Virus record (IMG/VR): IMGVR_UViG_3300047157_000197
Coordinates: 211,971 to 275,970 of that record
Length of the DNA stretch: 64,000 nucleotides
Direction: 5' to 3' (one strand)
In this document: one piece after another, positions 1 to 64,000 of the stretch
How the letters are laid out: the number at the start of each line of letters is the position of its first letter
Position numbering within the stretch: position 1 is the stretch's first letter
Notes under the pieces: generated by a model
The model's input: only the letters and a program-made list of their open reading frames with translations
What the model was told of the DNA's origin: nothing
Databases searched by the model: none
Translations under genes and position numbers: made by a program

Positions 1-2
1 CT

Positions 3-368
3 AATCCTGGTCATCCACATTTTTCATTTCAATATCAAGGTAGAGAGTTAGATTATTACGATAGAGAAATAGAATGTACATCACCACATCTTTTAGATTC
101 AGTTCATTGGTGTGATTCATTTGAAAAGTTTCCCCAACATATTGGAAAAGAAGGTGAGTACTTTACTACAACATCTCGTTATGGTAATTGGACAAACAAT
201 CCTTGTTTATATAAAAAAGATTTTTATTTAGAAACAGTAAAACAATTCGCAGGTGAGGGGATTGCATTAGAAGGTAACATCTCAAAGTGGTGGGCTAAAC
301 AAACTTACAAAGTTGCACATGGTGAGGGATTATTCAAACATATAGATGAGGGTAAACATGGCAGATAA
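3..368 (+). CDS. 5'-truncated glycosyltransferase-like (GT-A) protein, C-terminal part
   Basis: Open frame from the window edge (NPGHPHFSF...WTNNPCLY...GLFKHIDEGKHGR*) ending TAA 366-368; lies in a glycan operon; not in the ORF track. Confidence 0.55.
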   Translation, partial: NPGHPHFSFQYQGRELDYYDREIECTSPHLLDSVHWCDSFEKFPQHIGKEGEYFTTTSRYGNWTNNPCLYKKDFYLETVKQFAGEGIALEGNISKWWAKQTYKVAHGEGLFKHIDEGKHGR

Positions 369-1728
369 AATTAAATTAGTTATATTCGATTTAGATGGGG
401 TTCTTGTAGAAGCAAAGAACATTCATTATGATGCACTTAATGATGCATTGGGTAAGGAATATGCAATTAGTTGGAACGAACACTTATCTACTTACGATGG
501 ATTAAAAACCAATCAGAAGTTAGATATGTTAACCGAAAGAAAAGGATTACCTACATCATCTCATACAGATATTTGGATTCATAAACAAAAACTAACTTTA
601 GAAAAACTAAAACAATTAGAACCAAGTGATGTTCTTATTGAATTAATGGATAGTTTAGTTGAACGAGGATATAAAATAGCAGTATGTTCAAACTCAATTA
701 GAAAAACAGTTCTAACTGTACTTTCAAAGTTGGGTATTATGGAATTTATGGATTACATTATTTCAAACGAAGATGTTGAAAATAGTAAACCACATCCTGA
801 AATGTATTGGAATGCAATATCAAAGATGAAATGTTTACCAGAGGAAACTTTGATAGTAGAAGATTCACCTTATGGATTACTTGCAGCAGCTCGTTCTAAA
901 TCACACATACTTAGAGTTAAGAATACAAAACAAACTAATTTAAAAAACATAAATAACAAATTAAAACAAATAGAAATGGGAGAACAACAATCAACACCAG
1001 CATGGAGAGATGAAACTTTAAATGTTTTAATTCCAATGGCAGGAGCAGGAAGTAGATTCCAACAAGCAGGATATACTTTTCCAAAACCACTTATTGAAGT
1101 AAAAGGAAAACCTATGATTCAAGTAGTGGTAGAAAATCTAAATATCAAAGCAAACTTTATCTATGTAGTACAGAAAGAACATAGAGAAAAATATAACTTA
1201 GATACTTTGTTAAATTTAATCACACCAAATTGTAAAATTGTTGAAGTAGATGGTATTACAGAGGGTGCAGCTTGTACTGCATTACTTGCTAAAGAATATA
1301 TAGATTCGGAAAATCCTTTATTCTTCGCTAACTCAGACCAGTTCGTAGAATGGGATTCAAATGAGTTCTTATATAAAATGAACGAAACAAATGCAGATGG
1401 TGGGATTGTATCATTTAGAGCAACACACCCAAAGTGGAGTTTTGCTAAGATAGATGAACAAGGATTAGTAACTGAAGTTGCTGAAAAGAATCCTATATCA
1501 GATATTGCAACAGTTGGATATTACTATTGGAAGAATGGTTCTGATTTTGTAAAGTATGCAGAAGAAATGATTGAAAAGATGTTCAGAGTAAATGGAGAAT
1601 TCTATGTTTGTCCTGTTTTCAATCAAGCAATTGAAGATGGAAAAGAGATTCGTACATTTGATATTCCTAAGATGTGGGGATTGGGAACACCAGAAGATTT
1701 GAAAGAATATTTGGAAAATTATAAATAA
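358..1728 (+). CDS. HAD phosphatase fused to a sugar nucleotidyltransferase-like domain (BcbE/GT2_BcE-like)
   Basis: N-terminal HAD motifs FDLDGVL, KPHP, VEDS; C-terminal IPMAGAGSRF...PKPLI nucleotidyltransferase motif and LGTPEDL; likely start ATG 358. Confidence 0.85.
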   Translation: MADKIKLVIFDLDGVLVEAKNIHYDALNDALGKEYAISWNEHLSTYDGLKTNQKLDMLTERKGLPTSSHTDIWIHKQKLTLEKLKQLEPSDVLIELMDSLVERGYKIAVCSNSIRKTVLTVLSKLGIMEFMDYIISNEDVENSKPHPEMYWNAISKMKCLPEETLIVEDSPYGLLAAARSKSHILRVKNTKQTNLKNINNKLKQIEMGEQQSTPAWRDETLNVLIPMAGAGSRFQQAGYTFPKPLIEVKGKPMIQVVVENLNIKANFIYVVQKEHREKYNLDTLLNLITPNCKIVEVDGITEGAACTALLAKEYIDSENPLFFANSDQFVEWDSNEFLYKMNETNADGGIVSFRATHPKWSFAKIDEQGLVTEVAEKNPISDIATVGYYYWKNGSDFVKYAEEMIEKMFRVNGEFYVCPVFNQAIEDGKEIRTFDIPKMWGLGTPEDLKEYLENYK

Positions 1729-1743
1729 TTTCGTATATTTGTA
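1710..1743 (+). promoter_or_regulatory. Bacteroidota sigma70-type promoter
   Basis: TTTG-N20-TATATTTG directly upstream of 1751. Confidence 0.7.
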
Positions 1744-1750
1744 AGTAGAT

Positions 1751-2203
1751 ATGATATTAATAGCACATAGAGGAAATATAAATGGTAAGGTTGAGAAGTT
1801 TGAAAACACTCCAAGTTACATAGATTCTGCTATTGAACAAGGTTACGATGTTGAAGTAGATTTACGATATCATCAACATGAATTTTGGTTAGGACATGAT
1901 TATGCAAAATATGAAATTAATTTAAAATGGTTAACTGATAGAAAAGATTCTTTATGGATACATTGTAAAGATTTAATAACAATTGATATGTTAAGAGAAT
2001 TACAGATTCATAACAAAGTTGATTTACATTATTTTTTCCATAATGATGATGATTGTACGATAACTTCAAAAGGAGATTTGTGGGTTTATCCAGGAAAACA
2101 ACCAGTAAAAAATAGTATAGCAGTAATTCCAGAATGGCATCGAGATGATGTTAGTTTATGTAAAGGAATCTGTTCAGATAATATAATAAATTTTAAAGAA
2201 TGA
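1751..2203 (+). CDS. GDPD/PLC-like phosphodiesterase domain protein
   Basis: IAHRG, EN, VEVDL, LGHD, WIHCK motifs. Confidence 0.75.
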   Translation: MILIAHRGNINGKVEKFENTPSYIDSAIEQGYDVEVDLRYHQHEFWLGHDYAKYEINLKWLTDRKDSLWIHCKDLITIDMLRELQIHNKVDLHYFFHNDDDCTITSKGDLWVYPGKQPVKNSIAVIPEWHRDDVSLCKGICSDNIINFKE

Positions 2204-2634
2204 GTAAAATAGGATTTACAGCAGGTAACTTTGATTTACTACATCCTGGTTACATTTATACTTTTGAAGAAGCAAAGAAACATTGTGATAAGTTTTTTGT
2301 ATTTCTACACGCAGACCCATCTGAATATAGAAATAATAAATACAAACCAGTAGTTCCTTTATATGAAAGGTATAAAACTCTAATGGCTATTAAATACATT
2401 GATGCAGTTTATACTTACAAAACAGAGGAAGAATTATTAGATTTAATTATACATTGGAAACCTGATATAAGAATATTAGGTGAAGATTATATTGGGAAAT
2501 CATTTACAGGAGATGAATTACCTATTGAAGTTATTTACACTACTCGTTCACACGAATGGTCAACAACTAAAATTAAAAATCTAATTACAAAACAAACAAT
2601 TAAACAAAATCCTGATATACTAAAAGATGAATAA
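2200..2634 (+). CDS. TagD/RfaE-type cytidylyl/adenylyltransferase
   Basis: GNFDLLHPGY (HIGH-like), GEDY, STTKIK. Confidence 0.8.
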   Translation: MSKIGFTAGNFDLLHPGYIYTFEEAKKHCDKFFVFLHADPSEYRNNKYKPVVPLYERYKTLMAIKYIDAVYTYKTEEELLDLIIHWKPDIRILGEDYIGKSFTGDELPIEVIYTTRSHEWSTTKIKNLITKQTIKQNPDILKDE

Positions 2635-3829
2635 ACCAGAACAATCAATTCCATTATTTAAAGTTTACATGAACCCATCAGCAAAAGATGCGGCATGTGA
2701 AGTATTAGATAGTGGATATATAGGACAAGGACCAAAAGTAGATGAATTTGAAAAACAAATTGGAAATTACTTTGGTAATAAAAAAGTAGTAACTACAAAT
2801 GCAGGAACATCAGCATTACATTTAGCATTACATCTTTTGAAGAAACCTAAAGAAGATTGGAATGAAGATGTATTTCAAGGAATTGCATTTGTATCTCACA
2901 ACTGGCCAGGTATTCAAGATGGTGATGAAGTTTTAGCAACTGCTCTAACTTGTACTGCTTCAAATTGGCCAATCGTAGCGAATAACCTTAAAATCAAATG
3001 GGTAGATATAGACCCAAAAACTCTTAATATGGATTTGGAAGATTTAGAAAGAAAATTAACTCCAAAAACAAAAGTTATTATGGGAGTTCATTGGGGTGGG
3101 TATCCATTAGATTTGGAAAAAATAAGAGACATCAGAGTTAGATTTAGAAAAGAACATGGGTGGGCTCCTGCTTTGATAGAAGATGGTGCACATTCAATTG
3201 GTACAAAATACAAAGGAGAGTATTTAGGTAATCATGGAAACTTCGTAATGAACTCATTACAAGCAATTAAACACATCACATCAGTAGATGGTGGTATATT
3301 ATATTGTCCACATGAAGAATTATACGAAAGAGCTAAATTACTTAGATGGTATGGTATTGATAGAAGTCCAAAAGGAAGAACTGATTTCAGATGTGAGGCA
3401 GATATAGAAGAATGGGGATTCAAGTTCCACATGAATGATTTGTGTGCAGCAATTGGTATGGAAAACTTTAAATCAGTAGATACCATAATTTCTAAACACA
3501 AAGATAATGCACAATATTATGATGATAATCTAAAAGATGTAAATGGAGTTACCTTATTGGAAAGAGAAGAAGGATTTGAATCTGCATTTTGGATTTATAC
3601 AATGTTGGTAGATGATAGACCATCTTTCTATGAGTATATGAAAGAGTGTAACATTACAGTATCTCAAGTACACGAAAGAAATGATAAACATAGTTGTATG
3701 GCTGAATTTAAATCAGAACTACCTAACTTGGATAAAACAATTGGTAAGATAGTATCTATACCTGTTGGTTGGTGGGTTACCAATGAAGAAAGAGAATATA
3801 TTGTAGATTGTATTAAAAAATGGAAGTAA
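2627..3829 (+). CDS. DegT/DnrJ/EryC1/StrS sugar aminotransferase
   Basis: GTSALHLA, EDGAHS, SLQAIKHITSVDGG (PLP lysine). Confidence 0.9.
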   Translation: MNKPEQSIPLFKVYMNPSAKDAACEVLDSGYIGQGPKVDEFEKQIGNYFGNKKVVTTNAGTSALHLALHLLKKPKEDWNEDVFQGIAFVSHNWPGIQDGDEVLATALTCTASNWPIVANNLKIKWVDIDPKTLNMDLEDLERKLTPKTKVIMGVHWGGYPLDLEKIRDIRVRFRKEHGWAPALIEDGAHSIGTKYKGEYLGNHGNFVMNSLQAIKHITSVDGGILYCPHEELYERAKLLRWYGIDRSPKGRTDFRCEADIEEWGFKFHMNDLCAAIGMENFKSVDTIISKHKDNAQYYDDNLKDVNGVTLLEREEGFESAFWIYTMLVDDRPSFYEYMKECNITVSQVHERNDKHSCMAEFKSELPNLDKTIGKIVSIPVGWWVTNEEREYIVDCIKKWK

Positions 3830-4242
3830 CCTTATTATCATTATTGGAAAGTGATTTGCCATTTTTAATTGAAGTTAGAAATGATGAATCAACTCGTTCT
3901 CAATTAGGAAATGATTCTTTATTTACATTAGAAGATTCTACACAATGGTTTAAAAAAGAACAACCAGAGTGGTTACTTATTATAAACCATAATTTAACTA
4001 GAATCGGATACATGAGAATAGATGGTGATACAATTGGTATTGATATTCATCCTAATTTTCGTAGAAAAGGATATGCAAGATTGGCATATCAAAAATATTT
4101 AGAAGATACTGATTATGCAGACCTTTGGGTTTTTGAAGATAATCATGCTAAGAAACTATATGAAGAATTAGGATTTGTAGAAACAGGTGAATACGAAACG
4201 TTAAGAGATAGAAAGTATTTGAAAATGATATACGAAAAATGA
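3820..4242 (+). CDS. GNAT N-acetyltransferase (PseH-like)
   Basis: FRRKGYA acetyl-CoA loop, N..AKKLYEELGF; follows the aminotransferase. Confidence 0.8.
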   Translation: MEVTLLSLLESDLPFLIEVRNDESTRSQLGNDSLFTLEDSTQWFKKEQPEWLLIINHNLTRIGYMRIDGDTIGIDIHPNFRRKGYARLAYQKYLEDTDYADLWVFEDNHAKKLYEELGFVETGEYETLRDRKYLKMIYEK

Positions 4243-4949
4243 AAGTAGCATTAATGTTGACAGGACTTGCTAGAAAAGTTCAAGAAGGATATGATGGTTT
4301 TTGGAAATATATTATTGATAATAATGATGTGGATTTATATCTTCATGCTTGGGAATCTAAACCAGATGAAGTAACTAATAATGAAGATAGTGATATTGTA
4401 CATCAAGTTTATCCAAATGCAACTTATGTTAATATTGAGAAACCTTTTAAGTTCACAAAATACAGAGAAGGTATAAAAACACCAAGAGATGATAAATCAA
4501 GACCTCTTACAGATTTTGATGTATTCAGTAATTTTAGAAGTTTTCCTATGTATTATTCTTGGCAATCTACTTATGAAAATATCAAATCTTCAAACATTGA
4601 TTATGATTGTATTATAAGAAGTAGATACGATATTGGTGGAGATAATTTAAATATATCTGAGTTTGATTTAAATAAAATATTCACATCAAATCATCATTGG
4701 AAAAACAGTCATGTTCACGATGATAATTTTTACATATCAAATCAAAGTAATTCTGATAAAGTATTTCCTACTATATTTGAAAACATAGTTGAATTTAATA
4801 GAAGTAAAGGTATGATGGATAGTGCAGAAGAAAATCTAACTAAGTACTTAGAAAGAATAGGATTAATAAATATCTCAGAAAAATCAGATAAAATAAAATT
4901 TGATTTATTAAGAGATAATAAAGTTTGGTGGCCAAAAGATATAAAATGA
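4239..4949 (+). CDS. putative glycosyltransferase-like protein
   Basis: KVALMLTGLAR, YLHAW, YDCIIRSRYD pattern seen in capsule-locus proteins. Confidence 0.5.
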   Translation: MKVALMLTGLARKVQEGYDGFWKYIIDNNDVDLYLHAWESKPDEVTNNEDSDIVHQVYPNATYVNIEKPFKFTKYREGIKTPRDDKSRPLTDFDVFSNFRSFPMYYSWQSTYENIKSSNIDYDCIIRSRYDIGGDNLNISEFDLNKIFTSNHHWKNSHVHDDNFYISNQSNSDKVFPTIFENIVEFNRSKGMMDSAEENLTKYLERIGLINISEKSDKIKFDLLRDNKVWWPKDIK

Positions 4950-5620
4950 AAATAGGAATTAACTTAGTAGGAGTATCTTATAACAATGCAATAACTGGTG
5001 GACGTTTACGAAACTATGAAGATGCAATAGAAAACTTTCATACTTACATTGTAGAACCATTTAGAGAAAAGGGATATAATGTCCAATTTTATTTATATAG
5101 TTACGAAAATGAAAAACAAGATAAGATAATAAACGATTACAGACCTTGTATGAAATCGCAATTCGTAAAACCAGATTATAATAAATTAGGTGGTGGGACA
5201 AAAGTTTCTGAAGGATACAAAGTTATGTCAGTTAGTTATCTAAATAGTTTAGAACAATTAAAGAATCAAGATTTAGATTTAATTATATCAACTAGATACG
5301 ATATTAAGTTTCTTAAAAATCCATTTGAAGAATATAATTTTGATTTTGATAAAATGAATTTCTTATGGAGAGAACCAGAACTTAAAGATTTACCATTAGT
5401 TAATGATACTTTTTTGGTATTTCCATATAAAATGTTAGATAATGTTGTTGATTCTATAATTGAAATGGAAGAAAATCCACCACAAGGTAAAAATATAGCA
5501 ATGCATAATTGGTATTTACCCATGGTAAATCAAGTTGGAGAAGATAAAGTACAATGGGTTGACGATGAATTCAGAACCGCAATACAGAATGAGTTATACA
5601 TATTAACAAGAAAGACATAA
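4946..5620 (+). CDS. putative glycosyltransferase-like protein, paralog-like to 4239
   Basis: KIGINLVG, DLIISTRYD; likely start ATG 4946. Confidence 0.45.
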   Translation: MKIGINLVGVSYNNAITGGRLRNYEDAIENFHTYIVEPFREKGYNVQFYLYSYENEKQDKIINDYRPCMKSQFVKPDYNKLGGGTKVSEGYKVMSVSYLNSLEQLKNQDLDLIISTRYDIKFLKNPFEEYNFDFDKMNFLWREPELKDLPLVNDTFLVFPYKMLDNVVDSIIEMEENPPQGKNIAMHNWYLPMVNQVGEDKVQWVDDEFRTAIQNELYILTRKT

Positions 5621-5623
5621 TAT

Positions 5624-6382
5624 ATGAATAAATTAATAAGTGGATATTGGTGGGCATGGAAAGAGATAGAAGCAGGAAAGAAATCTATGCAAACTCTAAG
5701 AAAGTATTATCCTGATGCTGATTTGTTTATTAATGTAGATTATGAAGGTGATGTAGATGGTTATACCAAAGTAGGTAAAGAACTAAATGCAACAGTTACT
5801 CGTAATAATTTTCAGTTAGGATATTGTGGAAACTTTGGTGATAGAGATATAGGATATGATTATTGGTCAAAAGAAAAAGCAGTAGAATGGTTAAGAGGAG
5901 TATATGATGCTTGTACTAAAACTGATTCAAAGTATATGATGTTGTTTGAAGAAGATGATTTTGTATTAAAGAACATCTCAATCTTAGATACAGATTTTTC
6001 AATAGCAATTCATCCAACTGCACCATCACCAGTTAGAATGAGACCAAATCTAATACCAAAACAGTTTTTAGATTATTCTAAAGAGATTGGTGGTATTGGA
6101 GATTGTCCTGGTTATGCAAGTGGTGGGGGAACTATTTTTAATAGAGAACATTATATGGATAGTTACGAAAGAATATTAGATAAGTTTACAGATGTATATG
6201 ATGATTTCTGTAAAATAAATAAAATATTTGGTTGGGAAGATTTTTTATTCCAATACATTTTTATGTTAGGTGGATATGAAGTTACACAAAATCATGATTT
6301 ATGTGAACTATGGGAAGTACCAAACTTTGAGGGATTTGAAATATTAACTGGTTGTAAAGACCCAAACTTAATTACACTATAA
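5624..6382 (+). CDS. putative GT-A glycosyltransferase
   Basis: YMMLFEEDD (DxD-like), GGGTIF, GWED. Confidence 0.5.
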   Translation: MNKLISGYWWAWKEIEAGKKSMQTLRKYYPDADLFINVDYEGDVDGYTKVGKELNATVTRNNFQLGYCGNFGDRDIGYDYWSKEKAVEWLRGVYDACTKTDSKYMMLFEEDDFVLKNISILDTDFSIAIHPTAPSPVRMRPNLIPKQFLDYSKEIGGIGDCPGYASGGGTIFNREHYMDSYERILDKFTDVYDDFCKINKIFGWEDFLFQYIFMLGGYEVTQNHDLCELWEVPNFEGFEILTGCKDPNLITL

Positions 6383-7191
6383 TGGATGATGATACTTACA
6401 CAATACTAGGTTGTATTACAAAATATAAGGCAGATGATATAAGACCTTATGTAGAATCAATTGAACAGACAGGTTTTAAAGGTAGAAAAGTAATGTTGGT
6501 ATATGATGTACCACAAGAAACTATTGATTATCTTAAATCAAAAGGATGGGATTTGTTTGGAGGAGAACTTCAACAACATATAATCTTACAGAGGTTTAGA
6601 GATTTATATAAACTATTAGGTTCAGAAATAAAAGGTACAGTTATTTGGACTGATGTTAAGGATGTGATATTTCAAAAAGACCCAACTGATTGGATTGAGC
6701 ATAATATGGAAGATGATATATTATCATTCTCAGAATGTATCACATTTAAAAATGACCCTTGGGCGTGTGTAAATGCAGGAACTTCTTTTCCTATGGAGTG
6801 GGAATGGTTACAAAATAAAACATCTTATTGTGCAGGAACTATCGTTGGTGATGCTTGTTATCTTAGAGATTTATTCATCGATATTTACAGATGGAGTATG
6901 ACAAGTTCAAACCCAGGCCAGTTATCAGACCAAGCAGCTTATAATGTGTTAATTAACTTACATCATATTAGTGATTGTGTTCAAACAGTAAAACAGGAAG
7001 AGGGATTTGTTACCCAATTAGGAACTGTGTTGGTAAAGAAAGATGAGTTTAAAGATGTTCTATTAGAACCAACACCAATCGTAGATGAAAACTATATAGT
7101 AAAGAATCAAAATGGAGAACCTTTCTGTTTAGTACATCAGTACGATAGAATACCAGCATTTAAAGAATTTATTTATAACAAATACAAATAA
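6382..7191 (+). CDS. putative GT-A glycosyltransferase
   Basis: WTDVKDVIFQ, SDQAAYN, HQYDR. Confidence 0.6.
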   Translation: MDDDTYTILGCITKYKADDIRPYVESIEQTGFKGRKVMLVYDVPQETIDYLKSKGWDLFGGELQQHIILQRFRDLYKLLGSEIKGTVIWTDVKDVIFQKDPTDWIEHNMEDDILSFSECITFKNDPWACVNAGTSFPMEWEWLQNKTSYCAGTIVGDACYLRDLFIDIYRWSMTSSNPGQLSDQAAYNVLINLHHISDCVQTVKQEEGFVTQLGTVLVKKDEFKDVLLEPTPIVDENYIVKNQNGEPFCLVHQYDRIPAFKEFIYNKYK

Positions 7192-8084
7192 TGAAAGTAG
7201 TAATATCAATTTTCTGTTTACCATATGAGATAGATGATTTGGAAAATACACTAAATCAACTAAAGAAGGCATCTTATTATATAGATAAAAAAATAGATTG
7301 GTGTTTAGATGTAACGATGTGTTTGGCAGATGATATGGTAAATTGGAATAAATCATCTTTACCAAAGAAGTTTTTTGAAGATAAATTATTAAAATTATTA
7401 TCAATAACAGATTGGTGTACGAAGAATATTCAAACTTCAACAGAAATAAAAGGATGTGTATCTCAGAGAAGATATTCTTTAGAAAAACATAGAGAAGCAG
7501 ATTACTTTATTTGGTTAGATACAGATATTATATTTGATGAAAGAACGTTGTTCTATATCGAACAAAGTATAAAAGGTACAAATAAAGATTATTTACAAAC
7601 AATCATTACACCAGAAATTGTTAGAGTTTGGGATAATACTTGGGATTGTATTGTAAATGAACAATTCTTAGATAAACCACTTGAATATCAAAAAACAAAT
7701 GACCCTTATAAAGATAGTGGTATCAAAGGAGATATTAGTATTGTACCTGTAAATAATTCAAACTCCCCTCAATCAAGATTTAAATTTGCAGGAGGATGGT
7801 TCACTTGTATAAGTGGAAAACTTCTAAATAGAATTGGAATACCAGATTCATTTGCTCACTATGGTTATGAAGATACCTTTTTAATGGTGGGTAGTGAAAA
7901 ACTCGTTAGAGAACAAAATGAAGAAATTCATCAATTCAAAATAAAAAACCTAGTAGTTTGTGAAAACTACAAATATAGAGGACATTATCATTACCTAAAT
8001 TCTCTCTCAGTTTACGATAGAAGAGAGGAATTTAAAAAAATATCCCATGATAATTTCATATCAGAAGTAAAAATAATACAATAA
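7191..8084 (+). CDS. putative GT-A glycosyltransferase
   Basis: FIWLDTD, GGWF, YGYED. Confidence 0.55.
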   Translation: MKVVISIFCLPYEIDDLENTLNQLKKASYYIDKKIDWCLDVTMCLADDMVNWNKSSLPKKFFEDKLLKLLSITDWCTKNIQTSTEIKGCVSQRRYSLEKHREADYFIWLDTDIIFDERTLFYIEQSIKGTNKDYLQTIITPEIVRVWDNTWDCIVNEQFLDKPLEYQKTNDPYKDSGIKGDISIVPVNNSNSPQSRFKFAGGWFTCISGKLLNRIGIPDSFAHYGYEDTFLMVGSEKLVREQNEEIHQFKIKNLVVCENYKYRGHYHYLNSLSVYDRREEFKKISHDNFISEVKIIQ

Positions 8085-8155
8085 ACCTACCCTTTAGAAT
8101 CTAATACCTATATTTATTGTTGTAAGAAATTACTTACATAAAACAAGTTATACCC

Positions 8156-8212
8156 AACATTCCCCCAAAAAGGGCAGTTCTACTTAACAATCCCCATAGA
8201 GGGCAGTTCTAC
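8156..8212 (+). repeat. tandem 27-28 nt repeat with CCC/GGG hairpin in the operon leader
   Basis: aacattcccccaaaaagggcagttctac / aacaatccccatagagggcagttctac. Confidence 0.8.
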
Positions 8213-8284
8213 AAATAAGAGTAGTTTTAGTAAATCGTTTTTTAAATTAGTTACAGTAATCTATTAATAATATAGGAGATTACT

Positions 8285-8794
8285 TTGAAGTACGCTACAT
8301 TAAATGTATTTAAAATATTCATTTTATGTATCTTTGTTTTATTACCGACAGGTTCTAATGAGATACATACAAGTGATGACAACCTCATTAAAGTCGGTGA
8401 AGTGACCAACGAAATCCGAATGGGACAGTTTGCAGGTAACCGAAACCTAGCAGTTGGTGTCAAGAATATCCTCGAAGAATTATTAATGGATTTAGATTAT
8501 GATTTATCAGACCAAGCATCTACGCAAATAAATGTAAGATTGGTCTTTTTTGATATAAAAAATATTGGAACATCGGTTGCGGTGTTTCATAAAGATGTTT
8601 CATTAACGCAAATTATTGCGATTGGTGAATTAGAAGTCAAGGGAAAAGTTAAAAAACGTACTACTCAAAAAGGAACGAGTAAAACAATTTCTACTAGTAC
8701 TCTTGTAGTTGCACAAGACGGAACATTTAACCAACAAACAGCCTCAATTGCTTTAAAGAAAGTATGTGAGGCAATTATTAAGGATTTATTATGA
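8285..8794 (+). CDS. exported CsgG/HfaB-like (TolB-N fold) protein
   Basis: TTG start with GGAG; hydrophobic signal; LAVGVKNILEELL...SIALKKVC pattern parallels 11855. Confidence 0.45.
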   Translation: MKYATLNVFKIFILCIFVLLPTGSNEIHTSDDNLIKVGEVTNEIRMGQFAGNRNLAVGVKNILEELLMDLDYDLSDQASTQINVRLVFFDIKNIGTSVAVFHKDVSLTQIIAIGELEVKGKVKKRTTQKGTSKTISTSTLVVAQDGTFNQQTASIALKKVCEAIIKDLL

Positions 8795-10440
8795 AAAAAA
8801 TTTTATTATTATTAATTAGTGTATTTTTTACACTATCTGTATCTGGTCAGAATGACCCCGCTGAGATAAATTATAGTCCAGTAAATACAGTAACAAAAGT
8901 AGGGGATACTTTAGTTATGAAGTTCCAATACAACAAACAAGATGGAGGAGATTTGACATTAGCTCAATTCGATTTCGAATATAACAACAAATTGTTATCT
9001 TACATCTCAAGTACCTCACAAGCACCAACAGGTGCATCATTTGCTAGAAACAATTGGACAGGGTATAAGTTTGTACCTAAAGCAAATACATCAGAAGATG
9101 ATATGGATGTACAATACACTTGGTGGAAAGATGAAGCAGGAAATGCTTCCTATTCTACTTCTGCTGATTGGAGTGTAGAGAGAACTACAATCCAAACCTC
9201 AGCTGCATACGAAGATGGTGGAGAATTTGTAAAGTATAGCTTCAAAATAAAGGATAAGTTTGGTAGTGGGTATGATAACTACAACAATATCATTAAAGTG
9301 AATTGGGCAAACTACCAAAAAGCAGATGGAACAAAAATTCAAACTATTAAATCACCATCTACACAATCACTAAGTGGTATCGAGGGTGGTAATGCTGGTG
9401 CATTTACTATTAACCTTAAAACTGCAAATTCAACTAAAACAGATTATTCTTATACTATTAAGAATGGTGCAGGTGAATCAGTTGCAACTGGTACTTTTGA
9501 TGAAAGTGGACAAGCATCTGTAAGTGGTTTAGAAAACAACGTAACTTATACTGCTGAAGCAAACTTAGCCGAAGATGCAACTTACTTAGATGAAGTAGTT
9601 ACTGTATCTGATTTGGCATTAGTATTCGCTGAAGCAATTGGAGCAGGTTCTGGTCCAAGTGGTGGTTCAACTACATTTGATTATTTCATACAAGATATAA
9701 TGGGTGATGTTGTTGGTAGTGATAATGGAGTAGATTTCCAAGATTCATATGAGATACTTGCTTACCTACAAGGTGTAACAAGTGGTAATACAAACTTAAT
9801 CACACAAGATGGACAAACGGAAGATTATAGTGGTATTGAATCTACATATGGTGCAGTTACTAATAATACAGTAACCTTCGCTAAATCATTCACACCAATT
9901 GATTCAGATGCTACTTCTAAAACAATTGATTTAGCTCATGGTTTAAGAGGTGATGTAAATTTCTCTCACTCATGGGAGCCGAGTGTATCAAGTGGTGAAA
10001 AAGCAACATCAGCTCAAACATCATCATTTAGAATATCATCGGCAGCTGGTTCTAAATATAGTCAAACAGAAACAGCAAATATCGATTTAATATCTGAAAT
10101 AAATGATGATGGAAGAGTAGTATTTTCAATTAATTCTGAGATTGAAGATATGGTTGGTTCTCAGTTTAATATCGTATATGACCCTAACATATTATCTTTA
10201 GAAAATGTAATATTTGATACTGGTAATGAAATGACTAACTTTTCAAACGTAATCGAAGCAGGGTATGTAAGAGTTGGTTCATTTGACCAAAATGTTAGTT
10301 CAACAGTTAAAGCAGGAACACCATATCAATTAATATTTGTTCCAGTTGAAGATATATCAAATGCATCAGGTTTAATTTCGTTTAGAGTTAAAGAAGGTGT
10401 AAAAGCAGATGGAACACAAATTAATTTTATAATACAATAA
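8791..10440 (+). CDS. secreted protein with N- and C-terminal cohesin-like domains and a dockerin-like Ca-binding region
   Basis: Signal peptide; AQFDFEYNNKLLSY and SQFNIVYDPNILSL cohesin-like strands; VTVSD, GDVVGSDNGVDFQDS, GDVNFSH. Confidence 0.65.
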   Translation: MKKILLLLISVFFTLSVSGQNDPAEINYSPVNTVTKVGDTLVMKFQYNKQDGGDLTLAQFDFEYNNKLLSYISSTSQAPTGASFARNNWTGYKFVPKANTSEDDMDVQYTWWKDEAGNASYSTSADWSVERTTIQTSAAYEDGGEFVKYSFKIKDKFGSGYDNYNNIIKVNWANYQKADGTKIQTIKSPSTQSLSGIEGGNAGAFTINLKTANSTKTDYSYTIKNGAGESVATGTFDESGQASVSGLENNVTYTAEANLAEDATYLDEVVTVSDLALVFAEAIGAGSGPSGGSTTFDYFIQDIMGDVVGSDNGVDFQDSYEILAYLQGVTSGNTNLITQDGQTEDYSGIESTYGAVTNNTVTFAKSFTPIDSDATSKTIDLAHGLRGDVNFSHSWEPSVSSGEKATSAQTSSFRISSAAGSKYSQTETANIDLISEINDDGRVVFSINSEIEDMVGSQFNIVYDPNILSLENVIFDTGNEMTNFSNVIEAGYVRVGSFDQNVSSTVKAGTPYQLIFVPVEDISNASGLISFRVKEGVKADGTQINFIIQ

Positions 10441-10458
10441 TAAAAAGGAAACAGAAAA

Positions 10459-10836
10459 ATGAAAAAAATATTAACATTACTTAGTTTGGTTTTAATAATG
10501 GGTTGTTACCAAGATGATGATTTAGTAACACTTTATCCAGACCAAGAAGTACCACAATCTTTACAGATTAAAGATTTGATTGGTATTAAATTAGAAAACA
10601 CTATCGTAACTGATAGAGTTGCGATGAATGTAAAATTACCACTTGATGGTAAATATAGAATAAAGATTAGACATGGTATGACCAATGAACTAATCTCACA
10701 AGAGATGATAACTGCTGGTGAGGGTGATAACCTTCTTAAAGTGTATGTTGCATCTTTAGAGAAAAGTGGTTATGTGATTCAATTAACAGATGAATTTCAT
10801 AATATATTAGGAAATCAGTCTTTCGTAGTAAATTAA
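10459..10836 (+). CDS. small lipoprotein with T9SS CTD-like Ig domain
   Basis: Lipobox IMG-C; YRIKI...GDNLLKVYVASLEKSGYVIQL pattern. Confidence 0.5.
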   Translation: MKKILTLLSLVLIMGCYQDDDLVTLYPDQEVPQSLQIKDLIGIKLENTIVTDRVAMNVKLPLDGKYRIKIRHGMTNELISQEMITAGEGDNLLKVYVASLEKSGYVIQLTDEFHNILGNQSFVVN

Positions 10837-10837
10837 A

Positions 10838-10975
10838 ATGTTAAATAGTATATTTTTAGTGTCAGTTGGATTTATTACAATGTGGTTAGTATGTAAGTAC
10901 GAAATAACAAAATGTAAAATTGGTAAATCATGTGATTGTAAAGAATGTAGAGAAAAAAGGAGAGCAAAATTATGA
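10838..10975 (+). CDS. small membrane protein with Cys-rich tail
   Basis: 45-aa ORF read by eye: one TM then CxCxxC. Confidence 0.4.
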   Translation: MLNSIFLVSVGFITMWLVCKYEITKCKIGKSCDCKECREKRRAKL

Positions 10976-11274
10976 GTGAAAAAAAAGAAGGATTCTTTGC
11001 ACAAATAAAGAATCAAGTAATAGCTGGGGTTGGTATAGTACTAACTACATTGGGTGGTGTTTTTATAGATGAGGTTAAATCATTTGTAGGAATAGAAGAT
11101 GATTCAGAACCACAAACTGAGGTTGTACAAGAAAACAATCAATCAGTAAATGTAGAAGGACCTACTATCGTAGTAAACATACCAGAACAACAGGTAAAAG
11201 AAAAAGTAATTATCAAGGAAGTTAAAGTTCCTGTTAAGAAGAAAAAAGAAAAAGAACAAGAAATTGATTGGTAA
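10972..11274 (+). CDS. single-TM hypothetical protein
   Basis: One hydrophobic helix, GGAG upstream. Confidence 0.6.
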   Translation: MSEKKEGFFAQIKNQVIAGVGIVLTTLGGVFIDEVKSFVGIEDDSEPQTEVVQENNQSVNVEGPTIVVNIPEQQVKEKVIIKEVKVPVKKKKEKEQEIDW

Positions 11275-11292
11275 TTTAAATAAAGGAGAAAA

Positions 11293-11520
11293 ATGAGTAG
11301 TTTCAAAAAATGGTGGAAAGTAAATGGACAAGGTATCGGATTTATAGCTGGTATAGTGTTTCTAAATGCTTACTTTTTAATATTAGGTGATTTAATGAAC
11401 AAACACGAATGGTTAGCTGGTGTTTGGTTATTATGTTTCTTTGGATTTGCAGGATGGTATTCTTGGCAAATGAAGATTCATGGTTGGAGATTGCCTAAGG
11501 ATATAAAAGATACCCACTAA
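11293..11520 (+). CDS. small 2-TM membrane protein
   Basis: Two hydrophobic segments; AAGGAG upstream. Confidence 0.6.
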   Translation: MSSFKKWWKVNGQGIGFIAGIVFLNAYFLILGDLMNKHEWLAGVWLLCFFGFAGWYSWQMKIHGWRLPKDIKDTH

Positions 11521-11556
11521 CGTTTAATATTAATACATGGAGAACAATGATAAACA

Positions 11557-11751
11557 ATGGAAGTAATAAAACAAATTTTCGGAGATAAAATGTCAGACTA
11601 TAAAATAGTTGATATTATGTTGAAAATATGGGTTGCTGGTTTATTATCTATGGTTGTACTTGGTTTAGTTGCTGTGATTAGTCACATCATCATGAACCCA
11701 TCATCAGTAGATAACGCAACATTTGGTGTATTTGATACACTAGGGAGTTAA
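11557..11751 (+). CDS. small membrane protein
   Basis: One TM; start uncertain. Confidence 0.5.
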   Translation: MEVIKQIFGDKMSDYKIVDIMLKIWVAGLLSMVVLGLVAVISHIIMNPSSVDNATFGVFDTLGS

Positions 11752-11854
11752 ATATGAAAAGAATTATAGAATTAATAATCAAGATAGATGATTGGGTAAT
11801 GAAATCATTATATGATATATATCCAGAATTAACCAAACATCAGAAAGATAAAAA

Positions 11855-12574
11855 ATGAGAAATATATTTATTTTAATTTTATGTGTATTATTCACACAAA
11901 ATACTATTGCACAAACTGTTGGTAAAATCAAGGCAGAAACATATCAAGCTGAATTTGAAAAAAAGAAATCAATTGATGATGTATCTGATTACGATGGTCC
12001 ATATATTCCTATAGCTTTACTTAATATATCTGCTAGTGATGGGGTTTACGAAATGTGGCCTGAGTTAAAGGATGCTAGAGTAGGTTTAGGTGTAACAAAC
12101 ATGGTAATAGAGTACTTGGATTGGACAAACAGATTCGAGTTCGTAGAGGAGAAGTCAGAGATTAAGGATAGAATGAAAAATCAATGGGTTGCATCAAGAA
12201 AGGGTGTTTCTCAAAATGAAGTTTATGGAATGGGTAAAGTAATGTTGGCGAATTATTTCGTTACAATAGAGATTTACGATTTCTCAGTTTCAGAAGATGA
12301 GGTTTTATCTTTAAAAGATGGTTCTAAACAAACACAAACAACTCGTTTAGGGTTGCAAGTTCGTTTTACTAATGCCGAGAATGGTACTTACTTTGTAGGT
12401 TCTGGTCTAGGTGAAGCAAATACAGTTAAGACTCAAGAGGGTTTGCTGGGATTAGATTTGGAGGAAATAAACTTCAGACAATCAGCAATTGGGGTAACTA
12501 CCAGAAAAGCATTAGAAACGGCTTCAGCAAGAATAGTAGCAAGAATGATTAGAAAAAAAATATTTCCAAACTAA
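11855..12574 (+). CDS. CsgG/HfaB family protein (curli secretion-channel-like)
   Basis: Signal peptide; GVTNMVIEYL..TNRFEFVEE, ANYFVTIEIYDF, LGLQVRFTNAENG match the CsgG fold pattern. Confidence 0.7.
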   Translation: MRNIFILILCVLFTQNTIAQTVGKIKAETYQAEFEKKKSIDDVSDYDGPYIPIALLNISASDGVYEMWPELKDARVGLGVTNMVIEYLDWTNRFEFVEEKSEIKDRMKNQWVASRKGVSQNEVYGMGKVMLANYFVTIEIYDFSVSEDEVLSLKDGSKQTQTTRLGLQVRFTNAENGTYFVGSGLGEANTVKTQEGLLGLDLEEINFRQSAIGVTTRKALETASARIVARMIRKKIFPN

Positions 12575-12577
12575 TGA

Positions 12578-14353
12578 ATGAGAAAACTACTATCGATACT
12601 TGCATTTTGGTTCATAACTAATCTTAGTTATGGACAAACATTCACACAGACATTTGTAGATAGATGTACTGGTGAAGTACAAGTTGTTACCGCTAATTTT
12701 ACAAGTGGTTCTGCTATCGTATCCTTTTACAACGAAGCTAAATTATTCACATACACACAATATACTAATGGTGAACTCCAACAATGGTTAGTTCAGAAAT
12801 ATGCATGGTGGGCTGCACTATCCCCATGTTCATCTGCGAGTAACGCAACCAACAACGCTAATAATACTGCAAACAACGCAACCAATAATACCAATTCAGG
12901 TTCAAGTGGTTCTAGTGGTGGTGGAGATAGTGGTTCAAGTGGTTCATCAGGTGGTAGTGGAGATAGTGGTGGTGGAAGTGGAGATTCAGGCGGTGGAGGT
13001 TCTGATGGTGGAAGTGGAGATTCTGGTGGCGGTGGTTCTGATGGCTCTGATGGTGGTGGTGGAGATTCTGATGGAGGAGGAGGCGATTCCGATGGCGGGG
13101 GTGGTGATTCCGATGGTGGCGGTGATTCCGATGGTGGAGATAGTGATGGTGGGTCTGGTGATTCCGATTCTGATGGTGGAGATAGTGATGGTGGAGATAG
13201 TGATTCTGATTCTGATGGTGGAGATAGTGATTCCGATTCCGATAGTGATTCTGATTCCGATAGTGATTCTGATTCCGATAGTGATTCTGATTCTGACTCT
13301 GATGGCGATAGTGATGATGATTCTGATTCTGACTCTGATGGCGATAGTGATGATGATTCTGATGGGGATTCTGATGATGATTCCGATGGAGATAGTGATG
13401 ATGAATCTGATGATGATTCCGATAGTGATGAAGATTCTGATGAATCTGATGAAGATAGTGAAGAAAGTGATGAGGAAGATAGTGAAGAAGAATCCGATGA
13501 AGAAGAAAAGGAAGAGGAAGAAGAAAGTGATGAAGAAGAGGAAGAAGAAGAAAAAGAGGAAGAAGAGGAAGAAGACGATGAAGAAGAAGATGAGGAAGAA
13601 GAAGATGAGGAAGATGAGGAAGATGAGGAAGACGAAAAAGATGAAGAAGATGAGGAAGAAGAAGAAGAAAAGAAAAAGAAATTTATGCCAATAGTATTGA
13701 AGGCAGATGTAATGTCAATGCAAGCTCTAACAAGAGAATACAACCAAGTTCTTGCAATTGGAGCATCACAAGCATCAATCTATGGTGATATAACAAATAC
13801 AGCAACTTTACAAGTATATGATAACTTAAAACAAGTTGGGTTATCATTGGGTAGAAGTAAAGTAAGTTTGAATGAAAATTATCAAGTAACTTGGGTAGAT
13901 GGAGCAAACGTATCTTATATGAGAAATTATCAGATGAACTCAACTACATTATCTCTCAGTAGAATGAAACCAATGGGTAAGTATGGAACTGTTGGATTGG
14001 GTGTTAGTTATTCATTTATGTTTGGTAAAGATGCTCTTGGAAATACAATGCCAAAAATGGGTACTATGGGATATAATGTTCTTTATACAAATATGGTAAA
14101 AATAAATGATAGAATAATGTACACACCAGCATTGATTGGTGCACAAAACCCATTATCTTATACAGAAAAAGTTGAGGGGTTCGATGCCTTTTCATCAACA
14201 TCAAAAGATTTTATAGGAATCCTTGCAAATTCCTTTACAATACAATTAACAAAAAGTTTTTCGTTTAATGCAGGTTGGACGATAATTTATAGTAGTAATG
14301 AGTTTGTTCCAATTATGAATTCGTTTATGATAGGAGCAAAGTTACCCTTTTAA
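12578..14353 (+). CDS. exported protein: N-terminal domain, Gly/Ser/Asp then Asp/Glu stalk, C-terminal beta-barrel-like domain
   Basis: Signal peptide; about 260 aa of low complexity; about 220 aa of amphipathic strands ending in terminal Phe (GAKLPF). Confidence 0.65.
   Translation: MRKLLSILAFWFITNLSYGQTFTQTFVDRCTGEVQVVTANFTSGSAIVSFYNEAKLFTYTQYTNGELQQWLVQKYAWWAALSPCSSASNATNNANNTANNATNNTNSGSSGSSGGGDSGSSGSSGGSGDSGGGSGDSGGGGSDGGSGDSGGGGSDGSDGGGGDSDGGGGDSDGGGGDSDGGGDSDGGDSDGGSGDSDSDGGDSDGGDSDSDSDGGDSDSDSDSDSDSDSDSDSDSDSDSDSDGDSDDDSDSDSDGDSDDDSDGDSDDDSDGDSDDESDDDSDSDEDSDESDEDSEESDEEDSEEESDEEEKEEEEESDEEEEEEEKEEEEEEDDEEEDEEEEDEEDEEDEEDEKDEEDEEEEEEKKKKFMPIVLKADVMSMQALTREYNQVLAIGASQASIYGDITNTATLQVYDNLKQVGLSLGRSKVSLNENYQVTWVDGANVSYMRNYQMNSTTLSLSRMKPMGKYGTVGLGVSYSFMFGKDALGNTMPKMGTMGYNVLYTNMVKINDRIMYTPALIGAQNPLSYTEKVEGFDAFSSTSKDFIGILANSFTIQLTKSFSFNAGWTIIYSSNEFVPIMNSFMIGAKLPF
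12896..13670 (+). repeat. coding low-complexity repeat: (GGGDSD)n, (SD)n, poly-D/E
   Basis: gattct/gatagt/gattcc hexamers then gaagaa/gatgag runs. Confidence 0.95.
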
Positions 14354-14362
14354 GGAGATAAT

Positions 14363-14893
14363 ATGAGAAAAATAGATTTTAAATTAGTAGTAATAGGTAT
14401 ATTGATAGGAGTATCAGTATGGCAATTTTTAAACCCAACAATACAAGAAGTAGAAAAGATTAAAGAAATCGAAGTACTTCAGACTGTAATTGATAGTATC
14501 TATGTTGAAAAACTGATAGAGAAGAAAGTTTTTGTACCAAAGTATATTACAAAAATAAAAAGAGATACTATAATCAAAGAAGTAATTGTAGAAAAAATTA
14601 AAACTAAAATCAAAAAGGTTTATATAGATAAACCATATGAAGTAATCGTACCGAAGTATGAATTACCAGAATCAAAGTGGTATGCTGGATTTGCATATCA
14701 ATGGGATATGGAAAATTACTTTAGTGGAGCAAATGTACAAGTTTTACATAAATTCAAAAATGATAAAATGTTTAGTATAGATGTTGGATTTAGAAACGAT
14801 TTAATAGATTTAGAAAATAATCTTGGAAAATTAAGACCTTATGTTGGAGGAACAATATATTTCAGATTAGATAAACCAAAAGATAATTTTTAA
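14363..14893 (+). CDS. N-terminally anchored protein with beta-stalk and C-terminal beta strands
   Basis: TM, IEKKVFVP/DTII repeats, alternating-hydrophobic C-terminus. Confidence 0.55.
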   Translation: MRKIDFKLVVIGILIGVSVWQFLNPTIQEVEKIKEIEVLQTVIDSIYVEKLIEKKVFVPKYITKIKRDTIIKEVIVEKIKTKIKKVYIDKPYEVIVPKYELPESKWYAGFAYQWDMENYFSGANVQVLHKFKNDKMFSIDVGFRNDLIDLENNLGKLRPYVGGTIYFRLDKPKDNF

Positions 14894-16986
14894 TGAAGAA
14901 ACTTCTTTTCATATTATTACTGTTACCAACTTTAGTATTTGGTCAGACCGGTGCTGGTTATACTCCAAGTGGTGAAGGAAAAATAAATTATAAATCCTAC
15001 AAAACTCACTCTGGTAATGGTGCAGCATCATCTTATAATAGTGTATCATATAGTGGTGGAGCAGGTTCAACTGCTGAGTTTGATGCAATGGTTGATACAA
15101 ACCAACCAGGTACAACATTAACTCATGTTGGTGAAGCAACACCATGGAGTTCAGGTGGTTTAAATGGAGGACACCCACCGAGATGGGGTAATTCGTATTT
15201 TGCAATAGTTTATTCAGGTTGGTTCAAACCAAATAAAAATGGAACTTATAATTTCAAAACTTATGCAGATGATTCATCAGAAACTAGATATAGAGAAGTA
15301 GGAACTACTACTTGGCAAACAATTACATTTCAATGGGGTTGTTGTTCTAATCGATATGGTACTGCAAATTTAGATAATACTAAATGGTATGAATTTGAAT
15401 TTAGATACCAAGAATATGGTGGAGGGGATTATTACTATTTTGGTTATTCAATACCAGCAAATTCAAGTTCACCAAATTACAATTGGATAAGTTCCAATCA
15501 TCAATTTGGAACTTGGACAAATGTAGACCCAAGTGGTGGAACAACTACTACAACAGAACCCGAAGTTGATTTAGATTTAGAATTCCATTCTCAATTAGCA
15601 CCAGAACAATATAGATTTGGTGTGTATTATGATGCATCAAATGAACAAGATGGTTCAACATATTTCAATACTTCTACAATGAATTCAAAATATTATTTAG
15701 ATGATGATGGAAGTAAAGATATAACTGATTATCTAAATTTGGTTAAGATGACTGATGGTTTGAAAGCAACCACAGAAAGTGGAAGTGTAGAGTGGGTAGT
15801 TTTATATCCATATGATTCTACAAACGATAGACATCGAATACTGATTGATGGTAGAGAATTTACTGCTACTAATCCTGATACAGACCCAAATGATTTAAAA
15901 TCATTACAATTACTTGATTTATATGATGGAACAATTACTGTTCATAGTGTAAGTGAGGGTTCGGGTGGTTGGCAACAATATTACATACCAGGTAATCTAA
16001 CAACTGCTATATCTAATAGTTCATATGGAAGTGGTGTGATTAGAAATGCTGGTAGTTATTTTGGTATTAGAGCAGAGTTCTCATTTGAAGATGTTGAAAT
16101 ATATAAAGGACATAAAATAGTTGTTAATAATCCATCTGATAATATAGAAGGGTGGACAGCTGAAGAATTTATGGATGATTACATTACAGTTGCAGATGTA
16201 GTTGCAGGATTTAATGAATTAGCAGGTGGTGGAATATTCGGTGGATATAAAGGAGATTTGAATGGAGTTCAATTACAAAACTCAGATGTTAATCAAGATG
16301 GTGAGTTTGATTTTCAAGATAGTCAAATAGGATTGGCTTTCTTAAATGGTGATGATACTCCTTTTAATGGTTACCTACAAGAGATAATGAGAATAGTTCC
16401 TAAATCAGAATACGATAATACTACAACTACTAATTGGAAAACACAAACAAATAAATCACCATCAACAAATTTTACCTTTAGTATTATAGATACGATACAA
16501 ACCTTAGAATATAAAGTTTCATTTATAGGTGATGTAAATCTTTCACATTCTGCACCACAATCAACAAGTTCACCTGGTACTCAATCAACATCAGTCAGAA
16601 ATTCATCTTCTCAAAAATCAAGTGAATTAGAAGTGTTGTTAGATATTGGTATGGAAGAAGATAAACTTGTGGTAACATTAGATGTACCACAAAACAATCA
16701 TAACATTGTAGGTTCTGAATTTAGAATAGGATATGATAACACTAGAGTGGAGTTTGATAGAATAGAAACTACTTCTAACTTACAATCATTTTCAGCTGAA
16801 AGAACAAACTACATAAAGTTAGGTTCTATATCTACTGATGGTTCTCAAAATTTAAATGGTGGTGTACAATATAAGATTTACTTTTCACCACAACAAACTT
16901 TTGAATCTATATTAGGATTACTATCAGTTACAAAATCAGAATTAGTAAAACAAAATGGGGGTGGAATAGACCATAAAATAAAATGA
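14893..16986 (+). CDS. secreted PA14 + dockerin-like + cohesin-like protein
   Basis: Signal peptide; PA14 motifs YSGWF, GTYNFKTYADDS, YQEYGGGD; ITVAD, SDVNQDGEFDFQDS, GDVNLSH; SEFRIGYDNTRVEF; C-terminal half paralogous to 8791. Confidence 0.7.
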   Translation: MKKLLFILLLLPTLVFGQTGAGYTPSGEGKINYKSYKTHSGNGAASSYNSVSYSGGAGSTAEFDAMVDTNQPGTTLTHVGEATPWSSGGLNGGHPPRWGNSYFAIVYSGWFKPNKNGTYNFKTYADDSSETRYREVGTTTWQTITFQWGCCSNRYGTANLDNTKWYEFEFRYQEYGGGDYYYFGYSIPANSSSPNYNWISSNHQFGTWTNVDPSGGTTTTTEPEVDLDLEFHSQLAPEQYRFGVYYDASNEQDGSTYFNTSTMNSKYYLDDDGSKDITDYLNLVKMTDGLKATTESGSVEWVVLYPYDSTNDRHRILIDGREFTATNPDTDPNDLKSLQLLDLYDGTITVHSVSEGSGGWQQYYIPGNLTTAISNSSYGSGVIRNAGSYFGIRAEFSFEDVEIYKGHKIVVNNPSDNIEGWTAEEFMDDYITVADVVAGFNELAGGGIFGGYKGDLNGVQLQNSDVNQDGEFDFQDSQIGLAFLNGDDTPFNGYLQEIMRIVPKSEYDNTTTTNWKTQTNKSPSTNFTFSIIDTIQTLEYKVSFIGDVNLSHSAPQSTSSPGTQSTSVRNSSSQKSSELEVLLDIGMEEDKLVVTLDVPQNNHNIVGSEFRIGYDNTRVEFDRIETTSNLQSFSAERTNYIKLGSISTDGSQNLNGGVQYKIYFSPQQTFESILGLLSVTKSELVKQNGGGIDHKIK

Positions 16987-17321
16987 GAAAGTATATAGTA
17001 TTAATATTGTTCGTTATACTATCTTGTCAACCAGAAGAGTTGATGATTGTAGAACCACTACCACAATACGAAATGATATTTGAAGAATCTGAATCATCAG
17101 TAACAGATGGACAAGAATTTTCTTTTGAAATAATATCAGAAGAAGAACATCATTTAGTTATATCAAAAGATGGTTCTGTTATTACAAAAGAATCATTTTT
17201 ACCTACACTTGAATTGAATACAAGAAAGATTTATACTAAATCACTTCCTACTGATTTGTTACAATTGGAACTAATTAACTCTAATGGTGTTATAAAATCA
17301 ACTTTTATACAAATATATTAA
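16983..17321 (+). CDS. small lipoprotein with T9SS CTD-like domain, paralog of 10459
   Basis: Lipobox ILS-C; NTRKIYTKSL aligns with NLLKVYVASL. Confidence 0.5.
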   Translation: MRKYIVLILFVILSCQPEELMIVEPLPQYEMIFEESESSVTDGQEFSFEIISEEEHHLVISKDGSVITKESFLPTLELNTRKIYTKSLPTDLLQLELINSNGVIKSTFIQIY

Positions 17322-17455
17322 TATTTATACAAAATGACTAACCTCATAACTCTACTTAAAATAATTGGAATATTGGTTATATTCTACATTATGGCAAATC
17401 GGTTTTTCAATTGGTTAGATAAGTAACATAAATTAAAGGAATATTATATAATACA

Positions 17456-17668
17456 ATGTCAACAAAATTAAAACCAAGTTCTAAAGAATATCTTAGAGTT
17501 AACAACAAACTAACAAACAAATTTGTAATTAAACATTATACACCATCAGGTACATCAACTGAAGAATTGAAAAAACTTTACAATTCAGATTCATATAAAA
17601 GAAAAAAAGAATTAATTAGAAAAGAATTAGTGAAACGAGGAGCATGGGAAAACTTAAAGAAAAAATAA
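17456..17668 (+). CDS. basic hypothetical protein
   Basis: ORF track. Confidence 0.6.
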   Translation: MSTKLKPSSKEYLRVNNKLTNKFVIKHYTPSGTSTEELKKLYNSDSYKRKKELIRKELVKRGAWENLKKK

Positions 17669-17829
17669 TTGAAAAAGGAAGTGGTTTAGTTGCTAAATCA
17701 AAAACTAAAAAACAATTAGAAAAAGTATTACCAAAACCTTTGGCCAAACAAATATCAAAAAAAGTTGGTAAAGGGGTAGAATCAATTACATCTAAGGCAA
17801 TTGATTTGTGGAATAAATTTAGTAAATAA
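17644..17829 (+). CDS. basic hypothetical protein
   Basis: ORF track. Confidence 0.5.
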   Translation: MGKLKEKIIEKGSGLVAKSKTKKQLEKVLPKPLAKQISKKVGKGVESITSKAIDLWNKFSK

Positions 17830-17840
17830 ACATAACTATA

Positions 17841-17848
17841 TATTTATA
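17841..17848 (+). promoter_or_regulatory. putative late-type promoter TA(T/C)TTATA (representative copy)
   Basis: Also at 17322, 18525, 20608, 21546, 22514, 30761, 32408, 61862, each shortly before a start codon and without the -33 box; TATTTATT variant at 8111. Confidence 0.5.
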
Positions 17849-17853
17849 GTAGT

Positions 17854-18501
17854 ATGTTCATATTCACAGAAGAAAATATAAAAGATATTAAGAATGCCGT
17901 TTACACAACAGATGGTATAAAGGATAAGCATGTGAAAAAGATTGAAGGAATCAAAGATGGTTTGTTCAAAGATTTTAATTACTCTAAATACAAAGTAAAA
18001 AATCCCCCTAAAAATAATTCAATGGTAGTTTATAATGAACTACAATTCTTAAAAGATTTACCAGAAGATGATGCATATGTTGAAGAACATGATGATATTG
18101 AAAAAGTATTTGAGCAAGTTTGTAAAGAAAACAACGTAGAATATCCAAAGGAACTCGTAGAGAGTTTAATCAAATCAGCCGCTGGTATTATATTAGATTT
18201 AAAATATCACTATAATAGACCAAGACCATTTCAACTTTCTAGCCATTATAATATTAAATTAGGTGAAAAAGTATTGGAATCAATGAAAACACCATCATAC
18301 CCATCAGGACATTCAGCACAAGGTATTTTAGTAGGGAAGGTACTACAAACTAAATTACCAATCAATACAGATGCCTTTTTGGAAGCAGGAAAACGAATAT
18401 CATATAGTAGAAATATAGGAAGAGCACACTATCCATCTGATTCAAGAATGGGTGAGATTATTGGTGATGTTATGTTTAACCATATAAAGCACAAGATTTA
18501 A
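17854..18501 (+). CDS. PAP2/vanadium haloperoxidase-superfamily phosphatase
   Basis: KYHYNRPRP, SYPSGH, SRNIGRAHYPSD. Confidence 0.85.
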   Translation: MFIFTEENIKDIKNAVYTTDGIKDKHVKKIEGIKDGLFKDFNYSKYKVKNPPKNNSMVVYNELQFLKDLPEDDAYVEEHDDIEKVFEQVCKENNVEYPKELVESLIKSAAGIILDLKYHYNRPRPFQLSSHYNIKLGEKVLESMKTPSYPSGHSAQGILVGKVLQTKLPINTDAFLEAGKRISYSRNIGRAHYPSDSRMGEIIGDVMFNHIKHKI

Positions 18502-18557
18502 ATAATTATTTACAAATACTTTTATACTTATATAGTATAGAACATTAAGGAATTAAT

Positions 18558-19163
18558 ATGAAATTATCAGAATTTAAAGAAGCAGTTAAAAATGTACTTA
18601 GAGAAAGAAGTATAAATGCTATCTCAAAACTACAACAAAGAAATATTGAGAATATTGCATCTGCATTAGAGTTCTACAAAAAGAACAAACATACCGATAA
18701 AAAAGAACCATTTATCAAATTACTTAAAAAACTAGGTAAAGAGAAAGCAGCTCTAGCAAAAGAACTTGATATGAAAGTTAGTGGTATGTACAAAAACGCA
18801 GAGTATAAAGGAGAATCAGTAAACGAAGGAAGTGATATATACATTAACAACAGAATTCAAATTACTAAATTTTCTGGTGGTAAAGACGGTAAACTGATTC
18901 AAATTAACGCACCAAAAATACAAGGTTCTGGTGACCATATTATTATGAAGATAGATGATTTTAAAAAAATGTTAAAAAAATCATCTAACTTATTAAAACA
19001 AGTACAAGAATCAGTAAACGAAGGACCATCTTCTGAAGAAAAAAGAATTGCAATGTTAGCAGTTAAGAAACAAGCTAAATACAGAAATGTAAGTTTATCT
19101 CAAGCAATTCAAGACCAAATAAATGCATTAGAAGAATTAAAAAGACAATATAAAGGAAAGTAG
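18558..19163 (+). CDS. modular hypothetical protein with ESVNE linkers (putative internal virion protein)
   Basis: MKLSEF...VLRE leader; two ESVNEG linkers. Confidence 0.6.
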   Translation: MKLSEFKEAVKNVLRERSINAISKLQQRNIENIASALEFYKKNKHTDKKEPFIKLLKKLGKEKAALAKELDMKVSGMYKNAEYKGESVNEGSDIYINNRIQITKFSGGKDGKLIQINAPKIQGSGDHIIMKIDDFKKMLKKSSNLLKQVQESVNEGPSSEEKRIAMLAVKKQAKYRNVSLSQAIQDQINALEELKRQYKGK

Positions 19164-19495
19164 TGATTAAACTAAAAAACATATTATCTGAAAGTAAAGT
19201 AGAATTAGGTAAAGTTTATTCTAATCCTTATGCAACTGCATTCAAACCACAAAATACGATTAAAGAAGAAGAGATAAAAGAAGATGACCATGAAGTAGGT
19301 ATGGGATTATCATCCTTAAAATCATCTGTTCGTTCCGCTAAAATCATATATACTAATATCAAAAAACGTAACATTGAAGATTTAGATGGTTGGGTTCAAG
19401 AGAAAATGACCTTAGCATCCGATTATCTTAAGAGTGTTGCTGATTACATGGAAGATTTAGACGAATACGATAAAGATGGAACAAATACTAACTAA
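19163..19495 (+). CDS. hypothetical protein with MIKLKNILSE leader
   Basis: GTG start; DHEVGM, LDGWVQEK module. Confidence 0.65.
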   Translation: MIKLKNILSESKVELGKVYSNPYATAFKPQNTIKEEEIKEDDHEVGMGLSSLKSSVRSAKIIYTNIKKRNIEDLDGWVQEKMTLASDYLKSVADYMEDLDEYDKDGTNTN

Positions 19496-19508
19496 TCATA
19501 ATCACATA

Positions 19509-20113
19509 ATGGAATTATTAGGAGCATTTTTAACCGGTGTAGTGGGACCAGTATTATATTTACTAATTAGTAGATATTTACAGAAACAAAAAGAAAAGAC
19601 TAGAGATATCGTAAAAGAAAATATTCAAGTGTTTCCTTAATTTCAAATGAACTTGAAGAAATCAGAGAAGAATTCAAAGGAGATAGAGTTTGGATTGCTC
19701 AGTTTCATAATGGTGGTAACTTCTACCCCACAGGTAAATCAATCCAAAAATTCTCAATATTCTATGAAGTAACCAAAATTGGTATATCTTCGGTATCTCA
19801 TACCTTTAATAATATACCTTGTTCACTTTACCCTAAAACATTTGAACATACAATGGATGGAAATAATATTTATATTCCAGATTTCAAAGACCCTAAAATT
19901 GCAACCTATGGATTAAAAGGAGCAGCAGAATCTGTTGGTACAAAATCTACATACTTAGTACCACTATTTACCTTAGATGATAAGTACATCGGAAACATAG
20001 GAATTGATTATGTTAGTAAGAAAAAGAAAATGACCAAAGATGATTGGGAACATTTCCAAATCAAAGCTGGTAGAATAGCAGGATATATTTCAAACCACTT
20101 ATCTGCTAACTAA
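19509..20113 (+). CDS. TM + GAF-like protein, holin-like candidate (one-base deletion near 19625)
   Basis: MELLGAF TM at 19509; adding one T at atattcaagt gives a continuous frame ...DRVWIAQFHNGG... into the 19853 ORF. Confidence 0.55.
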
Positions 20114-20154
20114 AATACCCTTATTTATACTCATTATAAACTACAAAAATAATC

Positions 20155-20207
20155 CACTTTTTATTAGGTTTTCTCGTTTATTTTCACTATATTTACTATG
20201 TAAATAA
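20155..20207 (+). promoter_or_regulatory. repeated promoter cassette (copy at 35584-35636)
   Basis: cactttttattagg-N7-gtttattttcactatatttactatgtaaataa in both. Confidence 0.8.
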
Positions 20208-20215
20208 TCTAAAGT

Positions 20216-20605
20216 ATGACTGAGAAAGAAGTCCAAAAAATAATCAACGAAGTTTATCCAAAGATAGAGAAACATTATGGTTACTCTAAATTTATATCAG
20301 AGTGTACTCCTTATGTAGAAACTCATTATAATATCTATGCTAGATATAGTGGTGAACCTGAAGCTAGAGGTGAACAAGATGATTGTCATGCTGAATTTGA
20401 TAGAACTGATAATAGTATTGTTATCTATTGGCCTAATATGAAAAATAGAAAACATATAATTCAAACTTTAGTTCACGAATACCAACATTACCTACAATCA
20501 CCATCTTGGTTCAAAAGATATTATGATATGGGATATGATTATGGTAATCATCCTTACGAAGTTCAAGCGTATGGTGAAGAAAAGAATTGGGTTCTTTTTA
20601 AATAA
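20216..20605 (+). CDS. small HExxH metallopeptidase-like protein
   Basis: TLVHEYQH...HPYEVQA. Confidence 0.7.
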   Translation: MTEKEVQKIINEVYPKIEKHYGYSKFISECTPYVETHYNIYARYSGEPEARGEQDDCHAEFDRTDNSIVIYWPNMKNRKHIIQTLVHEYQHYLQSPSWFKRYYDMGYDYGNHPYEVQAYGEEKNWVLFK

Positions 20606-20633
20606 TATATTTATACACAAATAGGAGAACATT

Positions 20634-20960
20634 ATGATAACATTAAAATCAATATTAGAAGATGCTAAAATCAATACAAAGATTGATGAAGCAAACGATA
20701 CATACTTTAAATCTTTTACAGATGCAGTAGAATTCGCTAGAAAAGCTACTGAAAAAAGAGGATTCACAATCGATGAAGATGATTGGCAATCTCAAATTGC
20801 TTTTGGTGGTAAGTATTCTCGTTCAAGGCCTTCTAAAGGTAAAACGAATTCATTTACAGTAGGGTTACTTAAAAAAGGTAAACCACAAAGAAAATCATTA
20901 CAAATCTCTGTATTTGGTATGGATAGTGGTTCTTATGAATTAACCCACTACATTAACTAA
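20634..20960 (+). CDS. hypothetical protein with MITLKSILE leader
   Basis: ORF track; GGAG and TATTTATA upstream. Confidence 0.7.
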   Translation: MITLKSILEDAKINTKIDEANDTYFKSFTDAVEFARKATEKRGFTIDEDDWQSQIAFGGKYSRSRPSKGKTNSFTVGLLKKGKPQRKSLQISVFGMDSGSYELTHYIN

Positions 20961-21506
20961 TGATTAAATTAAAAGATATGATAAGTAGAAGTTTATTTGT
21001 TGAATCAAAGAAACTCAGAGTTTTTGACTTTGATGATACTTTGGTTAAAACAACTTCGTTTATTTATATTACTAATGGTGATAAGAAAAAGAAACTTACA
21101 CCAGGTCAATATGCAGTTTACAATGAGAAGCCTGGTGATGAATTTGATTTCTCAGATTTCCAAAAAGTACAAGACCCAAAAGAAATTAAAAAGATAACTA
21201 AACGTTTTTCGTAGAATCGTAAAAAGTAGTGGTGGTGATGGAGTTCACATCCTAACTGCCAGAGCAGCATACAAACCGATAAGACAATATCTAAAAGATA
21301 TCGGTATTAACATGAGTAAAATATATGTAACCGCATTAGCATCTAACAATCCAAAAGATAAAGCAGATTGGATTGAAGATAAGATTGATAATGAAGGATA
21401 TGATGATGTATATTTTGCTGATGATTCCAAAAAGAACGTTGAAGCAACTAAAAAAATGTTAAGAAAAAAAAATATTAAGTTTAGAGTTCAACTGATAAAA
21501 CATTAA
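20960..21506 (+). CDS. HAD-family phosphatase with MIKLKD leader (one-base insertion near 21201)
   Basis: FDFDDTL, ILTAR, YFADD; removing one A joins the 20960 and 21312 ORFs. Confidence 0.75.
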
Positions 21507-21556
21507 GTTCGGTATGATTATTGAACTATATACTAAATAAATCTATATTTATAAAT

Positions 21557-22495
21557 ATGAGACACCTAATATACATACTGTGGGTGTTGTTACTTACATC
21601 TTGTGGTACAACATACCAACTATCAACAATCAATCACGACCCAATCTATACATCTGATGGAACAGAAATCCAATTTGATGTAGTAGATAACGAATTTCAA
21701 TTAGCAAGAAAGTTCAGAACAGATGATAAATTCCGATGGGATTTTGCACAATTTGCAATGAAACAAGACCTAAGATGGAACTATGATTTCTATTTCAATA
21801 ATAGAATGTACAGAAGTCCATATGCATCACCATTTGATTTCTATTGGAACTCACATAACTATTGGTGGAATTGGGCAACTAATTCACATTTCAATATGGG
21901 ATTCAATCATTGGGATAGATTTGGATTCTATGGATATGGTAGTTCTTTTGGATATTATGGATTCAATAGATATGGTTGGAACAATGGTTACTATGGTAAT
22001 GGTTGGGGATACAGACAGAGAATGAATGATTATGCATGGAGAAATAGAAATAGAACAAATACAGCTTATGTAGTTGGTAGAAGAAGTTCAAACAATGTTG
22101 TAGTTGGTAATAGAACTAACGTAATAAAAGATAGAGTTATTATTAATAGAAACAAACCTAGACTGGTTGTTGATAAGGATGTAGTTATTGATAGAGCAAT
22201 TATCAAACTTAAACGAAATAACAACAACATCAGAGTTTACGAAAACCCTAATAACGTTCCTAATAAAATTATAATAAGAAATAATAACAACAGTAAACCT
22301 GTTAGAAATTATAATAGACCAGAGAACAATAGAAATAACTTTAACAGAAATAATAATACAAGACCAAGTAGAACTTACACACCTCCATCAAGAAGTTCTT
22401 CACCACCTGTGATTAGTAGACCTCCAACAAGAAGTTCTAATCCACCTGTGATTAGTAGAGGTAGTGGTGGTAGTAGAGGTTCTGTAAAGAATTAG
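21557..22495 (+). CDS. lipoprotein with aromatic/Gly/Asn-rich and Arg/Asn/Ser-rich low-complexity regions
   Basis: Lipobox LTS-C; likely start 21557. Confidence 0.7.
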   Translation: MRHLIYILWVLLLTSCGTTYQLSTINHDPIYTSDGTEIQFDVVDNEFQLARKFRTDDKFRWDFAQFAMKQDLRWNYDFYFNNRMYRSPYASPFDFYWNSHNYWWNWATNSHFNMGFNHWDRFGFYGYGSSFGYYGFNRYGWNNGYYGNGWGYRQRMNDYAWRNRNRTNTAYVVGRRSSNNVVVGNRTNVIKDRVIINRNKPRLVVDKDVVIDRAIIKLKRNNNNIRVYENPNNVPNKIIIRNNNNSKPVRNYNRPENNRNNFNRNNNTRPSRTYTPPSRSSSPPVISRPPTRSSNPPVISRGSGGSRGSVKN

Positions 22496-22540
22496 TTAAT
22501 ATTAATTTCTTTATATTTATATAGGTAAAGGAAATACCAT

Positions 22541-24007
22541 ATGTCAAGATTAAAAAAAGAAATCCTAAATAAACTTAAAGAGTATGCCGGTAAGATGGGT
22601 AAAGACCATCTAGGTGGTGATGATATTGAATCCCCAAAAAAAGGTGGGTTAAGAGATTTTGATGGATACGATAACGTAGACTACAATCAAGATATGCCAA
22701 TGGATGAAATGCAGGTTGTAAACAAAGCAACAGGTAAAGATATTACCAAGCACGTTTTAGCTTTATTATCGGGTAAAATTGATAAGAAAAAGTTTGAAAA
22801 ACTTACTGGTCTAAAAAAAGAATCAGTAAACGAAGTTGGAGTAAATGTTTGGTATTTTTACAAAAAAGCTAACAAAAATAAGAATAAGTTTTTTAAGATG
22901 TTATCTGATTTTCGTAAAAAACATAGTGATACTGCATGGATAAAGATGTTAAATTATGCTCTTGAGGATTTTAATGAAAATCCAAAGAAGTATAAAACAA
23001 TTGATGATAAACAAAATATATTATTTAAAAACCTTCAAAACAATAAAAAAGTATATGAGGGTATGATGTCTACAATAGACCAAATCAGACAAGATTCAAA
23101 AGATGTTAGAGATTTCGTAAAGAACGTATTTAAGGATAGAGAATTTAAAAAGATGAGTAATGATAAAGATTTCATTAAGTATCTTAAATCTATCTATGAA
23201 GGTACTACAAATGAAGATGGTCATCCACAAAATTGGATGAGTGGTAGAACTTCTGATTACCATACTGCACTAAGAGGTAAGAATAAAGATTATAGTGGTG
23301 GTACTAACTTTAAAAAAAAGAATCATGGTCAACCAGATGTTGAAGAAGATGATGAGGACCAAGAAACTAACCATCTGAGTAATAAACAAACTCATATAAA
23401 ATCTCCATTAAAAATGGCAGAGAGTGGAAAAAAAAAATCCGATAAGAACTACAAAGATTGGAAAAGTAGTAGATTAAGAAAAGAAATATCTAAAAAACTT
23501 AAAGAATACGGTCAAAGATTAGATTTATCATTTATAGAAGATGAAGAAGCTAAGTTAGATGGAACATATCCATCAACTGATGCAATTGATAGAGATATTG
23601 ATGAAACTGCTAAAAGAGATTACAAAGATGAGTACAAGAAATTTCAATCATCAAAGAAATCAAAGAAATACAGAGCGGAATTAAATAAGTACAATAGACA
23701 AAAGGGTACTTATGGTAATGGTGATGGTAAAGATGCTTCACATAAAGGTGGGAAGATAGTAGGTTTTGAATCTGCATCTAAAAATCGTGGCAGAAAAGAA
23801 AAGAGTAGGTTAAAGAAAGAATCAATTACACTAGATGAAATCGGTATATTTCCTGTAAACAATTACCTTAAAGGTATGATTCCACGAAACATGATGGATA
23901 CTACAACAAGACAGAAAAAAGAAAGATTAAAATCAACTATAAATGATTTGAAAAGTACGTTAAATCATTTTTGGAAATCACATGATATACCATATAGGAT
24001 AAAATAA
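22541..24007 (+). CDS. modular protein with Glu-bounded segments, including an HNH-like module
   Basis: ESVNE, VYEG, IYEG junctions; KRDYKDEY...GDGKDASH...SKNR segment. Confidence 0.6.
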   Translation: MSRLKKEILNKLKEYAGKMGKDHLGGDDIESPKKGGLRDFDGYDNVDYNQDMPMDEMQVVNKATGKDITKHVLALLSGKIDKKKFEKLTGLKKESVNEVGVNVWYFYKKANKNKNKFFKMLSDFRKKHSDTAWIKMLNYALEDFNENPKKYKTIDDKQNILFKNLQNNKKVYEGMMSTIDQIRQDSKDVRDFVKNVFKDREFKKMSNDKDFIKYLKSIYEGTTNEDGHPQNWMSGRTSDYHTALRGKNKDYSGGTNFKKKNHGQPDVEEDDEDQETNHLSNKQTHIKSPLKMAESGKKKSDKNYKDWKSSRLRKEISKKLKEYGQRLDLSFIEDEEAKLDGTYPSTDAIDRDIDETAKRDYKDEYKKFQSSKKSKKYRAELNKYNRQKGTYGNGDGKDASHKGGKIVGFESASKNRGRKEKSRLKKESITLDEIGIFPVNNYLKGMIPRNMMDTTTRQKKERLKSTINDLKSTLNHFWKSHDIPYRIK

Positions 24008-24009
24008 TA

Positions 24010-24330
24010 ATGATAAAACTTACATCTATACTTAACGAAGGAAAGATATTATTACAATCTAAAGATAAGAATGCTGAATTACCATCAGTATTTCCTGATT
24101 TTTTAGTACACGCTAAAGAACATAATGTAATACAATTTATTCCAAGAAAATCAGTTGATTTAGATAAAATAGACCAATTGGGTAATATATCAAAAGATGA
24201 TATCACTAAACAATTAGCTAGTTGGGCTGAAAAGAAAACAAAAATCAAATATAAACCATTTAACGATTTCCAAGGAGCAGGATATGGAATTCGTATAGAT
24301 ATGGATTACATTGGAAAAAAACTTAAATAA
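24010..24330 (+). CDS. hypothetical protein with MIKLTSILNE leader
   Basis: ORF track. Confidence 0.65.
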   Translation: MIKLTSILNEGKILLQSKDKNAELPSVFPDFLVHAKEHNVIQFIPRKSVDLDKIDQLGNISKDDITKQLASWAEKKTKIKYKPFNDFQGAGYGIRIDMDYIGKKLK

Positions 24331-24340
24331 GGAGAATCAA

Positions 24341-24829
24341 ATGGCAATAGTACCAAAAGGAATCGTAGTACATAGTATGGGTGAGTATCTTCAATGGGAA
24401 GGTGAATGGATAACAGCTCATGAATTTTTAAAAGAATTGAAACTCTCAGTTCATGGATTTATACATCCTGATGGTAAATATGAAAAGATGATTTCATCAC
24501 CTGGTAAAGCATCTCATGCTGGTAAATCAGAATGGAATGGATTACAACATTTAAACTCACATTATTTAGGATTTGAATTGTTAGTACCTGGTAAACAAAC
24601 GTATGGTTCGTTTTTAAAGGCAATAGAACAAGAAGGTACTTATACTGAAGAACAATTTAAATCATCAGTAGATACAGTAAAATGGTGGATGAAAGAATAT
24701 AATATCCCTGCAGAAAATGTAGTAAGACATTCTGATTGTAGTGGAGACCATGTAAGAGGAAGTGGAAAAGGAAAAGTAGACCCTGGCTCTGCATTTGATT
24801 GGGAACGATTTAAGAAAGAAATTTCATAA
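24341..24829 (+). CDS. N-acetylmuramoyl-L-alanine amidase (Amidase_2), candidate endolysin
   Basis: VVHS, SHAG, GFE, RHSD, KVDPG; start 24341 after AAGGAG. Confidence 0.85.
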   Translation: MAIVPKGIVVHSMGEYLQWEGEWITAHEFLKELKLSVHGFIHPDGKYEKMISSPGKASHAGKSEWNGLQHLNSHYLGFELLVPGKQTYGSFLKAIEQEGTYTEEQFKSSVDTVKWWMKEYNIPAENVVRHSDCSGDHVRGSGKGKVDPGSAFDWERFKKEIS

Positions 24830-24886
24830 ATTTTTATATATATAAGTAATAAAGGTTACAACTCACATTTAAGGAGGAGTAATACA

Positions 24887-25217
24887 ATGATTGATAAAGA
24901 ATTAGAGAAAGCAAATACCAGTCATCCAGCAGATACAAACGGTGATGGTAAAGTATCTAAAGAAGAACACGATATGTATCTTGAATTCAAGAGAAAAGAA
25001 CTTGAAGATAAAGATGCTATGAGAGATGCACAACGTAGAATGGCATGGTTTGCCTTAATTGGTATGTTACTATATCCATTCGCAGTTGTAATCGCTTCAG
25101 TAAGTGGTGTGGAACAAGCATCAACTATACTTGGTGATATGGCAAGCTACATATTTTGTTTCAGTTGCAGCAATAGTTGCAGCATTCTTTGGTACACAAG
25201 CGTACTCAAGTAAATAA
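24887..25217 (+). CDS. EF-hand + 2-TM holin-like membrane protein (one-base insertion near 25144)
   Basis: DTNGDGKVSKEE; removing one A restores ATYFVSVAAIVAAFFGTQAYSSK*; next to the amidase. Confidence 0.55.
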
Positions 25218-25236
25218 AGTTATAAAATTATAAAAA

Positions 25237-26007
25237 TTGGATAGATTTAAAAAAATACCACCTCTTGATATGAGTGAGTGGTTTGTTACAGAAAAAGAAA
25301 AGGACACCTTTCATCCTAATGATTGGAATATGCCAGTGCCTTGGATATCCTCATTTATTTTTACACATATAAAATCTGAATTTTGGGGTTATGGAAACGA
25401 CCAAGAATGGGATTATAAGCATAGACCAAAAGTTTTACAAATTGGTTGTGCTCAAGGATGGGATGCCATTGAAAATGCCAAAATACTTAAATTGCCTTCA
25501 ATAAATGGAGAGCTTCATATTATTGACTGGTTCAAAGGTAATTTAACTGTTGATACAGAAGAAGAATGGTATTATAATGAAAATAACCCACCAGAATGGA
25601 AATCCCACTTATGGAGTGAGGCAAAAAAATTCAAAGTAGATGATATTATAACAGTATTTGAAGGCGATTCAAGAAAAATGATTCATAATGTTATGGATAA
25701 TTGGTATGATATTATTTTTATTGACGGTGGTCATGAATATGATATCGTAAAATCAGATGTTGAAAATGGTTATAGAAAATTAAAAAAAGGTGGTATTATG
25801 GTTTTTGATGATTTTTCAGGAGATGAAACTACCTATGATGAATTAAATATCAAAGATGCATCTGAAGAAATGTTAGAAAAAGATACTTGGGAATTTGAAT
25901 CACATGGTTTGGTTCATGTTGGTGTTATAAAAGCAGTACATGAATTTTTAAAAGGAGATTATATTTCTGTTCCATGTCATCATAAATGCTATCACATTAA
26001 AAAATAA
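25237..26007 (+). CDS. class I SAM methyltransferase (Methyltransf_24-like)
   Basis: QIGCAQG, GDS, IFIDGGHEY, GGIMVFDD. Confidence 0.85.
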   Translation: MDRFKKIPPLDMSEWFVTEKEKDTFHPNDWNMPVPWISSFIFTHIKSEFWGYGNDQEWDYKHRPKVLQIGCAQGWDAIENAKILKLPSINGELHIIDWFKGNLTVDTEEEWYYNENNPPEWKSHLWSEAKKFKVDDIITVFEGDSRKMIHNVMDNWYDIIFIDGGHEYDIVKSDVENGYRKLKKGGIMVFDDFSGDETTYDELNIKDASEEMLEKDTWEFESHGLVHVGVIKAVHEFLKGDYISVPCHHKCYHIKK

Positions 26008-26016
26008 AATAAAGTT

Positions 26017-26490
26017 ATGATATATTGGTTCACAGGACAACCTGCAGCAGGAAAAACTATTTTAGGTAAAAAATTAATTGAGTTTCTTAAAACAGAAAAG
26101 AGAAATTGGAGAAGAACAGTCTTTCATTTAGATGGAGATGATTTAAGAGAACTAACTGTTAATAAAGATTATACCCCAAAGGGTAGAGAAATCAATATAA
26201 GAAATGCTCAGATGATTACAGAATTTCTTCATAAGAATGGGTGTGATGTAGTTGTTTCACTTGTAGCACCTCCAAGATGGTTACGAGAAGAATTCAAAGA
26301 AAGAATAGGTTTAGAAAACTTTCAAGAATTTTATGTACATTGTTCAGACCCTCGTGAAAGAGACCACTTTCATAGTAAGAATTACGAAGCACCTCAAGAT
26401 AACTTCATCGATGTTGATACAACAAAACATTCACCCGAAAAATCATTTTCAAAGATTATAAATACGCTGAAAAAGTTAAATAGATTATAA
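26017..26490 (+). CDS. cysC: adenylylsulfate (APS) kinase
   Basis: WFTGQPAAGKT, LDGDDLR, YEAP. Confidence 0.8.
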   Translation: MIYWFTGQPAAGKTILGKKLIEFLKTEKRNWRRTVFHLDGDDLRELTVNKDYTPKGREINIRNAQMITEFLHKNGCDVVVSLVAPPRWLREEFKERIGLENFQEFYVHCSDPRERDHFHSKNYEAPQDNFIDVDTTKHSPEKSFSKIINTLKKLNRL

Positions 26491-27533
26491 TGATTGATAA
26501 AAAAGAATATATCTGTTCAATGCCGTTTCAATATACAGAGGTATTTGATGACAGACAATATCTTTGTTGTCCCTCTTGGTTAGATGTGGATGTGTGGGAT
26601 GGAAAATCAATAAAATCTAGTTTTAATAGTGATAAGTCAAAAGAAGTTAGAGAATCTATTTTAGATGGTTCTTACAAATATTGCAATGAAACACAATGTC
26701 CATATTTATCAGGTCTAAAAAATAATAACTTATCAAAGAAATTTATAAAAAAAGATAAAAAAATTATAAACAACCTAAGAAGTAACGTTGAAATAAAAAC
26801 AGTTAATTTTTGTTTTGATAGAAGTTGTAATTTTCAATGTCCATCTTGTAGAAATGAATTAATAAACTACTATGGAAAAGATAGAGAACAAGTTGAAGTA
26901 AAACTTAAAGAAATTACAGATGAGATATCATCAACTGTAAAAATATTATATCTCACAGGAACTGCAGACCCATTTTACTCTAAATCATTTAGAGAGTTTT
27001 TAGAAAAATTAGATTCTACCAAATTTAAAAAATTAGAATCAATTCATTTACATACTAATGGAAGTTTATGGAATGAAAAAATGTGGAATAGATTAAGTGC
27101 AATACATCCTTATGTAAAAACTTGTGAAATATCAATAGATGCTGGAACAAAAAAAACCTATGAAACTAAAACAAGAATCGGTGGTAAGTGGGATGTGTTG
27201 TTAGAAAATTTAAAGTTTATCACCACAATAGATACTATACAATTCTTTAGTTTTTCATTTGTAGTACAAGACAGTAATTTTAGAGAAATGAAACTATTCT
27301 ATGATATAATAACTAATTGTATGAAAGGAAGTAAATCTAAATTTGATGTATTTTATAATTCAATAACAAATTGGGGTACTTATAGTGAAGAAGAATATAA
27401 TGAAAAAAATGTTACAAATTCAAATCATAAAGACCATAGCGAGTTTTTGGAAGTATTAAAAACAATGAAAGATTTACCTTTCTTTACAAATAATTTTAAT
27501 CACTTATATGAAAAAACAATAAGTTTAATATAA
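26490..27533 (+). CDS. radical SAM enzyme with N-terminal SPASM/twitch-like Cys cluster
   Basis: CNFQCPSC; N-terminal C..P, CC, C...CP. Confidence 0.85.
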   Translation: MIDKKEYICSMPFQYTEVFDDRQYLCCPSWLDVDVWDGKSIKSSFNSDKSKEVRESILDGSYKYCNETQCPYLSGLKNNNLSKKFIKKDKKIINNLRSNVEIKTVNFCFDRSCNFQCPSCRNELINYYGKDREQVEVKLKEITDEISSTVKILYLTGTADPFYSKSFREFLEKLDSTKFKKLESIHLHTNGSLWNEKMWNRLSAIHPYVKTCEISIDAGTKKTYETKTRIGGKWDVLLENLKFITTIDTIQFFSFSFVVQDSNFREMKLFYDIITNCMKGSKSKFDVFYNSITNWGTYSEEEYNEKNVTNSNHKDHSEFLEVLKTMKDLPFFTNNFNHLYEKTISLI

Positions 27534-27934
27534 TGGCAAATATAAAAACAAAAGCAGATAAAGAATCTTCCTCATCAGAAGTAAAGTATTCATTCTTTGC
27601 AGGTAGATGGCAACCACTTCACAAGGGGCATCTATGGTTAATTAATGAAAGATTAAAAGAAGGATATAAAGTATGGTTAGGTATCAGAGATGTAGAACCA
27701 GATGAAAAGAATCCTTGGACTGCAGAAGAAATTCTAAAAATGGTTCATGAAGGTGAGTTAAAAGAACTCATCTTAGAGGGTAAGGTAATTGCAACCATTA
27801 TACCTGATATCGAATCTATCAACTATGGTAGAGGAGTAGGATATGATATCATAGAGCACGTACCACCAAAAGAGATTGGGGATATTTCAGCAACATCTAT
27901 TCGTAATCAAATGAAAAAAGATGGTAAGCTATGA
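27533..27934 (+). CDS. HIGH-family nucleotidyltransferase
   Basis: GRWQPLHKGH, ISATSIR. Confidence 0.8.
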   Translation: MANIKTKADKESSSSEVKYSFFAGRWQPLHKGHLWLINERLKEGYKVWLGIRDVEPDEKNPWTAEEILKMVHEGELKELILEGKVIATIIPDIESINYGRGVGYDIIEHVPPKEIGDISATSIRNQMKKDGKL

Positions 27935-28419
27935 TTTTGTTTCAAGAAAAACTTATAGATGATATAGAAATAAAATACCTTCTTAATCTTTGGGATACTA
28001 ATTTAGTTCAAGATAATACTAAATTTTTAGATGAATATAAAGCACTAGCAATGGAATGGGTTGATGTAATTAAAAATAAGTTAGATATAAGTAGCTTGCA
28101 CAACGGAGGGTTTCATAATAAAAATTTTGAAAAAATAAGAATACAACATTATCACGAATCCATTGGTAATATAGAAACATACCATGGTCATGTCAATATT
28201 CATAATTATATTATATTTTTGAATGATGATTTTAAAGGTGGCGAATTAGAATTTGAAAATGGAATAATCATTAAACCATCAAAGGGAAGTTTAGTATATT
28301 TCAATAATAATGAAAGACATAGAGTTCTACCTTGTATCGGAAGTAGATATGTATTTACTGCATTAGGAAATACAGAAGCAAATATAGAATTTAAATCTAA
28401 AGAAAAAAGTATTATATAA
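27931..28419 (+). CDS. 2OG-Fe(II) oxygenase-like protein
   Basis: FLNDDFKGGEL, H..., GSRY; first ligand motif atypical (HxH/HxN). Confidence 0.65.
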   Translation: MILFQEKLIDDIEIKYLLNLWDTNLVQDNTKFLDEYKALAMEWVDVIKNKLDISSLHNGGFHNKNFEKIRIQHYHESIGNIETYHGHVNIHNYIIFLNDDFKGGELEFENGIIIKPSKGSLVYFNNNERHRVLPCIGSRYVFTALGNTEANIEFKSKEKSII

Positions 28420-28420
28420 T

Positions 28421-28615
28421 ATGGCATCAATAAAAGAAACTTTTATCAAAACTATTATTTGGAGAGTAATTGCTACTTCAATAACATTTTTAGTTAGTTG
28501 GGTTATAAGCGGTAACTTAGAGTTTGGATTAATGATAGGTGGTATAGATACAATAATAAAAACAATCGGGTATTTTACATATGAAAGATTATGGAATACT
28601 AAAAAAACAAAATAA
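28421..28615 (+). CDS. DUF2061-like small membrane protein
   Basis: KTIIWR...YERLW. Confidence 0.75.
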   Translation: MASIKETFIKTIIWRVIATSITFLVSWVISGNLEFGLMIGGIDTIIKTIGYFTYERLWNTKKTK

Positions 28616-28616
28616 A

Positions 28617-29645
28617 ATGATAAAACCAAATGTAAAAAATGAATGGGGTGATTTAAAAGAAATCATTGTAGGAAGTGCAATAAATGCACAAGTACCAACT
28701 GTTGGGGATAAATGTTTACATAATATTGATTATGCACACCTATCTGATGAAGAATTTAAAAACAGACCAAGTGGATTATATCCTCAAAAACTGATAGATG
28801 AAACTGAAGAAGATTTAGATGGAATTTCAGACCAACTTAGAGAACTTGGAGTAAAGGTTCACAGACCATTAGAAAGAGATTTTTCACAACCTATAAAAAC
28901 AGATAATTGGGAAGTTGATGGTTATTATAACTATTGCCCAAGAGATTCTATGTTAGTTATCAACGATAAAGTTATTGCAACACCAATGACTCTTAGACAT
29001 AGAAGTAATGAAGCAGAAACTTGTAAACCATTATTTGACCCAACACATTGGGTAGATGCTCCAAAACCAAAATTATTAGATTCAATCTATCAAAGAGAAG
29101 ATTTATCTATTCCAACGTTACTTGATGGTGAACCTGTTTTTGATGCAGCAAATGTTATTAAACATAATAATGATTTACTATATTTAGTTTCTAATACAGG
29201 TAATAAGACTGGTGCAGAGTGGTTAGAAAGATATTGTAAAGAAAACTTTGGTGAAGAATATAATGTACATTTAGCACAAGGTGTTTATGCATACATTCAT
29301 ATTGATACAACTTTTGTATTTGTAGGAGAAGGTAAGGTACTTTTAAATCCAACAAGAGTTAATGAATTCAATATACCAGAATTTTTAAAACCTTTTGATA
29401 AGATATGGGCACCCGAACCATTTCCTACTCAAGTACTTGATAATTGGTGTCCTGCTTCACCATGGTTGGGAATGAATATTTTACCAATCAATGATAAGTT
29501 AATAATGGTTGAAGAACACCAAACTCTACTAATGAAAGAATTAAAAAGATTTGGAATAGATACAATACCTGTAAGAATGAGACATGCTAGAACTTTTAGT
29601 GGTGGACCTCATTGTGTAACCTTAGATGTAGTTAGAGGTGAGTAA
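28617..29645 (+). CDS. amidinotransferase (glycine/inosamine-phosphate amidinotransferase family)
   Basis: NEW..LKEIIVG, CPRD, FDAA, HID, GGPHC; start 28617. Confidence 0.88.
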   Translation: MIKPNVKNEWGDLKEIIVGSAINAQVPTVGDKCLHNIDYAHLSDEEFKNRPSGLYPQKLIDETEEDLDGISDQLRELGVKVHRPLERDFSQPIKTDNWEVDGYYNYCPRDSMLVINDKVIATPMTLRHRSNEAETCKPLFDPTHWVDAPKPKLLDSIYQREDLSIPTLLDGEPVFDAANVIKHNNDLLYLVSNTGNKTGAEWLERYCKENFGEEYNVHLAQGVYAYIHIDTTFVFVGEGKVLLNPTRVNEFNIPEFLKPFDKIWAPEPFPTQVLDNWCPASPWLGMNILPINDKLIMVEEHQTLLMKELKRFGIDTIPVRMRHARTFSGGPHCVTLDVVRGE

Positions 29646-30723
29646 GCGTATATTAGATTTTCATCACCAAGCTAATAGATTATTTGGAAGATTTCTTGAT
29701 ATCAACGATTATAGAGATTCAGCCAATGGTGTTTATGATGCTATAATTGCACATAGACAAATTGAAGAAGATGGTGAAATTGAAGAACTTATTAAATATT
29801 GTAAAAAAACTACAAGAGTAATAGTAGATATAACAACCGAATCTGGTCAAATAGAACTTTTTATTGATAGATTTAATAAAATTATAAATAAACATCCATA
29901 TAAATTCATTTTAATTTCAGATGTACCTATTAATAAAGTAGTAAATTGTAAAGTGATAGATGATTATTCACTTGCATTTACATCTCATTTAAATGATTCA
30001 ATGGTTGGTAGAGTATATCATCATCCAACAGGTGCAAAATTGCAACATGGACTTGATAGTTATAATGGTTCTTTAAGAATACAAAGATTATGGTTAAATT
30101 ACTTTTTTATTACAAAATTCAGAAGAGATGTATTACCATTGAACGTTGAGTTTAATCATTATGTAAATTTAGGCGAAGGTCCACAATTTTATCAAGAACA
30201 ATTTGAAAATTTACTTAAAGAATTACCCACAACTGAAAGAAATGAAATACTTCATAATAAACAATATATAAACCCACCTGGAAAAGATATTGATATTGCA
30301 CATTTCAATGATTTAAAACACCATTGTAACACCGTAAACGTTGTAAGTGAAAACACAATAGGTAATGATATGAATAAAAACGATGATTCCTTTCATATAA
30401 CTTTCACAGAAAAAACAATTAAACCATTTGTAAGAGGACAGATACCGTTAATACATAGTTATGTAGGATTGCAATCTAAATTAAGAGAATTAGGATTTGA
30501 TTTATACGATGAATTTGTAAACCATTCATATGAAAATGAATCAGATTCAGTAAAAAGACTTGAAATGATTGTAGATGAGGGTAAACGATTAATGTACTTA
30601 GATACTGAAAATTATTTAAGAGAAAATCAAAGTAGAGTTTACAAGAATAAAAAATTATGTGAGTATTTGGTATGGCAAGGTAAAACCATGGTACATGATA
30701 TAATAGATAATATTAATATTTAA
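29638..30723 (+). CDS. GT10-like (fucosyltransferase-like) protein
   Basis: NVVSE, FTEKTIKPF, LRELGF, HSYE. Confidence 0.5.
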   Translation: MSKRILDFHHQANRLFGRFLDINDYRDSANGVYDAIIAHRQIEEDGEIEELIKYCKKTTRVIVDITTESGQIELFIDRFNKIINKHPYKFILISDVPINKVVNCKVIDDYSLAFTSHLNDSMVGRVYHHPTGAKLQHGLDSYNGSLRIQRLWLNYFFITKFRRDVLPLNVEFNHYVNLGEGPQFYQEQFENLLKELPTTERNEILHNKQYINPPGKDIDIAHFNDLKHHCNTVNVVSENTIGNDMNKNDDSFHITFTEKTIKPFVRGQIPLIHSYVGLQSKLRELGFDLYDEFVNHSYENESDSVKRLEMIVDEGKRLMYLDTENYLRENQSRVYKNKKLCEYLVWQGKTMVHDIIDNINI

Positions 30724-30783
30724 AAATTAGAAAAGCCTATCAAAAAATTTTAATATACTATACTTATATTAAAGAGGATTACT

Positions 30784-31347
30784 ATGGAAAATAAAAAAGA
30801 AAAAATATTCCCTAATTATGACCCAACTCAAGATTTATCTTTAGCTGGTAAAAATCGAAGAATGAAACGAGGATTAGGTGCAAAACCACTTCTCGAATCA
30901 GAGATAAAGGAAGTTCAAAAGAAAGCTCGTTCAGCAATGGAAGCAGCTAGATTATTGGGAGTATCTTACAACACTTATAAAAAATACGCAAGAAAATATG
31001 GTATCTTTGAAGATTTAAAGAACCCTGATGGAACTGGTATTCGTAAAGGATATAATATCAAACGAGGAAAATACTCTTTAGATGATATTTTAAAAGGGAA
31101 ATATCCTGATTACCCTGTTTGGAAACTTAAACAAAGATTACTCAATAATGGTTATATGTTAGAAAAATGTAACAAATGTGGATTTGAAGAAAGAAGAATC
31201 ACAGACCATAAAGTTCCACTTGTTTTAGATTTTCTTGATGGAGATAGAAAGAATCATAATTATGAAAATTTAAGAATGTTATGTTTTAATTGTTCCTTTC
31301 TAATTAATGGAAATTTATCAGGCCCTAAAAAAGAATACGAATATTAG
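30784..31347 (+). CDS. HTH + degenerate HNH-like zinc-finger protein
   Basis: AARLLGVSYNT; CNKC...LDFLDGD..N...NLRMLCFNC with the usual His residues missing. Confidence 0.65.
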   Translation: MENKKEKIFPNYDPTQDLSLAGKNRRMKRGLGAKPLLESEIKEVQKKARSAMEAARLLGVSYNTYKKYARKYGIFEDLKNPDGTGIRKGYNIKRGKYSLDDILKGKYPDYPVWKLKQRLLNNGYMLEKCNKCGFEERRITDHKVPLVLDFLDGDRKNHNYENLRMLCFNCSFLINGNLSGPKKEYEY

Positions 31348-31377
31348 GATAATTAAATAATTTTTTGTATATTTGTA
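31344..31377 (+). promoter_or_regulatory. Bacteroidota sigma70-type promoter
   Basis: TTAG-N20-TATATTTG. Confidence 0.7.
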
Positions 31378-31390
31378 GAAATAAATAAAT

Positions 31391-31714
31391 ATGAGTTACA
31401 TAATCGGTGATAAGTGTGTAAGTGTATGTGATACTGCATGTGTTAAAGTATGTCCTGTTAATTGCATACATGGTCCTATTGATATTGAGGGAGCAGGAAA
31501 TGAAGTTGATAATATGTCACCTGAGGAATTAAAAGGAAAACAACTATATATTAATCCAGAAGAATGTATTTTATGTGGTGCATGCGTACCTGAATGTCCT
31601 CCAGATGCTATTTACTATGATGAAGATGATACAATTAAAGCAGAAGGTAATGCTGAATCTGTGAAAAAAAACTATGAATTTTTTGGATTCGAATTTGGAA
31701 AAGATAAATTTTAA
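31391..31714 (+). CDS. dicluster ferredoxin
   Basis: CVSVCDTACVKVCP and CILCGACVPECP. Confidence 0.9.
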   Translation: MSYIIGDKCVSVCDTACVKVCPVNCIHGPIDIEGAGNEVDNMSPEELKGKQLYINPEECILCGACVPECPPDAIYYDEDDTIKAEGNAESVKKNYEFFGFEFGKDKF

Positions 31715-31720
31715 AAAAAA

Positions 31721-31752
31721 TTAGGAAATTAAACAAATTTTTCGTATCTTTA
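31721..31752 (+). promoter_or_regulatory. Bacteroidota sigma70-type promoter
   Basis: TTAG-N20-TATCTTTA. Confidence 0.65.
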
Positions 31753-31790
31753 TACGATAAATACATATATATAAATATAAAACAGAAATT

Positions 31791-32003
31791 ATGAGTAAAT
31801 TTTTCGAAGTTACAGTAGAAGTGGTTGTTGCCACACTTAAAAATGGTAAAGACAAAAAAGTAAAAGAAATCTACTTAGTAGATGCACAATCAGTAACAGA
31901 AGCTGAAGCAAGAACCGTAAAGGATTTTGAACAAAGTGGAGTTCAGATTGACTACAAAGTAAGTGGAGCAAAAGAAAGTAGAGTACTAAGAGTAATTGAG
32001 TAA
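31791..32003 (+). CDS. DUF4494-like protein
   Basis: KEIYLVDAQSVTEAEAR; Bacteroidota-associated family. Confidence 0.75.
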   Translation: MSKFFEVTVEVVVATLKNGKDKKVKEIYLVDAQSVTEAEARTVKDFEQSGVQIDYKVSGAKESRVLRVIE

Positions 32004-32269
32004 TGAGTAAAGAACCTCAAATACAAAAAGAAGAAGTTAAAACAAAAGTTGCAAAGAGAGTACCACCTGGAGATAGGTGGACTCCTCTTTCCAACTCTAC
32101 CGTAATGTTGGATTCTTTAACTGATGTACTTGAATTTATTTATCAAGATACAGGTAAAACACAATTTTATATGGATGCTAAAGAAGGATTTGTATATGTT
32201 GTTGATACTGAAGAAGTGGTGATAGAACCAGAACCAACAAAAAGATGGAGTTTATACGGTGAAGAATAG
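32003..32269 (+). CDS. hypothetical protein
   Basis: ORF track; RVPPGDRW. Confidence 0.65.
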   Translation: MSKEPQIQKEEVKTKVAKRVPPGDRWTPLSNSTVMLDSLTDVLEFIYQDTGKTQFYMDAKEGFVYVVDTEEVVIEPEPTKRWSLYGEE

Positions 32270-32469
32270 AACAAAAAAATTTATACTAAAGTTAGTGTTT
32301 TTATATGCTACATTATTTCCCTCATCAGGTCTTATAACAGAACTACATGATTATAGTTCTAAAAAAGCAGAAGATACCGATGAGCATATGTTTATTTAAA
32401 AGTACTATATTTATAGTAGTGATGTAATATATCACAAAATCAATTAATTAATTAAAAAATAAAAAAATC

Positions 32470-32781
32470 ATGCAAAACATTTTAATTATTTTAGCTATCC
32501 TTGCAATAGGAGCTGCAGTTTATTATTTCGGATTCTACAAACAAGGTAAAATCAACGATAGAGATGGGGATTTTATTCCTGATGAAATCGAAGATGCAGT
32601 AGAAGATGTAAAGAAAGTTGCTAAAACTGTAAAAAGAAGAGCTAAAAGAGTAAAAGAAGAACTTGGTGATGTTGCAGATGCAATTAAAGAGGTTGGTAAA
32701 CAATCTAAAGATGTTGTAAAAGCAGCAAAAGGAAAACCAAGAGCAGGTAGAAAACCTAGAGCTTCTAAGAAAAAGAAATAA
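32470..32781 (+). CDS. single-TM protein with coiled coil and basic tail
   Basis: TM, DRDGDFIPD. Confidence 0.7.
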   Translation: MQNILIILAILAIGAAVYYFGFYKQGKINDRDGDFIPDEIEDAVEDVKKVAKTVKRRAKRVKEELGDVADAIKEVGKQSKDVVKAAKGKPRAGRKPRASKKKK

Positions 32782-32793
32782 GGAGTACTATTT

Positions 32794-33612
32794 ATGAGTT
32801 TAAAATCATTGATTACCGAAACAGTATTAATTGATTCAATGTATGACATCGAATCTGAATTACTGAATATAAAAGAAGCTTTATTAGAACAAATGATTAT
32901 CGAGGGCGTTGATGACCCTGGAATACTTAAATGTGTTTTCATGGCAGGAGGACCTGGTTCAGGTAAATCCTATACTGCCATGGAGATTTTCGGTATTGAT
33001 AAAAGATTAAAACAATCCTTTGCAATGACTGGTCTTAAATCAGTTAATTCAGATTCAGCATTTGAAAAAGGATTAAAGGATAATGGTATTGACCCAAAGA
33101 ACTTAGCAAAAATTGAAAAAGAAGATGCTGAACTTTGGGATAAAATTTCTAATAATGATGACTCTATTAGAAATAATGCAAAACGATTAACTCAACTTCA
33201 AAAGAAATTTTATGAAGCTGGTAGATTGGGTATGATTATCGATGGTACTGGTCATGTATATAGTAAAATTCAAAAGAATAAGAAATATGCAGAATCACTT
33301 GGTTACGATACCTACATGATATTTGTAAATACTTCACTTGAAGTAGCACAAGAACGAAACTTAAATAGAGAAAGAGTTTTAGATGCTGACCGATTAGAAA
33401 AATCTTGGAAAGATGTTCAGAACAACTTGGGTAAGTTCCAAAACTTATTCGGTGGTAACTTTAGGATAGTAGATAATACAGTTTATAAACCTATCGGAAA
33501 ACAAGTACAGAAAGCAGTAAATGCTTTTGTAAGAAAGAAAGTGTATAATCCAATCGGAAAGAAATGGATTCAAACTGCAAGAGCACTTAAAAACAAAAAC
33601 TTCATTAAATAA
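32794..33612 (+). CDS. zeta-toxin/AAA_33-like P-loop kinase with MSLKSLITE leader
   Basis: GGPGSGKS, NSD, IIDGTG, RN..R.R. Confidence 0.8.
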   Translation: MSLKSLITETVLIDSMYDIESELLNIKEALLEQMIIEGVDDPGILKCVFMAGGPGSGKSYTAMEIFGIDKRLKQSFAMTGLKSVNSDSAFEKGLKDNGIDPKNLAKIEKEDAELWDKISNNDDSIRNNAKRLTQLQKKFYEAGRLGMIIDGTGHVYSKIQKNKKYAESLGYDTYMIFVNTSLEVAQERNLNRERVLDADRLEKSWKDVQNNLGKFQNLFGGNFRIVDNTVYKPIGKQVQKAVNAFVRKKVYNPIGKKWIQTARALKNKNFIK

Positions 33613-33617
33613 ATTAA

Positions 33618-33752
33618 ATGGCATTAACATTAGGAAATCTCCTATCATCTCAAAAGAAAAAGAGACCAGGAGTACACGCTAAATCTAAAACTTCTAATAG
33701 TAAACAAGCAAAGAATTACAAGAAGAAGTATAGAGGACAGGGTAAAATATAA
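33618..33752 (+). CDS. small basic protein (KKYRGQG motif)
   Basis: 44-aa ORF read by eye: ...RPGVHAK...KKKYRGQGKI. Confidence 0.6.
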   Translation: MALTLGNLLSSQKKKRPGVHAKSKTSNSKQAKNYKKKYRGQGKI

Positions 33753-33765
33753 ATCTAAGCTCGTT

Positions 33766-34767
33766 ATGGAAAATGCAATAATCTTTACAGGGTGTTCTTA
33801 TACATTCGGAGAAGGGCTTGAATTGTATTCAGATACACCAAAGTGGATAAATCAAAGAAACTACCAAACCCATGATTTTGAATTAAAACAAATTCATGAT
33901 TCGGACGGTACTAACTTTAGGTTAAATAATAATTTTCCATCTATTGTTAGTAAACATTTTAATACCATACCAATACAATCAAATAAAAATGGTGGTAGTT
34001 TCGCATCAAGTCTACGATTTATACGAAAAAACCAAGCCACTATTAAAAAAGAAAAGACTAAAAAAATAGTAAGTATTATATTTCAGTTAAGTTCTTTTAG
34101 TAGAGAACCTTTTCATTTTGATTATTCTTGTGAATGTGATTTATGTGAAGGAACTCTTTGGGCATATTGGGGTGAGTTTTATATGCATTTAGAATATCTT
34201 AGTGATTTAATTTCAAAAAAAACTAATACAGAACAAATAATCAGATTTCAAACATCAATAGATGATAAAAATAGAAATGTAATTATTAAATATTTTTCGG
34301 GTATAATGAAACTAATTTATAATGATTTTGATTATGATTATTTTGTTCAAAAATCATTAGAAAATAAAGAATATTTTTCAACTATAATGGAAACTGTAAT
34401 GGAAAATATTGATGATATTAAAAATAAACAAAACAAAGATGTATTAACTTCACTTCAAGCAACAATAGAAAAATTTGAAAGGGAAATTGCACCTGTATAT
34501 TTTATAGATAGTTGGTGTGAGGATACTTCTAAATTAATTTTTAATAATGAGTTTTATTATAATAAATTAATACGCTTAAAGGGAGATGATGGTAAGTATT
34601 ATAAAAAATGGACAGAATGGGAAAAAACTATAAAGAATAGATTAGTAAAGGATGATTTTCCAAATACACATAATCATCATCCATCGCTACATTCACATCA
34701 ACGTATAGGAGAATCTATAATAGATTTTTTAAATAAAAAACCGTTTTTGGAAATAAAGTATATTTAA
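33766..34767 (+). CDS. SGNH-hydrolase-like protein
   Basis: FTGCSYTFG; C-terminal HHPS. Confidence 0.6.
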   Translation: MENAIIFTGCSYTFGEGLELYSDTPKWINQRNYQTHDFELKQIHDSDGTNFRLNNNFPSIVSKHFNTIPIQSNKNGGSFASSLRFIRKNQATIKKEKTKKIVSIIFQLSSFSREPFHFDYSCECDLCEGTLWAYWGEFYMHLEYLSDLISKKTNTEQIIRFQTSIDDKNRNVIIKYFSGIMKLIYNDFDYDYFVQKSLENKEYFSTIMETVMENIDDIKNKQNKDVLTSLQATIEKFEREIAPVYFIDSWCEDTSKLIFNNEFYYNKLIRLKGDDGKYYKKWTEWEKTIKNRLVKDDFPNTHNHHPSLHSHQRIGESIIDFLNKKPFLEIKYI

Positions 34768-34801
34768 TCAGGTATGCAAAACTTATATTAGATTATATTA
34801 T

Positions 34802-34963
34802 ATGATAAACTTATCTGAAGAAATACAAAGAATTTTAACAGTTCTTGAAGATGCAAGAGATGAAAAAGATTGGGAAATGGTAAATGATACTATTGCTGAT
34901 TTAGAAAAGGTCTACGAAGAACTTGATAGACAAGAAAATGGATTTACTTATGAATATGAATAA
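34802..34963 (+). CDS. small acidic helical protein
   Basis: 53-aa ORF read by eye. Confidence 0.5.
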   Translation: MINLSEEIQRILTVLEDARDEKDWEMVNDTIADLEKVYEELDRQENGFTYEYE

Positions 34964-35028
34964 AGTAAGAAAAATAATTTGGGAATATTGGATTAAACCA
35001 TGGGGTGTATCCATTTAAATAATAAGTT

Positions 35029-35415
35029 ATGATTATACCAATAGATGTAAAACCACCTAAGAGAGTACAAAAGCTTTGGGGATATGAATTGTGGATTCAC
35101 AATGATGAAGAATATTGTGGAAAATTATTAGTTTTCGTAAAAAAGATGGCAAACTTTTCAATGCATTATCATCTTAAGAAAAAAGAAACTTGGTATATTC
35201 AACAAGGAAGTTTTCAATTCAATTGGATAGATGTTGAAAATGGATTACACGATAGTAGGATTCTAAATGAAGGGGATTCTGTTTTGATAGAAAGAGGTCA
35301 ACCACATCAATTGGTATCGTTAGAAGAGAACTCAATCGTTTTTGAGGTATCTACTGAACACTTTGATGAGGATTCATATAGAATATACAGAGGAACACCA
35401 AATGATTTATTATAA
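35029..35415 (+). CDS. cupin-domain protein (sugar isomerase-like)
   Basis: KLWGYE, SMHYH..KKET, PH, EVST. Confidence 0.8.
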   Translation: MIIPIDVKPPKRVQKLWGYELWIHNDEEYCGKLLVFVKKMANFSMHYHLKKKETWYIQQGSFQFNWIDVENGLHDSRILNEGDSVLIERGQPHQLVSLEENSIVFEVSTEHFDEDSYRIYRGTPNDLL

Positions 35416-35583
35416 TGTATAACGAAAAACACCCAATTAAAATTACCAAAGAATTTTCTGAAAAGTACAATTCCCCAGCAATGAAGTTAAATCTTCTTGA
35501 ACAAGGTTGGAAGTATAAAGGAACAAATAAAGGTAATCCCATCTTTGAATATTATCATTCATAAAATTTTAACATAATTTTAA

Positions 35584-35636
35584 CACTTTTTATTAGGAAT
35601 TGTGGTTTATTTTCACTATATTTACTATGTAAATAA
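35584..35636 (+). promoter_or_regulatory. repeated promoter cassette (copy of 20155-20207)
   Basis: 14 + 32 nt identical blocks. Confidence 0.8.
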
Positions 35637-35643
35637 GTGATAT

Positions 35644-35868
35644 ATGATAAAGCAAAAACCACAAACAAACGGAATTGAAATCGATTTAACAGGTCCTCAA
35701 GGAAATGCATATTTCCTATTGGGTACTGCTAAGAAATTTGGTAAACAACTTGGTATGGGTGATTCCTATATTAAAGAAATGTTAGATAAAATGATGAGTG
35801 GAGACTATGAAAACTTAGTAAAAGTTTTTGATGATGAGTTCGGTTCAGTTGTAACTTTGTACAGATAA
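35644..35868 (+). CDS. small hypothetical protein
   Basis: LTGPQGNAYFLLG; has its own promoter. Confidence 0.7.
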   Translation: MIKQKPQTNGIEIDLTGPQGNAYFLLGTAKKFGKQLGMGDSYIKEMLDKMMSGDYENLVKVFDDEFGSVVTLYR

Positions 35869-35886
35869 AAAATAAATCAAAAAAAA

Positions 35887-35933
35887 CTTGTGTATGTCAA
35901 ATATATTTCGTATATTTACAAAGTAAATGAGTG
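35887..35933 (+). promoter_or_regulatory. promoter cassette shared with 38073-38119
   Basis: tttcgtatatttacaaagtaaatgagtg (28 nt identical). Confidence 0.8.
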
Positions 35934-35952
35934 ATAATTAAACCTTAAAACT

Positions 35953-38050
35953 ATGAGTAAATACAACAATTCTTCCTTTTGGTATGATGATTTTGAAACA
36001 GATGACATCATCGTTAACCAACTTTCCGATACGGAAAGAAAATCCCTAGATTTATATAAGTTGGCTTCTTCTAAAAGAGCAATATCTAACTTTGTTAATA
36101 TTGTAACCAACGAATCTGTACCTGTTAAGTTTAAAGAAAGAGGTGATTCTTATACCGATGGTAAATCAGTTGTTATTGGTAGTAGAATTACAGAACCAAA
36201 AGATTTTGATGTGGCAGTTGGATTGGCACTTCACGAGGGTTCTCACATTAAACTTTCTGATTTCAAATTACTTAATGATATATACAATTTAGTTCCAACT
36301 CATGTAAAAGATGGGGGCTATTAAAAAAGGTATTAATAATTCAATTGAGATTATTAAGAATCTTTGGAACTATGTTGAAGATAGAAGAATTGATAACTTC
36401 GTATTCAAATCAGCACCTGGTTACAGAGACTATTACAGAAAAATGTACGATAAGTACTTCAATGATAAGTTAATCGATAAGGCACTCTTATCTGATGAAT
36501 ATACCGATGAAACGATTGATTCTTATATGTTCAGAATTATTAACTTACACAACAAAAATACCCAACTTTCTTCTTTGAAGGGATTGAGAGCAATTTATAG
36601 ATTAGTTGGATTGAATACAATTAGTAGATTAACCAACTCTAAAGAATCCTTTAATGTTGCACTTGCGATGTTCAATATAATTTTAAAAAACCTTAATCAA
36701 CCAACTGATATTGATAACCAACAAACCCCACAAAATGAAAATGGTGAGGGTTCTTCTTCTGATGAACAAGGTTCTGATGATGGACAAGGTGGTTCTTCTA
36801 ATGAGGGAATGAGTGATGATGAGTTCAATGAATTATTAGAATCAATTGGTGAATCTCCAATGGGTGGTGATTCTGATGAATCTCCAACTGGTGGTAATGG
36901 AATGGATGTTGGTAACTTACCTGATAACATGGAAGGTAAACCAAGTGAAGATAATTCTACTTCAACAAACTCAGTTCAACTTTCAGATAGACAAAAAGAT
37001 TTACTTAAAAAGAAAATAGAGAAACAAAAGAAGTTCATGGAAGGTGATATTCAGAAAACTTCACTTAATAAAACAGATTCTAAGAACCTAAACGCTATTG
37101 AAGAGAGTGGTTCTGAAATGAAAGAAGTTGGTAAGGATGTTAAAAAAGGTTACTATGGTAATGAATCTGTTCAATGTATTGTAGTTAAGAAACTTACTAA
37201 GGGATTATTTGAATCAACAATGTTTCCAATGACATCAACAAACTATTGGAATCAAGATACACCAATGAGAATGGATTATGTAGAAGAGGTTCAGAAAGGA
37301 ATCAAACTTGGTACAATGTTAGGTAAGAAACTTCAAGTGAGAGGTGAAGATAGAACAACAGTTTTCAACAGACAGAAAGTTGGTAGAATTGATAAGAGAA
37401 TGATTTCATCTTTAGGATTTGGTAATGAAAATGTATTCCAATTCTCAGAAATAGATTCTTACAAAAAGGCTAACTTACATATCTCAATAGATGCCAGTTC
37501 ATCTATGAATGGTGATAAGTGGAGAAATACGATGATTAATGTAGTTGCAATGTGTAAGGCAGTTGATATGATTCCTAACTTACAAGTTCAAGTAACTTTC
37601 AGATGTACTCAAAATGAGAAACCATATATCGTTATGGCTTACGATTCTAAAACAGAAAAGTTTTCTAAAGTAAAACAAATGTTCGGTGGTTTAAGACCAA
37701 ATGGTACAACACCAGAAGGATTATGTTTTGAAGCAATTATGAAATCTTTTATTCCAATTAATAATGATATGGATTCTTACTTCTTAAATCTTTCAGATGG
37801 ACAACCTTACTTCGGTGGAAGAGGGTTCTACTACGCTGGTGATGCTGCTGAAAGACATACAGGTAAGATGATTAAAATGATTGAGAGTATGGGAATCAAA
37901 ACCTTATCCTACTTCGTATCAGATTATGGTGTACAAAGTTACGAAAAAAGAAGTTTCCAAACAATGTATGGAAAAGGAGCTAAGTTTGTAGATGTTACAA
38001 ATCTTAACCAAATCACGAAAACAATGAACCAATTATTTTTACAAAAATAA
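35953..38050 (+). CDS. HExxH + vWA domain protein (CobT-like MoxR partner; one-base insertion in G-run near 36315)
   Basis: LHEGSH, NYVEDRRI, MIDAS DASSSM, TPE, LSDG; removing one G joins the two ORFs. Confidence 0.8.
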
Positions 38051-38072
38051 ATGAAAAATAAGTACGAAAAAA

Positions 38073-38119
38073 TTTGTTTATTCCAATTATTTTTCGTATA
38101 TTTACAAAGTAAATGAGTG
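38073..38119 (+). promoter_or_regulatory. promoter cassette shared with 35887-35933
   Basis: TTTG-N20-TATATTTA; followed by TGGGGA/TCCCCA hairpin. Confidence 0.8.
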
Positions 38120-38168
38120 GGGAATTATCCCCAAGATAAATAAAGTATAAACCTTAAAACAAATAATT

Positions 38169-39392
38169 ATGAATGAAATGAATGAATTTAAAGTTGGATA
38201 TGTTTCCACAGAAGTGTACAAAGTTGAACAGTTTGGTAATACCTGGAAACTGATAGATTCACAAGGTACTAAAGTTGGTACTCTTGGAGCAACAACATTA
38301 ACAAGAAAAACAGCATTTAAAGAAGGTAAGGCACTTCAAGCATACATCAATAAGAATGGTAAGAAAACTTACAGAAAAGTTGATATGAATGTTTATAACT
38401 CCTTAGTTATTCCTATGAATACAGACCAAGGTGGTGTTCAGTTTGAAGATAAATCAGACCACACTGCAATAAAAGATTTTATCCACCAAGGTTCGGTATC
38501 TCTAAAACCAACTGAATTGGTTATGGAAGAATTGAAATGGAAATATCTTATCAGAAGTGCTGTGAGAGCTAAAAATATTATGATGACTGGACCGAGTGGT
38601 TGTGGTAAAACTATGGCTTCCAAAGCTTTAGTGAACGCACTCGATAGACCAGATTTCTATTTCAACCTTGGGGCAACTCAAGACCCGAGAGCTACCTTAA
38701 TTGGTAACACTCACTTCGATAAACAAAAAGGAACATACTTTTCAGAATCCGCTTTTGTTACGGCAATCAAAACTCCAAACGCAGTTATTCTGTTAGATGA
38801 GTTATCGAGAGCTCATCCAGATGCGTGGAACATCTTAATGACTGTACTTGACCAAGGACAGAGATACTTGAGATTAGATGAGGCTGATGGTTCACCAATT
38901 GTGAATGTGGCTGAAGGTGTTACTTTCATCGCTACCGCTAACATCGGTAATGAATACACATCAACAAGAGTTATGGATAGAGCAATCTTAGATAGATTTG
39001 TTACTATTGAAATGGATGTTCTTGATGATGTTAAAGAATTAGGATTATTAAAGTTTATGTTTCCTGAAGTTAAGGAATATGATTTGAAAGCAATCGCAGA
39101 AATCGCTCATCACACTAGAACTCAATCAATGAATGAGAATGGTAAGTTAACTTCAATGGTTTCCACCAGAGCATCTGTTGAGATGGCTGGGTTAATCTAC
39201 GATGGTTTCGAACTTAACGAAGCAGCTGAGATTTCAATCTATCCTTTCTTTTCTCAAGATGGTGGTGTTGATTCGGAAAGAACTTACATCAAACAATTGG
39301 TTCAGAAATACCAAATGGATGAAAATGGTGAACCTCTATTCAAAGAAGTAGATGACACCGAAAGTAATGAGGATGATATCCCTCAGTTTTAA
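38169..39392 (+). CDS. MoxR/CbbQ/CobS-like AAA+ ATPase
   Basis: GPSGCGKT, ILLDE, ATAN, DRAILDRF, STR. Confidence 0.9.
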   Translation: MNEMNEFKVGYVSTEVYKVEQFGNTWKLIDSQGTKVGTLGATTLTRKTAFKEGKALQAYINKNGKKTYRKVDMNVYNSLVIPMNTDQGGVQFEDKSDHTAIKDFIHQGSVSLKPTELVMEELKWKYLIRSAVRAKNIMMTGPSGCGKTMASKALVNALDRPDFYFNLGATQDPRATLIGNTHFDKQKGTYFSESAFVTAIKTPNAVILLDELSRAHPDAWNILMTVLDQGQRYLRLDEADGSPIVNVAEGVTFIATANIGNEYTSTRVMDRAILDRFVTIEMDVLDDVKELGLLKFMFPEVKEYDLKAIAEIAHHTRTQSMNENGKLTSMVSTRASVEMAGLIYDGFELNEAAEISIYPFFSQDGGVDSERTYIKQLVQKYQMDENGEPLFKEVDDTESNEDDIPQF

Positions 39393-39413
39393 GGTTATCA
39401 ATTATTTACAAAT

Positions 39414-39442
39414 GAATAAGGGGGATTAATTTCCCTCTATTC
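39414..39442 (+). terminator. hairpin after the AAA gene
   Basis: gaataaggggg...ccctctattc imperfect inverted repeat; no clear U-tract. Confidence 0.35.
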
Positions 39443-39460
39443 TAAATAGTATAAAGTTAC

Positions 39461-40811
39461 ATGAAATTATTATTAGGAGATAGTGTAGATAAATTAAAAG
39501 AGTTAGATGATAACTCTATTGATTCAATCGTTACAGACCCACCTTATGGTTTATCCTTTATGGGTAAAAAATGGGATTATGATGTTCCTTCACAAGAAAT
39601 ATTTGAGGAATGTTTAAGAGTATTAAAACCAGGTGGTTATTTACTTTCATTCGCAGGTTCACGAACTTATCACAGAATGGCAGTTAGAGTAGAAGATGCT
39701 GGGTTTGAGATAAGAGACCAAATAATGTGGATATATGGAAGTGGTTTTCCAAAATCTATGAACATAGGAAAAGCTATGGATAAAGTACAAGGTAATGAAA
39801 GAGAGGTAATTGGTAAAAAGGGAGGAAAAATAGATTTTAGTAAAACTAAAAAAGGCGATACATCTTTTTATGAGACTGCTTGGGATAATAAAGATTATGT
39901 GGAGTTAGAAATAACCAAAGGAAACTCTGAATGGGAAGGTTGGGGAACTGCTCTTAAACCTGCTCACGAACCTATTGTAATGGCAAGAAAACCTTTAAGT
40001 GAAAAAACAGTAGTTAATAATGTTTTAGAATGGGGAACAGGTGGAATTAATATTGATGAAAGTAGAATAGGAACAACAACAAAAACAAATGCTGGAAAAG
40101 CAAATAAAGAAAATAACAGAATAGCTGGCTAATGGTGGATATGTAAATGATGTCTCATCACAAGAACACAATTACGGCAGATTTCCTGCAAATATTATAT
40201 TAGATAAAGAAGCAGGTAGAATCCTTGATGAACAAACAGGTGAATTATCAACTGTGGGTAGTCCTAAAAAGATTGATAATAGTAAAACATCCATTTTTGG
40301 AGCAGGTGTACCTGGATTTCAAATGTATGGTGATAAAGGTGGAGCATCTCGTTTCTTCTATTGTCCAAAAACTTCTAAAACTGATAGGAATGAAGGATTG
40401 GATGAGTTTGAGGATAAATACTATGCCGCAGGTAATCAAGCAAAAGCAGAACTAAAACGAGGTAATGTTGAGTTTAATTCCAATAAAGGTAAAGGTAAAG
40501 ATGAACGACACAATCACAATCAAGTTGGTGTAAGTAAAAACAATCACCCAACTGTTAAACCTACTGATTTGATGTTATACTTAATCAGATTAATAACACC
40601 AAAAGGTGGAACTACTTTAGACCCTTTTATGGGTAGTGGTTCAACTGGTAAAGCAGCAGTTAGAGGTGGATTTGATTTTGTTGGTATAGAAAGAGAAAAA
40701 GAGTATATGGAAATTGCAGAAGCAAGAATCCAATATGAAAAAGATAATCCTTATAGTGAAGAAAAGGAAGAACGAATACAAATAAATAAAAATGCAAATA
40801 AATTTTTCTAA
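39461..40811 (+). CDS. N6A/N4C DNA methyltransferase (one-base insertion near 40130)
   Basis: DPPY, HPTVKP, DPFMGSGSTG; removing one base restores GRFPANIILD and joins both ORFs. Confidence 0.85.
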
Positions 40812-40816
40812 AATAA

Positions 40817-40848
40817 TTAGGATATATGAAATAAATTTCGTATATTAG
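40817..40848 (+). promoter_or_regulatory. Bacteroidota sigma70-type promoter
   Basis: TTAG-N20-TATATTAG. Confidence 0.65.
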
Positions 40849-40870
40849 AGTAAATATAAAAGTTAAAATT

Positions 40871-41131
40871 ATGAGTGATAGGGAGATTAGTAATTCAAAA
40901 AGTGGAATACCAATATGGTGGAAACCAGGTCTGGCCTTCTTAAAAGAAGATTGGATATCTATGAAAGAATTAAAACATTTCAAAGATAAAAAATGTACAG
41001 ATAAAAAATGTGATTGTGAATCCCCTAAATTAGTAAACCTATGGGAACACGATTCTTGTGTACGAGGAAGAATTGATACAGATGTATGTGTTAAGTGTAA
41101 TGAAGTTGAATCTTTTAGTATAATAAGATAA
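40871..41131 (+). CDS. Cys-rich hypothetical protein
   Basis: ORF track. Confidence 0.55.
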   Translation: MSDREISNSKSGIPIWWKPGLAFLKEDWISMKELKHFKDKKCTDKKCDCESPKLVNLWEHDSCVRGRIDTDVCVKCNEVESFSIIR

Positions 41132-41410
41132 GTGGGTAGTAATGTAGATGCATCTTGGACTTGTGGTTGTGGTTCATTAAACGCAGGATGGAGAACAACT
41201 TGTGGAGGATGTGAAGAAAAAGAAATTATGGAAAATAAAACACCGAGAAAAGATTTACTTAAAATCCTAAATATGATTAAAGAAGATTTTGAAATGTTAC
41301 AAGATGGAACTTGGAGTTTGCAATATTCAGATGGTTCAGAAATTGAAGCATCATTAGATAACGTAGAAAAGGCAATTGAAATAGTAAATAAAGATTTATA
41401 TGGTAAATAA
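41132..41410 (+). CDS. hypothetical protein with RanBP2-like zinc finger
   Basis: WTCGCGSLN.....CGGC. Confidence 0.5.
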   Translation: MGSNVDASWTCGCGSLNAGWRTTCGGCEEKEIMENKTPRKDLLKILNMIKEDFEMLQDGTWSLQYSDGSEIEASLDNVEKAIEIVNKDLYGK

Positions 41411-41581
41411 AATAAAGAAATGATTATTAGTTATATTTTAATAGGATTAATTTGGTCTCTTTATTGGGAATTAAGATTGCCAATGAATTGGGGTAGACGG
41501 TTAAGAACTATATTTCTCTGGCCAGTAACTGTTGTTGCATGGTGTGTAGGATTTATTGATGCAATGAATCGTAAATAATAT

Positions 41582-42085
41582 ATGAGAATTCTAATTATAT
41601 CACTTCCAAGGACAGGGTCTAATTCTTTAATGAAGAAATATTCTTCTAAATATAAATTAGATATGTACGGAGAACCATTTAATGAACGTCATCTACTACC
41701 AAGTGATTGGATAACATCTGATAATGTTATAGTTACAACCAAGTTGACACAATGTCCAGAAAATGTTAAAAATAGTGTTAAATATTGGTATGAACAATCA
41801 AAATCATTTGACAAAGTTATTTTATTATCAAGAAAAGATTTGTATGATTGTGCAAAGAGTTTTTCTTTTTTACTTGATAAACGTAATGAGGGATATAAAT
41901 ACAATGCTTCTTATGTTTGGGAAGAAACTCCAAGTTTAAATAATATTTATAAAAACTTACAATCAGAACATAAAAAATTAGAATTAATTTCAGAAAAATT
42001 AAATATTTCTGTAATATATTATGAAGATATTTTTGATATTAATTCAAAAGATAGGTTAAGAAAAAATAATAAAGAGATATTATAA
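41582..42085 (+). CDS. sulfotransferase-like protein
   Basis: SLPRTGS (5'-PSB loop), EPF, LSR, YED. Confidence 0.65.
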   Translation: MRILIISLPRTGSNSLMKKYSSKYKLDMYGEPFNERHLLPSDWITSDNVIVTTKLTQCPENVKNSVKYWYEQSKSFDKVILLSRKDLYDCAKSFSFLLDKRNEGYKYNASYVWEETPSLNNIYKNLQSEHKKLELISEKLNISVIYYEDIFDINSKDRLRKNNKEIL

Positions 42086-42098
42086 ATGTAAAGTTATA

Positions 42099-42139
42099 TG
42101 ACAATATGTCAGTATAATACCAAATGGTACAAAAATTGA
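42099..42139 (+). promoter_or_regulatory. TGACA-N3-TGTCA palindrome plus sigma54-like -24/-12 element upstream of the groEL unit
   Basis: TGACAATATGTCA 42099-42111; TGGTAC-N5-TTGA 42125-42139. Confidence 0.5.
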
Positions 42140-42164
42140 AATTAATAAATTAAATATAAAACAA

Positions 42165-42260
42165 ATGAGTAAAAAATTATCAACAAAGATGAAAAATCAT
42201 CGAGAACATACTGCCGAAAGGAGTGTAATTAAAAGAACAAGAAGAAAAAATAAAAAGTAA
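42165..42260 (+). CDS. small basic peptide
   Basis: 31-aa ORF MSKKLSTKMKNHREHTAERSVIKRTRRKNKK. Confidence 0.35.
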   Translation: MSKKLSTKMKNHREHTAERSVIKRTRRKNKK

Positions 42261-42264
42261 AGTT

Positions 42265-42630
42265 ATGAGTGAAAAAATTTATGTAAGAAAGTGTGAAAGA
42301 TACACACTATGGGAAGCAACAAAACCAATTGAGGTTGATGTTGAAAAATTAAGAAAGTGTGAACCACCATATGAAGGTAACACACCAGAAGAACTTTTAA
42401 ATTATTTTGGAGATAATGTTTGGTGTAACGAAGAATTCTATGAGAATGAAACTAATAAAGAAGTTTATGGTGAAGATGAAGTATATGATTTATCTATGGA
42501 AGAAGAATACGATATGGAAGTATATTCAGATTCAAGAAATAAAGGATGTGAAGATTGGATAGATGTTGGAGTACCAAATGAAGAATACACCAAGTATGGT
42601 GGATTTGAAGTAAAGGCAACAAATGTATAA
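42265..42630 (+). CDS. acidic hypothetical protein
   Basis: ORF track. Confidence 0.65.
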   Translation: MSEKIYVRKCERYTLWEATKPIEVDVEKLRKCEPPYEGNTPEELLNYFGDNVWCNEEFYENETNKEVYGEDEVYDLSMEEEYDMEVYSDSRNKGCEDWIDVGVPNEEYTKYGGFEVKATNV

Positions 42631-42633
42631 TAA

Positions 42634-44262
<1,629 letters not shown>

Positions 44263-44384
44263 TATGGCTAAAACTAAACAAGAAGAGTGGTTACATGAAT
44301 TGGTGAAGAAATACTCCATTCCAACCAATGATAACACAGATAAGAGGGGTATATTAAACGAAACACAATTAAAGAATTTAAAAA

Positions 44385-44690
44385 ATGGGAAGAACTAAAA
44401 ACTTTCTTGATAGTCTAAACTTAAATGAAGAAGAACTAAATGAAGAGTTATATTCAAGAGCAGATTCAGAGTATCAATACAAAAAATGGTTAGAATCAGA
44501 AGAATTTGTAGAATATGTAAATGCAGAACTTGATTCAACAAGACCTAGGTATTCAGAATATGATATTATGCGTGCAACTAGATATGCATCTGAACATATT
44601 ACAATAGAACCAAGTGAAGTTGGTAAGGAAGTATATGATATGTTATTTTCTGAGAAGATAGAAGAATATCTAACTTGTAAAACTTTTTAA
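44385..44690 (+). CDS. hypothetical protein
   Basis: ORF track. Confidence 0.6.
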   Translation: MGRTKNFLDSLNLNEEELNEELYSRADSEYQYKKWLESEEFVEYVNAELDSTRPRYSEYDIMRATRYASEHITIEPSEVGKEVYDMLFSEKIEEYLTCKTF

Positions 44691-45187
44691 TGAATTACTA
44701 TAAAGAACACATAGATAAGATTTCAAACTTTCCTATCGAGGGAATAACTTACAGAGATATTCAACCATTACTTGCAAATCATACAGTATTTATGGATGCA
44801 ATCAAAGATATGGGAAATCTCATAGAAACTAAACCTGATTATTGGATAGCATTGGAATCACGAGGATTCTTATTTGCATCTGCACTTTCAATGTTATTTG
44901 GTGGTGGAGTTAGATTAATTAGAAAAAAAGGGAAGTTAGGAAATAGTAGATTGATGAGAGTTGATTATGGATTAGAATATGGTAAAGATTCATTTGAAAT
45001 GGCTTATCTACCTCAATTCGATTTGGGTAAAGTTGTAATCGTAGATGATGTATATGCAACTGGTGGTACTATGAAAGCTGCTGAAGGTTTAGTTAAAGGA
45101 CATGGATTAGAAGTTATCGATAAACTATGTTTAATGGATATTGGTATTGTAAAAGACCACGATGTTAAATGTTTAGTAACTTATTAA
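44690..45187 (+). CDS. apt: adenine phosphoribosyltransferase
   Basis: ESRGF, RKKGKL, LEYG, VDDVYATGGT. Confidence 0.9.
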   Translation: MNYYKEHIDKISNFPIEGITYRDIQPLLANHTVFMDAIKDMGNLIETKPDYWIALESRGFLFASALSMLFGGGVRLIRKKGKLGNSRLMRVDYGLEYGKDSFEMAYLPQFDLGKVVIVDDVYATGGTMKAAEGLVKGHGLEVIDKLCLMDIGIVKDHDVKCLVTY

Positions 45188-45188
45188 T

Positions 45189-45452
45189 ATGAAACGTTGG
45201 AAAGAGTACACACAAAAACAAGAAAAAGAAGTATTTAGTAACTTATACAAATATGGTGTACTATATCTAGGAACTACATTAATGATGATTTCACCATTCA
45301 TTATTGATTCTATTTATGGAAAATTGGGAATGATTGTAGGTTTAATTCTCATCACAATTCAGACACAGAAAACAAAACAATATAATCTTTCCTTACTTAA
45401 TGCGGTGGGGATAGTTGGTTACTTATACGCATTATTAAAAAATATATTATGA
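45189..45452 (+). CDS. small multi-TM protein
   Basis: Three hydrophobic segments. Confidence 0.55.
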   Translation: MKRWKEYTQKQEKEVFSNLYKYGVLYLGTTLMMISPFIIDSIYGKLGMIVGLILITIQTQKTKQYNLSLLNAVGIVGYLYALLKNIL

Positions 45453-45640
45453 AACAAATTGTATTATTTCTAATAATTATGGTATTGATGGGATTTACTA
45501 TTAGTACTACTCAAAAAGAAAACTCATGGGAAGTAAAATATCATGAAGTAAAAAAAGAAAGAGATTATTACAAAAAAACATCTGAACAACTTTTAAAAAA
45601 TTGGAAAGATTGTGAAGAAAAATTAGTAGAGGTTATTTAA
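45449..45640 (+). CDS. TM + coiled-coil small protein
   Basis: ORF track. Confidence 0.5.
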   Translation: MKQIVLFLIIMVLMGFTISTTQKENSWEVKYHEVKKERDYYKKTSEQLLKNWKDCEEKLVEVI

Positions 45641-46188
45641 TGAGTAAAACAATATTAGTATCTGCAACACCATTAGAACATGGTGGATTAACTGAGTTAA
45701 ATGGATTACCTATATTCCAAGTGGGAATTGGTAAAATCAATTCTGCTATGAATTTAACAGAACTAATTTTACAAGAGAAGCCAGATTTGGTTATAAACTT
45801 TGGTAGTTGTGGAAATCTTAAAAATCACAAAGTTAGTGAGGTTATTGAAGTTGGAACTGTTTATAATAATATAGATGTTAGACCTTTTGCACCATATGGT
45901 TGTACACCAGGAAATATTCCTTGTGGATTAAAATTATCAGATAGTGAAATTCGTTGTTTTACAACAGACCAAATATATGATAACTCTCGTTCAGATTATG
46001 CAGAGAAGTATTTAGAAATGATTAATGAATGTGATATCGTAGATATGGAATGTTATTCACTTGCATATGTTTGCAACCAATATGGGATAAATTTTAAATC
46101 TTACAAATGGGTAAGTGATGATGGAAATATTGATTCATGGGAAGAAAACGCAGCAATAGGATTTGAGAACTTTAAAAAAATAATATAA
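45640..46188 (+). CDS. MTA/SAH nucleosidase-like protein (PNP_UDP_1)
   Basis: GIGKINSA, INFGSCG, VDME, KWVSD. Confidence 0.8.
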   Translation: MSKTILVSATPLEHGGLTELNGLPIFQVGIGKINSAMNLTELILQEKPDLVINFGSCGNLKNHKVSEVIEVGTVYNNIDVRPFAPYGCTPGNIPCGLKLSDSEIRCFTTDQIYDNSRSDYAEKYLEMINECDIVDMECYSLAYVCNQYGINFKSYKWVSDDGNIDSWEENAAIGFENFKKII

Positions 46189-46913
46189 TGAATATAGCAG
46201 TTTTAGTAGATATAATAAAAGAAACAAAAACAAACTGGAGATTTATATTTGAATCTCCTCTTTACGATAATATAAACTTCATACCAGGTCAATTAGTACA
46301 ATTGGTTGCTAAACCATACGCTCCAAGTGAGGGTGGAAATGCAATACAAAGAAATTATTCAGTTGCAAGTTATCCTGATAATACAAATAGATTTGAATTA
46401 ATTATTACTTACTTGGAGGGTGGGCAAATGAGTGAATATTTATTTAAAGATGTTAAAATAGGAGATGAGTTTGGATACAAAGGACCAATGGGAGTATTTA
46501 CACTACCAGATAATCTAATAGATAGAGATATTTATTTTGTATCTACTGGTTCGGGTATCTCACCATTTCGTTCAATGATAAATTATCTTCATCAGAATAA
46601 AATTCCATTTAAAAATATAAAATTATTCTTTGGTACACGAAAAGAATCTGATTTATTGTATAGAAAAGAATTAGAAACGATACAAGAAGAATTACCAAAT
46701 TTTGAATTCATTCCATGTTTATCAAGAGAAGATAAACCAGAATTTGCTCATGGATATGTACATGAACACTATCTTGATTTGATTGATAGTACAGATGAAA
46801 AACCTTGGGTTTATTTCTGTGGTTGGGATAGAATGATTTCAGAAGGTAGAAAACACCTCGATGAGAGAGGTTTTGAAATGTTTAAAGATATAAGAGTAGA
46901 AATATTTGGATAA
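46188..46913 (+). CDS. ferredoxin-NAD(P) reductase-like flavoprotein
   Basis: RNYS, GQMS, GPMG, TGSGISPF, YFCG. Confidence 0.88.
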   Translation: MNIAVLVDIIKETKTNWRFIFESPLYDNINFIPGQLVQLVAKPYAPSEGGNAIQRNYSVASYPDNTNRFELIITYLEGGQMSEYLFKDVKIGDEFGYKGPMGVFTLPDNLIDRDIYFVSTGSGISPFRSMINYLHQNKIPFKNIKLFFGTRKESDLLYRKELETIQEELPNFEFIPCLSREDKPEFAHGYVHEHYLDLIDSTDEKPWVYFCGWDRMISEGRKHLDERGFEMFKDIRVEIFG

Positions 46914-47040
46914 TGAAAAAAACAACTCAAACAGAATTATTTGATTTACTTTATACTTTAGAGGATAAATTCGAATACGATGAAACCAAGGCGGGATTAA
47001 GAATAGGTTTATTGATAAATGACTTACAAAACGAACTATT

Positions 47041-48402
47041 ATGAAATTATTATTAGGAGATTGTATTGACAAACTTAAAGAGTTAGATGACAATAGTGTA
47101 GATAGTATTGTTACAGACCCACCATATGGGTTATCCTTTATGGGTAAAAAATGGGATTATGATGTTCCCTCTCAAGAAATCTTTGAGGAATGTTTAAGAG
47201 TTCTAAAACCAGGTGGCCATCTATTATCATTTGCCGGTTCACGAACTTATCACAGAATGGCAGTTAGAGTAGAAGATGCTGGATTTGAGATAAGAGACCA
47301 GATAATGTGGATATATGGTTCAGGTTTTCCAAAATCTATGAATATAGGAAAAGCTATGGATAAAGTACAAGGTAATGAAAGAAAGGTAATTGGTAAACAA
47401 AACTACTCAATTCCAAAAGCAGATAACACTATACAAGCCAGTTCCTATGGTATAAGTGGAGGTTTATTGAAAGATGGAAAAAAAGCAGAAAGATTAGTAC
47501 CTGATATAACCAAAGGAAACTCTGAATACGAGGGTTGGGGAACTGCTCTCAAACCAGCTCACGAACCAATTGTAATGGCAAGAAAACCACTTTCAGAAAA
47601 AACTGTTGTAGATAATGTATTAGAATGGGGAACTGGTGGAATTAATGTAGAGGAAAGTAGAATACCATATAAATCAAAAGATGATATGGAAATTAGAAAA
47701 AATACACATCGTGAAACAAATAAATTAGGAGATGGTAATTTTGGTGGAGGTAAATATTCACAACCTGTTGAAAGTGGCAGATTTCCTTCAAACATAATCT
47801 TTGATGAAGAAGCAGGTAAGATACTTGATGAACAAAGTGGTATATCCAAATCCACAGGTGGTAGAAGTGGAAACAAAGAAGGAGTTGGTCAAAATGGAAT
47901 ATATGGTCAATATAGTGGAGAAGTAAGAGATGAAAATCCTGGTCTTGGTGATATTGGTGGAGCATCTCGTTTCTTTTATTGTCCTAAAACTTCTAAAACT
48001 GATAGAAACGAAGGATTAGAAGATTTTGAAATAAAACAAACTGTTGGTGGAGGTGGTGGTATAGGTGATTATCAAGATGACGTAAATAGTGCAAGTGGTA
48101 AGTTTGGTAGTGAAAAAGCACCAAGTAAGAACAATCACCCAACAGTCAAACCAACAGATTTGATGTTATACCTTATTCGCTTAGTTACTCCAAAAGGTGG
48201 AACTACTTTAGACCCATTTATGGGTAGTGGTTCAACTGGTAAAGCTGCAACTCGTGGTGGATTTGATTTTATAGGTATTGAAAGAGAAAAAGATTATATG
48301 GAAATTGCAAAAACAAGAATCCAATATGAAAAAGATAATCCTTATAATGAAGAAAAGAAAGAGCGAGTAAAAATAAATAAAAATGCAAATAAATTTTTCT
48401 AG
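47041..48402 (+). CDS. N6A/N4C DNA methyltransferase, paralog of 39461
   Basis: DPPY, HPTVKP, DPFMGSGSTG. Confidence 0.9.
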   Translation: MKLLLGDCIDKLKELDDNSVDSIVTDPPYGLSFMGKKWDYDVPSQEIFEECLRVLKPGGHLLSFAGSRTYHRMAVRVEDAGFEIRDQIMWIYGSGFPKSMNIGKAMDKVQGNERKVIGKQNYSIPKADNTIQASSYGISGGLLKDGKKAERLVPDITKGNSEYEGWGTALKPAHEPIVMARKPLSEKTVVDNVLEWGTGGINVEESRIPYKSKDDMEIRKNTHRETNKLGDGNFGGGKYSQPVESGRFPSNIIFDEEAGKILDEQSGISKSTGGRSGNKEGVGQNGIYGQYSGEVRDENPGLGDIGGASRFFYCPKTSKTDRNEGLEDFEIKQTVGGGGGIGDYQDDVNSASGKFGSEKAPSKNNHPTVKPTDLMLYLIRLVTPKGGTTLDPFMGSGSTGKAATRGGFDFIGIEREKDYMEIAKTRIQYEKDNPYNEEKKERVKINKNANKFF

Positions 48403-48408
48403 AATAAT

Positions 48409-48573
48409 ATGGTAGAATTTTTTAGACACATATTTGGAATCTGTGGTGAACATTTTCATCCGAACATTTGGAACACGATGGCATCTTTGCCAATCATAGC
48501 AACAACTGTACATTATATCAAATGTAAATGTGGTGGTTGGTTCAGACATAAAAAAGATTGTGAAAATAAATAA
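48409..48573 (+). CDS. small His/Cys-containing protein
   Basis: 54-aa ORF read by eye: HIFGICGEHFHP...CKC. Confidence 0.5.
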   Translation: MVEFFRHIFGICGEHFHPNIWNTMASLPIIATTVHYIKCKCGGWFRHKKDCENK

Positions 48574-48574
48574 T

Positions 48575-48826
48575 ATGAATTGGAATCAACTAGAACATCA
48601 ACTTAAAGCAAAAGAATACAGTTCACTACCACAAAAGATAATGATGGAGAAGTGGGAAGCATCTGGTAGAGATTTACATACATATTGGAATTCTATCGAA
48701 TGGGATTCTTCTTGGTTAAAACACGATACACCTGAAGAACGATATGCTAAAGATGTAACACGAGAATTTAATAGACATCCATTTAGAGAATATATAGAGA
48801 AACCCAAAGAATATATAGAATCGTGA
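48575..48826 (+). CDS. hypothetical protein
   Basis: Likely start 48575 within the tracked ORF. Confidence 0.5.
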   Translation: MNWNQLEHQLKAKEYSSLPQKIMMEKWEASGRDLHTYWNSIEWDSSWLKHDTPEERYAKDVTREFNRHPFREYIEKPKEYIES

Positions 48827-49053
48827 AGATAGAAGATATAGATAGAATAATTGAAATGGCTTGGGAAGATAGAACTCCATTCGAAGCAATAGAATATCAG
48901 TTTGGTATCAAAGAGAATGAAGTTCGTAAGATAATGAGAACTCATATGAAAGAGTCATCATTTAAGATGTGGAGAGAACGAGTAAAAGGTAGAAAAACAA
49001 AACACAGTAAAACATCAGAATCAAATAGATTCAAATCTAAAAATCAGAAATAA
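48823..49053 (+). CDS. DUF2805/TIGR03643 family protein
   Basis: IIEMAWEDRTPFEAI...WRERV. Confidence 0.85.
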   Translation: MKIEDIDRIIEMAWEDRTPFEAIEYQFGIKENEVRKIMRTHMKESSFKMWRERVKGRKTKHSKTSESNRFKSKNQK

Positions 49054-49148
49054 TATGGAAACATTAATGTGGTTAGCTGTAGCAGGTGTAGTAATGGTAG
49101 TAGGTAAAAAGATAGGTCAATTCCTATGGCCTGAAGATTGGGAAAATT

Positions 49149-49334
49149 ATGAGTAAAGAATCGAAAGAATGGTTAGATAGAAACGAATGGCCAGATTTAC
49201 CAATAGATAGTTCAGCTTATTCTCATTATACATACCTATCTGAGTTGTTAGAACAATTTGGAAAAGAATATCACGAAAAACAACTTGTGAAATACGCATT
49301 AGTTCAAAAAACTAAATTCAAAAAATACTTATAA
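49149..49334 (+). CDS. hypothetical protein
   Basis: ORF track. Confidence 0.5.
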   Translation: MSKESKEWLDRNEWPDLPIDSSAYSHYTYLSELLEQFGKEYHEKQLVKYALVQKTKFKKYL

Positions 49335-49336
49335 AA

Positions 49337-49370
49337 TTAGGATATATCAAATATTTTTTGTATATTTGTA
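49337..49370 (+). promoter_or_regulatory. Bacteroidota sigma70-type promoter
   Basis: TTAG-N20-TATATTTG. Confidence 0.7.
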
Positions 49371-49390
49371 TAAATATTAAAACTTAAAAC

Positions 49391-49876
49391 ATGGCGTATA
49401 ACCCATTTCGTTGGTTCACAGAAGGCAAGTACCGAACCAAACCACTTAAAAAATCATCACCACTTTTGTTAAAAATACAAAATGGTGATTTTGAATACTC
49501 CCCTTTTTTCTTAGAATCAAAAGATAATGATAAACTTTATGATGATATGTTCCAACAATATATGGAAACATCTCAAATCAGAGATATTAATGATAGAAAA
49601 GTAGAGGCACATGAATATGCTAAGATGAAGAGAATCAAAGCACAGAAGTTAATGGAAAAGGGTGTCGAGGAGGAACAGAGTAGGTTGCATGAATTAAAAA
49701 ATCAACTAGAATTAGAATTTGGTAAAGATTTGTGGGAAAAATGTTTGGAAAAGAAAAGAGGAAAAGGTACTACCGAAGATATGTATTGGTGGTACAAGAA
49801 ACAATGTAAAATGGGACAAACACCATCAGAGATAGCAATTGCATTGGGTAGAACAACAACAAAAGGATTAAGATGA
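49391..49876 (+). CDS. hypothetical protein
   Basis: ORF track; promoter upstream. Confidence 0.7.
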   Translation: MAYNPFRWFTEGKYRTKPLKKSSPLLLKIQNGDFEYSPFFLESKDNDKLYDDMFQQYMETSQIRDINDRKVEAHEYAKMKRIKAQKLMEKGVEEEQSRLHELKNQLELEFGKDLWEKCLEKKRGKGTTEDMYWWYKKQCKMGQTPSEIAIALGRTTTKGLR

Positions 49877-50052
49877 TGAAAGCATATATGAAAGTATGGA
49901 ATACCATACGAACTTGTAACTACATTCATTTAGAAAATGGTAGTGTATTGAAGTTAATAAATAACTTTAACAATATGTATAAAGACAAGGCTCGTTATAA
50001 TGAACTTATGTCAGATTATAATAATAAATTAAATAGTATAAATAACTAATTT

Positions 50053-50337
50053 TTGAAAGTTATGGAAATAAAAAGAAATAGGTATGGTGTAGAAAGAGTT
50101 TATGAAAAGATTGATGAGACTAGAATCAGAATCACAGGTGAATCTTTGCTTACAAGAGGCTCTAACGATGAAAACGGAGTTCAAATGATGTTTGACTTTG
50201 AAGGAGGTCCTTGTTTTACTGTTGGTGGAACTTTGGATTATATGAATACAAAATGGCTAGTCAAATCAATTACTGTTGATACAAATATCAGAGAAGAGAA
50301 TTTAGCATCAGTAGTTTGTGTTGTTGCAATTAAGTAA
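50053..50337 (+). CDS. hypothetical protein
   Basis: NRYG...DFEGGP. Confidence 0.6.
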   Translation: MKVMEIKRNRYGVERVYEKIDETRIRITGESLLTRGSNDENGVQMMFDFEGGPCFTVGGTLDYMNTKWLVKSITVDTNIREENLASVVCVVAIK

Positions 50338-50341
50338 CTTG

Positions 50342-50677
50342 ATGAGTTTAGATAGAAAATATAAAGTTAAACATATTTACATAGGAGAGGATGATGTCCA
50401 AGAGTGGACACAAGGTGTTGGAAAATATACTTTAATGCCTTTAATGTTTAGAGGAATTAAAAAAATAATAGAACTTAACTTAAAAAAATATCATTTTGCA
50501 AGAGTTGAATGTGTTATTAGAACAGAAAAAAAGGCATTCGATTTTTATGTAAAAGAAGATGGTATTTGGGATTCTCTTGAAAAAGTAATGGAGTGGGCAA
50601 TTGATGAAGAAGAATACGAAATGTGTTCTGAAATTAAAAAATTAGAAGAACTTTTAGATAAAGATAATACGTTTTGA
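50342..50677 (+). CDS. hypothetical protein with UVR-like C-terminal hairpin
   Basis: WAIDEEEYEMCSEIK; start 50342. Confidence 0.55.
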   Translation: MSLDRKYKVKHIYIGEDDVQEWTQGVGKYTLMPLMFRGIKKIIELNLKKYHFARVECVIRTEKKAFDFYVKEDGIWDSLEKVMEWAIDEEEYEMCSEIKKLEELLDKDNTF

Positions 50678-51417
50678 AAATATTAGTTATAGGAGATAGT
50701 TGTACAGATGTTTTTGTATATGGTAGTTGTGATAGGTTATGTCCTGAAGCACCAATACCTGTATTCAAACCATCAAAAACCATAACCAACCAAGGTATGG
50801 CTGGAAACGTTGTTGATAACCTCAGAGCATTAGGAGTTAGAAAAACTGAACTAATCACTAACAACGAACAAATCATAAAAACAAGATATGTAGAAACTAA
50901 ATCAAACCAAATGCTACTTAGAGTAGATGGTAATGATAAAGTTTCTAATTCATTTGATTATCGTAAGGTAGATTTTGATTCATATGATGCAGTAATTGTA
51001 TCTGATTATGATAAAGGATATCTAACGTATAAAGATATTGGTGAAATTGGTAAAAAATCTAAACTATCTTTTATTGATACTAAAAAAACAATAGGTAGTG
51101 GAGATTACTTCAAAGATTATACATTTGTAAAAATGAATGAAGAAGAATGGGATAATTGTGTTTCAAAAGGTGCAATTTATTCAGATTGGAAGAATAATTT
51201 AATTGTAACTATGTCTGAAAGAGGATGTATGTATGATGAGAAAAGATATCCGGTTGATAATACAATTGAAGTAAGAGATTTGAGTGGTGCAGGTGATACT
51301 TGGATGGCATCATTTGTAATGAAATATGTAGAAACTTCAAATATTGATACATCAATAATATTTGCAAATGATAATGCAACAATAGTAGTACAAAAAAGAG
51401 GTGTAACAACAATATGA
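50674..51417 (+). CDS. PfkB sugar kinase, HldE/RfaE kinase-domain-like
   Basis: RLCPEAPIPV, GMAGNV, SDYDKG, DLSGAGDT. Confidence 0.85.
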   Translation: MKILVIGDSCTDVFVYGSCDRLCPEAPIPVFKPSKTITNQGMAGNVVDNLRALGVRKTELITNNEQIIKTRYVETKSNQMLLRVDGNDKVSNSFDYRKVDFDSYDAVIVSDYDKGYLTYKDIGEIGKKSKLSFIDTKKTIGSGDYFKDYTFVKMNEEEWDNCVSKGAIYSDWKNNLIVTMSERGCMYDEKRYPVDNTIEVRDLSGAGDTWMASFVMKYVETSNIDTSIIFANDNATIVVQKRGVTTI

Positions 51418-52217
51418 TAAAAGAAATAATTTGTATAGGAACTTCTTTTACAGAAGGGTCTGGATTAAATCCAAAAGGTAAAAAAGATGTAAACCAAGCT
51501 GTAAAATGGTATAAAGAAAATAAAAATATTACAATAAAATCACTGTCAGAATACTCCTGGCCAAATGTTCTATCTGAACTATTAGATATAAAAGTAAGAA
51601 ATTTAGGTAAATGTGGTTCAAGTATAGAATATCTTATGAGAACTCTTGAAGAAATACTTGAAACCGAAGATTACTCAAATAAATTATTTATCTTAGAATA
51701 CTCTAGTTGGGGTAGAAGTGAATTATGGTCATCAGAATATAATCAATGGATAGTTGCAAATTGGGGACATAAAAATGGAGATGAACCATCAGATGGATAT
51801 GCTACTATGCTTTCTACTGATTATAATTTCGGAGAACAATTACCTCATTCAGAAATAAATTTTTATGATGAATTTTTAAATAAATTTTTTAATGAAAAAG
51901 AATTTTTAAAACAAAGAGATAGACATTTCTTAAACTTATTATATAAACTTAAATCTAAAAATATTAAATATCAAGTACTTCTATTAGAGAATTGTTTCTT
52001 AAATGAACTAGAATCTAATCCATTGTTTAACAATAAAGATTTAGATTTTAAAATAGATAATAAGCATTGTGATTTATGGGGATTTGTAGAAAAGAAGGGT
52101 TGGACACTAACTGCAGAAACAAACGGAAAAATAAAGGATGACCACCCATCAATTTCAGGACATCGATTTCTAGCTGAAGAACTTGCAAGAAAATTAAAAG
52201 TAGTTAATAACATATAA
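51414..52217 (+). CDS. SGNH-hydrolase-like protein
   Basis: GTSFTEG, SWP, NLGKCG, DDHPS. Confidence 0.65.
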   Translation: MIKEIICIGTSFTEGSGLNPKGKKDVNQAVKWYKENKNITIKSLSEYSWPNVLSELLDIKVRNLGKCGSSIEYLMRTLEEILETEDYSNKLFILEYSSWGRSELWSSEYNQWIVANWGHKNGDEPSDGYATMLSTDYNFGEQLPHSEINFYDEFLNKFFNEKEFLKQRDRHFLNLLYKLKSKNIKYQVLLLENCFLNELESNPLFNNKDLDFKIDNKHCDLWGFVEKKGWTLTAETNGKIKDDHPSISGHRFLAEELARKLKVVNNI

Positions 52218-52219
52218 AG

Positions 52220-52615
52220 ATGAGAAAATACTTACCAACATTAGGAGAATTGATTGATAGATTATCAATCGTTCAGTTAAAAGAAGTGAAGATTCCACAA
52301 CATAAAGAGGAATATGCACAAGAAATATTAGAAATAGTACACGATATTAACGAAATCCTTAATGATAAACCAAAAGTAGATGGAGAATTTATCAGAGCAA
52401 TAGTTGTACTATCTCAGATGAATACACATATTTGGTACAATGAGGATAATGCAAGGAGTGGTGATGATGTAGGAAATAAATTAATGTTAACACATGGTTT
52501 AAATGGAATCAGAAATACTGCCAAAAATAAAATACAAGAATTAGATGGTGGTAGAAAAGATTACAAGATAGATTGTATTGCTGATGAATTTAATGATTGG
52601 GATGTATCGTGGTAA
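52220..52615 (+). CDS. helical hypothetical protein (DUF4254/DUF6165-like)
   Basis: GELIDRLSI..LK, IW..ED, N..R...K. Confidence 0.5.
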   Translation: MRKYLPTLGELIDRLSIVQLKEVKIPQHKEEYAQEILEIVHDINEILNDKPKVDGEFIRAIVVLSQMNTHIWYNEDNARSGDDVGNKLMLTHGLNGIRNTAKNKIQELDGGRKDYKIDCIADEFNDWDVSW

Positions 52616-53220
52616 AAAATAAACTTTGGAGATTTGGAGATTCATATTCTTTAACTTCAAAAGATTTTAATCATATTGAACAAAATCATTCGACTTATAT
52701 AGCTGAACATTTTAATTTAGAATTAGTTCATCTTGGTCAAGGTGGGTTATCTAATTTAGAAATATTTAACAAAATTTTATCTAATAGTCAAAAATACAAA
52801 AAAGGTGATATGTTACTAATTAATTTTGCATCACGAAGTAGATTTGCAATTGTAGAAAACGATGAAATTATAAAAATAAATGGAGGAGAAACTGATATGA
52901 ATAATCAAACGATTAGAAATGGTGTTTTGAGTAATTTAGTAATTCCTATATCGGATATAATTTTCTATTTAATTAAACCCTTTTTAGAATTATTAATTAA
53001 AAAAGGAATTAGAGTTTATCATTTTTATAACGATGTTGACAGAGAAGATGGACTTGTTTCAACAAAAATTAAAAATGAATTAATTTTTGATGTAAACGTA
53101 GGGTTCATTCAATGGATAAGTGATAATGGGTATGAAGATTTATCACCAAATGGAAATATACATTATTTAGTTGGTAAACAAAAAGAAATTGCAGAAGAAA
53201 TAATCAACAAAATTAGTTAA
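52609..53220 (+). CDS. SGNH-hydrolase-like protein
   Basis: FGDSYS, LGQGGLSN, GNIHY; GTG start. Confidence 0.6.
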   Translation: MVKNKLWRFGDSYSLTSKDFNHIEQNHSTYIAEHFNLELVHLGQGGLSNLEIFNKILSNSQKYKKGDMLLINFASRSRFAIVENDEIIKINGGETDMNNQTIRNGVLSNLVIPISDIIFYLIKPFLELLIKKGIRVYHFYNDVDREDGLVSTKIKNELIFDVNVGFIQWISDNGYEDLSPNGNIHYLVGKQKEIAEEIINKIS

Positions 53221-54066
53221 ATGGAAATAACAAACAAATTACATATATTTGGCTGTTCACATTCAACAGGTATACACAGAGAAGATAATAACAAACCATT
53301 TTGGGCAGACTACATTGCTCAAAATTTAGGATTGGAAAGATTCCCAAGAATTGGACACTCAGGTAAAAATGTTGAGTATATTTTATTTGATATATTTGAT
53401 AGAATATTAAATAATGATATTTCAAAATCAGATATTGTTATTTTAAACACATCTTACCCACTTAGATTTGGTACCCCAAGATTACAAAACTATAATAAAA
53501 ATCCTATGGATTATGATTTTGATTATGAAAAAATTTTAGGAATAAAAGACTATGAATCTTTTGATGAGTTAGATACAAGCTTGACATTTAATCTTTGGTA
53601 TCATCAAACTTTTGGAGCTTGGAAACTTTTAAATTCTATATGTGATAATGTTTATCAATGGTGTGTAATTGATGTAAATGAGATTGATAAAACCTTTCAG
53701 GATCTACAATACAAGTTACATAATTCAGAAATTCCAAAACGTAGTAATAAACTTTCTTTTTTAGAAGATGCTTCTTTATATCTAAATAATTCTGGTGAAT
53801 CTAATACCAGCTGGAAGAGAGGTGATTCATTAAGAAAATATCGTATGTCTCGTATGTCAAGAACAATAACAGCTCCTAAAGATGCACCGCTAAATCCTTG
53901 GAATAATTTAGTAAAATGTCCAAATAATTATAAGGATTGGGATAGTTATATTGAGTTAAATCAACATCCAAAGGGACATCTAAATAATACTGATAAACTT
54001 CATAAAGACTTTGCAAAACAATTTATAAACACAATAAACCAAAATGAAAATAAAAGATTATTATAA
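53221..54066 (+). CDS. SGNH-hydrolase-like protein
   Basis: FGCSHS, GHSGKN, GHLN. Confidence 0.55.
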   Translation: MEITNKLHIFGCSHSTGIHREDNNKPFWADYIAQNLGLERFPRIGHSGKNVEYILFDIFDRILNNDISKSDIVILNTSYPLRFGTPRLQNYNKNPMDYDFDYEKILGIKDYESFDELDTSLTFNLWYHQTFGAWKLLNSICDNVYQWCVIDVNEIDKTFQDLQYKLHNSEIPKRSNKLSFLEDASLYLNNSGESNTSWKRGDSLRKYRMSRMSRTITAPKDAPLNPWNNLVKCPNNYKDWDSYIELNQHPKGHLNNTDKLHKDFAKQFINTINQNENKRLL

Positions 54067-54337
54067 GATGTATCTATCGTTACATCAAAACAAGAATTGT
54101 ATCAGATTACATTTCTTAGGACAATGGGTAACTTTGATAAGTGCCTTTTTGATATTTTATCATTGGTTATGGTATCTAATACCAATTATACCATTTATTA
54201 TATATCCATTTGCATGGAGTGGTCATTATCTATTTGAAAAGAATGAACCCGCTGCATTCAAAGACCCATGGAAAGCAAAACTTTCCGATTGGATAATGTT
54301 TTTAGATATATTACGAGGAAAAGTAAAAATATTTTAA
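54044..54337 (+). CDS. DUF962 (Mpo1-like) membrane protein
   Basis: YLSLH, LHFLG, AWSGHYLFEKNEPA. Confidence 0.8.
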   Translation: MKIKDYYKMYLSLHQNKNCIRLHFLGQWVTLISAFLIFYHWLWYLIPIIPFIIYPFAWSGHYLFEKNEPAAFKDPWKAKLSDWIMFLDILRGKVKIF

Positions 54338-55278
54338 TGAGTGGCAACAAAACTTTAGTTGTAATAGGATGTAGTTTAACATTTGGTCAAGATGTTAAAT
54401 ACGAAGAAACTTGGGGTTATTTATTAGCAAAAGAACTTGGGTTGGATTACTTAAATCTTGGTTGTGGTGGAACTGGTTGGTATTATGTTGAGGAAGTAGT
54501 AAAAACATTTGTTTTAGAAAACCAAGAAAATATAGATGATTACTTATTCGTTATCCAAAAATCAGAATTCAATAGAAGACCAAATTATGAAGAAATTTCA
54601 TTTATACCAACAGAAAATAAAAATCTAAAGAAATATAATATAAATTTAATACCTAGGATTGCCTATGAATTTATAGGTCCAAAAGAAGGTGTTAGAAGTT
54701 GTGAACCTATTCATCACTTCAATAAAGATAGTTGGATTCATGATTTTAATATACCAAACCACAGAGTAAACCCTAATCATAGAAATGCATGGTGGGTTGA
54801 TGTAAATAAGGATGGTAAGAAATCTCCACATCCAAAAACAGATAGTATGGTTGAATCTTTACTTACGCATTGGGGATATTCTATATTTGGATTACATAAG
54901 TTTTTGAAAGAATTTAATGTAAATCATATACTTGTAGATGGTTATTTTCCAATCTTATCGTGTAAAATGAATTTTAAAAAATACGATTGTTTTAGTGAAG
55001 ATGAGTTTGAACTAACACAAGATTTTTGGAGTTCTAATCCAATGAAAAATGATGAAGATGAAATACTTCTCGTGAAGCATGATAATCCAAAATTAATAAG
55101 TATAATCGATAAAATAGATATTAAAAATAAAATAGATGATGTTGTTCTTTGGAGTACATTCTTTTGGAAGGGACATAATACTGAATATAATATTGATGGA
55201 GGACACCCTGGTCCAAAAGGACATATTAATATAAAAAATGTTATACTAGAAAATATCAAACAAAAAGGATTGGCATGA
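54337..55278 (+). CDS. SGNH-hydrolase-like protein
   Basis: GCSLTFG, NLGCGG, DGGHPG; start 54337. Confidence 0.7.
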   Translation: MSGNKTLVVIGCSLTFGQDVKYEETWGYLLAKELGLDYLNLGCGGTGWYYVEEVVKTFVLENQENIDDYLFVIQKSEFNRRPNYEEISFIPTENKNLKKYNINLIPRIAYEFIGPKEGVRSCEPIHHFNKDSWIHDFNIPNHRVNPNHRNAWWVDVNKDGKKSPHPKTDSMVESLLTHWGYSIFGLHKFLKEFNVNHILVDGYFPILSCKMNFKKYDCFSEDEFELTQDFWSSNPMKNDEDEILLVKHDNPKLISIIDKIDIKNKIDDVVLWSTFFWKGHNTEYNIDGGHPGPKGHINIKNVILENIKQKGLA

Positions 55279-56195
55279 AATATATCATAAATACAGGTTG
55301 TAGTTATGGAGTAATGTTTCGTTCCATGAAAGAGTTTACAAAAGGAAACGATACTGATTTTAAAGTAATTGATTTGCATTGTGATTCATTTGGTGCAGAA
55401 TATCAAAAAAGAAGTGTAGTTTATACTGTTTCTAAATTATTATGGGATGGTGTATTACCTGATAATATATTTGTAATAATAGAATGGTCTCAACCAAATA
55501 GATTATTTACAGAAATACCAAATGAATTATGTAAAGATATTTTAAATGATTCGGATAATATTGAAGGTACTTTTATTTTAGATAATAAATTTAATTTAAA
55601 AGAAAAAACTAATCAATTAATTGGAAAATGGAAATCATTAAATGTTATTATTGGTAATAAAGTTTACACAAACCCAGATGTTGATGATTTAACCTATTTT
55701 GAAAATAAAGAAATAGAATGGTATCTAAGTGAATATAAAAATAATTGTCACATATCACATAAACCAATAGATAGATATGAGCATTATTTACAATGTATTG
55801 TAGATACTCAAAGTTTTTTAACCTCATTAAATATAGAACACATTTCATTCTTAATGAATGATACATTTACAGATTTAAAAAGTAAATCAGATTATTTAAA
55901 AAATATTTGGAATTGTGTTGATTTAACTAAATTTGTATTTCATAATAGGTTTGGTGGAATTGATGAGTTTGCAATGGAAAAATTTGGTAACATTTCTTAT
56001 CTAAGTGGAGCAAATGAATGGGATATACCACCAGATGGTAATATGATGGAATTTGGTAATCATCCACATGATTCTGTATATATAGATTTCTTTGAACAAT
56101 ATATTTATATTAAAGGTAAAAAGTATTTTGGAAACCTAACATTTGATTATACGGATAGGTGGTTAAAAACAAAACATAATGCAATTAGGTTATGA
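55275..56195 (+). CDS. SGNH-hydrolase-like protein
   Basis: GCSYG, WSQPNR, GNHP. Confidence 0.55.
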   Translation: MKYIINTGCSYGVMFRSMKEFTKGNDTDFKVIDLHCDSFGAEYQKRSVVYTVSKLLWDGVLPDNIFVIIEWSQPNRLFTEIPNELCKDILNDSDNIEGTFILDNKFNLKEKTNQLIGKWKSLNVIIGNKVYTNPDVDDLTYFENKEIEWYLSEYKNNCHISHKPIDRYEHYLQCIVDTQSFLTSLNIEHISFLMNDTFTDLKSKSDYLKNIWNCVDLTKFVFHNRFGGIDEFAMEKFGNISYLSGANEWDIPPDGNMMEFGNHPHDSVYIDFFEQYIYIKGKKYFGNLTFDYTDRWLKTKHNAIRL

Positions 56196-56971
56196 TAAAT
56201 AAAAAATCAGAGTGGAATCAAACAAAATCCGATTGGGGATTTGGAAGAATAAAACTTGATAATTTTCTTGACGAAAAAACTGTACACCAATTATATGAAG
56301 AATGTAAGAATGCACCAAAAGGTGGATGGACTGTATTTACTCGTGCTGGTTCTCGTATGGAAGAATTTAATGATTTAATTTCATTACCAACTGCACATAG
56401 AGTAACCTATGATATAATGCATAGTGGAGAGTTCTTATATGAATTAGAACAATTGACAGGTATTGTAGGATTATTACCAGACCCTCATTTAGTTGGAGCA
56501 GGATATTCAATAATCCGAAATGGAAAAGATTTAGGTTGTCATTATGATTTCAATTGGAATGATAGAATTCGATTACATAGAAAACTAACATCACTACTAT
56601 ATATTACACCAGATTGGAAAAATGAGTGGGGAGGACATATTCAGTATTATGATGATAATATTGATATAAATCCAAAATCAAATCTTATAGAATCAGTTTC
56701 ACCAAAGTTTAACCGATTGGTAATTAATGAAAATGTAAAACATGCACCATACCATAGAGTAAGTTCGGTAAACGCACCAAATGATATTCCAAGATGTGCA
56801 ATCAGATTTTTCTATTATATTTCTACATCAGAATATGATAAGGATAACCCACCACATAGAAGTACATACAAAACAAACGAATACGAACATCACAAATTAC
56901 ATGAAGAAGAAAATTGGGATGGACACTTTGTAGGAAAAGGTGGTGAAGATTATGGATATAACTCAAAATAA
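56192..56971 (+). CDS. 2OG-Fe(II) oxygenase
   Basis: HYDFN, WGG, YH, R..I. Confidence 0.85.
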   Translation: MINKKSEWNQTKSDWGFGRIKLDNFLDEKTVHQLYEECKNAPKGGWTVFTRAGSRMEEFNDLISLPTAHRVTYDIMHSGEFLYELEQLTGIVGLLPDPHLVGAGYSIIRNGKDLGCHYDFNWNDRIRLHRKLTSLLYITPDWKNEWGGHIQYYDDNIDINPKSNLIESVSPKFNRLVINENVKHAPYHRVSSVNAPNDIPRCAIRFFYYISTSEYDKDNPPHRSTYKTNEYEHHKLHEEENWDGHFVGKGGEDYGYNSK

Positions 56972-57898
56972 ATGAAATATGTACTAACATCAGGTTGTTC
57001 TTTTACTAATAATGTAAGATTAAATCCTAATAATTTAAAAGAAGAAGATTCTAGTAGATTCTCATGGCCTTATTATTTACAAAAAGAATTAGGAAAAGAA
57101 TATGAGGTTTTAAATTATGGTGGTGCAACTAATGATAATGTAAGTTTATGTAGAATCTTTTTTTACCATACAAAAAGATTAATAAAAGAAGGAGTAAATC
57201 CAAAAGATATTATAATAATTGGACAATGGTCAGACCCTAATAGAGAATCTATTTGGATTAAATCTAAGTTCACAGAAGAAGATAGAGAAAAATATGGTCA
57301 CACCTTAGTTTATACACCAACCTGGGAAAAGGAAAATGGTTTCTTTTATTTAACAGGTGGATTTTCTCCACCAGATGGTGAAGATTCTGCACTTAAAAAA
57401 TATGGTATTGAAAACGCAATTAAATATTGGGAAGCAGATATCAATTGGAATAATATTTTAAATCAAGTTTTACATTGGTTAGAATCTTGGTCACATCTTG
57501 AAAGATATTGTAAAGAAACCCAAGTAAATACATATTGGATGAGTATGAGAAACCCTTATTCAGTTGAATCATATGAGTGTTGGTTTGGTGCACCCGAAAA
57601 CGATTCAACCATTCCTACAAAAAATTTATGGTTTGAGAAATATGAAATATTAAAACCATATATTGATGAATTACCAATTAATAAATCAAATCACTGGCAT
57701 TACAAAAACTATAATGGATTATTAGAATGGACAATTGATAATATTCAAGAAGGAGTTCCTTATTTTCAAGAATCAAGTGGAAAATATTTGAGTTGGGAAG
57801 ATTATAAAAAAGAAATCCACGAATATGGTTGGGGTCACCCATCACCACAAATGATGGAAAAGTTTGTAAAAGAAGAACTTATAAACATAATTAGATGA
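56972..57898 (+). CDS. SGNH-hydrolase-like protein
   Basis: GCSFT, SWP, NYGG, WS..R, GHPS. Confidence 0.65.
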   Translation: MKYVLTSGCSFTNNVRLNPNNLKEEDSSRFSWPYYLQKELGKEYEVLNYGGATNDNVSLCRIFFYHTKRLIKEGVNPKDIIIIGQWSDPNRESIWIKSKFTEEDREKYGHTLVYTPTWEKENGFFYLTGGFSPPDGEDSALKKYGIENAIKYWEADINWNNILNQVLHWLESWSHLERYCKETQVNTYWMSMRNPYSVESYECWFGAPENDSTIPTKNLWFEKYEILKPYIDELPINKSNHWHYKNYNGLLEWTIDNIQEGVPYFQESSGKYLSWEDYKKEIHEYGWGHPSPQMMEKFVKEELINIIR

Positions 57899-58533
57899 AA
57901 GAATATAATATAAATGACCCTTGGGATTGGGTAACTACTTTTGAAAATGAAGTTGCAGAATATACTGGTTACAGATATGGTATCGCATGTGATTCTAATT
58001 CTAACGCGATACGATTATGTTTACATTATTTAAACATTACAGATACCGATATAGAAATACCAGCAAATACATATGTATCAGTTCCTAATCAAATTATATT
58101 AAGTGGTAACAGACCACAATTTAGAGATATAAAATGGAAAGGATTATATCCAATTGGAGATACAAGTATCATTGATTCTGCAACTGCATTCTATGAAGGA
58201 ATGGGTAGAGGATATGAAGATAAATTTATGATTTTATCGTTTCATTTAAAAAAGATTTTAAATATTGGACAAGGTGGAATGATACTTACAAATCGAGATG
58301 ATTTTAATGAGTGGGCAAGACCCATGATTTACGATGGGAGACATAAGGATAAATTATATAAAGAAGATGAATTTGAGTGTATCGGTTGGCATATGTATAT
58401 GAGTCCTGAATCTGCTGAAAAAGGATTAAGAATATTTAATTCAGATAAAATACAACAATTTAACGAACCATGTGGCTCATCAGAAATGTATGGAGATTTA
58501 AGAAAACAGAAAATATACCAAGATTATGTCTAA
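57895..58533 (+). CDS. short DegT-family aminotransferase lacking the C-terminal domain
   Basis: FENEVAEY, IDSA, SFHLKKILNIGQGG; only 212 aa. Confidence 0.75.
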   Translation: MKEYNINDPWDWVTTFENEVAEYTGYRYGIACDSNSNAIRLCLHYLNITDTDIEIPANTYVSVPNQIILSGNRPQFRDIKWKGLYPIGDTSIIDSATAFYEGMGRGYEDKFMILSFHLKKILNIGQGGMILTNRDDFNEWARPMIYDGRHKDKLYKEDEFECIGWHMYMSPESAEKGLRIFNSDKIQQFNEPCGSSEMYGDLRKQKIYQDYV

Positions 58534-59581
58534 AAAGAAAATAAATAGAATTTTTTTACTTGGTGATTCTTGGATTGAAGGACAAGGTACCTATTCAGTT
58601 ATACACAAAGACGGCACACTAGATGAACCTTCAATGCCTTTTGATAATACTGGTTTTGGTGGAATTAATGAGTGGAGACGAGAAAATAGTTGGAATAAAT
58701 TTTTTAGAGAAGAGTATGGAGATGATATTGATATTATAAATCTAGGTAGACAAGGAGCAGATAATAAATCAATGTTTAGTAAATTAAACTATATTTTAAG
58801 TTATGATTACCAAGAGACTGATTTAATTTTATTTGGGTTCACTTCAAAATATAGAGATTATAATATAAACCACTGCTTTGGTAAAGAAAACTTAGATAAT
58901 TGGAGAAATGATGATGAAAGAAAAACCCAAGGACAAAAACACAATGAGAATTCTTTTCTATTACATAAATCAAATCCCATTATCAAATGTCCTATTTCCT
59001 ATGAAAGATTACAAATAGCACAACAACTTTTAAAAAAGAATAATGAGAAAAACTTATTTTTAGGAAAAGAGGACTTTTATGAATCAGATGAAATTCCTGA
59101 AGCTGAAAAAGAATTTTCAAGAAAATGGTTACAAGATTTTTTTGTTGAAATATTTGATGAGAGGGTTTATGAAAATATAGCATCAACAAATTATATGTTT
59201 TATCAAAAATATTGTAAATGGAAAGGAATTAATATTTTATTCTTTGATTTGTTTGAACCATATGTAGACTCAAAATTTCCAAATGAATTCTACAACGTAG
59301 ACACAGAAATGTATATCAACTATGGTAAAAAACATTTTAGAGATATTTTAGTAGATTATGAATTTGAAAATTATAGTTTTGATGCACCATATTCGGTATG
59401 GGAATGTGGACATACGTTTCCATCTTTAAACTCAAACCATTGGTATAAAAAAGGAGAAAAGTATTCTGGTCTAATATATCATCCAAATCAACATGGTTAT
59501 AAAGCGTTATTTGATTATTTAGTAGAAAATCATCTTAATAAAGGATATGAAATAAAACCAAAAATAAAAGATATTATATGA
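58526..59581 (+). CDS. SGNH-hydrolase-like protein
   Basis: GDSWIEG, NLGRQGADN, YHPN. Confidence 0.65.
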   Translation: MSKKKINRIFLLGDSWIEGQGTYSVIHKDGTLDEPSMPFDNTGFGGINEWRRENSWNKFFREEYGDDIDIINLGRQGADNKSMFSKLNYILSYDYQETDLILFGFTSKYRDYNINHCFGKENLDNWRNDDERKTQGQKHNENSFLLHKSNPIIKCPISYERLQIAQQLLKKNNEKNLFLGKEDFYESDEIPEAEKEFSRKWLQDFFVEIFDERVYENIASTNYMFYQKYCKWKGINILFFDLFEPYVDSKFPNEFYNVDTEMYINYGKKHFRDILVDYEFENYSFDAPYSVWECGHTFPSLNSNHWYKKGEKYSGLIYHPNQHGYKALFDYLVENHLNKGYEIKPKIKDII

Positions 59582-60300
59582 AAACATTTTATTCAAATGG
59601 TGATTCAGTAGTTTGGGGAGCAGAACTAGAAAATAAACAAACAGAAAGATATTCATCAATTGTGAGTAATTTGTTTAATTGGGTAGATTGTAATAATGCA
59701 TCTGCGGGTGTTTCAAATGATTATATTTTCAGACAGACTATGAGAGATGTTTCACATTGGTTAGATACAAAAAAATGTTGGAGTGAAGAAACTGGTTGGG
59801 TAAAAAGTGATGAACTTTTTGTTTGTATTGGTTGGACATCACCAACAAGATTTGAATGGTGGACAGGAAAAGAATATCAACAAGAAAGATTATGGGCAGG
59901 ATATGATAAGTGGGGAGATAATGATAATAATAGAACCACCGAAGATGATTTCGTTTTAAATCAAACAGAAGATATACCGTCTTACATAAAAACATTGAAT
60001 CAAATAATATCATTGGGTAGTTTTTTACAAGTAAATAATATACCATATTGTTTTTACAATGTATTCTATGATTTTAAAACTTTAAAAGAACCAAAAAAAC
60101 AAATTGATAAGTTTGGTAGAAAAACACACCAAACCTCTTTAAAATCACTATGGAAGCAAATTCCTAATTTTAATGATATATCAATGTACAATTATTTAAA
60201 AACAAATGGGGGAACGTTTTTACCAAGAAAACACCCAACCAAAGAATCTCATATTAAATGGGGGAACTATTTATATAAAAGAATTAGTAATGGCCTGTAA
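59578..60300 (+). CDS. SGNH-hydrolase-like protein
   Basis: GDSVVWG, NASAGVSN, WT..R, KHPT. Confidence 0.65.
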   Translation: MKTFYSNGDSVVWGAELENKQTERYSSIVSNLFNWVDCNNASAGVSNDYIFRQTMRDVSHWLDTKKCWSEETGWVKSDELFVCIGWTSPTRFEWWTGKEYQQERLWAGYDKWGDNDNNRTTEDDFVLNQTEDIPSYIKTLNQIISLGSFLQVNNIPYCFYNVFYDFKTLKEPKKQIDKFGRKTHQTSLKSLWKQIPNFNDISMYNYLKTNGGTFLPRKHPTKESHIKWGNYLYKRISNGL

Positions 60301-60421
60301 GAAAAAACCAAAAACAATTTTAGAAAAACGATTAGAAAAAAACCTTTCCAAAAAGGAATTAGAGGAGTTTTACAAACGAGCTGCTCATAATAATCATTTT
60401 AACGAAATATTCAATAGATAA
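60290..60421 (+). CDS. small hypothetical protein
   Basis: Likely start 60290 within the tracked ORF. Confidence 0.4.
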   Translation: MACKKKPKTILEKRLEKNLSKKELEEFYKRAAHNNHFNEIFNR

Positions 60422-60666
60422 TGACACCTCAAGAGTATTATTACAAATACGTTAGAAAAGATAATAAAACCCTTTACGAAATGCGGATAAAATCCCTCGC
60501 GTGGATGTTAGATTGTTTTGAAAAGGGAACCATACGAAAACGAACAATTGTAACTCTTATACCATTATCAGAATTAATAACCCTCTTAGAGTGGTTAGAA
60601 GAACGAGAAAGATATGAAGAATGTCATACAGTTAAAACAGTAATTGAAAAAATATATGAAAATTAA
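60421..60666 (+). CDS. hypothetical protein with UVR-like C-terminus
   Basis: EERERYEECH. Confidence 0.5.
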   Translation: MTPQEYYYKYVRKDNKTLYEMRIKSLAWMLDCFEKGTIRKRTIVTLIPLSELITLLEWLEERERYEECHTVKTVIEKIYEN

Positions 60667-60880
60667 TAAAAACACGCAACACATGGAATTTTACACAAAC
60701 AACCCAAGAAATCTTCACACTCCTATTAAAAAAGGAAAACTTACGAAAAAACAAAGGAACAAAGAGATAATTTTTAATTTAGAATCTACTATTAATTTTG
60801 AAAAATCCAAAATAGGTGGTGGTAATAAAGAATTGATTGAAAAATTTCAAAACAAATTAAATCAAAAGCTAAAAGGATAG
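60656..60880 (+). CDS. hypothetical protein
   Basis: ORF track; start uncertain. Confidence 0.45.
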   Translation: MKINKNTQHMEFYTNNPRNLHTPIKKGKLTKKQRNKEIIFNLESTINFEKSKIGGGNKELIEKFQNKLNQKLKG

Positions 60881-60884
60881 TAGA

Positions 60885-61610
60885 ATGAAACCTACTAAAT
60901 TAAATTCAATTCTATTTTTAGGAGATTCGTTTACATGGGGACAGGGATTACAATATTATCATCTAATAGAAAACGAAGGTTGGGATTGGAAAAAATGTTC
61001 TAATTTTTTAGAAAGTAGAGAAAGATTTGAAAACCTTGGATATGGAGCAGATGAATATAGAAGAATAAATTCATTCCCTAACCTTGTATGTAAAGAACTC
61101 AATTGTAGACCAATCATTCCTCAACAAGAAAATGGTGGAGATAATTCTAGAATTATAGATATCTTAGAACAAATACATCTATTTGTTACCTCAAATGTAT
61201 TAGATTGTATCATTGTTCAGTTTTCTATACCCTCACGAATAAACGATACGAGATACCAACAATTTAATAATATAGATGAGATAATCATTTCAGAGATAGA
61301 AAGAATAAATGAGTTTTCAAACAAAAATAATATACCATGGTTTGGATTTTCATGGACAAAAGAGGTAGGTAGTATATTAGAGACTCAATATAAAGAAAAT
61401 TACATCCCTATCCAATATGATAATAAAGAATGGAATTATTTTAACATTGAACATCATCCACCAAGTTTTCCATTTAAAAAACTCGTTATAGCAGGAAACA
61501 AGAAAATAAAAGATTTTCATCCTAATTTAGAAGGACACAAAGTTATAAAGAATTCCATTATTAACAAACTAACACGAGTTCGACCCCCTTTTGAACTTAT
61601 AGGGAACTAA
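60885..61610 (+). CDS. SGNH-hydrolase-like protein
   Basis: GDSFTWG, NGGDN, DFHPN..GH; most similar in layout to 33766. Confidence 0.7.
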   Translation: MKPTKLNSILFLGDSFTWGQGLQYYHLIENEGWDWKKCSNFLESRERFENLGYGADEYRRINSFPNLVCKELNCRPIIPQQENGGDNSRIIDILEQIHLFVTSNVLDCIIVQFSIPSRINDTRYQQFNNIDEIIISEIERINEFSNKNNIPWFGFSWTKEVGSILETQYKENYIPIQYDNKEWNYFNIEHHPPSFPFKKLVIAGNKKIKDFHPNLEGHKVIKNSIINKLTRVRPPFELIGN

Positions 61611-61614
61611 CATT

Positions 61615-61767
61615 ATGATAAAAAAAGAATGGACGTGGATGTTAAATCTACCAACAAAGACCCATAAGAACGAGACCATCAATCAAGATAACCTCGAAGA
61701 TGGAATAGATGATATTATATCAACTCCCAAAGAAACTCCTTACAATGATGATGAATACGATAATTAA
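61615..61767 (+). CDS. small acidic protein
   Basis: 50-aa ORF read by eye. Confidence 0.4.
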   Translation: MIKKEWTWMLNLPTKTHKNETINQDNLEDGIDDIISTPKETPYNDDEYDN

Positions 61768-61873
61768 TCCCTTATAACTCAACTAATCCCTTTTCGTTCT
61801 TTTGTCGTGGGGGGTCGAATGAGTCGTAAGAAAAATTTTTTACCCTATTTTTTATTGATAGTATTTATATAGA

Positions 61874-62014
61874 ATGAAACAATGTAGAAAATGTAATATA
61901 GAATTACAAGTATTTAATCCTTCAAGTGGACGATATTATATTTGTGGTAAATGTAATGATGTAACTTATCCTACCGAAGATATAGATAAGGTAGTAGAAA
62001 GAGGAAGAGATTAA
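61874..62014 (+). CDS. small zinc-ribbon protein
   Basis: CRKC...CGKC; TATTTATA upstream. Confidence 0.5.
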   Translation: MKQCRKCNIELQVFNPSSGRYYICGKCNDVTYPTEDIDKVVERGRD

Positions 62015-62520
62015 CTAACCCTATATACATAATACCCTATATACAGGTATACCGAATCCCACTACCGCATACTCTATACTCCCATACTCCCATACCAACA
62101 GTACCCCTACTCCAGACTCAACCCCAAACCCTTTCCCCCATAATAACCAAAACGATAACACCCTCGAACTCCCGATACTCACCTAAAACTTTCCCTATAA
62201 CTCTCTCTATTCCAATGTGTTAAATGGGGTAAAAGGGGGAGCTGTGAAAGTACGAGGTTTTTAATCCTTTTTAAGAGGTCTGAGATTGAATCCGTACCAA
62301 GATATTACACCCTACCCTAATTAACCACTATACCCTCTTATATGGAGTGTACAAGGGAGTTGGGAGTGCACATACTCACTATGGGGTTGAATATTACACC
62401 CTATGTCATATTATGATATGATGTAGTTCCCACTTTCTACCACCCGATACCACTATATCACTATGGAGAGGAGCCTCAAGCGTATGTGTTGTTGGAGGTT
62501 ATTTTTTTCCGGAGTAACTA

Positions 62521-62679
62521 TGACACATTGTCACACCCCCTACTTGGGACTCAATTGCATTATTCGTAATTCTACACTATGACACCTTGTCACCCGATTA
62601 TGGATTATTTAAAATATTGGAATAAACCGCCCATTTCATTGTCATATTCGTAAATCGATGATACTATGACACATTGTCA
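62521..62679. repeat. three CTA-TGACAC(A/C)TTGTCA palindromes
   Basis: 62521-62533, 62580-62592, 62667-62679. Confidence 0.9.
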
Positions 62680-62688
62680 TGAGATTTA

Positions 62689-62720
62689 TTTGTTTATTTA
62701 AAAAAATTGTCGTATCTTTA
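62689..62720 (+). promoter_or_regulatory. Bacteroidota sigma70-type promoter
   Basis: TTTG-N20-TATCTTTA. Confidence 0.6.
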
Positions 62721-62819
62721 GGGTGGTTGTGGGTGGGAGTGTACACATCAGTATATAGGGGTCACCAGCGGCACTGGAGTACTGGAGTGGAAAATAAATT
62801 AAAAATAAGTCCTAAATTG

Positions 62820-62851
62820 TTTGGTAGTCTCAGTTATTTTTCGTATATTAG
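62820..62851 (+). promoter_or_regulatory. Bacteroidota sigma70-type promoter
   Basis: TTTG-N20-TATATTAG. Confidence 0.65.
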
Positions 62852-62860
62852 TCATGTAAT

Positions 62861-63079
62861 ATGACTGATATGAGAGATATAAAGAAATTAGTTCCCTATA
62901 TAGGGTTAGGTGTAGTGATTGCCATTATACTGTTGTTGGTACCGATGATTATTCGAGGTTTTTTCGCGATATTGTTACTTTTGATGAAAAATCCACTTGA
63001 ATTCCTTATTGGAACCACGATTTTGCTCCTGTGTATGTATATAGGGGAGAAGATAATAAATAAACCATTAAATAAATAA
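62861..63079 (+). CDS. small membrane protein
   Basis: Mostly hydrophobic; promoter upstream. Confidence 0.6.
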   Translation: MTDMRDIKKLVPYIGLGVVIAIILLLVPMIIRGFFAILLLLMKNPLEFLIGTTILLLCMYIGEKIINKPLNK

Positions 63080-63082
63080 AAC

Positions 63083-63415
63083 ATGAGAAACATTACCAAA
63101 ATCCTCGACAGAAGTCAGAGGTTATTCCTAGCTGGGAATATGAAAAAGAGTTATTCTATCGCGATTGATGGGATTACCGAACTATCCCAAGTAAACAGAA
63201 GATTAAACGAAGAAACCCAAGGTTGGGATTTAAAGAAAGCGTACGATTACAAGGGTACTTACAAGATTCAAGGTAAAACTCTTACCAATTGGATGGAGAA
63301 ATTATGGACAATAGTTGAAAATACTGGAGTTGAACCGATTGTAGAGGAGTATGAAACTGATATGATTCAGTACAGTATAGATAATACACAGACGTTAGTA
63401 AAGAATAGAAAATAA
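63083..63415 (+). CDS. hypothetical protein
   Basis: ORF track. Confidence 0.65.
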   Translation: MRNITKILDRSQRLFLAGNMKKSYSIAIDGITELSQVNRRLNEETQGWDLKKAYDYKGTYKIQGKTLTNWMEKLWTIVENTGVEPIVEEYETDMIQYSIDNTQTLVKNRK

Positions 63416-63426
63416 TTCTAATTTTA

Positions 63427-63458
63427 TTAGGATATATCAAATAAATTTTGTATATTAG
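63427..63458 (+). promoter_or_regulatory. Bacteroidota sigma70-type promoter
   Basis: TTAG-N20-TATATTAG; no ORF follows. Confidence 0.7.
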
Positions 63459-63464
63459 CCCCTG

Positions 63465-63828
63465 TAGTTGAGGTTGATGATTGAGAATATAGGGTTTGAT
63501 TCCCTCTCTAGTTAATCTCTAAAGACCTCCTCTTAATAGAATTAGAGGCCGTCAGTAGTGTTGGGAGATACACCTACTATAAAAACTGAATCTCTTTTAA
63601 AGAAATGTGAGCTGTTGGTGGTATTTTCTCACTCTAAACAACGAACCACCACATATAACGATGATGAGTCACAGGCGATGAAATGATACTACGCTCGGAA
63701 TCGAATTTCATCCACAGATTAGGGGTTTTCTGTGGAGATTAATAGGAGCCAACTCAACTCTCTCCTATCCTAAGTGTTCAATCTGAACCACCCACTAAGT
63801 TATGGCTTCCTTCTTAGTGGGTTTTTTT
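63465..63828 (+). ncRNA. candidate structured non-coding RNA of unknown family
   Basis: Promoter- and terminator-bounded, no ORF, many complementary segments including 5'/3' long-range pairing. Confidence 0.6.
63790..63828 (+). terminator. intrinsic terminator
   Basis: ACCCACTAAG...CTTAGTGGGT followed by a T-run. Confidence 0.8.
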
Positions 63829-63887
63829 ATTCCCTATACTCTGGAGCGGGAACATGACATAATGTCAGATGCTGCTCCTGTACCTAT

Positions 63888-63907
63888 TGTTAATAACTTG
63901 TTAATAA
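63888..63907. repeat. tandem TGTTAATAA (DnaA-box-like TTATTAACA on the minus strand)
   Basis: 63888-63896 and 63899-63907. Confidence 0.45.
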
Positions 63908-63932
63908 CTTTTTTAAAATAAACCTCTTTTTA

Positions 63933-63964
63933 TTAGGTTTTTACAAAAAATAGTCGTATATTAC
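63933..63964 (+). promoter_or_regulatory. Bacteroidota sigma70-type promoter
   Basis: TTAG-N20-TATATTAC. Confidence 0.65.
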
Positions 63965-64000
63965 ATATGTAATAAGTAATAATCCTTAAAACTAAAAAAT

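Follow-up and report, generated by a model that had tools for sequence, protein, structure and literature searches.

An in-frame ESVNE linker joins exchangeable polyprotein modules in a marine jumbo T4-like phage and fits the cutting site of the phage's head protease

In a marine jumbo T4-like phage, small protein modules are strung together by a five-residue linker, ESVNE, whose DNA is kept letter-identical, and related phages gain, lose and swap modules at this linker. We read it as an in-frame cassette joint that is probably also a cleavage site: whereas module exchange is shown by comparison of relatives, cleavage and the fate of the modules are inferred, in the absence of proteomic or biochemical data showing a cut. 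The window analysed here comprises 64,000 nt, positions 211971-275970 of a 275,970-bp genome, and positions below are those of the window unless stated otherwise. A sequence-only reading had noted three identical copies of a 17-mer between unrelated segments and proposed that the element acts both as a protease site and as recombination microhomology, building polyproteins from swappable mini-domains. Our analysis supports this interpretation, although the protease-site half fits the evidence without being shown. That reading included only 3 of the 8 ESVNE copies and none of the head-gene context.

Identity of the linker within the genome

The 17-mer AGAATCAGTAAACGAAG is exact at 18812, 19007 and 22819 on the + strand. 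Shuffles gave 0.29 matches at up to 3 mismatches, and none of 100 shuffles reached the observed 4. All three copies encode ESVNE in frame, at residues 86-90 and 151-155 of the ORF at 18558-19163 and at residues 94-98 of the ORF at 22541-24007. The flanking DNA and peptides are unrelated, and a repeat search extended the identity to at most 22 nt at 82-91%. In the whole genome there are 5 exact copies and 11 at up to 2 mismatches, all on the + strand. ESVNE occurs 8 times, always in frame, against 0.11 expected from amino-acid composition, and is confined to four ORFs, hereafter genes A-D. Notably, seven of the eight copies share the same 15 nt. Given the codon usage of the genome, the probability of that codon string is 0.041, and that of 7 or more in 8 is 1.5e-9; using only the four genes' own codons outside the motif, these values are 0.045 and 2.8e-9. 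Thus, codon usage does not explain the identity. AAC is the minor Asn codon (28%). Furthermore, the 12-nt core occurs 8 times, always in frame as SVNE, and never on the other strand or in another frame. The segments between and beside the linkers are 46-93 aa here, and 40-309 aa in relatives with a median of 76, not only 40-65 aa as the sequence-only reading had stated.

The DNA-level homogeneity extends beyond this genome. In the contigs fetched as relatives of C and D, ESVNE is spelled GAA TCA GTA AAC GAA 42 times and GAA TCC GTA AAT GAA 58 times, although TCC is only 7% of Ser codons in the second lineage. In 237 loci fetched by the 16-mer alone, 113 carry only the first spelling, 113 only the second and 1 both, and 319 of 329 matches are in the longest open frame. 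Hundreds of marine viral contigs thus carry the linker in one of two codon dialects that almost never co-occur. By contrast, the same peptide inside the conserved protease of the second lineage uses other, variable codons. Moreover, two relatives, L043 and L069, have near-identical flanks, yet the Ser codon of the linker is AGT in one and TCC in the other. It should be noted, however, that at orthologous sites the synonymous positions of the linker drift about as much as those of the adjacent conserved module; the unusual feature is identity between non-orthologous copies, which shared descent of the linker DNA could partly explain without any selection for recombination.

Gain, loss and exchange of modules at the linker

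Gene C (18558-19163, +) encodes a 201-aa three-module polyprotein, in which C1 (residues 1-85) is joined to C2 (91-150) by the linker copy at 18812-18828 (+; ESVNE at 18813-18827), and C2 to C3 (156-201) by the copy at 19007-19023 (+; ESVNE at 19008-19022). No Pfam or PHROG family was found for C. Homology to C breaks at residues 86-88 or at 135-153. Of 120 homologs, representing 26 architectures, 83 keep both C1 and C3; of these, 64 have a bare linker between them and 19 carry one or two of 13 cassette kinds. Eleven of the 13 kinds carry a canonical linker on both sides, whereas the other two open with a degenerate ENVV/ENTI joint. A 136-aa allele of C at 99% identity, found on 30 or more contigs, lacks exactly the middle module. 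A metatranscriptome contig skips 18812-19006, the joint 18811->19007 having 18 nt that fit both sides; linker copies 1 and 2 are the left and right edges of this natural 195-nt deletion. A further variant contig diverges at 19027 into a module that sits in gene p250 of this genome.

Gene D (22541-24007, +) encodes a 488-aa polyprotein with one canonical linker and several degenerate joints; only residues 357-423 match a family (phrog_6437, function unknown). The canonical copy at 22819-22835 (+; ESVNE at 22820-22834) joins D1 to D2, and variant contigs break at 22820 and 22835. The allele in a near-identical strain is 592 aa, with one module replaced. In comparison with the allele of the relative L121, D shows a module replacement with sharp DNA edges at the linkers: the left edge is the canonical copy, and the right edge is the degenerate joint VYE followed by Gly at 23051-23062 (+; residues 171-174), which aligns with ESVNE followed by Gly in L121. 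Near this joint, at 23049, a variant contig diverges into a YESVIEE linker. A second degenerate joint, IYE followed by Gly at 23192-23203 (+; residues 218-221), is where homology of another relative, L011, to D ends. At 23804-23821 (+), the phrog_6437-like module ends in SRLKKE; a natural variant deletes the last module of D from here (joint 23819->24009), and in the other lineage the same peptide runs straight into ESVNE or ESINE. L011 joins modules of A, B, D and p250 with crossovers inside the linker, and in it the D2 module follows a module of gene B; a close relative joins modules that lie 120 kb apart in this genome.

To compare the linker with other shared sequence, we applied an anchored-flank test, which gave 87 one-sided against 25 collinear pairs at the motif, compared with 3015 against 16750 at other shared 5-mers. 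Module gains, losses and swaps thus break at the motif, although not every indel in this region lies at a linker and most of the variant evidence comes from metagenome contigs rather than isolates. A role of the linker as microhomology is strongly indicated, since crossovers lie inside the 17-19 identical bases. Nevertheless, 15-19 nt is short for efficient RecA/UvsX-type exchange, so the recombination mechanism remains open.

Linker modules also occur as separate genes behind short leaders. The gene following C begins with a ten-codon leader, (V/M)IKLKNILSE (19163-19192, +), which resembles a capsid-targeting sequence and ends in L-S-E; in relatives L111-L117 the same kind of leader is joined directly to the C3 module. 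The 108-aa gene at 20634-20960 has the leader MITLKSILE (20634-20660, +), and its body is the last module of a 717-aa polyprotein in the relative L077, where it follows SVNE and Ala; the whole gene is deleted in one metagenome (joint 20630->20952). The 106-aa gene at 24010-24330 has the leader MIKLTSILNE followed by Gly (24010-24039, +), and its homolog is the first module of the L077 polyprotein. Thus, leader-bearing single genes and linker-joined modules are interchangeable between genomes. Such leaders are also present in p604 and p250, but are absent from C and D themselves, which start with ordinary modules.

The prohead protease and possible cleavage at the linker

The genome encodes a T4 gp21-type (MEROPS S77) prohead protease at genome positions 111608-112201 (PF03420, E 9.5e-27, 91 bits against a cut-off of 27), in which H73, S126/127 and D153 are invariant in the alignment with T4 gp21. 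It sits between linker genes A and B, in the order TerL, portal, p290, A, p93, protease, p62, p604, p250, B, three small ORFs, an acidic scaffold-like protein and MCP. Genes C and D, by contrast, lie 120 kb from the head genes, in a second cluster with small leader-bearing genes, a PAP2 phosphatase and an amidase. T4 gp21 cuts after Glu at L/I-X-E (PMC9026906), known examples being ITE-6 and LTE-619 (PMC5694885). Over 162 distinct linker contexts, P1 is always Glu, P3 is V (123), I (31) or L (8), and P1' is G in 29% and A in 27%, which fits the family's rule of a hydrophobic residue, any residue, then Glu. However, Val is the commonest P3 residue here, whereas T4 uses Leu or Ile, and the strict E-S at P5-P4 and Asn at P2 are not needed by the T4 rule. 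The predicted maturation site of the MCP, LLDE followed by ATATG, aligns with FLTE followed by AEIGG in T4 gp23, which is likely the T4 maturation site.

Taken together, these data favor, with fair though not full confidence, the following explanation. Four genes of this phage, which has T4-type head genes, encode strings of small, unrelated modules of about 40-110 aa. The polyproteins may enter the prohead core through their end modules, or through short MIKLKxILxE leaders, as T4 core and internal proteins do. Judging from family specificity, the S77 protease would then cut after the last Glu of each linker, freeing the modules inside the capsid. The linker DNA, 15-19 identical bases always in frame, is where cassettes are deleted, inserted and exchanged within and between co-occurring genomes, the products staying in frame with a linker at each joint. 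We hypothesize that repeated exchange at the linkers keeps them identical inside one recombining phage population, which would explain why two large lineages each have their own synonymous spelling of the same peptide. Capsid-packaged, injected mini-proteins like the T4 internal proteins are the most likely role of the modules, but this is speculation.

Alternatively, although we consider it unlikely, the linker might be an uncleaved inter-domain spacer or docking motif of intact multi-domain proteins, its DNA identity reflecting only common descent because each cassette travels with a copy of the same ancestral linker. The conservation of E-S and Asn beyond what a gp21-type rule needs, the drift of orthologous linkers like their neighbours and the lack of cleavage data are in line with this view, as is a low-confidence model in which the second linker lies at the end of a helix rather than in a loop. 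On the other hand, the motif context matches the protease encoded between A and B, and modules also occur behind leaders ending in L-x-E, as expected if both forms end up as free modules. Moreover, the degenerate VYE and IYE joints keep only the protease-relevant positions, and descent alone does not explain a Ser codon-family switch within otherwise identical DNA. Even less likely, the 15-17 nt could be primarily a nucleic-acid signal, such as the target of a site-specific nuclease or recombinase, or an RNA processing or translation-pausing signal, with the peptide as a by-product and cassette movement driven by an enzyme, as at integron attC sites. Indeed, synonymous positions are fixed within each lineage and the two spellings almost never co-occur, as would happen if a lineage-specific factor read the DNA, and T4-type phages carry many homing endonucleases (segD lies next to gene 23 in T4). 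However, in this genome the sequence never occurs out of frame, on the other strand or between genes, amino-acid-preserving variants such as ESINE, ESLNE and ETLNE sit at equivalent joints, no integrase or nuclease was found beside the clusters, and the two spellings differ at two of fifteen positions, so no single conserved site exists. Finally, although the genome is AT-rich with skewed codon usage and most relatives are metagenome assemblies, chance, codon bias or chimeric assembly is contradicted by the probabilities given above, by the recurrence of the same alleles in many independent samples (for example P0003, an allele on 30 or more contigs) and by a shared stretch of 15-22 nt, which is probably below the assembler word sizes (31 for Logan, 21 or more for the usual metagenome assemblers) and should therefore not collapse in an assembly graph.

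Relation to known systems and implications

The T4 prohead core and internal proteins (gp22, gp67, gp68, IPI-III, Alt) are processed by gp21, which belongs to the same protease family and is encoded among the same head genes; cargo varying widely behind a conserved targeting and cleavage element is likewise shared, as is cleavage, here predicted, after Glu with a hydrophobic residue at P3, and ten-residue leaders ending in L-x-E, such as the capsid targeting sequence (CTS), are present in neighbouring genes but not in C and D themselves (PMC9026906, PMC3012670, PMC5694885). However, T4's motif is only L/I-X-E and its internal proteins are separate genes, whereas here many cargos are strung into one reading frame by a repeated linker that is identical at the DNA level between unrelated joints, and cassettes move at sub-gene level. 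In the giant phages phiKZ, 201phi2-1 and SPN3US, many head proteins are cut after Glu at a three-residue motif by a gp21-related protease, some at several sites, and paralogs share identical propeptides (PMC5694885). Their motifs, however, are S/A/G-X-E or A-X-E, the protease family is S80 and the proteins are large paralogs; no DNA-identical linker or cassette exchange at the sites is described in the papers read. Polyvalent proteins of phages and conjugative elements (Iyer et al. 2017, PMC5512222) similarly combine several unrelated modules (two to fifteen domains, compared with 3-8 modules per protein here) in highly mosaic architectures; they are encoded near virion genes, as are A and B here, and are thought to be delivered with the DNA and cut into working units. 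They carry recognisable enzymatic domains and usually an embedded peptidase, whereas the modules described here are tiny and uncharacterised, no Pfam or PHROG peptidase or conflict domain was found in A, B, C or D, cutting would be done in trans by the prohead protease, and the joints are one repeated sequence. The PeSL mobile regulatory cassettes of T4-type phages, and Botstein's module-linker idea (PMC2839356), also involve short conserved sequences that bound insertions, deletions and replacements between close relatives, the phage recombination machinery presumably acting on small homologies. However, PeSLs are intergenic elements of about 100 bp, with a promoter and a stem-loop, that shuffle whole genes, whereas the present element is 15-19 bp, coding and in frame, and shuffles parts of genes while also serving as a likely processing site.

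A more far-reaching possibility, which we put forward only tentatively, is a sub-genic cassette-exchange system, in which the 15-nt linker is kept letter-identical because it is the crossover site and doubles as the prohead-protease site, so that any cassette dropped between two linkers is expressed, loaded into the capsid and released. In that case, populations of marine T4-like phages would share a pool of dozens or more mini-protein cassettes, plausibly injected counter-defence or take-over factors, and the two codon spellings would mark two pools that do not exchange with each other.

If our reading holds, splitting at ES[VIL]NE would give a simple handle for mining capsid-delivered mini-proteins from marine viromes. 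None of the modules tested matched a characterised family. The lineage-specific spelling could serve as a marker of which phage populations recombine with each other, and a natural cleavable, recombination-ready linker may also be useful for loading foreign proteins into phage heads, as the T4 CTS already is. If our reading is right, these phages solve three problems with one short sequence, namely, how to add new cargo to the capsid, how to release it and how to trade it with relatives without breaking a reading frame. That would be an intragenic, in-frame version of the module linkers proposed in Botstein's theory of phage modular evolution.

Recurrence and genomic context of the linker

The observation of the sequence-only reading, which had reported a 17-mer identical at window positions 18812, 19007 and 22819 and always in the same frame, is confirmed. 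All three copies are exact and lie on the + strand, whereas shuffled sequences give only 0.29 matches even at three mismatches. Each copy encodes the linker E-S-V-N-E in the frame of gene C (window 18558-19163, 201 aa) or gene D (window 22541-24007, 488 aa). Identity ends within 17-22 nt and the flanks, including the neighbouring peptides, are unrelated, so that a remnant of a larger duplication is rejected. In the 275,970-bp IMG/VR virus record (30.5% G+C), there are five exact copies and eleven at up to 2 mismatches, all on the coding strand. ESVNE occurs eight times against 0.11 expected and is found in four ORFs only, namely, gene A (genome 109617-111164, 515 aa), gene B (genome 114952-115983, 343 aa), C and D. 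Seven of the eight copies are spelled GAA TCA GTA AAC GAA, a spelling that has a probability of 0.041-0.045 under the codon usage of the genome or of the four genes themselves, so seven of eight has P of about 1e-9. Codon bias is thus excluded as the cause. Moreover, the 12-nt core never occurs out of frame or on the other strand.

A and B lie in a T4-type head module with the order large terminase, gp20-type portal, a 290-aa ORF, A, a 93-aa ORF, a Peptidase_S77 (gp21-type) prohead protease, a 62-aa ORF, a 604-aa and a 250-aa ORF, B, three small ORFs, an acidic scaffold-like protein and a gp23-type capsid protein. The protease (genome 111608-112201; positions 7608-8201 of the fetched locus L010) aligns with T4 gp21, and the columns of the catalytic His, Ser and Asp are invariant. 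T4 gp21 cuts after Glu at L/I-X-E (PMC9026906; examples in PMC5694885). The LLDE/ATATG of our capsid protein aligns with FLTE/AEIGG of T4 gp23, which is probably the T4 maturation site, and gene A carries a near copy, ELDE/ATATG. The linker, V-N-E followed by G or A, has the same form. Indeed, over 162 distinct linker contexts in this phage and its relatives, P1 is always Glu, P3 is V, I or L, and P1' is Gly or Ala in 56%. Notably, the protease itself has LLIE/T and RVNE/D near its N-terminus and MNESVNK near its C-terminus, which are candidate self-processing sites of the same form as the linker.

Around C and D, which themselves lack such a leader, and in the head module, seven genes start with a leader of the MIKLKxILxE type. 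Five of these leaders end in L-x-E or M-x-E within about ten residues and have the architecture of the T4 capsid targeting sequence (PMC9026906, PMC3012670), whereas the gene at window 20960 has no Glu before residue 15 and the one at window 29771 is only 16 codons long. The former also has a DxDxT-like motif (FDFDDTL), possibly that of a HAD-type phosphatase, and is split into two ORFs (window 20960-21214 and 21312-21506), although relatives have one 181-aa product; sequencing runs show 1-nt differences at 21199 and 21203, and some contigs skip about 301 nt (21036-21341). Window 19476-20113 contains four short ORFs (54, 41, 45 and 86 aa) where the near-identical strains L121-L124 have one 201-aa gene, and all four runs compared show one extra base after 19625 or 19626. 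This record therefore carries a frameshift, either an assembly error or a pseudogene. The cluster around C and D also holds a PAP2-family phosphatase (window 17854-18501), a 129-aa protein with an HExxH motif (HEYQH; window 20216-20605) and an Amidase_2 cell-wall amidase (window 24311-24829), which might be further packaged or lysis functions. A 324-aa Asn/Tyr/Trp-rich protein (window 21521-22495) has a lipoprotein-like signal (LLLTSCG) and a tandem 39-nt repeat at 22381-22458, and metagenome contigs show many length variants inside it, of 53, 81, 87 and 342 nt, plus one 81-nt replacement. Just upstream of the cluster, a 697-aa secreted protein (window 14893-16986) with a signal peptide and a weak GLEYA/PA14-like match may be an adhesin or fibre component.

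Searches of named phage genomes with C and D by megablast and tblastn found nothing, except that the phrog_6437-like part of D hits small genes of cyanopodoviruses and Flavobacterium phages. Pelagibacter phage HTVC008M and Microcystis phage Mel-JY01 have the same head genes but no ESVNE polyproteins. However, Mel-JY01, the closest named phage, has a 178-aa protein upstream of its protease that matches only the first and last modules of A. A therefore looks like a core protein into which cassettes have been inserted.

Module gains, losses and replacements at the linker

Module gains and losses in relatives do break at the motif. tblastn matches to C in IMG/VR cover residues 1-86/88, or 86-199, or 135/153-199, or 1-199 without the middle module. 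The 46-aa C3 module, the last of gene C, follows x-[VIL]-N-E/G in every relative and is attached to at least four different N-terminal partners, including a bare leader. Among the best 120 of 526 homologs of C, 83 keep both end modules; of these, 64 have a bare single or double linker between them, and the other 19 carry one or two cassettes of 13 kinds. Eleven kinds have a canonical linker on both sides, whereas the two kinds built on the NHDGKSAPYGSGY segment open instead with a degenerate ENVV or ENTI joint. Two of the cassettes are modules that sit in gene A of this genome. Many of the ‘empty’ C1-C3 junctions (in the homolog labelled P0047 and others; L091, L093) carry a double linker, ESVEESINE in 23 of 64 and ESIEESINE in 5, which could be a scar of cassette excision or a minimal cassette.

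A 136-aa allele of C at 99% identity, seen on 30 or more contigs, is C minus exactly its middle module, C2. In syntenic near-identical strains the DNA is collinear up to 18830 and again from 19006, so the crossover lies inside the repeat. Furthermore, contigs of public seawater runs compared with the window show a joint 18811->19007 that skips 195 nt, with 18 nt fitting both sides, and variant contigs diverge at 18813, 19027, 22820, 22835 and 23049. The D allele of strain L121 is 592 aa; its 98 N-terminal residues, which differ from ours at only about a dozen positions, end in the linker, after which our 72-aa module is replaced by about 176 aa, and near-identity resumes at our VYE/G, which aligns with their ESVNE/G. 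L011, a relative at 95% identity, has a 690-aa protein made of modules of A, one new module, the B2 module of gene B, the D2 module of gene D and the tail of p250, the 250-aa ORF product. At the B2-D2 joint the DNA upstream matches our B, the DNA downstream matches our D, and only the linker is shared. D itself looks like a fusion of formerly separate genes: a 38-nt direct repeat (82% identity; window 22547-22584 and 23471-23508) encodes SRLKKEILNKLKEY at its start and SRLRKEISKKLKEY at residue 310, and a third SRLKKE lies at residue 422. In the other lineage SRLKKE runs straight into the linker.

A crude test of BLAST HSP end points gave only weak enrichment, with 9.8% of end points within 5 aa of a motif against 5.5% for random positions (maximum 7.0%), but it is noisy because of low-complexity hits and degenerate joints that were not counted. 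We therefore replaced it with an anchored-flank test, in which pairs of motif occurrences with at least one similar flank are one-sided 87 times and collinear 25 times, while other shared pentapeptides give 3015 one-sided against 16750 collinear pairs, an odds ratio of about 19. Assembly chimeras are an unlikely explanation, since the shared stretch is probably shorter than the word sizes of the assemblers and the alleles recur across samples.

DNA-level homogeneity of the linker

The motif is pervasive in the fetched marine contigs, always on the coding strand. Two spellings dominate, TCA-GTA-AAC in the lineage of this phage and TCC-GTA-AAT in another, although TCC is only 7% of Ser codons in that second lineage. 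In 237 loci that were not chosen by protein homology, 319 of 329 matches are in the longest open frame and no locus has hits on both strands; 113 loci carry only the first spelling, 113 only the second and one both. As an internal control, the ESVNE that is part of the conserved protease in the second lineage, where it follows the catalytic SSRGMGS segment, uses other, variable codons. In addition, two of the relatives, L043 and L069, share near-identical flanks but have AGT in one and TCC in the other for the Ser of the linker, a three-base patch. Synonymous diversity of the linker compared with the adjacent conserved C3 module was not discriminating, because C3 copies are orthologous and also well conserved, and at orthologous sites the linker drifts like its neighbours. 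The anomaly is therefore the identity between non-orthologous copies. Such a pattern is what repeated exchange at the linkers, or descent of all linkers from one DNA segment with homogenisation, would produce.

Inferred mechanism and comparison with known systems

The presence, absence and replacement of cassettes with edges at the linker are observed, as are the gp21-type protease next to A and B and the two mutually exclusive spellings, which co-occur in only one of the 237 loci. By contrast, cleavage after the last Glu, capsid loading through end modules or leaders, and microhomology-based recombination as the cause of the exchange are inferences. Prediction of a protease-linker complex gave no answer and counts neither for nor against cleavage, and the single-sequence AlphaFold2 model of C (mean pLDDT 52) is usable for secondary structure at most. 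Pfam, PHROGs and the ESM Atlas gave no function for the modules. There are weak structural leads, SH3-like for a module of A and HNH-like for D residues 345-428 (window 23573-23824), but they were not supported by Pfam. The latter module (phrog_6437) is very widespread, at 80-94% identity in about 200 IMG/VR loci, and occurs as a small separate gene in cyanopodoviruses and Flavobacterium phages; the Atlas structure search gives TM 0.58-0.65 to small HNH-family proteins, and the module co-occurs with DUF3008 and DUF5872.

We found no phage paper that contains ESVNE and no description of this linker. The system resembles PeSL-mediated shuffling (PMC2839356), but the element is a 15-19-nt coding linker rather than an intergenic promoter cassette. 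It also resembles polyvalent proteins (PMC5512222), but lacks an embedded peptidase and known domains. With cleavage and capsid loading inferred as above, the system works like the targeting and cleavage of internal proteins in T4, and like the multiply processed head proteins of phiKZ-type phages, although here the cargos are concatenated.

What the first reader, a model, noticed from the sequence alone, without database searches (positions are those of the whole stretch)
25237..30723. Amidinotransferase in a natural-product-like tailoring cluster
Seen: methyltransferase, radical SAM, 2OG oxygenase, an amidinotransferase with an intact Asp/His/Cys set and a GT10-like gene; two DegT aminotransferases lie elsewhere in the window. 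Known: streptidine is made by DegT-family aminotransferases followed by StrB1 amidinotransferase. Inference: synthesis of a guanidino sugar or cyclitol, possibly sulfated or methylated, to decorate virion, DNA or host surface.
Basis: partly seen in the sequence, partly recalled or inferred. Interest (0 to 1): 0.65.

Follow-up and report, generated by a model that had tools for sequence, protein, structure and literature searches.

The report
Phage amidinotransferase in glycan-tailoring island
A large marine T4-like phage carries a streptomycin-type (StrB1-like) amidinotransferase packed together with sugar-activating, tailoring and glycosyltransferase genes, which suggests that the phage makes a sugar carrying a guanidino group; this chemistry has not been described for phage glycans and has not been tested.

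Summary
Window 25237-30723 is one co-oriented, tightly packed block, but it has eight genes, not five. In order they are a SAM methyltransferase, an APS-kinase-type P-loop kinase, a radical SAM enzyme, an HxGH nucleotidyltransferase, a small 2OG-type oxygenase, a missed 64-aa DUF2061 gene, the amidinotransferase and a GT-B glycosyltransferase.

The amidinotransferase matches StrB1 (PDB 1bwd) over its full length (E 4e-84). It keeps the Asp/His/Cys triad and scores far above AGAT, SxtG and HsvA. Its relatives form a mostly viral clade (60 IMG/VR loci).

Across six different gene contexts these relatives sit beside GT-B transferases, nucleotide-sugar enzymes, short DegT-like PLP proteins, 2OG oxygenases, radical SAM enzymes and sulfotransferase-like genes. 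A cultured cyanophage and Campylobacter phages show parallel modules.

The host genome is a 276-kb gp23-type myovirus from seawater. It has no cyclitol-forming genes, so an amino sugar is the more likely substrate than a cyclitol.

"GT10-like" is only weakly indicated; the GT-B fold is solid.

The product, the order of steps and the acceptor (virion, DNA or host surface) are all inferred. I rate this a new variant of phage glycan tailoring, of moderate to high interest.

The parts
25237..26007 (+). SAM-dependent methyltransferase (Methyltransf_24 class). An accessory member of the island, always found 5' of the kinase when present.
   Evidence: Pfam PF13578 at 5e-15. Homologues (cluster c49) occur in 6 loci, 85% identical in L009.
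26017..26490 (+). APS-kinase-type P-loop kinase (cluster c6). Part of the invariant core of the window-type island.
   Evidence: PF01583 at 4.6e-14, above the Pfam cut-off. NCBIfam APS-kinase models reach 1e-17 but fall below their cut-offs. PDB APS kinases score 8e-11. The P-loop and LDGD motifs are visible in the sequence and the lid is shortened. Present in all 11 distinct type-A contexts.
26490..27533 (+). Radical SAM enzyme of the twitch/SPASM-related type (cluster c62). An accessory member.
   Evidence: PF04055 at 1.5e-8 and N_Twi_rSAM at 1.4e-14 over the full length. CxxxCxxC motif present. Homologues lie beside the amidinotransferase in another context type (L020, L021, L026).
27533..27934 (+). 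Small HxGH / ISxTxxR nucleotidyltransferase (NMNAT- or cytidylyltransferase-like, cluster c7). Part of the invariant core.
   Evidence: PF01467 at 6.8e-6, NCBIfam NMNAT at 5e-10, PDB NMNATs at 3.5e-6. phrog_10255 is a kinase plus nucleotidyltransferase fusion that matches both this gene and 26017-26490.
27931..28419 (+). Small 2OG-Fe(II)-oxygenase-like protein (cluster c85) with an HxH...H...R motif in place of HxD.
   Evidence: PF13640 at 1.5e-8 and phrog_61 at 6e-15. Aligned with c21 homologues. A small 2OG gene sits directly upstream of the amidinotransferase in S-SCSM2R as well.
28421..28615 (+). Part of the invariant core.
   Evidence: Translation. PF09834 at 2.2e-20. Found beside the amidinotransferase in all type-A loci and beside genuine APS kinases in 2 of 9 sampled gammaproteobacterial loci.
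28617..29645 (+). StrB1-type amidinotransferase. The longest ORF starts at 28581; the likely true start is Met13 at 28617.
   Evidence: PDB phmmer: StrB1 4e-84, HsvA 4e-43, SxtG 2e-42, AGAT 4e-40. Triad D188/H240/C345 is invariant. 1496 homologues found, with 60 IMG/VR loci. Contigs at 99% identity occur in three metatranscriptome libraries.
29638..30723 (+). GT-B fold glycosyltransferase of an unnamed, phage-expanded family (cluster c1). Its start overlaps the amidinotransferase stop by 8 nt.
   Evidence: No Pfam or PDB sequence hit. AF2 model with pLDDT 77 and pTM 0.81. Foldseek finds SdgB, BshA, GtfA and T4 BGT. VIA gives Z 13.9 for 6eji, 13.0 for PimA, 12.3 for T4 BGT and 10.9 for an alpha1,3-FucT. 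c1 is present in 34 of 62 loci and has 5 paralogues in this genome.
30784..31347 (+). HNH endonuclease that marks the conserved right border of the variable island.
   Evidence: Weak PF01844 hit. Cluster c10 lies directly downstream of the island in 15 loci, 94% identical in L009.
346..4242 (+). Upstream sugar-nucleotide group: a HAD plus NTP-transferase fusion, a cytidylyltransferase, a full-length DegT aminotransferase and a GNAT.
   Evidence: Pfam hits (DegT at 2.9e-70).
41582..42085 (+). Sulfotransferase-like protein (c40 paralogue).
   Evidence: Related to c40, which has weak Sulfotransfer_1 and Sulfotransfer_3 hits. PRTGS and RKD..S PAPS-binding-like motifs are visible in the sequence. 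This copy itself has no Pfam hit.
51414..52217 (+). c39 homologue, SGNH/GDSL-like by motif only. In relatives it lies inside the island next to the amidinotransferase.
   Evidence: 61% identical to L002 c39. GTSFTEG and DDHP motifs present. No Pfam hit.
56192..58533 (+). A c4 2OG oxygenase (56192-56971), a 308-aa gene of unknown function, and a c8 short DegT-like PLP protein (57895-58533). In other phages these partners abut the amidinotransferase.
   Evidence: Pfam hits. 86% and 69% identity to c4 and c8. The PLP-lysine motif SFHLKK..GQGG is retained. L012 carries a c8-c1 fusion.

Best explanation
The block is a variable glycan-tailoring island of a ~276-kb marine gp23-type myovirus.

Its anchor is a StrB1-type L-arginine:amine amidinotransferase. 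I propose that this enzyme converts the amino group of a phosphorylated or nucleotide-activated amino sugar into a guanidino group.

The proposed route has five steps:
1. An amino sugar is made by the phage's DegT-type PLP enzymes and SDR/RmlC-type enzymes, which are encoded elsewhere in the genome.
2. The P-loop kinase phosphorylates it.
3. The amidinotransferase amidinates it through a Cys345 amidino-enzyme intermediate, releasing ornithine.
4. The HxGH nucleotidyltransferase activates it.
5. The translationally coupled GT-B transferase places it on a macromolecular acceptor.

The methyltransferase, radical SAM enzyme, 2OG-type oxygenase and the sulfotransferase-like and SGNH-like paralogues would add further decorations. 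Alternatively, the APS-kinase-type kinase and DUF2061 may supply PAPS for sulfation rather than phosphorylate the sugar.

Shown here: the homology, the catalytic residues, the GT-B fold, the conserved gene partnerships and the presence of the sequence in RNA libraries. Inferred: the substrate class, the order of steps, the product and the acceptor. I favour a cytoplasmic acceptor such as virion proteins over lipid-linked host glycans.
For: - The amidinotransferase matches StrB1 over its full length with an intact triad. Streptomyces StrB1-type homologues are 42-46% identical.
- The clade is overwhelmingly viral: 60 IMG/VR loci, against only 3 distant hits from the (clade-specific) pattern scan of 185,579 genomes.
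- Neighbourhood clustering of 62 loci shows c1 GT-B in 34 of them. Other recurrent neighbours are an RmlC-like cupin, SDR epimerase/dehydratases, a UDP-Glc-dehydrogenase-like gene, the short DegT-like c8, 2OG oxygenases, SPASM and B12 radical SAM enzymes, PhyH, a TPP enzyme and a sulfotransferase-like c40.
- L012 carries a c8-c1 fusion.
- In type-B phages the amidinotransferase sits inside a cluster that in this genome lies at C1:87276-98179.
- The invariant core of the window-type island is kinase, nucleotidyltransferase, DUF2061 and amidinotransferase, present in all 11 distinct contexts.
- Parallel modules exist in the cultured cyanophage S-SCSM2R (short DegT, rSAM, GT, 2OG, AT, GT2) and in Campylobacter phage CP220 (rSAMs, AT, two GT-A genes, PAP2; PMC2853527).
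- No cyclitol-forming genes were found in the genome.
- No Wzx/Wzy-like polytopic membrane proteins lie within 8 kb of any viral amidinotransferase.
- Genes in the block overlap or are at most 24 nt apart.
- Contigs at 99% identity covering the amidinotransferase and GT occur in three seawater metatranscriptome libraries.
Against: - No chemistry has been observed, and no guanidino sugar nucleotide is known to me.
- The kinase is APS-kinase-type, so it may phosphorylate a nucleotide 3'-OH rather than a sugar.
- The c1 GT is absent from 5 of the 11 window-type islands and from the type-C loci, within the flanks I hold.
- The loci are phylogenetically related, so the co-occurrence counts are not independent.
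- The 2OG protein lacks the canonical metal-binding carboxylate.
- RNA-library contigs can derive from contaminating DNA.
- The substrate-binding residues of StrB1 are not defined well enough to predict the acceptor.
Confidence: 0.5

Rival explanations
1. DNA hypermodification. The phage makes hydroxymethyl-pyrimidine DNA, and the GT-B paralogues glycosylate it, as T4 AGT and BGT do, with a tailored and possibly guanidinylated sugar that blocks host nucleases.
For: - The phage is gp23-type.
- It has a second, divergent thymidylate-synthase-family protein at G000:C1:186572-187270. Its best PDB hit is the CMP 5-hydroxymethylase MilA (4e-6), and an Asp appears where thymidylate synthase has Asn.
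- The c1 model matches T4 BGT and AGT at Z 12.2-12.3, within about 1.7 of the best hit.
- No lipid-linked export genes lie nearby.
Against: - The TS-like gene is not within 8 kb of any amidinotransferase. It was not found in two amidinotransferase-bearing records of another lineage, although these are only 66-72% complete.
- Five GT paralogues plus SPASM and B12 radical SAM enzymes, a TPP enzyme and sulfotransferase-like genes look more like complex glycan synthesis.
- The GT-B match is generic.
- The weak sequence-level leads point to GT10, not to the BGT or AGT families.
Confidence: 0.15
2. Diffusible small molecule. The island makes a soluble guanidino glycoside or an aminoglycoside-like metabolite (the "antibiotic synthesis genes" reading proposed for S-SCSM2R), or a guanidino compatible solute.
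For: - The closest characterised relative is the streptomycin enzyme StrB1.
- The tailoring set (methyltransferase, radical SAM, 2OG, DegT) resembles natural-product clusters.
- The authors of PMC12801897 proposed this reading.
- No glycan export machinery lies nearby.
Against: - No cyclitol-forming genes were found.
- No exporter or self-resistance gene was seen.
- Multiple paralogous GTs and large sugar-nucleotide clusters fit glycoconjugates better.
- A lytic phage gains little from a slowly made secreted antibiotic; this last point is inference.
Confidence: 0.12
3. Protein side-chain chemistry. The prolyl/lysyl-hydroxylase-like 2OG oxygenases and the GTs hydroxylate and glycosylate phage or surface proteins, and the amidinotransferase acts on a protein amine (lysine to homoarginine) or on a sugar already attached to the protein.
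For: - Small P4H-type 2OG genes directly precede the amidinotransferase in three lineages.
- The top Foldseek hits of the GT are the protein O-glycosyltransferases SdgB and GtfA.
- The window encodes a secreted protein with a Ser/Gly/Asp repeat tract of more than 200 residues (12578-14353).
- A second amidinotransferase and a 2OG oxygenase of S-SCSM2R were detected in virion preparations (PMC12801897).
Against: - No member of the StrB1/AGAT family is known to act on proteins (my own knowledge).
- The Ser/Asp-repeat protein was not found in the flanks of other loci.
- The complex prediction could not be run.
Confidence: 0.08
4. Stand-alone auxiliary metabolic gene. The enzyme redirects host arginine (to guanidinoacetate, homoarginine or ornithine supply) independently of its neighbours.
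For: IMG automatic names include glycine amidinotransferase. Many phages carry isolated metabolic genes.
Against: - It scores far better against StrB1 than against AGAT.
- It is translationally coupled to a GT.
- It keeps conserved partners across six context types.
Confidence: 0.05

Closest known systems
StrB1, L-arginine:inosamine-phosphate amidinotransferase of streptomycin biosynthesis (PDB 1bwd)
   Same: - Collinear over the full length (E 4e-84), with only two short indels.
- Asp/His/Cys triad conserved.
- Works in a setting with DegT-family PLP enzymes and a kinase, as streptidine synthesis does.
   Different: - About 42-46% identical to Streptomyces homologues.
- Encoded by a phage.
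- No inositol or cyclitol genes in the genome.
- The partner kinase is APS-kinase-type.
- Tightly coupled to a glycosyltransferase.
- Substrate unknown.
AGAT / CyrA / SxtG / HsvA amidinotransferases
   Same: Same pentein fold family and the same catalytic triad (E 1e-40 to 1e-43).
   Different: They score about half as many bits as StrB1. HsvA and SxtG carry insertions before the EPxFDAA segment that the phage enzyme and StrB1 lack.
Amidinotransferase plus radical SAM modules of Campylobacter phages CP220/CPt10, and the "antibiotic synthesis genes" of cyanophage S-SCSM2R
   Same: T4-like phages whose variable module combines radical SAM enzymes, a small upstream gene (2OG in S-SCSM2R), an amidinotransferase and glycosyltransferases. 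CP220 and this window also each carry a PAP2 phosphatase.
   Different: - Only 28% (CP220) and 39% (S-SCSM2R) identity.
- Their GTs are GT-A/GT2 types.
- They lack the kinase, nucleotidyltransferase and DUF2061 core.
- No function has been shown in either.
Virus-encoded glycan pathways (cyanophage LPS-type gene clusters, chlorovirus and mimivirus glycosylation, mycobacteriophage virion glycosylation) - from my own knowledge
   Same: The virus carries its own nucleotide-sugar tailoring enzymes and soluble glycosyltransferases.
   Different: None of these is known to include an amidinotransferase or a guanidino sugar.
PAPS synthesis (ATP sulfurylase plus APS kinase) and the Campylobacter MeOPN pathway (the APS-kinase homologue Cj1415 plus a cytidylyltransferase) - from my own knowledge
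   Same: They pair an APS-kinase-family kinase with a nucleotidyltransferase. Methyltransferases and sulfotransferase-like genes occur in the same genomes.
   Different: - The nucleotidyltransferase here is NMNAT-like, not a sulfurylase.
- No glutamine kinase or amidohydrolase is present.
- The kinase lid is shortened.

Membership tests
Amidinotransferase family (StrB1/AGAT, pentein superfamily) | Full-length sequence homology to characterised members | tested here: met
   phmmer against PDB: StrB1 4e-84 (query residues 17-352), HsvA 4e-43, SxtG 2e-42, AGAT 4e-40.
Amidinotransferase family (StrB1/AGAT, pentein superfamily) | Catalytic Asp-His-Cys triad | tested here: met
   D188, H240 and C345 align with StrB1 positions 179, 227 and 332. 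They are invariant in 22 homologues of 59-87% identity.
Amidinotransferase family (StrB1/AGAT, pentein superfamily) | Arginine-dependent amidino transfer to an amine acceptor | not testable with these tools
   This needs an enzyme assay.
Streptidine-type aminocyclitol pathway | A source of cyclitol (inositol-1-phosphate synthase, inositol dehydrogenase or a sugar-phosphate cyclase) | tested here: not met
   PF07994, PF01408 and PF01761 are absent from the complete 276-kb genome, and the control genomes were detected. Supply of cyclitol by the host is not excluded.
Streptidine-type aminocyclitol pathway | A DegT/StsC-type aminotransferase working with the amidinotransferase | tested here: met
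   DegT genes lie at window 2627-3829 and 57895-58533. The short DegT-like c8 is adjacent to the amidinotransferase in types D and E, L047, L056, L060 and S-SCSM2R.
Glycosyltransferase family GT10 (alpha1,3/4-fucosyltransferases) | Match to PF00852 or a significant sequence match to a GT10 member | tested here: not met
   No Pfam hit. The profile of 22 homologues against PDB has FUT11 as its best hit, but only at E 0.13. Atlas feature hits to GT10 clusters score 0.78-0.79, which is lead level only.
Glycosyltransferase family GT10 (alpha1,3/4-fucosyltransferases) | GT-B fold with a conserved C-terminal E-K nucleotide-sugar motif | tested here: inconclusive
   The GT-B fold is clear (Z 13.9, full length), but fucosyltransferases score lower (Z 10.2-10.9) than GT4-type enzymes. 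R150, E258 and K259 are invariant. Their equivalence to fucosyltransferase residues rests on my memory only.
Adenylyl-sulfate (APS) kinase | Family model match and P-loop / LDGD motifs | tested here: inconclusive
   PF01583 scores 53 bits against a cut-off of 21, but the NCBIfam equivalog scores 61 against a cut-off of 139. The motifs are present and the lid is shortened. Context supports sulfate activation: DUF2061 sits beside genuine APS kinases and a sulfotransferase-like gene lies between the kinase and the nucleotidyltransferase in L006.
Radical SAM superfamily | CxxxCxxC cluster motif and family model match | tested here: met
   PF04055 scores 35.5 bits against a cut-off of 29.5. The motif is visible in the translation.
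2OG-Fe(II) oxygenase | HxD/E...H iron-binding triad plus the 2OG-binding Arg | tested here: not met
   The family model is matched (35.9 bits against 27). However, the aligned motif reads HxH in the window protein and in L006, while c21 relatives have HxD. The distal His and the Arg are present.
T-even hydroxymethylcytosine glycosylation system | A dCMP hydroxymethylase together with DNA glucosyltransferases | tested here: inconclusive
   A TS-family protein resembling MilA is present. The GT-B model matches BGT and AGT at Z 12 but no better than many other GT-B enzymes. There is no linkage to the island.

The most novel reading that the evidence does not exclude
T4-like phages of several host phyla share a module that builds a guanidino sugar: arginine-derived amidination of an activated amino sugar by a virus-specific StrB1-type clade. 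They attach this sugar to virion proteins or to hydroxymethylated DNA. That would be a cationic glycoconjugate chemistry so far known only from aminoglycoside antibiotics, with the bacterial StrB1 lineage nested among viral lineages.
Probability: 0.3. Interest if true: 0.8.

Novelty: new variant of a known kind. Interest (0 to 1): 0.58.

Why it matters
Phage-encoded glycan pathways are known. An amidinotransferase tied to glycosyltransferases predicts a positively charged guanidino sugar on a phage or host macromolecule, which would be new chemistry for virus-host recognition, for evasion of nucleases or receptors, and for glycobiology.

The enzyme clade is abundant in seawater. It has 1496 homologues, and this stretch occurs near-identically in at least 14 DNA metagenome runs.

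The module recurs in Campylobacter phages and cyanophages, where it has stayed unexplained since 2010. A single enzyme assay could therefore assign function to a widespread module.

The tree also raises the question of whether the antibiotic enzyme StrB1 and the phage enzymes share a recent origin.

Tried and rejected
- Megablast of the block against 50,697 phage records found no match.
- The search for related loci with the single protein found only the near-identical contig; an alignment was needed.
- I asked whether window 58526-59581 (351 aa), which occupies the position of a second amidinotransferase in type-D loci, is also an amidinotransferase. It is not: BLASTP E 0.08 and no PDB hit.
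- Sigma-70 promoter, terminator and T4 late-promoter (TATAAATA) scans gave counts at chance level.
- tblastn of the kinase against phages returned only a few distant, uninformative hits.
- Literature searches for DUF2061 and for Firehammervirus plus radical SAM gave nothing functional.
- I looked for the TS-like gene near amidinotransferases and found none.
- I looked for Ser/Asp-repeat proteins in the other loci and found none in the held flanks.
- The careful tree search did not finish in time. The root is therefore unknown.
- The second large protein search, on the TS-like protein, only showed that it is conserved in this phage lineage.

Full report
**What is in the sequence**

The window is the last 64 kb of a single 275,970-bp IMG/VR virus record that CheckV rates as complete. 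It is about 30% G+C and nearly all genes are on the + strand. The record encodes a gp23-type major capsid protein. The nearest cultured capsid relatives, at 53-57% identity, are Flavobacterium and Microcystis myoviruses and an uncultured huge phage. There is no psbA gene.

Between 25237 and 30723 the ORFs overlap or lie at most 24 nt apart. In order they are:
- 25237-26007: Methyltransf_24 methyltransferase.
- 26017-26490: APS-kinase-type P-loop kinase.
- 26490-27533: radical SAM protein with CxxxCxxC and a full-length twitch-type match.
- 27533-27934: 133-aa nucleotidyltransferase with HxGH and ISxTxxR motifs.
- 27931-28419: small 2OG-FeII_Oxy_3 protein.
- 28581-29645: the amidinotransferase.
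- 29638-30723: a 361-aa protein without Pfam hits.

The apparent 162-nt gap before the amidinotransferase is not empty. It holds a 64-aa DUF2061 gene at 28421-28615 (PF09834, 2.2e-20). The amidinotransferase therefore most likely starts at Met13 (28617), where its 342-346-aa homologues start.

**The amidinotransferase**

Pfam sees only a marginal ADI match. A direct search of PDB sequences gives StrB1 (1bwd) at 4e-84 and 286 bits over residues 17-352, with just two short indels. HsvA, SxtG and AGAT follow at 1e-40 to 1e-43.

D188, H240 and C345 align with StrB1 positions 179, 227 and 332. They are invariant across 22 homologues of 59-87% identity. StrB1-type homologues in 401 sampled Streptomyces genomes reach 42-46% identity.

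The family is large, with 1496 hits. As far as these searches can tell, it is mainly viral. The alignment-derived patterns found 60 loci in IMG/VR but only three distant relatives (41% identity or less) among 185,579 prokaryote genomes. That pattern scan is biased towards the viral clade.

I built a quick maximum-likelihood tree of 53 distinct sequences. Viral context types A, B and C form one well-supported clade. The Streptomyces StrB1-type sequences fall among viral lineages. The tree has no AGAT-type outgroup and contains long branches, so the root is unknown.

**Gene partners**

I called ORFs in 67 loci, clustered the proteins and annotated cluster representatives. Six context types emerged.

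In the window's own type there are 11 distinct arrangements. Kinase (c6), nucleotidyltransferase (c7), DUF2061 (c9) and amidinotransferase are always present. They lie between a conserved EF-hand-like gene and a conserved HNH endonuclease. The methyltransferase, radical SAM enzyme, small 2OG oxygenase, an SGNH-like protein (c39, assigned by motif only), a sulfotransferase-like protein (c40) and the downstream 361-aa protein (c1) come and go.

Across all types, c1 is the most frequent partner, present in 34 of 62 loci and often in two or three copies. Other neighbours are:
- an RmlC-like cupin, directly upstream of the amidinotransferase in all type-C loci;
- SDR epimerase/dehydratases and a UDP-glucose-dehydrogenase-like protein;
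- SPASM and B12 radical SAM enzymes;
- PhyH and P4H-type oxygenases and a TPP enzyme;
- a conserved short (~212 aa) DegT-like protein (c8) that keeps the PLP-lysine motif.

One locus (L012) fuses c8 to c1.

The window's genome carries the same genes dispersed over several sites:
- a cluster at C1:87276-98179 that corresponds to the genes flanking the amidinotransferase in type-B phages;
- c4 and c8 at window 56192-58533;
- c39 at window 51414-52217;
- sulfotransferase-like paralogues at window 41582-42085 and at two other sites.

These loci are related to one another, so the counts are not independent. However, the pattern spans amidinotransferase identities from 49% to 99%.

The pattern is also repeated in cultured phages. 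S-SCSM2R has a short DegT, rSAM, GT, 2OG, amidinotransferase and GT2 in a row, among three more GTs. Its authors called these antibiotic synthesis genes (PMC12801897). Campylobacter phage CP220 has four radical SAM genes, a small ORF, the amidinotransferase, another radical SAM gene, two GT-A genes and a PAP2 phosphatase (PMC2853527).

**The downstream protein**

An AlphaFold2 model built from 22 homologues (pLDDT 77, pTM 0.81) is a full-length GT-B glycosyltransferase. Foldseek finds SdgB, BshA, GtfA, T4 BGT and OtsA. The exhaustive aligner gives Z 13.9 for 6eji, 13.0 for PimA, 12.8 for PglA, 12.3 and 12.2 for T4 BGT and AGT, and 10.2-10.9 for alpha1,3-fucosyltransferases.

There are hints of GT10 affinity: the best profile hit is FUT11 at E 0.13, Atlas feature hits score 0.78-0.79, and there is an invariant E-K pair. 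None of these is significant. The fold is established; the GT family is not.

**Sugar or cyclitol, and sulfation**

The complete genome lacks inositol-1-phosphate synthase, Gfo/Idh/MocA dehydrogenases and DHQ-synthase-like cyclases. It has several SDR, RmlC-like and nucleotidyltransferase genes. An amino sugar is therefore the more likely substrate than a streptidine-like cyclitol.

The kinase passes the Pfam APS-kinase threshold but not the NCBIfam equivalog thresholds, and it has a shortened lid. Three observations favour a PAPS-supply role:
- DUF2061 lies next to genuine APS kinases in 2 of 9 sampled gammaproteobacterial loci.
- A sulfotransferase-like gene sits between the kinase and the nucleotidyltransferase in L006.
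- The genome has three sulfotransferase-like paralogues.

A sugar-phosphate activation route (kinase, then amidinotransferase, then nucleotidyltransferase, then GT) would fit StrB1's need for a phosphorylated substrate. It remains equally open.

**Acceptor**

No polytopic membrane protein of the Wzx/Wzy type lies within 8 kb of any viral amidinotransferase. This favours a cytoplasmic acceptor.

Two leads were noted but not resolved:
- A second, divergent thymidylate-synthase-family protein at C1:186572-187270 resembles the CMP hydroxymethylase MilA. It is conserved in this lineage but is never linked to the island. It keeps a DNA-glycosylation reading alive.
- A secreted protein at window 12578-14353 has a Ser/Gly/Asp repeat tract of more than 200 residues. 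It recalls the substrates of SdgB-type GT-B enzymes.

**Population and expression data**

The 5.5-kb stretch occurs near-identically in at least 14 seawater or viral DNA runs. Contigs from six metatranscriptome libraries hold 36-66% of its sampled words. Contigs at 99% identity or better cover the amidinotransferase and the GT in three RNA libraries. This is compatible with transcription but not proof, because DNA carry-over is possible.

In one viral metagenome the contigs cover 25237-27924 at depth 30-50 and then stop at the nucleotidyltransferase/2OG junction. The right half of the island is therefore replaced, or more than 5% divergent, in co-occurring strains. That fits the cassette-like variation seen among loci.

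**Verdict**

- Supported: a StrB1-type enzyme embedded in phage glycan tailoring, with methylation and probable sulfation capacity.
- Unlikely: the cyclitol arm.
- Unproven: the GT10 label.
- Inferred: the product and the target.

The presence of amidinotransferases in phages has been reported before. The recurring amidinotransferase-glycosyltransferase module and its predicted guanidino sugar have not been characterised.

Noticed in passing
window 28421-28615: A 64-aa DUF2061 membrane-protein gene fills the apparent gap before the amidinotransferase. An 88-aa antisense ORF (28363-28629) is its shadow. The longest amidinotransferase ORF (from 28581) would overlap it by 35 nt, so Met13 (28617) is the likelier start.
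   Followed up: yes
window 12578-14353: A 591-aa protein with an N-terminal signal peptide, a tract of more than 200 residues made only of Ser/Gly/Asp/Glu (long SD and DSD repeats), and a C-terminal domain ending in Phe, as outer-membrane barrels do. It explains the local G+C peak (0.39) and the overlapping ORFs on both strands. It is a possible O-glycosylation substrate.
   Followed up: partly
G000:C1:186572-187270 (locus L070 1204-1902): A second, divergent 232-aa thymidylate-synthase-family protein in addition to a canonical ThyA at C1:37174-38055. Its best PDB hit is the CMP 5-hydroxymethylase MilA (4e-6). It is 70-94% conserved in many marine contigs. It may make a hydroxymethyl-pyrimidine nucleotide.
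   Followed up: partly
G000:C1:87276-98179: A second glycan cluster outside the window: a SPASM radical SAM enzyme, three c1-type GT-B paralogues, three SDR epimerase/dehydratases, an RmlC-like cupin and a TPP enzyme. In other phages these genes flank the amidinotransferase directly.
   Followed up: partly
window 27924-27982, seen in run X12 and loose ends of X15: In a viral metagenome, contigs match 25237-27924 at depth 30-50 and then vanish. An RNA-library contig diverges exactly at 27932, the nucleotidyltransferase/2OG gene junction. This indicates strain-level cassette replacement inside the island.
   Followed up: partly
window 27931-28419: The small 2OG-oxygenase-like protein and its closest homologue have HxH where relatives have the iron-binding HxD. 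The distal His and Arg are kept. It is either an unusual three-His site or inactive.
   Followed up: partly
window 39461-40132 and 40254-40811: The N-terminal and C-terminal halves of an N6/N4 DNA methylase lie in two separate ORFs 121 nt apart. This could be a split gene, a frameshift or an intervening element. A complete DNA methylase lies at 47041-48402.
   Followed up: no
window 30784-31347: An HNH endonuclease with an HTH domain is conserved (up to 94% identity) immediately downstream of the variable island in 15 loci. It may mark, or even promote, cassette exchange.
   Followed up: no
window 42646-44262; 44690-46188; 46188-46913: A GroEL-type chaperonin, a phosphoribosyltransferase with a PNP/UDP phosphorylase fragment, and an FNR-like FAD/NAD oxidoreductase. 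These are auxiliary genes unrelated to the finding.
   Followed up: no
locus L012 9713-11530: A 605-aa protein fuses the short DegT-like PLP domain (c8) to the c1 GT-B domain. It lies directly after an amidinotransferase and a 2OG oxygenase, giving a Rosetta-stone link between these partners.
   Followed up: partly

Follow-up and report, generated by a model that had tools for sequence, protein, structure and literature searches.

Sulfate activation is thought to rest on two enzyme types, Sat and CysDN. In the bifunctional PAPS synthases, such as metazoan PAPSS1/2 and bacterial Sat-CysC fusions including that of Aquifex (2gks), an APS kinase is fused or coupled to a nucleotidyltransferase of the HIGH superfamily, both domain orders occur in nature, and sulfotransferases are the consumers. 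CysDN, CysNC and NodPQ occupy the same place in the pathway next to cysC, but have an unrelated fold (a PAPS-reductase-like subunit plus a GTPase) and are coupled to GTP. Two-enzyme routes to other 3'-phospho-nucleoside-diphospho donors seem to follow a similar logic of a nucleotidyltransferase followed by a 3'-kinase. PPAT with dephospho-CoA kinase and Campylobacter Cj1416/Cj1415 are likely examples, with phosphopantetheine or phosphoramidate as the acceptors and without a link to sulfotransferases, CysQ or DUF2061. Here we analyzed a window of 64,000 nucleotides (positions 211,971 to 275,970) of the marine phage record IMGVR_UViG_3300047157_000197 (275,970 bp). It carries an APS-kinase-like gene, a 133-residue nucleotidyltransferase (NTase) gene and a DUF2061 gene, and we propose that the small NTase is probably a minimal ATP sulfurylase. 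This interpretation is supported by comparative genomics and not by biochemistry.

A sequence-only reading had noted these three genes in one cluster, a sulfotransferase-like gene at 41582 and no cysD, cysN or sat in the window, and had inferred that the NTase is a stripped-down ATP sulfurylase supplying sulfation. To confirm this observation, we searched the translated genes (genetic code 11 only) against profile libraries. All named genes are present on the + strand. The absence of cysD, cysN and sat holds for the window and also for the whole virus record, in which no PF01747 and no PF01507 match was found. However, three further genes had not been mentioned. A radical SAM gene lies between the kinase and the NTase, a 2OG-Fe(II) oxygenase gene lies between the NTase and DUF2061, and a StrB1-like amidinotransferase gene overlaps the end of DUF2061. 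All are joined by overlapping or abutting start and stop codons.

The first gene (26017-26490, 157 aa) matched Pfam APS_kinase (PF01583) with 53 bits against a cut-off of 21.1, and its best PDB sequence hits are APS kinases. The P-loop, DGD-x-x-R and NIR motifs are kept. However, it scored only 61 bits against the NCBIfam apsK equivalog, whose cut-off is 138.7, and a 21-residue deletion was found in its lid segment (KGLYKKAR...FTGID in the intact form). This deletion is shared with other phage kinases that lie next to sulfotransferases, and the protein is 48-50% identical to the short kinases that sit directly behind Sulfotransfer_3 genes in two other viral loci.

The NTase (27533-27934, 133 aa; hereafter P0002) matched only Pfam CTP_transf_like (PF01467), with 26.8 bits against a cut-off of 21. 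It carries a GRWQPLHKGH motif, which includes H30-x-G-H33, and an ISATSIR motif at residues 118-124. H30, H33, S119 and R124 are invariant in 53 sequences of the family, which is large and unnamed; P0002 has 7274 close relatives. To place the protein among known enzymes, we predicted its structure with AlphaFold (pLDDT 89) and compared folds by structural alignment. The nearest relatives by sequence and fold are archaeal-type NMNAT (NadM, MJ0541), with 31% identity and Z 9.6 to 1f9a, and PPAT, with Z 9.5. The fold of the ATP sulfurylase catalytic domain is shared with 1v47_B at Z 7.4 (rmsd 3.7, 115 residues aligned) and with PAPSS1 and yeast ATPS at Z 6.0, which is a resemblance at the superfamily level only. 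Thus, in contrast to the sequence-only reading, the enzyme is not a trimmed Sat. Its core is about 115 residues, against about 390 for Sat, and it lacks a PF01747 match, a PUA-like domain and the QxRNPxHxxH and GRDHAG motifs that appear to be typical of that family.

Compared with archaeal-type NMNAT, P0002 shares the GRxQPxHxGH, NPF(T/S) and (S/G)(A/G)TxIR motifs, but has family-specific VRD, PD-x-KNP and GR-x-VGY motifs. An alignment with five archaeal-type NMNATs revealed a 25-residue deletion after the IPDIE strand, a segment that probably forms the NMN pocket in NMNAT. Against the NMNAT profiles TIGR01527 and NF002243, P0002 scored 28.6 bits against a cut-off of 181 and 39 bits against 127, and orthologues scored at most 52 bits. 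In a phylogenetic tree the family is separated from NMNAT by a branch with SH-aLRT 98. P0002 groups (SH-aLRT 99) with the NTases of two viral loci that sit in cassettes of sulfotransferase, short kinase, NTase and DUF2061, and the three core genes of this phage are 40-62% identical to those of sulfotransferase cassettes.

DUF2061 (28421-28615, 64 aa) matched PF09834 with 73.3 bits against 23.1 over the full profile length, and is a two-helix membrane protein. As the sequence-only reading had stated, DUF2061 lies in cys loci. In Flavobacteriales it is mostly found directly upstream of cysC-cysD.

To determine whether the three genes form a recurrent module, we examined the neighborhoods of NTase homologues. 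In 52 cellular loci, the NTase is fused to an APS kinase in 27 and adjacent in 22, whereas 3 show neither. In 80 IMG/VR loci, 10 are fused and 61 adjacent, DUF2061 is adjacent or fused to the module in 59, and a Sulfotransfer_3-type gene lies within 4 kb in 25. Fusions to the APS-kinase domain occur in both orders in many 50%-identity cluster representatives. The NTase is fused once to DUF2061, and DUF2061 is fused to the APS kinase in Chitinophagaceae. It is interesting to note that the NTase also occurs fused to a methyltransferase and to DUF6717, so the family may take other acceptors. The partner kinases in cells passed the apsK equivalog cut-off, with 285, 178, 160 and 148 bits. Sulfotransferases lie directly adjacent in two loci and recur in further ones, a CysQ-like Inositol_P phosphatase is present in 12 loci, and glycosyltransferases, epimerases and a flippase also recur. 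A complex prediction for the phage kinase and NTase gave no verdict (score 0.00) and is not evidence either way.

We then asked whether genomes with the module contain a known source of APS. Of 35 such genomes, only 1 has Sat and 6 have a strong CysD-like hit. The other 28 have neither, and in 24 the kinase of the module is the only APS kinase. The seven genomes with Sat or CysD include the Reyranella and Rhodospirillaceae isolates and a Scalindua MAG, so the module is not strictly an alternative; in addition, most genomes are MAGs or SAGs. In 151 Flavobacteriales, 72 genomes have an APS kinase. Of those, 67 have CysD and no small NTase, and the other 5 lack CysD and Sat and are exactly the 5 with the NTase beside the kinase. 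These five loci are chromosomal, with GcvH, TonB, MetK and AhcY as neighbors, although the five genomes are probably one clade and not independent events. The same test was uninformative in Halobacteria and Chitinophagales, in which the true module occurs in only 4 of 121 and 1 of 121 sampled genomes, respectively.

To identify a possible user of PAPS, we searched the phage genome for sulfotransferases. No Sulfotransfer_1/3 gene was found (PF13469 and PF00685 are absent), nor was the recurrent 291-aa cassette protein. The gene at 41582-42085 (+) has no Pfam hit at E 0.01, but it carries a PRTGS loop and an LLSRKD...S motif, and an Atlas lead pointed to PF09037. The top four Foldseek chains for its AlphaFold model (pLDDT 92) include three of the Stf0 sulfotransferase 1tex (E 3e-5, TMq 0.59), but P-loop kinases follow closely. 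Homologues of this candidate Stf0-like sulfotransferase co-occur with the small NTase in 13 of 16 large viral contigs, 0-8 kb apart.

Each testable genomic prediction of the sequence-only inference came out as expected, and with fairly good confidence we favor a portable PAPS-synthesis module. The NTase would be an NMNAT-derived HIGH-motif enzyme that has lost the NMN-binding segment, and is inferred to transfer AMP from ATP onto sulfate, giving APS and PPi. The APS-kinase-like protein would then phosphorylate the 3'-OH to give PAPS, which would pull the unfavorable first step forward. DUF2061 is inferred either to bring in sulfate or to tether the enzymes to the membrane. PAPS would then be used by a sulfotransferase, here most likely the candidate Stf0-like protein at 41582, to sulfate a glycan or small-molecule acceptor.

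Other readings are unlikely but deserve consideration. The NTase could activate another small acceptor, or use another nucleotide, with the kinase 3'-phosphorylating that product to give a PAPS analogue, as appears to occur in the Campylobacter O-methyl phosphoramidate pathway, where a CysC homologue would phosphorylate CDP-amidate. The short-lid phage kinases below the apsK cut-off, the fusions to a methyltransferase and DUF6717, and nearest relatives that use phosphate-ester acceptors are consistent with this. However, many partner kinases are canonical APS kinases by the curated cut-off, the neighbors are PAPS-type sulfotransferases and CysQ-like PAP phosphatases, DUF2061 also accompanies canonical cysC-cysD, and short-lid kinases themselves sit directly behind sulfotransferase genes. 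It is less likely still that the NTase is only an accessory partner of APS kinase, regulatory or for nucleotide recycling, with APS coming from the host or an unrecognized enzyme. Seven module genomes do have Sat or CysD, and the unknown host of the phage could supply APS, but both catalytic motifs are invariant across the family, 28 of 35 genomes have no known APS source, and the distribution in Flavobacteriales is perfectly complementary to CysD.

We also doubt that in this phage the kinase and NTase phosphorylate and nucleotidylate an amino-sugar or aminocyclitol, without involvement of sulfate, for modification by the neighboring enzymes. StrB1-type enzymes probably act on phosphorylated aminocyclitols and the genes are translationally coupled in one block, yet the amidinotransferase was found in only 1 of 35 module-bearing phage records, the radical SAM and oxygenase genes are not recurrent neighbors, and the core genes resemble those of sulfotransferase cassettes. 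An ordinary NMN adenylyltransferase for NAD salvage is the least likely. Although the best NCBIfam and PDB hits are archaeal NMNAT and NadM, and GRxQPxHxGH is of the NMNAT type, the low profile scores, the deleted segment and the well-supported branch argue against it. Furthermore, no NAD genes lie nearby, in contrast to the linkage to APS kinase, and the phage has a separate NMNAT-like domain elsewhere.

More broadly, it is somewhat more likely than not that a third, minimal class of ATP sulfurylase exists, forming with APS kinase and DUF2061 a self-contained, horizontally mobile cassette. The cassette would replace CysDN or Sat in marine Flavobacteriales, Chitinophagaceae, Omnitrophota, Planctomycetota, CPR bacteria, DPANN and other archaea, and many uncultured phages would use it to sulfate glycans, possibly of the host surface, or metabolites during infection. 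DUF2061 would then be the sulfate-uptake or membrane-tethering component of sulfate activation in general. We found no description of the family, the cassette or a function for DUF2061 in the literature searched, which was incomplete, so that prior work cannot be excluded. Such an enzyme, small enough for phages and the smallest cellular genomes, would explain orphan APS kinases and sulfotransferases in genomes that seem unable to make APS, would change how sulfur metabolism is scored in metagenomes, and would offer a compact PAPS-regeneration part for biocatalysis.

The radical SAM, 2OG oxygenase and amidinotransferase genes of the cluster do not belong to the conserved module and, with a methyltransferase gene, may tailor the acceptor in this phage lineage. 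The radical SAM protein (26490-27533, +) matched Radical_SAM and Fer4_12 and, weakly, the twitch radical SAM family, and is not a recurrent neighbor in 80 viral loci. The 2OG-Fe(II) oxygenase (27931-28419, +) matched 2OG-FeII_Oxy_3 with 36 bits and phrog_61, and is likewise not recurrent, although related cassettes carry other oxygenases. The amidinotransferase (28581-29645, +) matched inosamine-phosphate amidinotransferase StrB1 (1bwd) over residues 17-352 with E 4e-84 by phmmer, and AGAT, HsvA and SxtG at about 1e-40. A class I SAM methyltransferase (25237-26007, +; Methyltransf_24, 57 bits) is an occasional neighbor, with homologues next to the module in 4 other viral loci. The radical SAM, oxygenase and methyltransferase proteins, as well as a 361-aa protein, have no solved relatives by sequence. 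Contigs of four RNA-library runs cover the stretch, although DNA carry-over is not excluded. Among cultured phages, only a divergent fused form was found, in Xylella, Xanthomonas, Stenotrophomonas and Clavibacter phages.

The window is the last 64 kb of a 275,970-bp IMG/VR virus record, which CheckV rates as complete. GC content is about 30% and almost all genes are on the + strand. A local GC peak (0.39 against about 0.30) with strong GC skew lies at 12001-14000, and long ORFs overlap on both strands inside the 591-aa gene at 12578-14353. Near-identical contigs of about 276 kb occur in seawater assemblies. One ENA contig of 525,285 bp, roughly twice the genome length, carries the same locus and is possibly a concatemer assembly of the ~276-kb genome. 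The stretch 25237-30723 was present at 96-99% of its sampled words in at least 14 seawater DNA runs from 2018 to 2025. This is an abundant marine jumbo phage with an unknown host, and one nearby gene resembles genes of Pelagibacter and Methylophilales myophages. Contigs assembled from four seawater metatranscriptome runs lie on the kinase, radical SAM, nucleotidyltransferase and amidinotransferase genes described below at 95-100% identity. This is weak support only for expression, since contigs cannot show strand or expression level and DNA carry-over is not excluded.

The genes in 25237-30723 form one block joined by overlapping or abutting stops and starts. They encode a Methyltransf_24 methyltransferase, an APS-kinase-like protein (26017-26490), a radical SAM protein (26490-27533), a 133-aa nucleotidyltransferase (NTase; 27533-27934), a 2OG-Fe(II) oxygenase (27931-28419), DUF2061 (28421-28615), a 354-aa protein (28581-29645) and a 361-aa protein with no recognisable relatives. 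The 354-aa protein was barely recognised by Pfam, which gave only a weak C-terminal ADI hit. However, it is a clear amidinotransferase, matching StrB1 (1bwd) at E 4e-84, and its gene is translationally coupled to DUF2061. The kinase keeps the P-loop, the DGD-x-x-R motif and the NIR motif, but it lacks 21 residues of the APS-kinase lid and scores 61 bits against the apsK equivalog cut-off of 138.7. The NTase has the HxGH and ISATxIR motifs. Neither Sat (PF01747) nor the CysD/CysH fold (PF01507) occurs anywhere in the phage genome.

These results confirm the cluster noted in the sequence-only reading. Its inference, that the NTase is a stripped-down ATP sulfurylase supplying sulfation, is supported by several independent genomic lines of evidence, although it remains unproven biochemically. 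The enzyme is not a trimmed Sat. It is a reduced NMNAT-type transferase that appears to have taken over sulfate adenylylation. PAPS synthesis itself is a known system, but we found no description of this enzyme in NCBIfam, Pfam, PHROGs or the searchable literature.

To define the family of the NTase, we first used a word search, which found 7274 relatives. An exhaustive search of 50%-identity representatives found 1025, of which 388 had E of 1e-10 or better. Among the top 150 representatives, the domain is fused to an APS-kinase domain in both orders, once to DUF2061, and occasionally to a methyltransferase or to DUF6717. PHROG 10255 is a fusion with the APS-kinase domain: the phage's kinase matches its N-terminal part and the NTase its C-terminal part. 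It corresponds to the "kinase" of the Xylella phage Salvo group and of Stenotrophomonas phage DLP6.

To examine the linkage to APS kinase, we searched 52 bacterial and archaeal loci with home-built HMMs. The NTase is fused to the kinase in 27, directly adjacent in 22 and unlinked in 3. In four Chitinophagaceae genomes, a DUF2061::kinase fusion overlaps the NTase start. In the loci L052, L055 and L056 (Woesearchaeota, an unclassified archaeon and Methanosarcinales), an NTase::APS-kinase fusion is followed immediately by a second, stand-alone canonical APS kinase. One of the two kinase domains may be regulatory, as in fungal ATP sulfurylase. In 80 IMG/VR loci, 10 are fused and 61 adjacent. DUF2061 is adjacent or fused in 59, and a Sulfotransfer_3-type gene lies within 4 kb in 25. 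The recurrent order is sulfotransferase, kinase, NTase, DUF2061.

A quick maximum-likelihood tree separated the family from NMNAT outgroups (SH-aLRT 98), although the tree has few columns and is only a quick search. It placed the window's protein (SH-aLRT 99) with those of L183 and L185, two T4-like myophage contigs in which one or two Sulfotransfer_1/3 genes, a short kinase, the NTase and DUF2061 lie together. It is interesting to note that in two Pelagibacteraceae SAGs (L065, L072) and a Flavobacteriaceae MAG (L061), a divergent kinase and NTase pair is followed by a protein with a pyruvate-kinase barrel domain. The three NTases form one well-supported clade even though the bins belong to different phyla, which suggests transfer between lineages or mis-binning.

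We next analyzed the neighbours of the module, and the context is sulfation. A fusion with a full-length APS kinase (protein P0199) lies directly after a Sulfotransfer_3 gene in a glycosyltransferase cluster. A phage-like contig has the order sulfotransferase, APS kinase, an unknown gene, then NTase::DUF2061. When the neighbours of the cellular loci were clustered, the commonest families were a CysQ-like Inositol_P phosphatase (12 loci by HMM), three sulfotransferase clusters (17 loci), epimerases and methyltransferases. CysQ-type enzymes remove PAP, the by-product of PAPS-dependent transfer. In the viral loci, the recurrent neighbours include GT8, GT2 and GDP-mannose-dehydratase-like genes. 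A protein of about 291-344 aa with no Pfam family also recurs beside the sulfotransferase in phage cassettes (20 of 80 loci), for example in the loci L134 (4792-5676), L185 (5693-6568) and L016 (4667-5701), and is duplicated in L183 (1758-2717 and 3586-4461). It may be a second transferase or an enzyme that makes the acceptor. The kinases linked to the NTase in cells pass NCBI's apsK equivalog threshold.

To determine whether these genomes have another source of APS, we searched 35 genomes holding the module. One has Sat, and that one is the Nitrospiraceae genome in which the NTase is not next to a kinase. Six have strong CysD-like hits and 28 have neither. All 35 have an APS kinase, and in 24 the module's kinase is the only one. 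In an even sample of 151 Flavobacteriales, 72 have an APS kinase. Of these, 67 have CysD and no small NTase. The remaining five have no CysD and no Sat over the cut-off, and are exactly the five with the NTase beside the kinase. Conditional on having the kinase, this split has a probability of 1 in 13,991,544. However, the five are probably one clade, so the independent weight is much less. The fact that 67 of 67 other kinase-bearing genomes, many of them MAGs, show CysD argues that incompleteness rarely hides it. The five loci are chromosomal, with glycine-cleavage H protein, TonB, SAM synthetase, SAH hydrolase and a polysaccharide flippase as neighbours. In marine Flavobacteriales (L024 8518-11744 and its relatives L023, L028, L029 and L030), the module is followed by a DeoC/LacD-family aldolase, aldehyde dehydrogenase genes, a CysQ-like phosphatase and a polysaccharide flippase, which could point to an organosulfur or sulfated-sugar pathway.

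In the same Flavobacteriales sample, DUF2061 occurs in 43 genomes. It mostly lies directly upstream of cysC-cysD or beside cysD (for example at 2427-4298 of contig C8 in genome G210), and is often a tandem duplication within one ORF. In the five NTase-bearing Flavobacteriales, it lies on a different contig from the module. DUF2061 is thus a general companion of sulfate activation, whichever sulfurylase is used, and sulfate uptake or membrane tethering are the obvious possible roles.

The AlphaFold model of the NTase has pLDDT 89. It matches archaeal NMNAT (Z 9.6), PPAT (Z 9.5) and NadM best, and matches ATP sulfurylase catalytic domains at Z 6.0-7.4 over 112-115 residues. Compared with five archaeal-type NMNATs, the family lacks 25 residues directly after the IPDIE strand and carries its own invariant motifs, VRD, PD-x-KNP and GR-x-VGY. 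In NMNAT structures, the missing segment presumably contributes the nicotinamide-ribose pocket. We infer that a small acceptor such as sulfate therefore fits, and that the two family-specific arginines are candidates for binding the anion. The phage has four further HIGH-motif nucleotidyltransferase domains, at 2200-2634 of the window and at 39186-39659, 85371-85784 and 98306-103513 of G000, the phage genome. Two are TagD/RfaE-like small proteins with a GNFD..HPGY motif, one is an HldC-like protein with GGFDPVHKGH, and one is an NMNAT-like domain at the N-terminus of a 1735-aa protein.

To identify the consumer of PAPS in this phage, we searched for a Sulfotransfer_1/3 gene and for a homologue of the recurrent 291-aa cassette protein. 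Neither is present. However, the 167-aa protein at 41582 has a PRTGS loop without a Walker lysine and an RKD...S motif, and the protein atlas gave a lead to PF09037. Its model (pLDDT 92) has three of its top four Foldseek hits on chains of the Stf0 sulfotransferase, with P-loop kinases close behind. Its family is found with the small NTase in 13 of 16 large viral contigs, 48 bp to about 8 kb apart. The three contigs without it are 38-55% complete. We take it as the probable sulfotransferase, at moderate confidence.

The radical SAM, 2OG oxygenase, amidinotransferase and 361-aa genes are not recurrent partners of the module, and the amidinotransferase was found in only 1 of 35 module-bearing phages. 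Related cassettes do carry other oxygenases, namely three 2OG-FeII_Oxy_5 genes and a FA_hydroxylase. We speculate that these genes may prepare the acceptor, for example by hydroxylation before O-sulfation.

Elsewhere in the window, two adjacent ORFs (39461-40132 and 40254-40811) match the N-terminal part (profile positions 1-93) and the C-terminal part (150-220) of the N6_N4 DNA methylase profile. This is either a split gene or a gene interrupted by an insertion. The phage also encodes a GroEL-type chaperonin (42646-44262; Cpn60_TCP1, 247 bits) and a MoxR/CbbQ-like AAA_5 ATPase (38169-39392).

Follow-up and report, generated by a model that had tools for sequence, protein, structure and literature searches.

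Ten open reading frames in one stretch of a 274-kb seawater jumbo phage genome were originally predicted to be divergent SGNH-like paralogs, nine of them lying within 10 kb. Are these proteins truly related, do they adopt the SGNH fold, and what chemistry could a phage draw from so many copies? Below, the window denotes the whole 64,000-nucleotide stretch that was analysed.

The phage encodes twelve copies of one divergent family

All ten ORFs are present on the plus strand at the predicted places, nine of them in an array that spans 51414–61610 (10.2 kb; Table 1). Mutual identity is about 20% (17–29% to the reference copy in the alignment), and BLAST between copies leaves many pairs without a significant match. 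Nevertheless, a profile of the ten copies searched against the ORFs of the genome matched two untrained paralogs outside the window (E 1.8e-19 and 8.9e-16), with the best-scoring ORF after them at 0.004; a search of the genome for further family fragments found none. In leave-one-out profiles the withheld copy was the top untrained ORF in 11 of 12 cases (E 1.6e-21 to 4.9e-5 for ten copies and 0.0036 for H), while F, when withheld, was not recovered. The ten ORFs are thus true paralogs, as had been proposed; their number stands for the window, but the genome holds 12 copies, most of them packed among sugar-tailoring genes.

Existing family models largely miss these proteins. Nine of the ten window copies pass no Pfam threshold, and the one that does (I) matches DUF6071 (PF19547), not GDSL, for which the family scores below the threshold (19.2 versus 23.6 bits). 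Copies G, K and L match DUF6071 at sub-threshold scores, and none of the ten window copies matched PHROGs. When the PDB was searched with a sequence profile (HMMER), GDSL esterases ranked first (E 9e-4), aligned over blocks I–II, and metagenomic homologues of the family number in the hundreds.

Table 1. Paralogs and neighbouring genes. Positions are those of the window except where genome positions are indicated.
Feature	Position	Strand	Evidence
Paralog outside window	genome positions 5188–6072		untrained match to ten-copy profile
Paralog outside window	genome positions 23206–23934		untrained match to ten-copy profile
Zeta-toxin/AAA_33-like P-loop kinase, upstream of A	32794..33612	+	PF06414 5.5e-7; PF13671 6e-7
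Paralog A, 333 aa, outlying copy	33766..34767	+	leave-one-out E 1.6e-8
Cupin (sugar-isomerase-like), downstream of A	35029..35415	+	PF07883 8.8e-7
PfkB-family sugar kinase, closest to HldE domain I	50674..51417	+	PF00294 1.4e-12
Paralog B, 267 aa, G-T-S type	51414..52217	+	leave-one-out E 3.8e-19
Conserved array protein, 131 aa	52220..52615	+	weak Pfam/NCBIfam matches only
Paralog C, 207 aa, G-D-S type	52597..53220	+	leave-one-out E 1.8e-8
Paralog D, 281 aa, G-C-S type	53221..54066	+	leave-one-out E 4.9e-5
Mpo1-like (DUF962) dioxygenase-family protein, 97 aa	54044..54337	+	PF06127 2.6e-26
Paralog E, 313 aa, G-C-S type with D-G-G-H-P	54337..55278	+	leave-one-out E 1.8e-12
Paralog F, 306 aa, G-C-S type	55275..56195	+	fold; BLAST to G 5e-6
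2OG-Fe(II) oxygenase, 259 aa	56192..56971	+	PF13640 6.9e-14
Paralog G, 308 aa, G-C-S type	56972..57898	+	leave-one-out E 2.2e-10
Short DegT/LegC-like protein, 212 aa	57895..58533	+	PF01041 5.3e-19; LegC and PseC family matches
Paralog H, 351 aa, G-D-S type, longest insert	58526..59581	+	leave-one-out E 0.0036
Paralog I, 240 aa, G-D-S type	59578..60300	+	PF19547 36.9 bits, cut-off 27
Paralog J, 241 aa, G-D-S type	60885..61610	+	leave-one-out E 3.2e-9

The starts of two genes are ambiguous: C may begin at TTG 52597 or GTG 52609, and the longest ORF of E runs from 54268, while its ATG at 54337 directly adjoins the stop codon of the gene for the Mpo1-like protein. BLAST connects J to A (1.6e-5) and to H (1.2e-6).

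Structure models place the family in the SGNH fold

AF2 models of B, the best-supported copy (pLDDT 94), and of F, the weakest (pLDDT 90), both match SGNH/GDSL hydrolases, bearing out the predicted fold. For B, only SGNH entries stood among the Foldseek matches listed, and alignment to E. coli TesA (VIA-align) gave Z 13.8 over 165/182 residues with an rmsd of 3.0 (model 1–267, chain 0–180). For F, the 12 best PDB matches were all SGNH/GDSL proteins (Z 7.6–10.1), with the next match at 6.0. Compared with TesA, the family carries an insert of about 85 extra residues after strand 3, composed of a β-meander and a helical hairpin. Because a profile–profile comparison of the F group with the B group was not significant, F is tied to the family by its fold, its motifs and one BLAST match only. 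The nearest ESM-Atlas shapes have TM 0.79–0.85, and the closest clusters by shape and features are 99–100% viral, several with DUF6071; those nearest to G are likewise viral and contain DUF6071.

The alignment of the copies upholds the motifs on which the prediction was built, G(D/C/T)S, an N..G block and a C-terminal His: the Gly and Ser of G-x-S are invariant, the His is at least 90% conserved and most copies have a block II motif (N/L-x-G-x-x-G). In C, a Ser occupies the aligned His position and a His follows 5 residues downstream. The alignment adds a residue absent from the original list: strand 3 is followed by an S/T-x-x-x-R loop whose Arg is invariant. The family lacks the Asn that gives SGNH its N, and this loop takes the place of that block III residue; the SGNH-like identity therefore holds for the fold, the Ser and the His, but the family is not canonical SGNH. 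Within the B group the Ser, the His and the block II Gly (S11, H244 and G68 of B) are invariant in 67 sequences, with the Arg in 62/67 and an acidic residue (D/E) at His-2 in 60/67. Within the F group the Ser is present in 53/53 sequences and the His and Arg each in 55/55 (S10, H263 and R76 of F are invariant), and the orthogroup alignment has no acid ahead of the His, in keeping with the earlier remark that the Asp of DxxH is often missing. Direct reading confirmed that signal peptides are absent: the G-x-S Ser is residue 10–16 in 11 of the 12 copies, and the twelfth has an N-terminal extension of about 60 residues that is not hydrophobic.

TesA (thioesterase I/lysophospholipase L1; PDB 5tif, 1ivn) has the α/β/α core in common with the phage proteins over its whole chain. 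In both, the block I G-x-S ends strand 1, a block II Gly is present and the block V His lies right before the C-terminal helix; S11 and H244 of B land on what we take to be the catalytic Ser10 and His157 of TesA. The alignment ranges suggest that Ser and His would come together in the models, and likewise where the Arg would lie. Unlike TesA, the phage family has no block III Asn, its Arg being placed two residues further along the loop; its DxxH Asp is missing or moved to His-2; and it has no signal peptide, whereas TesA is periplasmic.

Old orthogroups make up a phage-only branch

The comparison of copy number among related phages that had been suggested found several copies in relatives too. 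Phage G001 (288 kb) carries 9, and among these I (67%), G (64%), B (46%) and A (33% over 336 aa, likewise between kinase and cupin genes) have orthologues; six IMG/VR loci that were scanned hold 2–7 copies each over 16–21 kb, four of them 5–7; and Ralstonia phage RsoM2USA, in which I has a relative, has 3 clustered copies. Orthologues in related phages are 72% (L012) and 47% (L038) identical for D, 37–40% in five viral contigs for E, 50–71% for G, 39–72% for H and 60–67% for I, and close relatives have a 50%-identical copy of C at a different array position. F is the most divergent copy in sequence yet the best conserved across phages, with homologues in more than 120 clusters at ≥48% identity; a search of bacterial genomes for the F group gave no match.

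Paralog dN/dS is 0.13 (G) to 0.61, in every case below 1. The copies are old orthogroups under purifying selection, each with orthologues in related phages, which rules out a recent burst of duplication. Within the SGNH-hydrolase fold, the family forms a phage-only branch that overlaps DUF6071, an uncharacterised family for which a search turned up no function, fold assignment or paper and which is not among the 16 SGNH families of a 2022 review (PMC9487903).

The paralogs sit among sugar-type tailoring genes

Domain matches confirmed that an oxygenase, a short DegT and an HldE-like kinase are interleaved with the paralogs, together with the Mpo1-like gene (95% identical in L012). The kinase gene lies directly upstream of B, whose start overlaps its stop; it matches TIGR02198 (rfaE_dom_I) at 1.3e-35, under the equivalog cut-off, and the HldE domain I nearest to it is a heptose-7-phosphate kinase. 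The 131-aa protein, 70–87% identical in L012, L031, L038 and L039, always adjoins a paralog or the PfkB kinase. The oxygenase (74–90% identical in relatives) immediately follows the F orthologue in L031 and L038, while one paralog in L012 and one 115-aa ORF in L039 lie between them. The short DegT has about 60% of the length of a normal aminotransferase, but it is not gene debris, given its conserved length and identity in relatives (209–213 aa, 67–92%; dN/dS 0.12).

Around the outlying copy A, the order of Zeta-like kinase, A-type paralog and cupin (with weak Lyx_isomer and MannoseP_isomer matches) recurs in G001, and G001-type phages place an APS-kinase-like gene and an NMNAT-like nucleotidyltransferase with the B orthologue. 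Positions 346–4242 encode a HAD-NTP-transferase, an rfaE-domain-II-like transferase, a DegT and a GNAT; the sequence just before the window encodes a GT2, and in relatives a B12 radical-SAM enzyme and a carbamoyltransferase join the set. These observations support a setting of sugar-type tailoring genes. As an accessory island of a phage, this neighbourhood points only weakly to a shared pathway, and some island genes, namely that for the Mpo1-like fatty-acid dioxygenase of this phage and the radical-SAM/SPASM, S8 peptidase and QueC-like genes of its relatives, point elsewhere.

A proposed Ser–His acyl chemistry and its alternatives

On balance we lean towards an anciently expanded, phage-restricted SGNH branch that performs Ser–His acyl chemistry within a sugar-tailoring island. 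Our best reading, which rests on the fold, the conserved residues and the neighbourhood, is that the copies work as acyl esterases or acyl transferases on intermediates that are sugars or nucleotide-sugars; we infer the catalysis, what the Arg does and the class of substrate. Each copy would be a small cytoplasmic enzyme with its nucleophile in the G-x-S of block I, a Gly in block II, a His in block V and, in a block III loop particular to the family, an invariant Arg instead of the usual Asn; the β-meander and helical hairpin would probably form a substrate-binding lid. The chemistry is most likely acyl transfer of the dyad type that passes through an acyl-enzyme and ends in hydrolysis or in O-acyl transfer; the Arg may stabilise the oxyanion or hold a phosphate or carboxylate of the substrate. 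Tailoring would be divided among the copies, with each orthogroup serving its own step or substrate, alongside a conserved accessory set of sugar/nucleotide-type kinases, 2OG-Fe(II) oxygenase, short DegT-like and Mpo1-like proteins. Given the sugar, kinase and tailoring genes in the island, the probable substrates are phosphorylated sugars, nucleotide-sugars or a glycan made from them during infection.

Against this reading, two defining catalytic features, the block III Asn and the DxxH Asp, are absent. Both absences have counterparts among SGNH enzymes. CE2 acetyl-xylan esterases (such as Est2A, 3u37, and CtCE2, 2wao) function with a Ser–His dyad and no catalytic Asp (PMC9487903), and CE2 structures are among the best fold matches; unlike the phage family, they keep the block III Asn, carry an N-terminal β-sandwich domain and are secreted polysaccharide esterases. 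In B. cereus PatB1, a DHHW-family O-acetyltransferase, the block III Asn is unused and an Arg guanidinium occupies the oxyanion hole instead (PMC9487903), although this Arg comes from block II, not block III, and PatB1 is extracytoplasmic with a membrane MBOAT partner of a kind not present here. O-acyltransferases of the PatB/OatA/AlgX type have the same fold (N. gonorrhoeae and C. jejuni PatB are among the model matches), but they are periplasmic or extracytoplasmic, keep the Asn and draw on AT3 or MBOAT membrane acyl donors, whereas the phage proteins are cytoplasmic and the array has no AT3/MBOAT partner. Phage tailspike and tail lysin SGNH domains (such as that of 80alpha gp59, 6v8i, which is a weak profile match) are also phage-encoded; they are built into large virion proteins and act from outside, on the cell surface, while the proteins here are small, stand-alone and multi-copy. 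In E. coli K1 and group B Streptococcus, the CMP-sialic acid synthetase NeuA carries a C-terminal esterase domain of SGNH type that works in the cytoplasm and removes O-acetyl groups from an intermediate of a nucleotide-sugar pathway. This domain would be the closest functional analogy for signal-less copies beside kinases, nucleotidyltransferases and a LegC/PseC-like protein; it is, however, a fused, single-copy domain with canonical motifs, and no sequence match between it and the phage family was seen.

Instead of tailoring sugars, the copies could be lipid or acyl-thioester hydrolases of the TesA lysophospholipase/thioesterase kind that remodel host membrane lipids or release fatty acids during infection. 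TesA/lysophospholipase L1 heads the structural matches of B, one JGI record titles a B homologue 'lysophospholipase L1-like esterase', the array contains the Mpo1-like 2-hydroxy-fatty-acid dioxygenase-family gene and a PAP2 phosphatase lies at 17854–18501. However, as TesA is merely the SGNH core in minimal form, its place at the top of the matches is little informative on substrate, and acetyl-xylan and other carbohydrate esterases score nearly equally. Since the direct conserved partners are sugar/nucleotide-type kinases, a cupin and a DegT-like protein, and the array showed no gene for an acyl carrier or for fatty-acid synthesis, we regard lipid hydrolysis as unlikely.

A non-acyl chemistry coupled to the kinases, in which the Ser/His/Arg site acts on a phospho-, pyrophospho- or sulfo-ester (perhaps to hypermodify nucleotides or DNA bases, or to make an unusual nucleotide-sugar), appears distinctly unlikely. 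It would suit the invariant Arg at the site of the missing Asn and the three independent adjacencies of paralogs to non-homologous kinases (PfkB, APS-kinase-like and Zeta/AAA_33-like). In relatives, the B orthologue of L010 has ThyX, a GT2 and a sub-threshold match to DUF1599 ('nucleotide modification associated domain 1') nearby, and L039 has the QueC-like gene. N6/N4 DNA methylases occur near the arrays. Yet G-x-S with His is the classical acyl-enzyme set, and the hypermodification hints of this genome, a sub-threshold DUF1599-like ORF and a weak second ThyA-like ORF, are both far from the array. To our knowledge, there is no SGNH-fold phosphoesterase.

Turnover of the array between phages

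Copies are gained and lost as whole genes between phages whose shared genes are 72–97% identical, and B, D and H evolve faster than neighbouring genes (dN/dS 0.36–0.61). Such behaviour in a multi-copy family of an accessory island, together with possible natural variants without exactly E or G, would fit non-catalytic binders or cassette-like counter-defence or host-takeover proteins on an SGNH scaffold, comparable to the OSK domain. We consider this very improbable, since the Ser and His are strictly conserved over 53–67 sequences per orthogroup, no dN/dS reaches 1, PADLOC gave no matches and the orthogroups are kept across distant phages. That the motifs are a chance resemblance of unrelated AT-rich ORFs, as the low identities and missing BLAST matches might suggest, is practically excluded by the profile results, by two independent models with the same fold and insert, and by the hundreds of homologues.

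A contig of a metatranscriptome library exactly lacks 54338–55275, the region of E. J is the final copy before the terminal repeat of the record.

Twelve divergent paralogs in one phage genome

The original prediction had described ten divergent SGNH-like paralogs in the window; all ten ORFs exist, and both their shared motifs and their paralogy were borne out by the alignment of the paralogs and by profile searches. Because pairwise identity to the reference copy is only ~17-29% and many pairs give no BLAST match, profiles were used to test the family. When built from all ten window copies (A-J), the profile retrieved two ORFs on which it had not been trained, K and L, both located outside the window, and the next ORF followed at E 0.004. 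Using leave-one-out profiles, the omitted copy was the best match among untrained ORFs for 11 of the 12. Ten of these had E-values between 1.6e-21 and 4.9e-5 and H had 0.0036; F was the one copy missed. A stop-to-stop six-frame scan found no further family fragments. The genome thus contains 12 copies, ten in the window and nine of those within 10.2 kb, and the family accounts for ~4% of the genome (~10.5 kb of 274 kb).

Positions of the paralogs and of associated features (window positions unless marked; G001, a related phage; L005 and L006, stretches of this phage's genome; L011-L014, related viral contigs)
Feature	Position	Remarks
Paralog A	start 33766	
Paralog B	start 51414	
Paralog C	start 52597/52609	
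Paralog D	start 53221	
Paralog E	start 54337	
Paralog F	start 55275	
Paralog G	start 56972	
Paralog H	start 58526	
Paralog I	start 59578	
Paralog J	start 60885	
Paralog K	genome 5188-6072 (L005:5188-6072)	profile E 1.8e-19
Paralog L	genome 23206-23934 (L006:3206-3934)	profile E 8.9e-16; N-terminal extension of ~60 residues
HldE-domain-I-like PfkB kinase	overlaps start of B	
APS-kinase-like gene	before B orthologue in G001-type phages	NMNAT-like nucleotidyltransferase after
Zeta/AAA_33-like kinase	before A	cupin after A; same in this phage and G001
Nucleotide-sugar gene set	346-4242	HAD-phosphatase/NTP-transferase fusion, rfaE-domain-II-like nucleotidyltransferase, full-length DegT aminotransferase, GNAT
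Five ORFs without any family	4239-8084	after the nucleotide-sugar set
GroEL and nucleotide-salvage-like block	42646-46913	
N6/N4 DNA methylase gene	47041-48402	inside insert 46913-48530; insert absent from L011-L014
Short DegT/LegC-like gene	57895-58533	212 aa
B12-binding radical-SAM gene	genome 11247-13055	between K and L, just across the record ends
764-aa protein with Hint/intein-type domain	genome 20727-23021 (L006:727-3021)	domain at residues ~460-660; just upstream of L
Canonical thymidylate synthase	genome 37174-38055	
Second ThyA-like ORF	genome 186869-187219	weak match (26.8 bits, 233 aa)
Terminal repeat	61901-64000 (genome 273871-275970)	imperfect direct repeat of genome 1-2024
RsoM2USA_200, RsoM2USA_201, RsoM2USA_203	MG752970.1, 125.0-129.0 kb (L040)	annotated hypothetical; family match E ~1e-18 each

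Models of two copies match SGNH enzymes

The SGNH assignment was examined with structure models of the best-supported copy, B (66 homologues), and the worst-supported copy, F (54 homologues), for which pLDDT was 94 and 90, respectively; the eight other window copies were tied to B and F by profile. All 50 Foldseek matches listed for the B model were SGNH enzymes. VIA-align superposed the B model on E. coli TesA with a Z score of 13.8 over 165 of 182 residues (rmsd 3.0 Å; model 1-267 against chain 0-180). For the F model the 12 best matches were all SGNH/GDSL proteins (Z 7.6-10.1), after which scores dropped to 6.0 for unrelated flavodoxin-like folds. By these matches both models belong to the SGNH fold, which is a three-layer alpha/beta/alpha arrangement with a five-stranded parallel sheet, and both share an extra element after strand 3, made up of a beta-meander and then a helical hairpin. 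Searching PDB sequences with a profile of the paralog alignment placed GDSL/SGNH esterases first (E 9e-4), the alignment covering blocks I-II. A profile-profile comparison of the F group with the B group (each copy together with its metagenomic homologues) was not significant (probability 3%), so the membership of F rests on its fold, its motifs and one BLAST match.

A conserved serine, histidine and arginine

In block I, all 12 copies have the G and S of G-x-S, with D, C or T between them, and the motif lies at residues 8-16; the Ser is present in 67/67 sequences of the B group and 53/53 of the F group. Most copies have a block II of the form N/L-x-G-x-x-G, with other residues at the Gly column in A and F, and in the B group this Gly (G68) never varies. 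The block V His occurs in 11 of the 12 copies, C having a His five residues later, and in every sequence of both groups (67/67 and 55/55), within a C-terminal H-P motif. In the superposition, S11 and H244 of B have the same residue offsets from the aligned ends as the catalytic Ser10 and His157 of TesA, suggesting that they occupy the catalytic positions.

The remaining canonical positions differ. No Asn is conserved to form the block III G-x-N-D; the loop after the third strand instead reads S/T-x-x-x-R, with an Arg that is invariant in the paralog alignment and present in 62/67 sequences of the B group and 55/55 of the F group. Among the copies E alone has an Asp at His-3, while D or E occupies His-2 in 60/67 sequences of the B group and no acid is found there in the F group. 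The SGNH families SASA and DHHW also lack the block III Asn, CE2 esterases work by a Ser-His dyad, and B. cereus PatB1 places an Arg guanidinium in its oxyanion hole (PMC9487903). PatB, OatA and AlgX combine an export signal or membrane anchor with an AT3 or MBOAT partner, and here the phage proteins differ: the Ser, at residue 10-16, is too close to the N-terminus to leave space for a signal peptide, and neither an AT3 nor an MBOAT family was found among the scanned genes of the array in this phage and its relatives.

A phage-specific branch of the fold

Only I exceeds any Pfam threshold, scoring 36.9 bits against DUF6071 (PF19547; gathering threshold 27 bits); G (13.5), K (19.3) and L (19.3) fall below it and the rest give no match. 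For Lipase_GDSL (PF00657; gathering threshold 23.6 bits), B reached 19.2 and H 14, again with no match for the rest. None of the ten window copies matched a PHROGs family, NCBIfam gave nothing for B, and PADLOC returned no matches. By shape, the nearest ESM-Atlas clusters to B (TM 0.79-0.85, over the full length including the insert) were 100% viral, some bearing DUF6071, and by language-model features the nearest clusters to G were 99-100% viral and DUF6071-bearing. BFVD contained dozens of similar 'uncultured Caudovirales' proteins. No bacterial or archaeal relative of the F group was detected when the genomes of 185,579 species were scanned with F-group patterns. DUF6071 is not among the 16 SGNH families of the 2022 SGNH review (PMC9487903), and our literature searches found no paper mentioning DUF6071 and nothing on phage SGNH arrays. 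The family is a real feature that partly overlaps an existing Pfam DUF, and the safest statement is that it forms a branch of the SGNH fold that is phage-specific and non-canonical and has expanded into twelve or more long-lived orthogroups.

Orthologues recur across related phages. The related phage G001, 288,673 bp long with direct terminal repeats, carries nine copies, among them orthologues of A (33% identity), B (46%), G (64%) and I (67%), and six IMG/VR loci that were scanned hold 2-7 copies each over 16-21 kb, with orthologues of E, F, G, I and K recurring at 33-90% identity. Three adjacent family genes are also present in the cultured soil Ralstonia phage RsoM2USA (343.8 kb), which makes the family question experimentally approachable. 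Compared with the close relative L012, dN/dS was below 1 for every copy compared, both for slower copies (F 0.20, G 0.13, I 0.18) and for faster ones (B 0.48, D 0.61, H 0.36). The copies are old and maintained.

Array content differs by whole genes between relatives, and some records have split copies; the close relatives L011-L014 carry two extra copies, with a C-like copy placed between F and the oxygenase gene. Contigs from two seawater metatranscriptome libraries connect 54337 with 55276 and 56958 with 57895. The first joint omits precisely gene E (938 nt; 10 other letters stand between the joined points) and the second precisely gene G (936 nt), on flanks of only 33 and 25 nt; tentatively, these joints may represent natural variants that lack single paralogs. 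Three RNA libraries yielded short contigs of at least 99% identity that span much of 54.3-60.3 kb, which is compatible with transcription and also with DNA carry-over.

Kinases and tailoring enzymes accompany the paralogs

A 259-aa 2OG-Fe(II) oxygenase (74-90% identical) lies downstream of the F orthologue in every related array compared, adjoining F directly in L031 and L038 and separated from it by one gene in L012 (a C-like paralog) and L039 (an unassigned 115-aa ORF). The short DegT/LegC-like protein is ~60% of a normal fold-type-I aminotransferase; its length (209-213 aa) and sequence (67-92% identity) are kept in relatives and dN/dS is 0.12, indicating a conserved truncated protein and not a pseudogene. 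Arrays of relatives add a ~640-aa B12-binding radical-SAM enzyme, a carbamoyltransferase, a radical-SAM/SPASM protein, a QueC-like protein and an S8 peptidase. In this phage, the B12-binding radical-SAM gene and paralogs K and L lie near the record start, so the island spans the ends of the record.

Paralogs are found directly beside kinases of three unrelated types (see table). The rfaE-domain-II-like nucleotidyltransferase is 49 kb from the HldE-domain-I-like kinase, and a GT2 gene lies just upstream of the window. A 131-aa neighbour protein, 70-87% identical in relatives, was considered as the counterpart of an NMNAT-like 132-aa gene at the same position in G001-type phages and proved not to be homologous; a strict 'kinase, SGNH, nucleotidyltransferase' module is thus not conserved in the window.

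Candidate functions

The original prediction saw in the paralogs an acylation/deacylation toolkit for glycan variation; this reading has partial support, since models and profiles uphold its fold and paralogy, and the function itself is plausible. From their sequences, the conserved Ser and His point to acyl-enzyme chemistry, by an esterase or an O-acyltransferase, as the most likely mechanism. The block III Arg would probably take the place of the Asn in the oxyanion hole, or bind a negatively charged substrate group. That paralogs repeatedly accompany sugar- or nucleotide-type kinases and sugar-tailoring enzymes suggests phosphorylated sugars, nucleotide-sugars or their glycan products as substrates. 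The esterase domain of NeuA acts on CMP-sialic acid in the cytoplasm and may offer an analogy for such a sugar-type substrate. We infer all three points, the mechanism, the Arg role and the substrate type, from fold, motifs and gene neighbourhood.

A more specific reading, offered tentatively and more likely wrong than right, is that DUF6071-type proteins are a new SGNH catalytic variant (Ser-His-Arg, lacking Asn and Asp, with a lid insert) specialised for phosphorylated-sugar or nucleotide-sugar substrates that the neighbouring kinases, themselves swapped repeatedly, produce. A phage-encoded pathway would then be formed by the dozen orthogroups along with the 2OG oxygenase, short DegT, B12 radical-SAM enzyme and carbamoyltransferase, and would build or re-decorate an unusual glycan or nucleotide-linked metabolite while the phage infects an abundant marine bacterium. 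Hydrolysis of lipids or thioesters by these Ser- and His-bearing copies is an unlikely explanation. The kinases beside the paralogs could also be coupled to a non-acyl chemistry of the copies, including nucleotide or DNA modification, which we judge to be quite improbable; against DNA hypermodification, the hints in this genome are weak and distant only. That copies with such conserved motifs are non-catalytic cassette proteins seems very doubtful.

Establishing what family members do would provide a function for DUF6071 and for hundreds of proteins labelled 'hypothetical' in jumbo phages, whether marine, from other metagenomes or from soil, as well as a new active-site variant for the SGNH superfamily. 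It would probably reveal a phage-run pathway of sugar or small-molecule tailoring, bearing on alteration of the host surface or of the phage's own particle, and the interest would be higher should the kinase-coupled pathway proposed here prove true.

The phage and its record

The window is the last 64 kb (211,971-275,970) of a 275,970-bp IMG/VR virus record rated complete by CheckV. Its G+C content is ~30%, nearly all genes are on the + strand, no tRNA genes were found in it, and phage genes include those for GroEL, an SbcC-like nuclease and T4-type tail-fibre modules. Searches of phage collections found no close cultured relative; among 50,697 phage records, neither the array (by megablast) nor B (by tblastn) had a match, and only I was matched, by RsoM2USA and one marine single-cell virus fragment. 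Seawater DNA runs of many different studies, at least 14 in number (the source sample possibly among them), contain near-identical DNA, which indicates a common marine jumbo phage, and pieces of its sequence occur in six metatranscriptome libraries.

An imperfect direct copy of the record's start makes up its last ~2.1 kb, matching at 99.3% over 1,525 bp and at 96.6%, with indels, over 501 bp; in circular terms, the gene array thus runs on into the record start. In IMG/VR the record is listed as linear and as lacking end repeats. The genome is probably circularly permuted or terminally redundant and assembled from a mixed population, in which case its true unit length would be ~273.9 kb.

Some further genes are recorded here. 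The phage GroEL shares ~55% identity with its closest chaperonin matches in the phage collection. After its gene come those for a phosphoribosyltransferase, a PNP/UDP-type nucleoside phosphorylase and an FAD/NAD-binding oxidoreductase, a block kept in relatives; in L011-L014, an 83-aa Biopterin_H-like ORF comes almost directly after the oxidoreductase gene. Besides its canonical thymidylate synthase, the phage has a second, weakly matching ThyA-like ORF, which could encode a pyrimidine hydroxymethylase-type enzyme.
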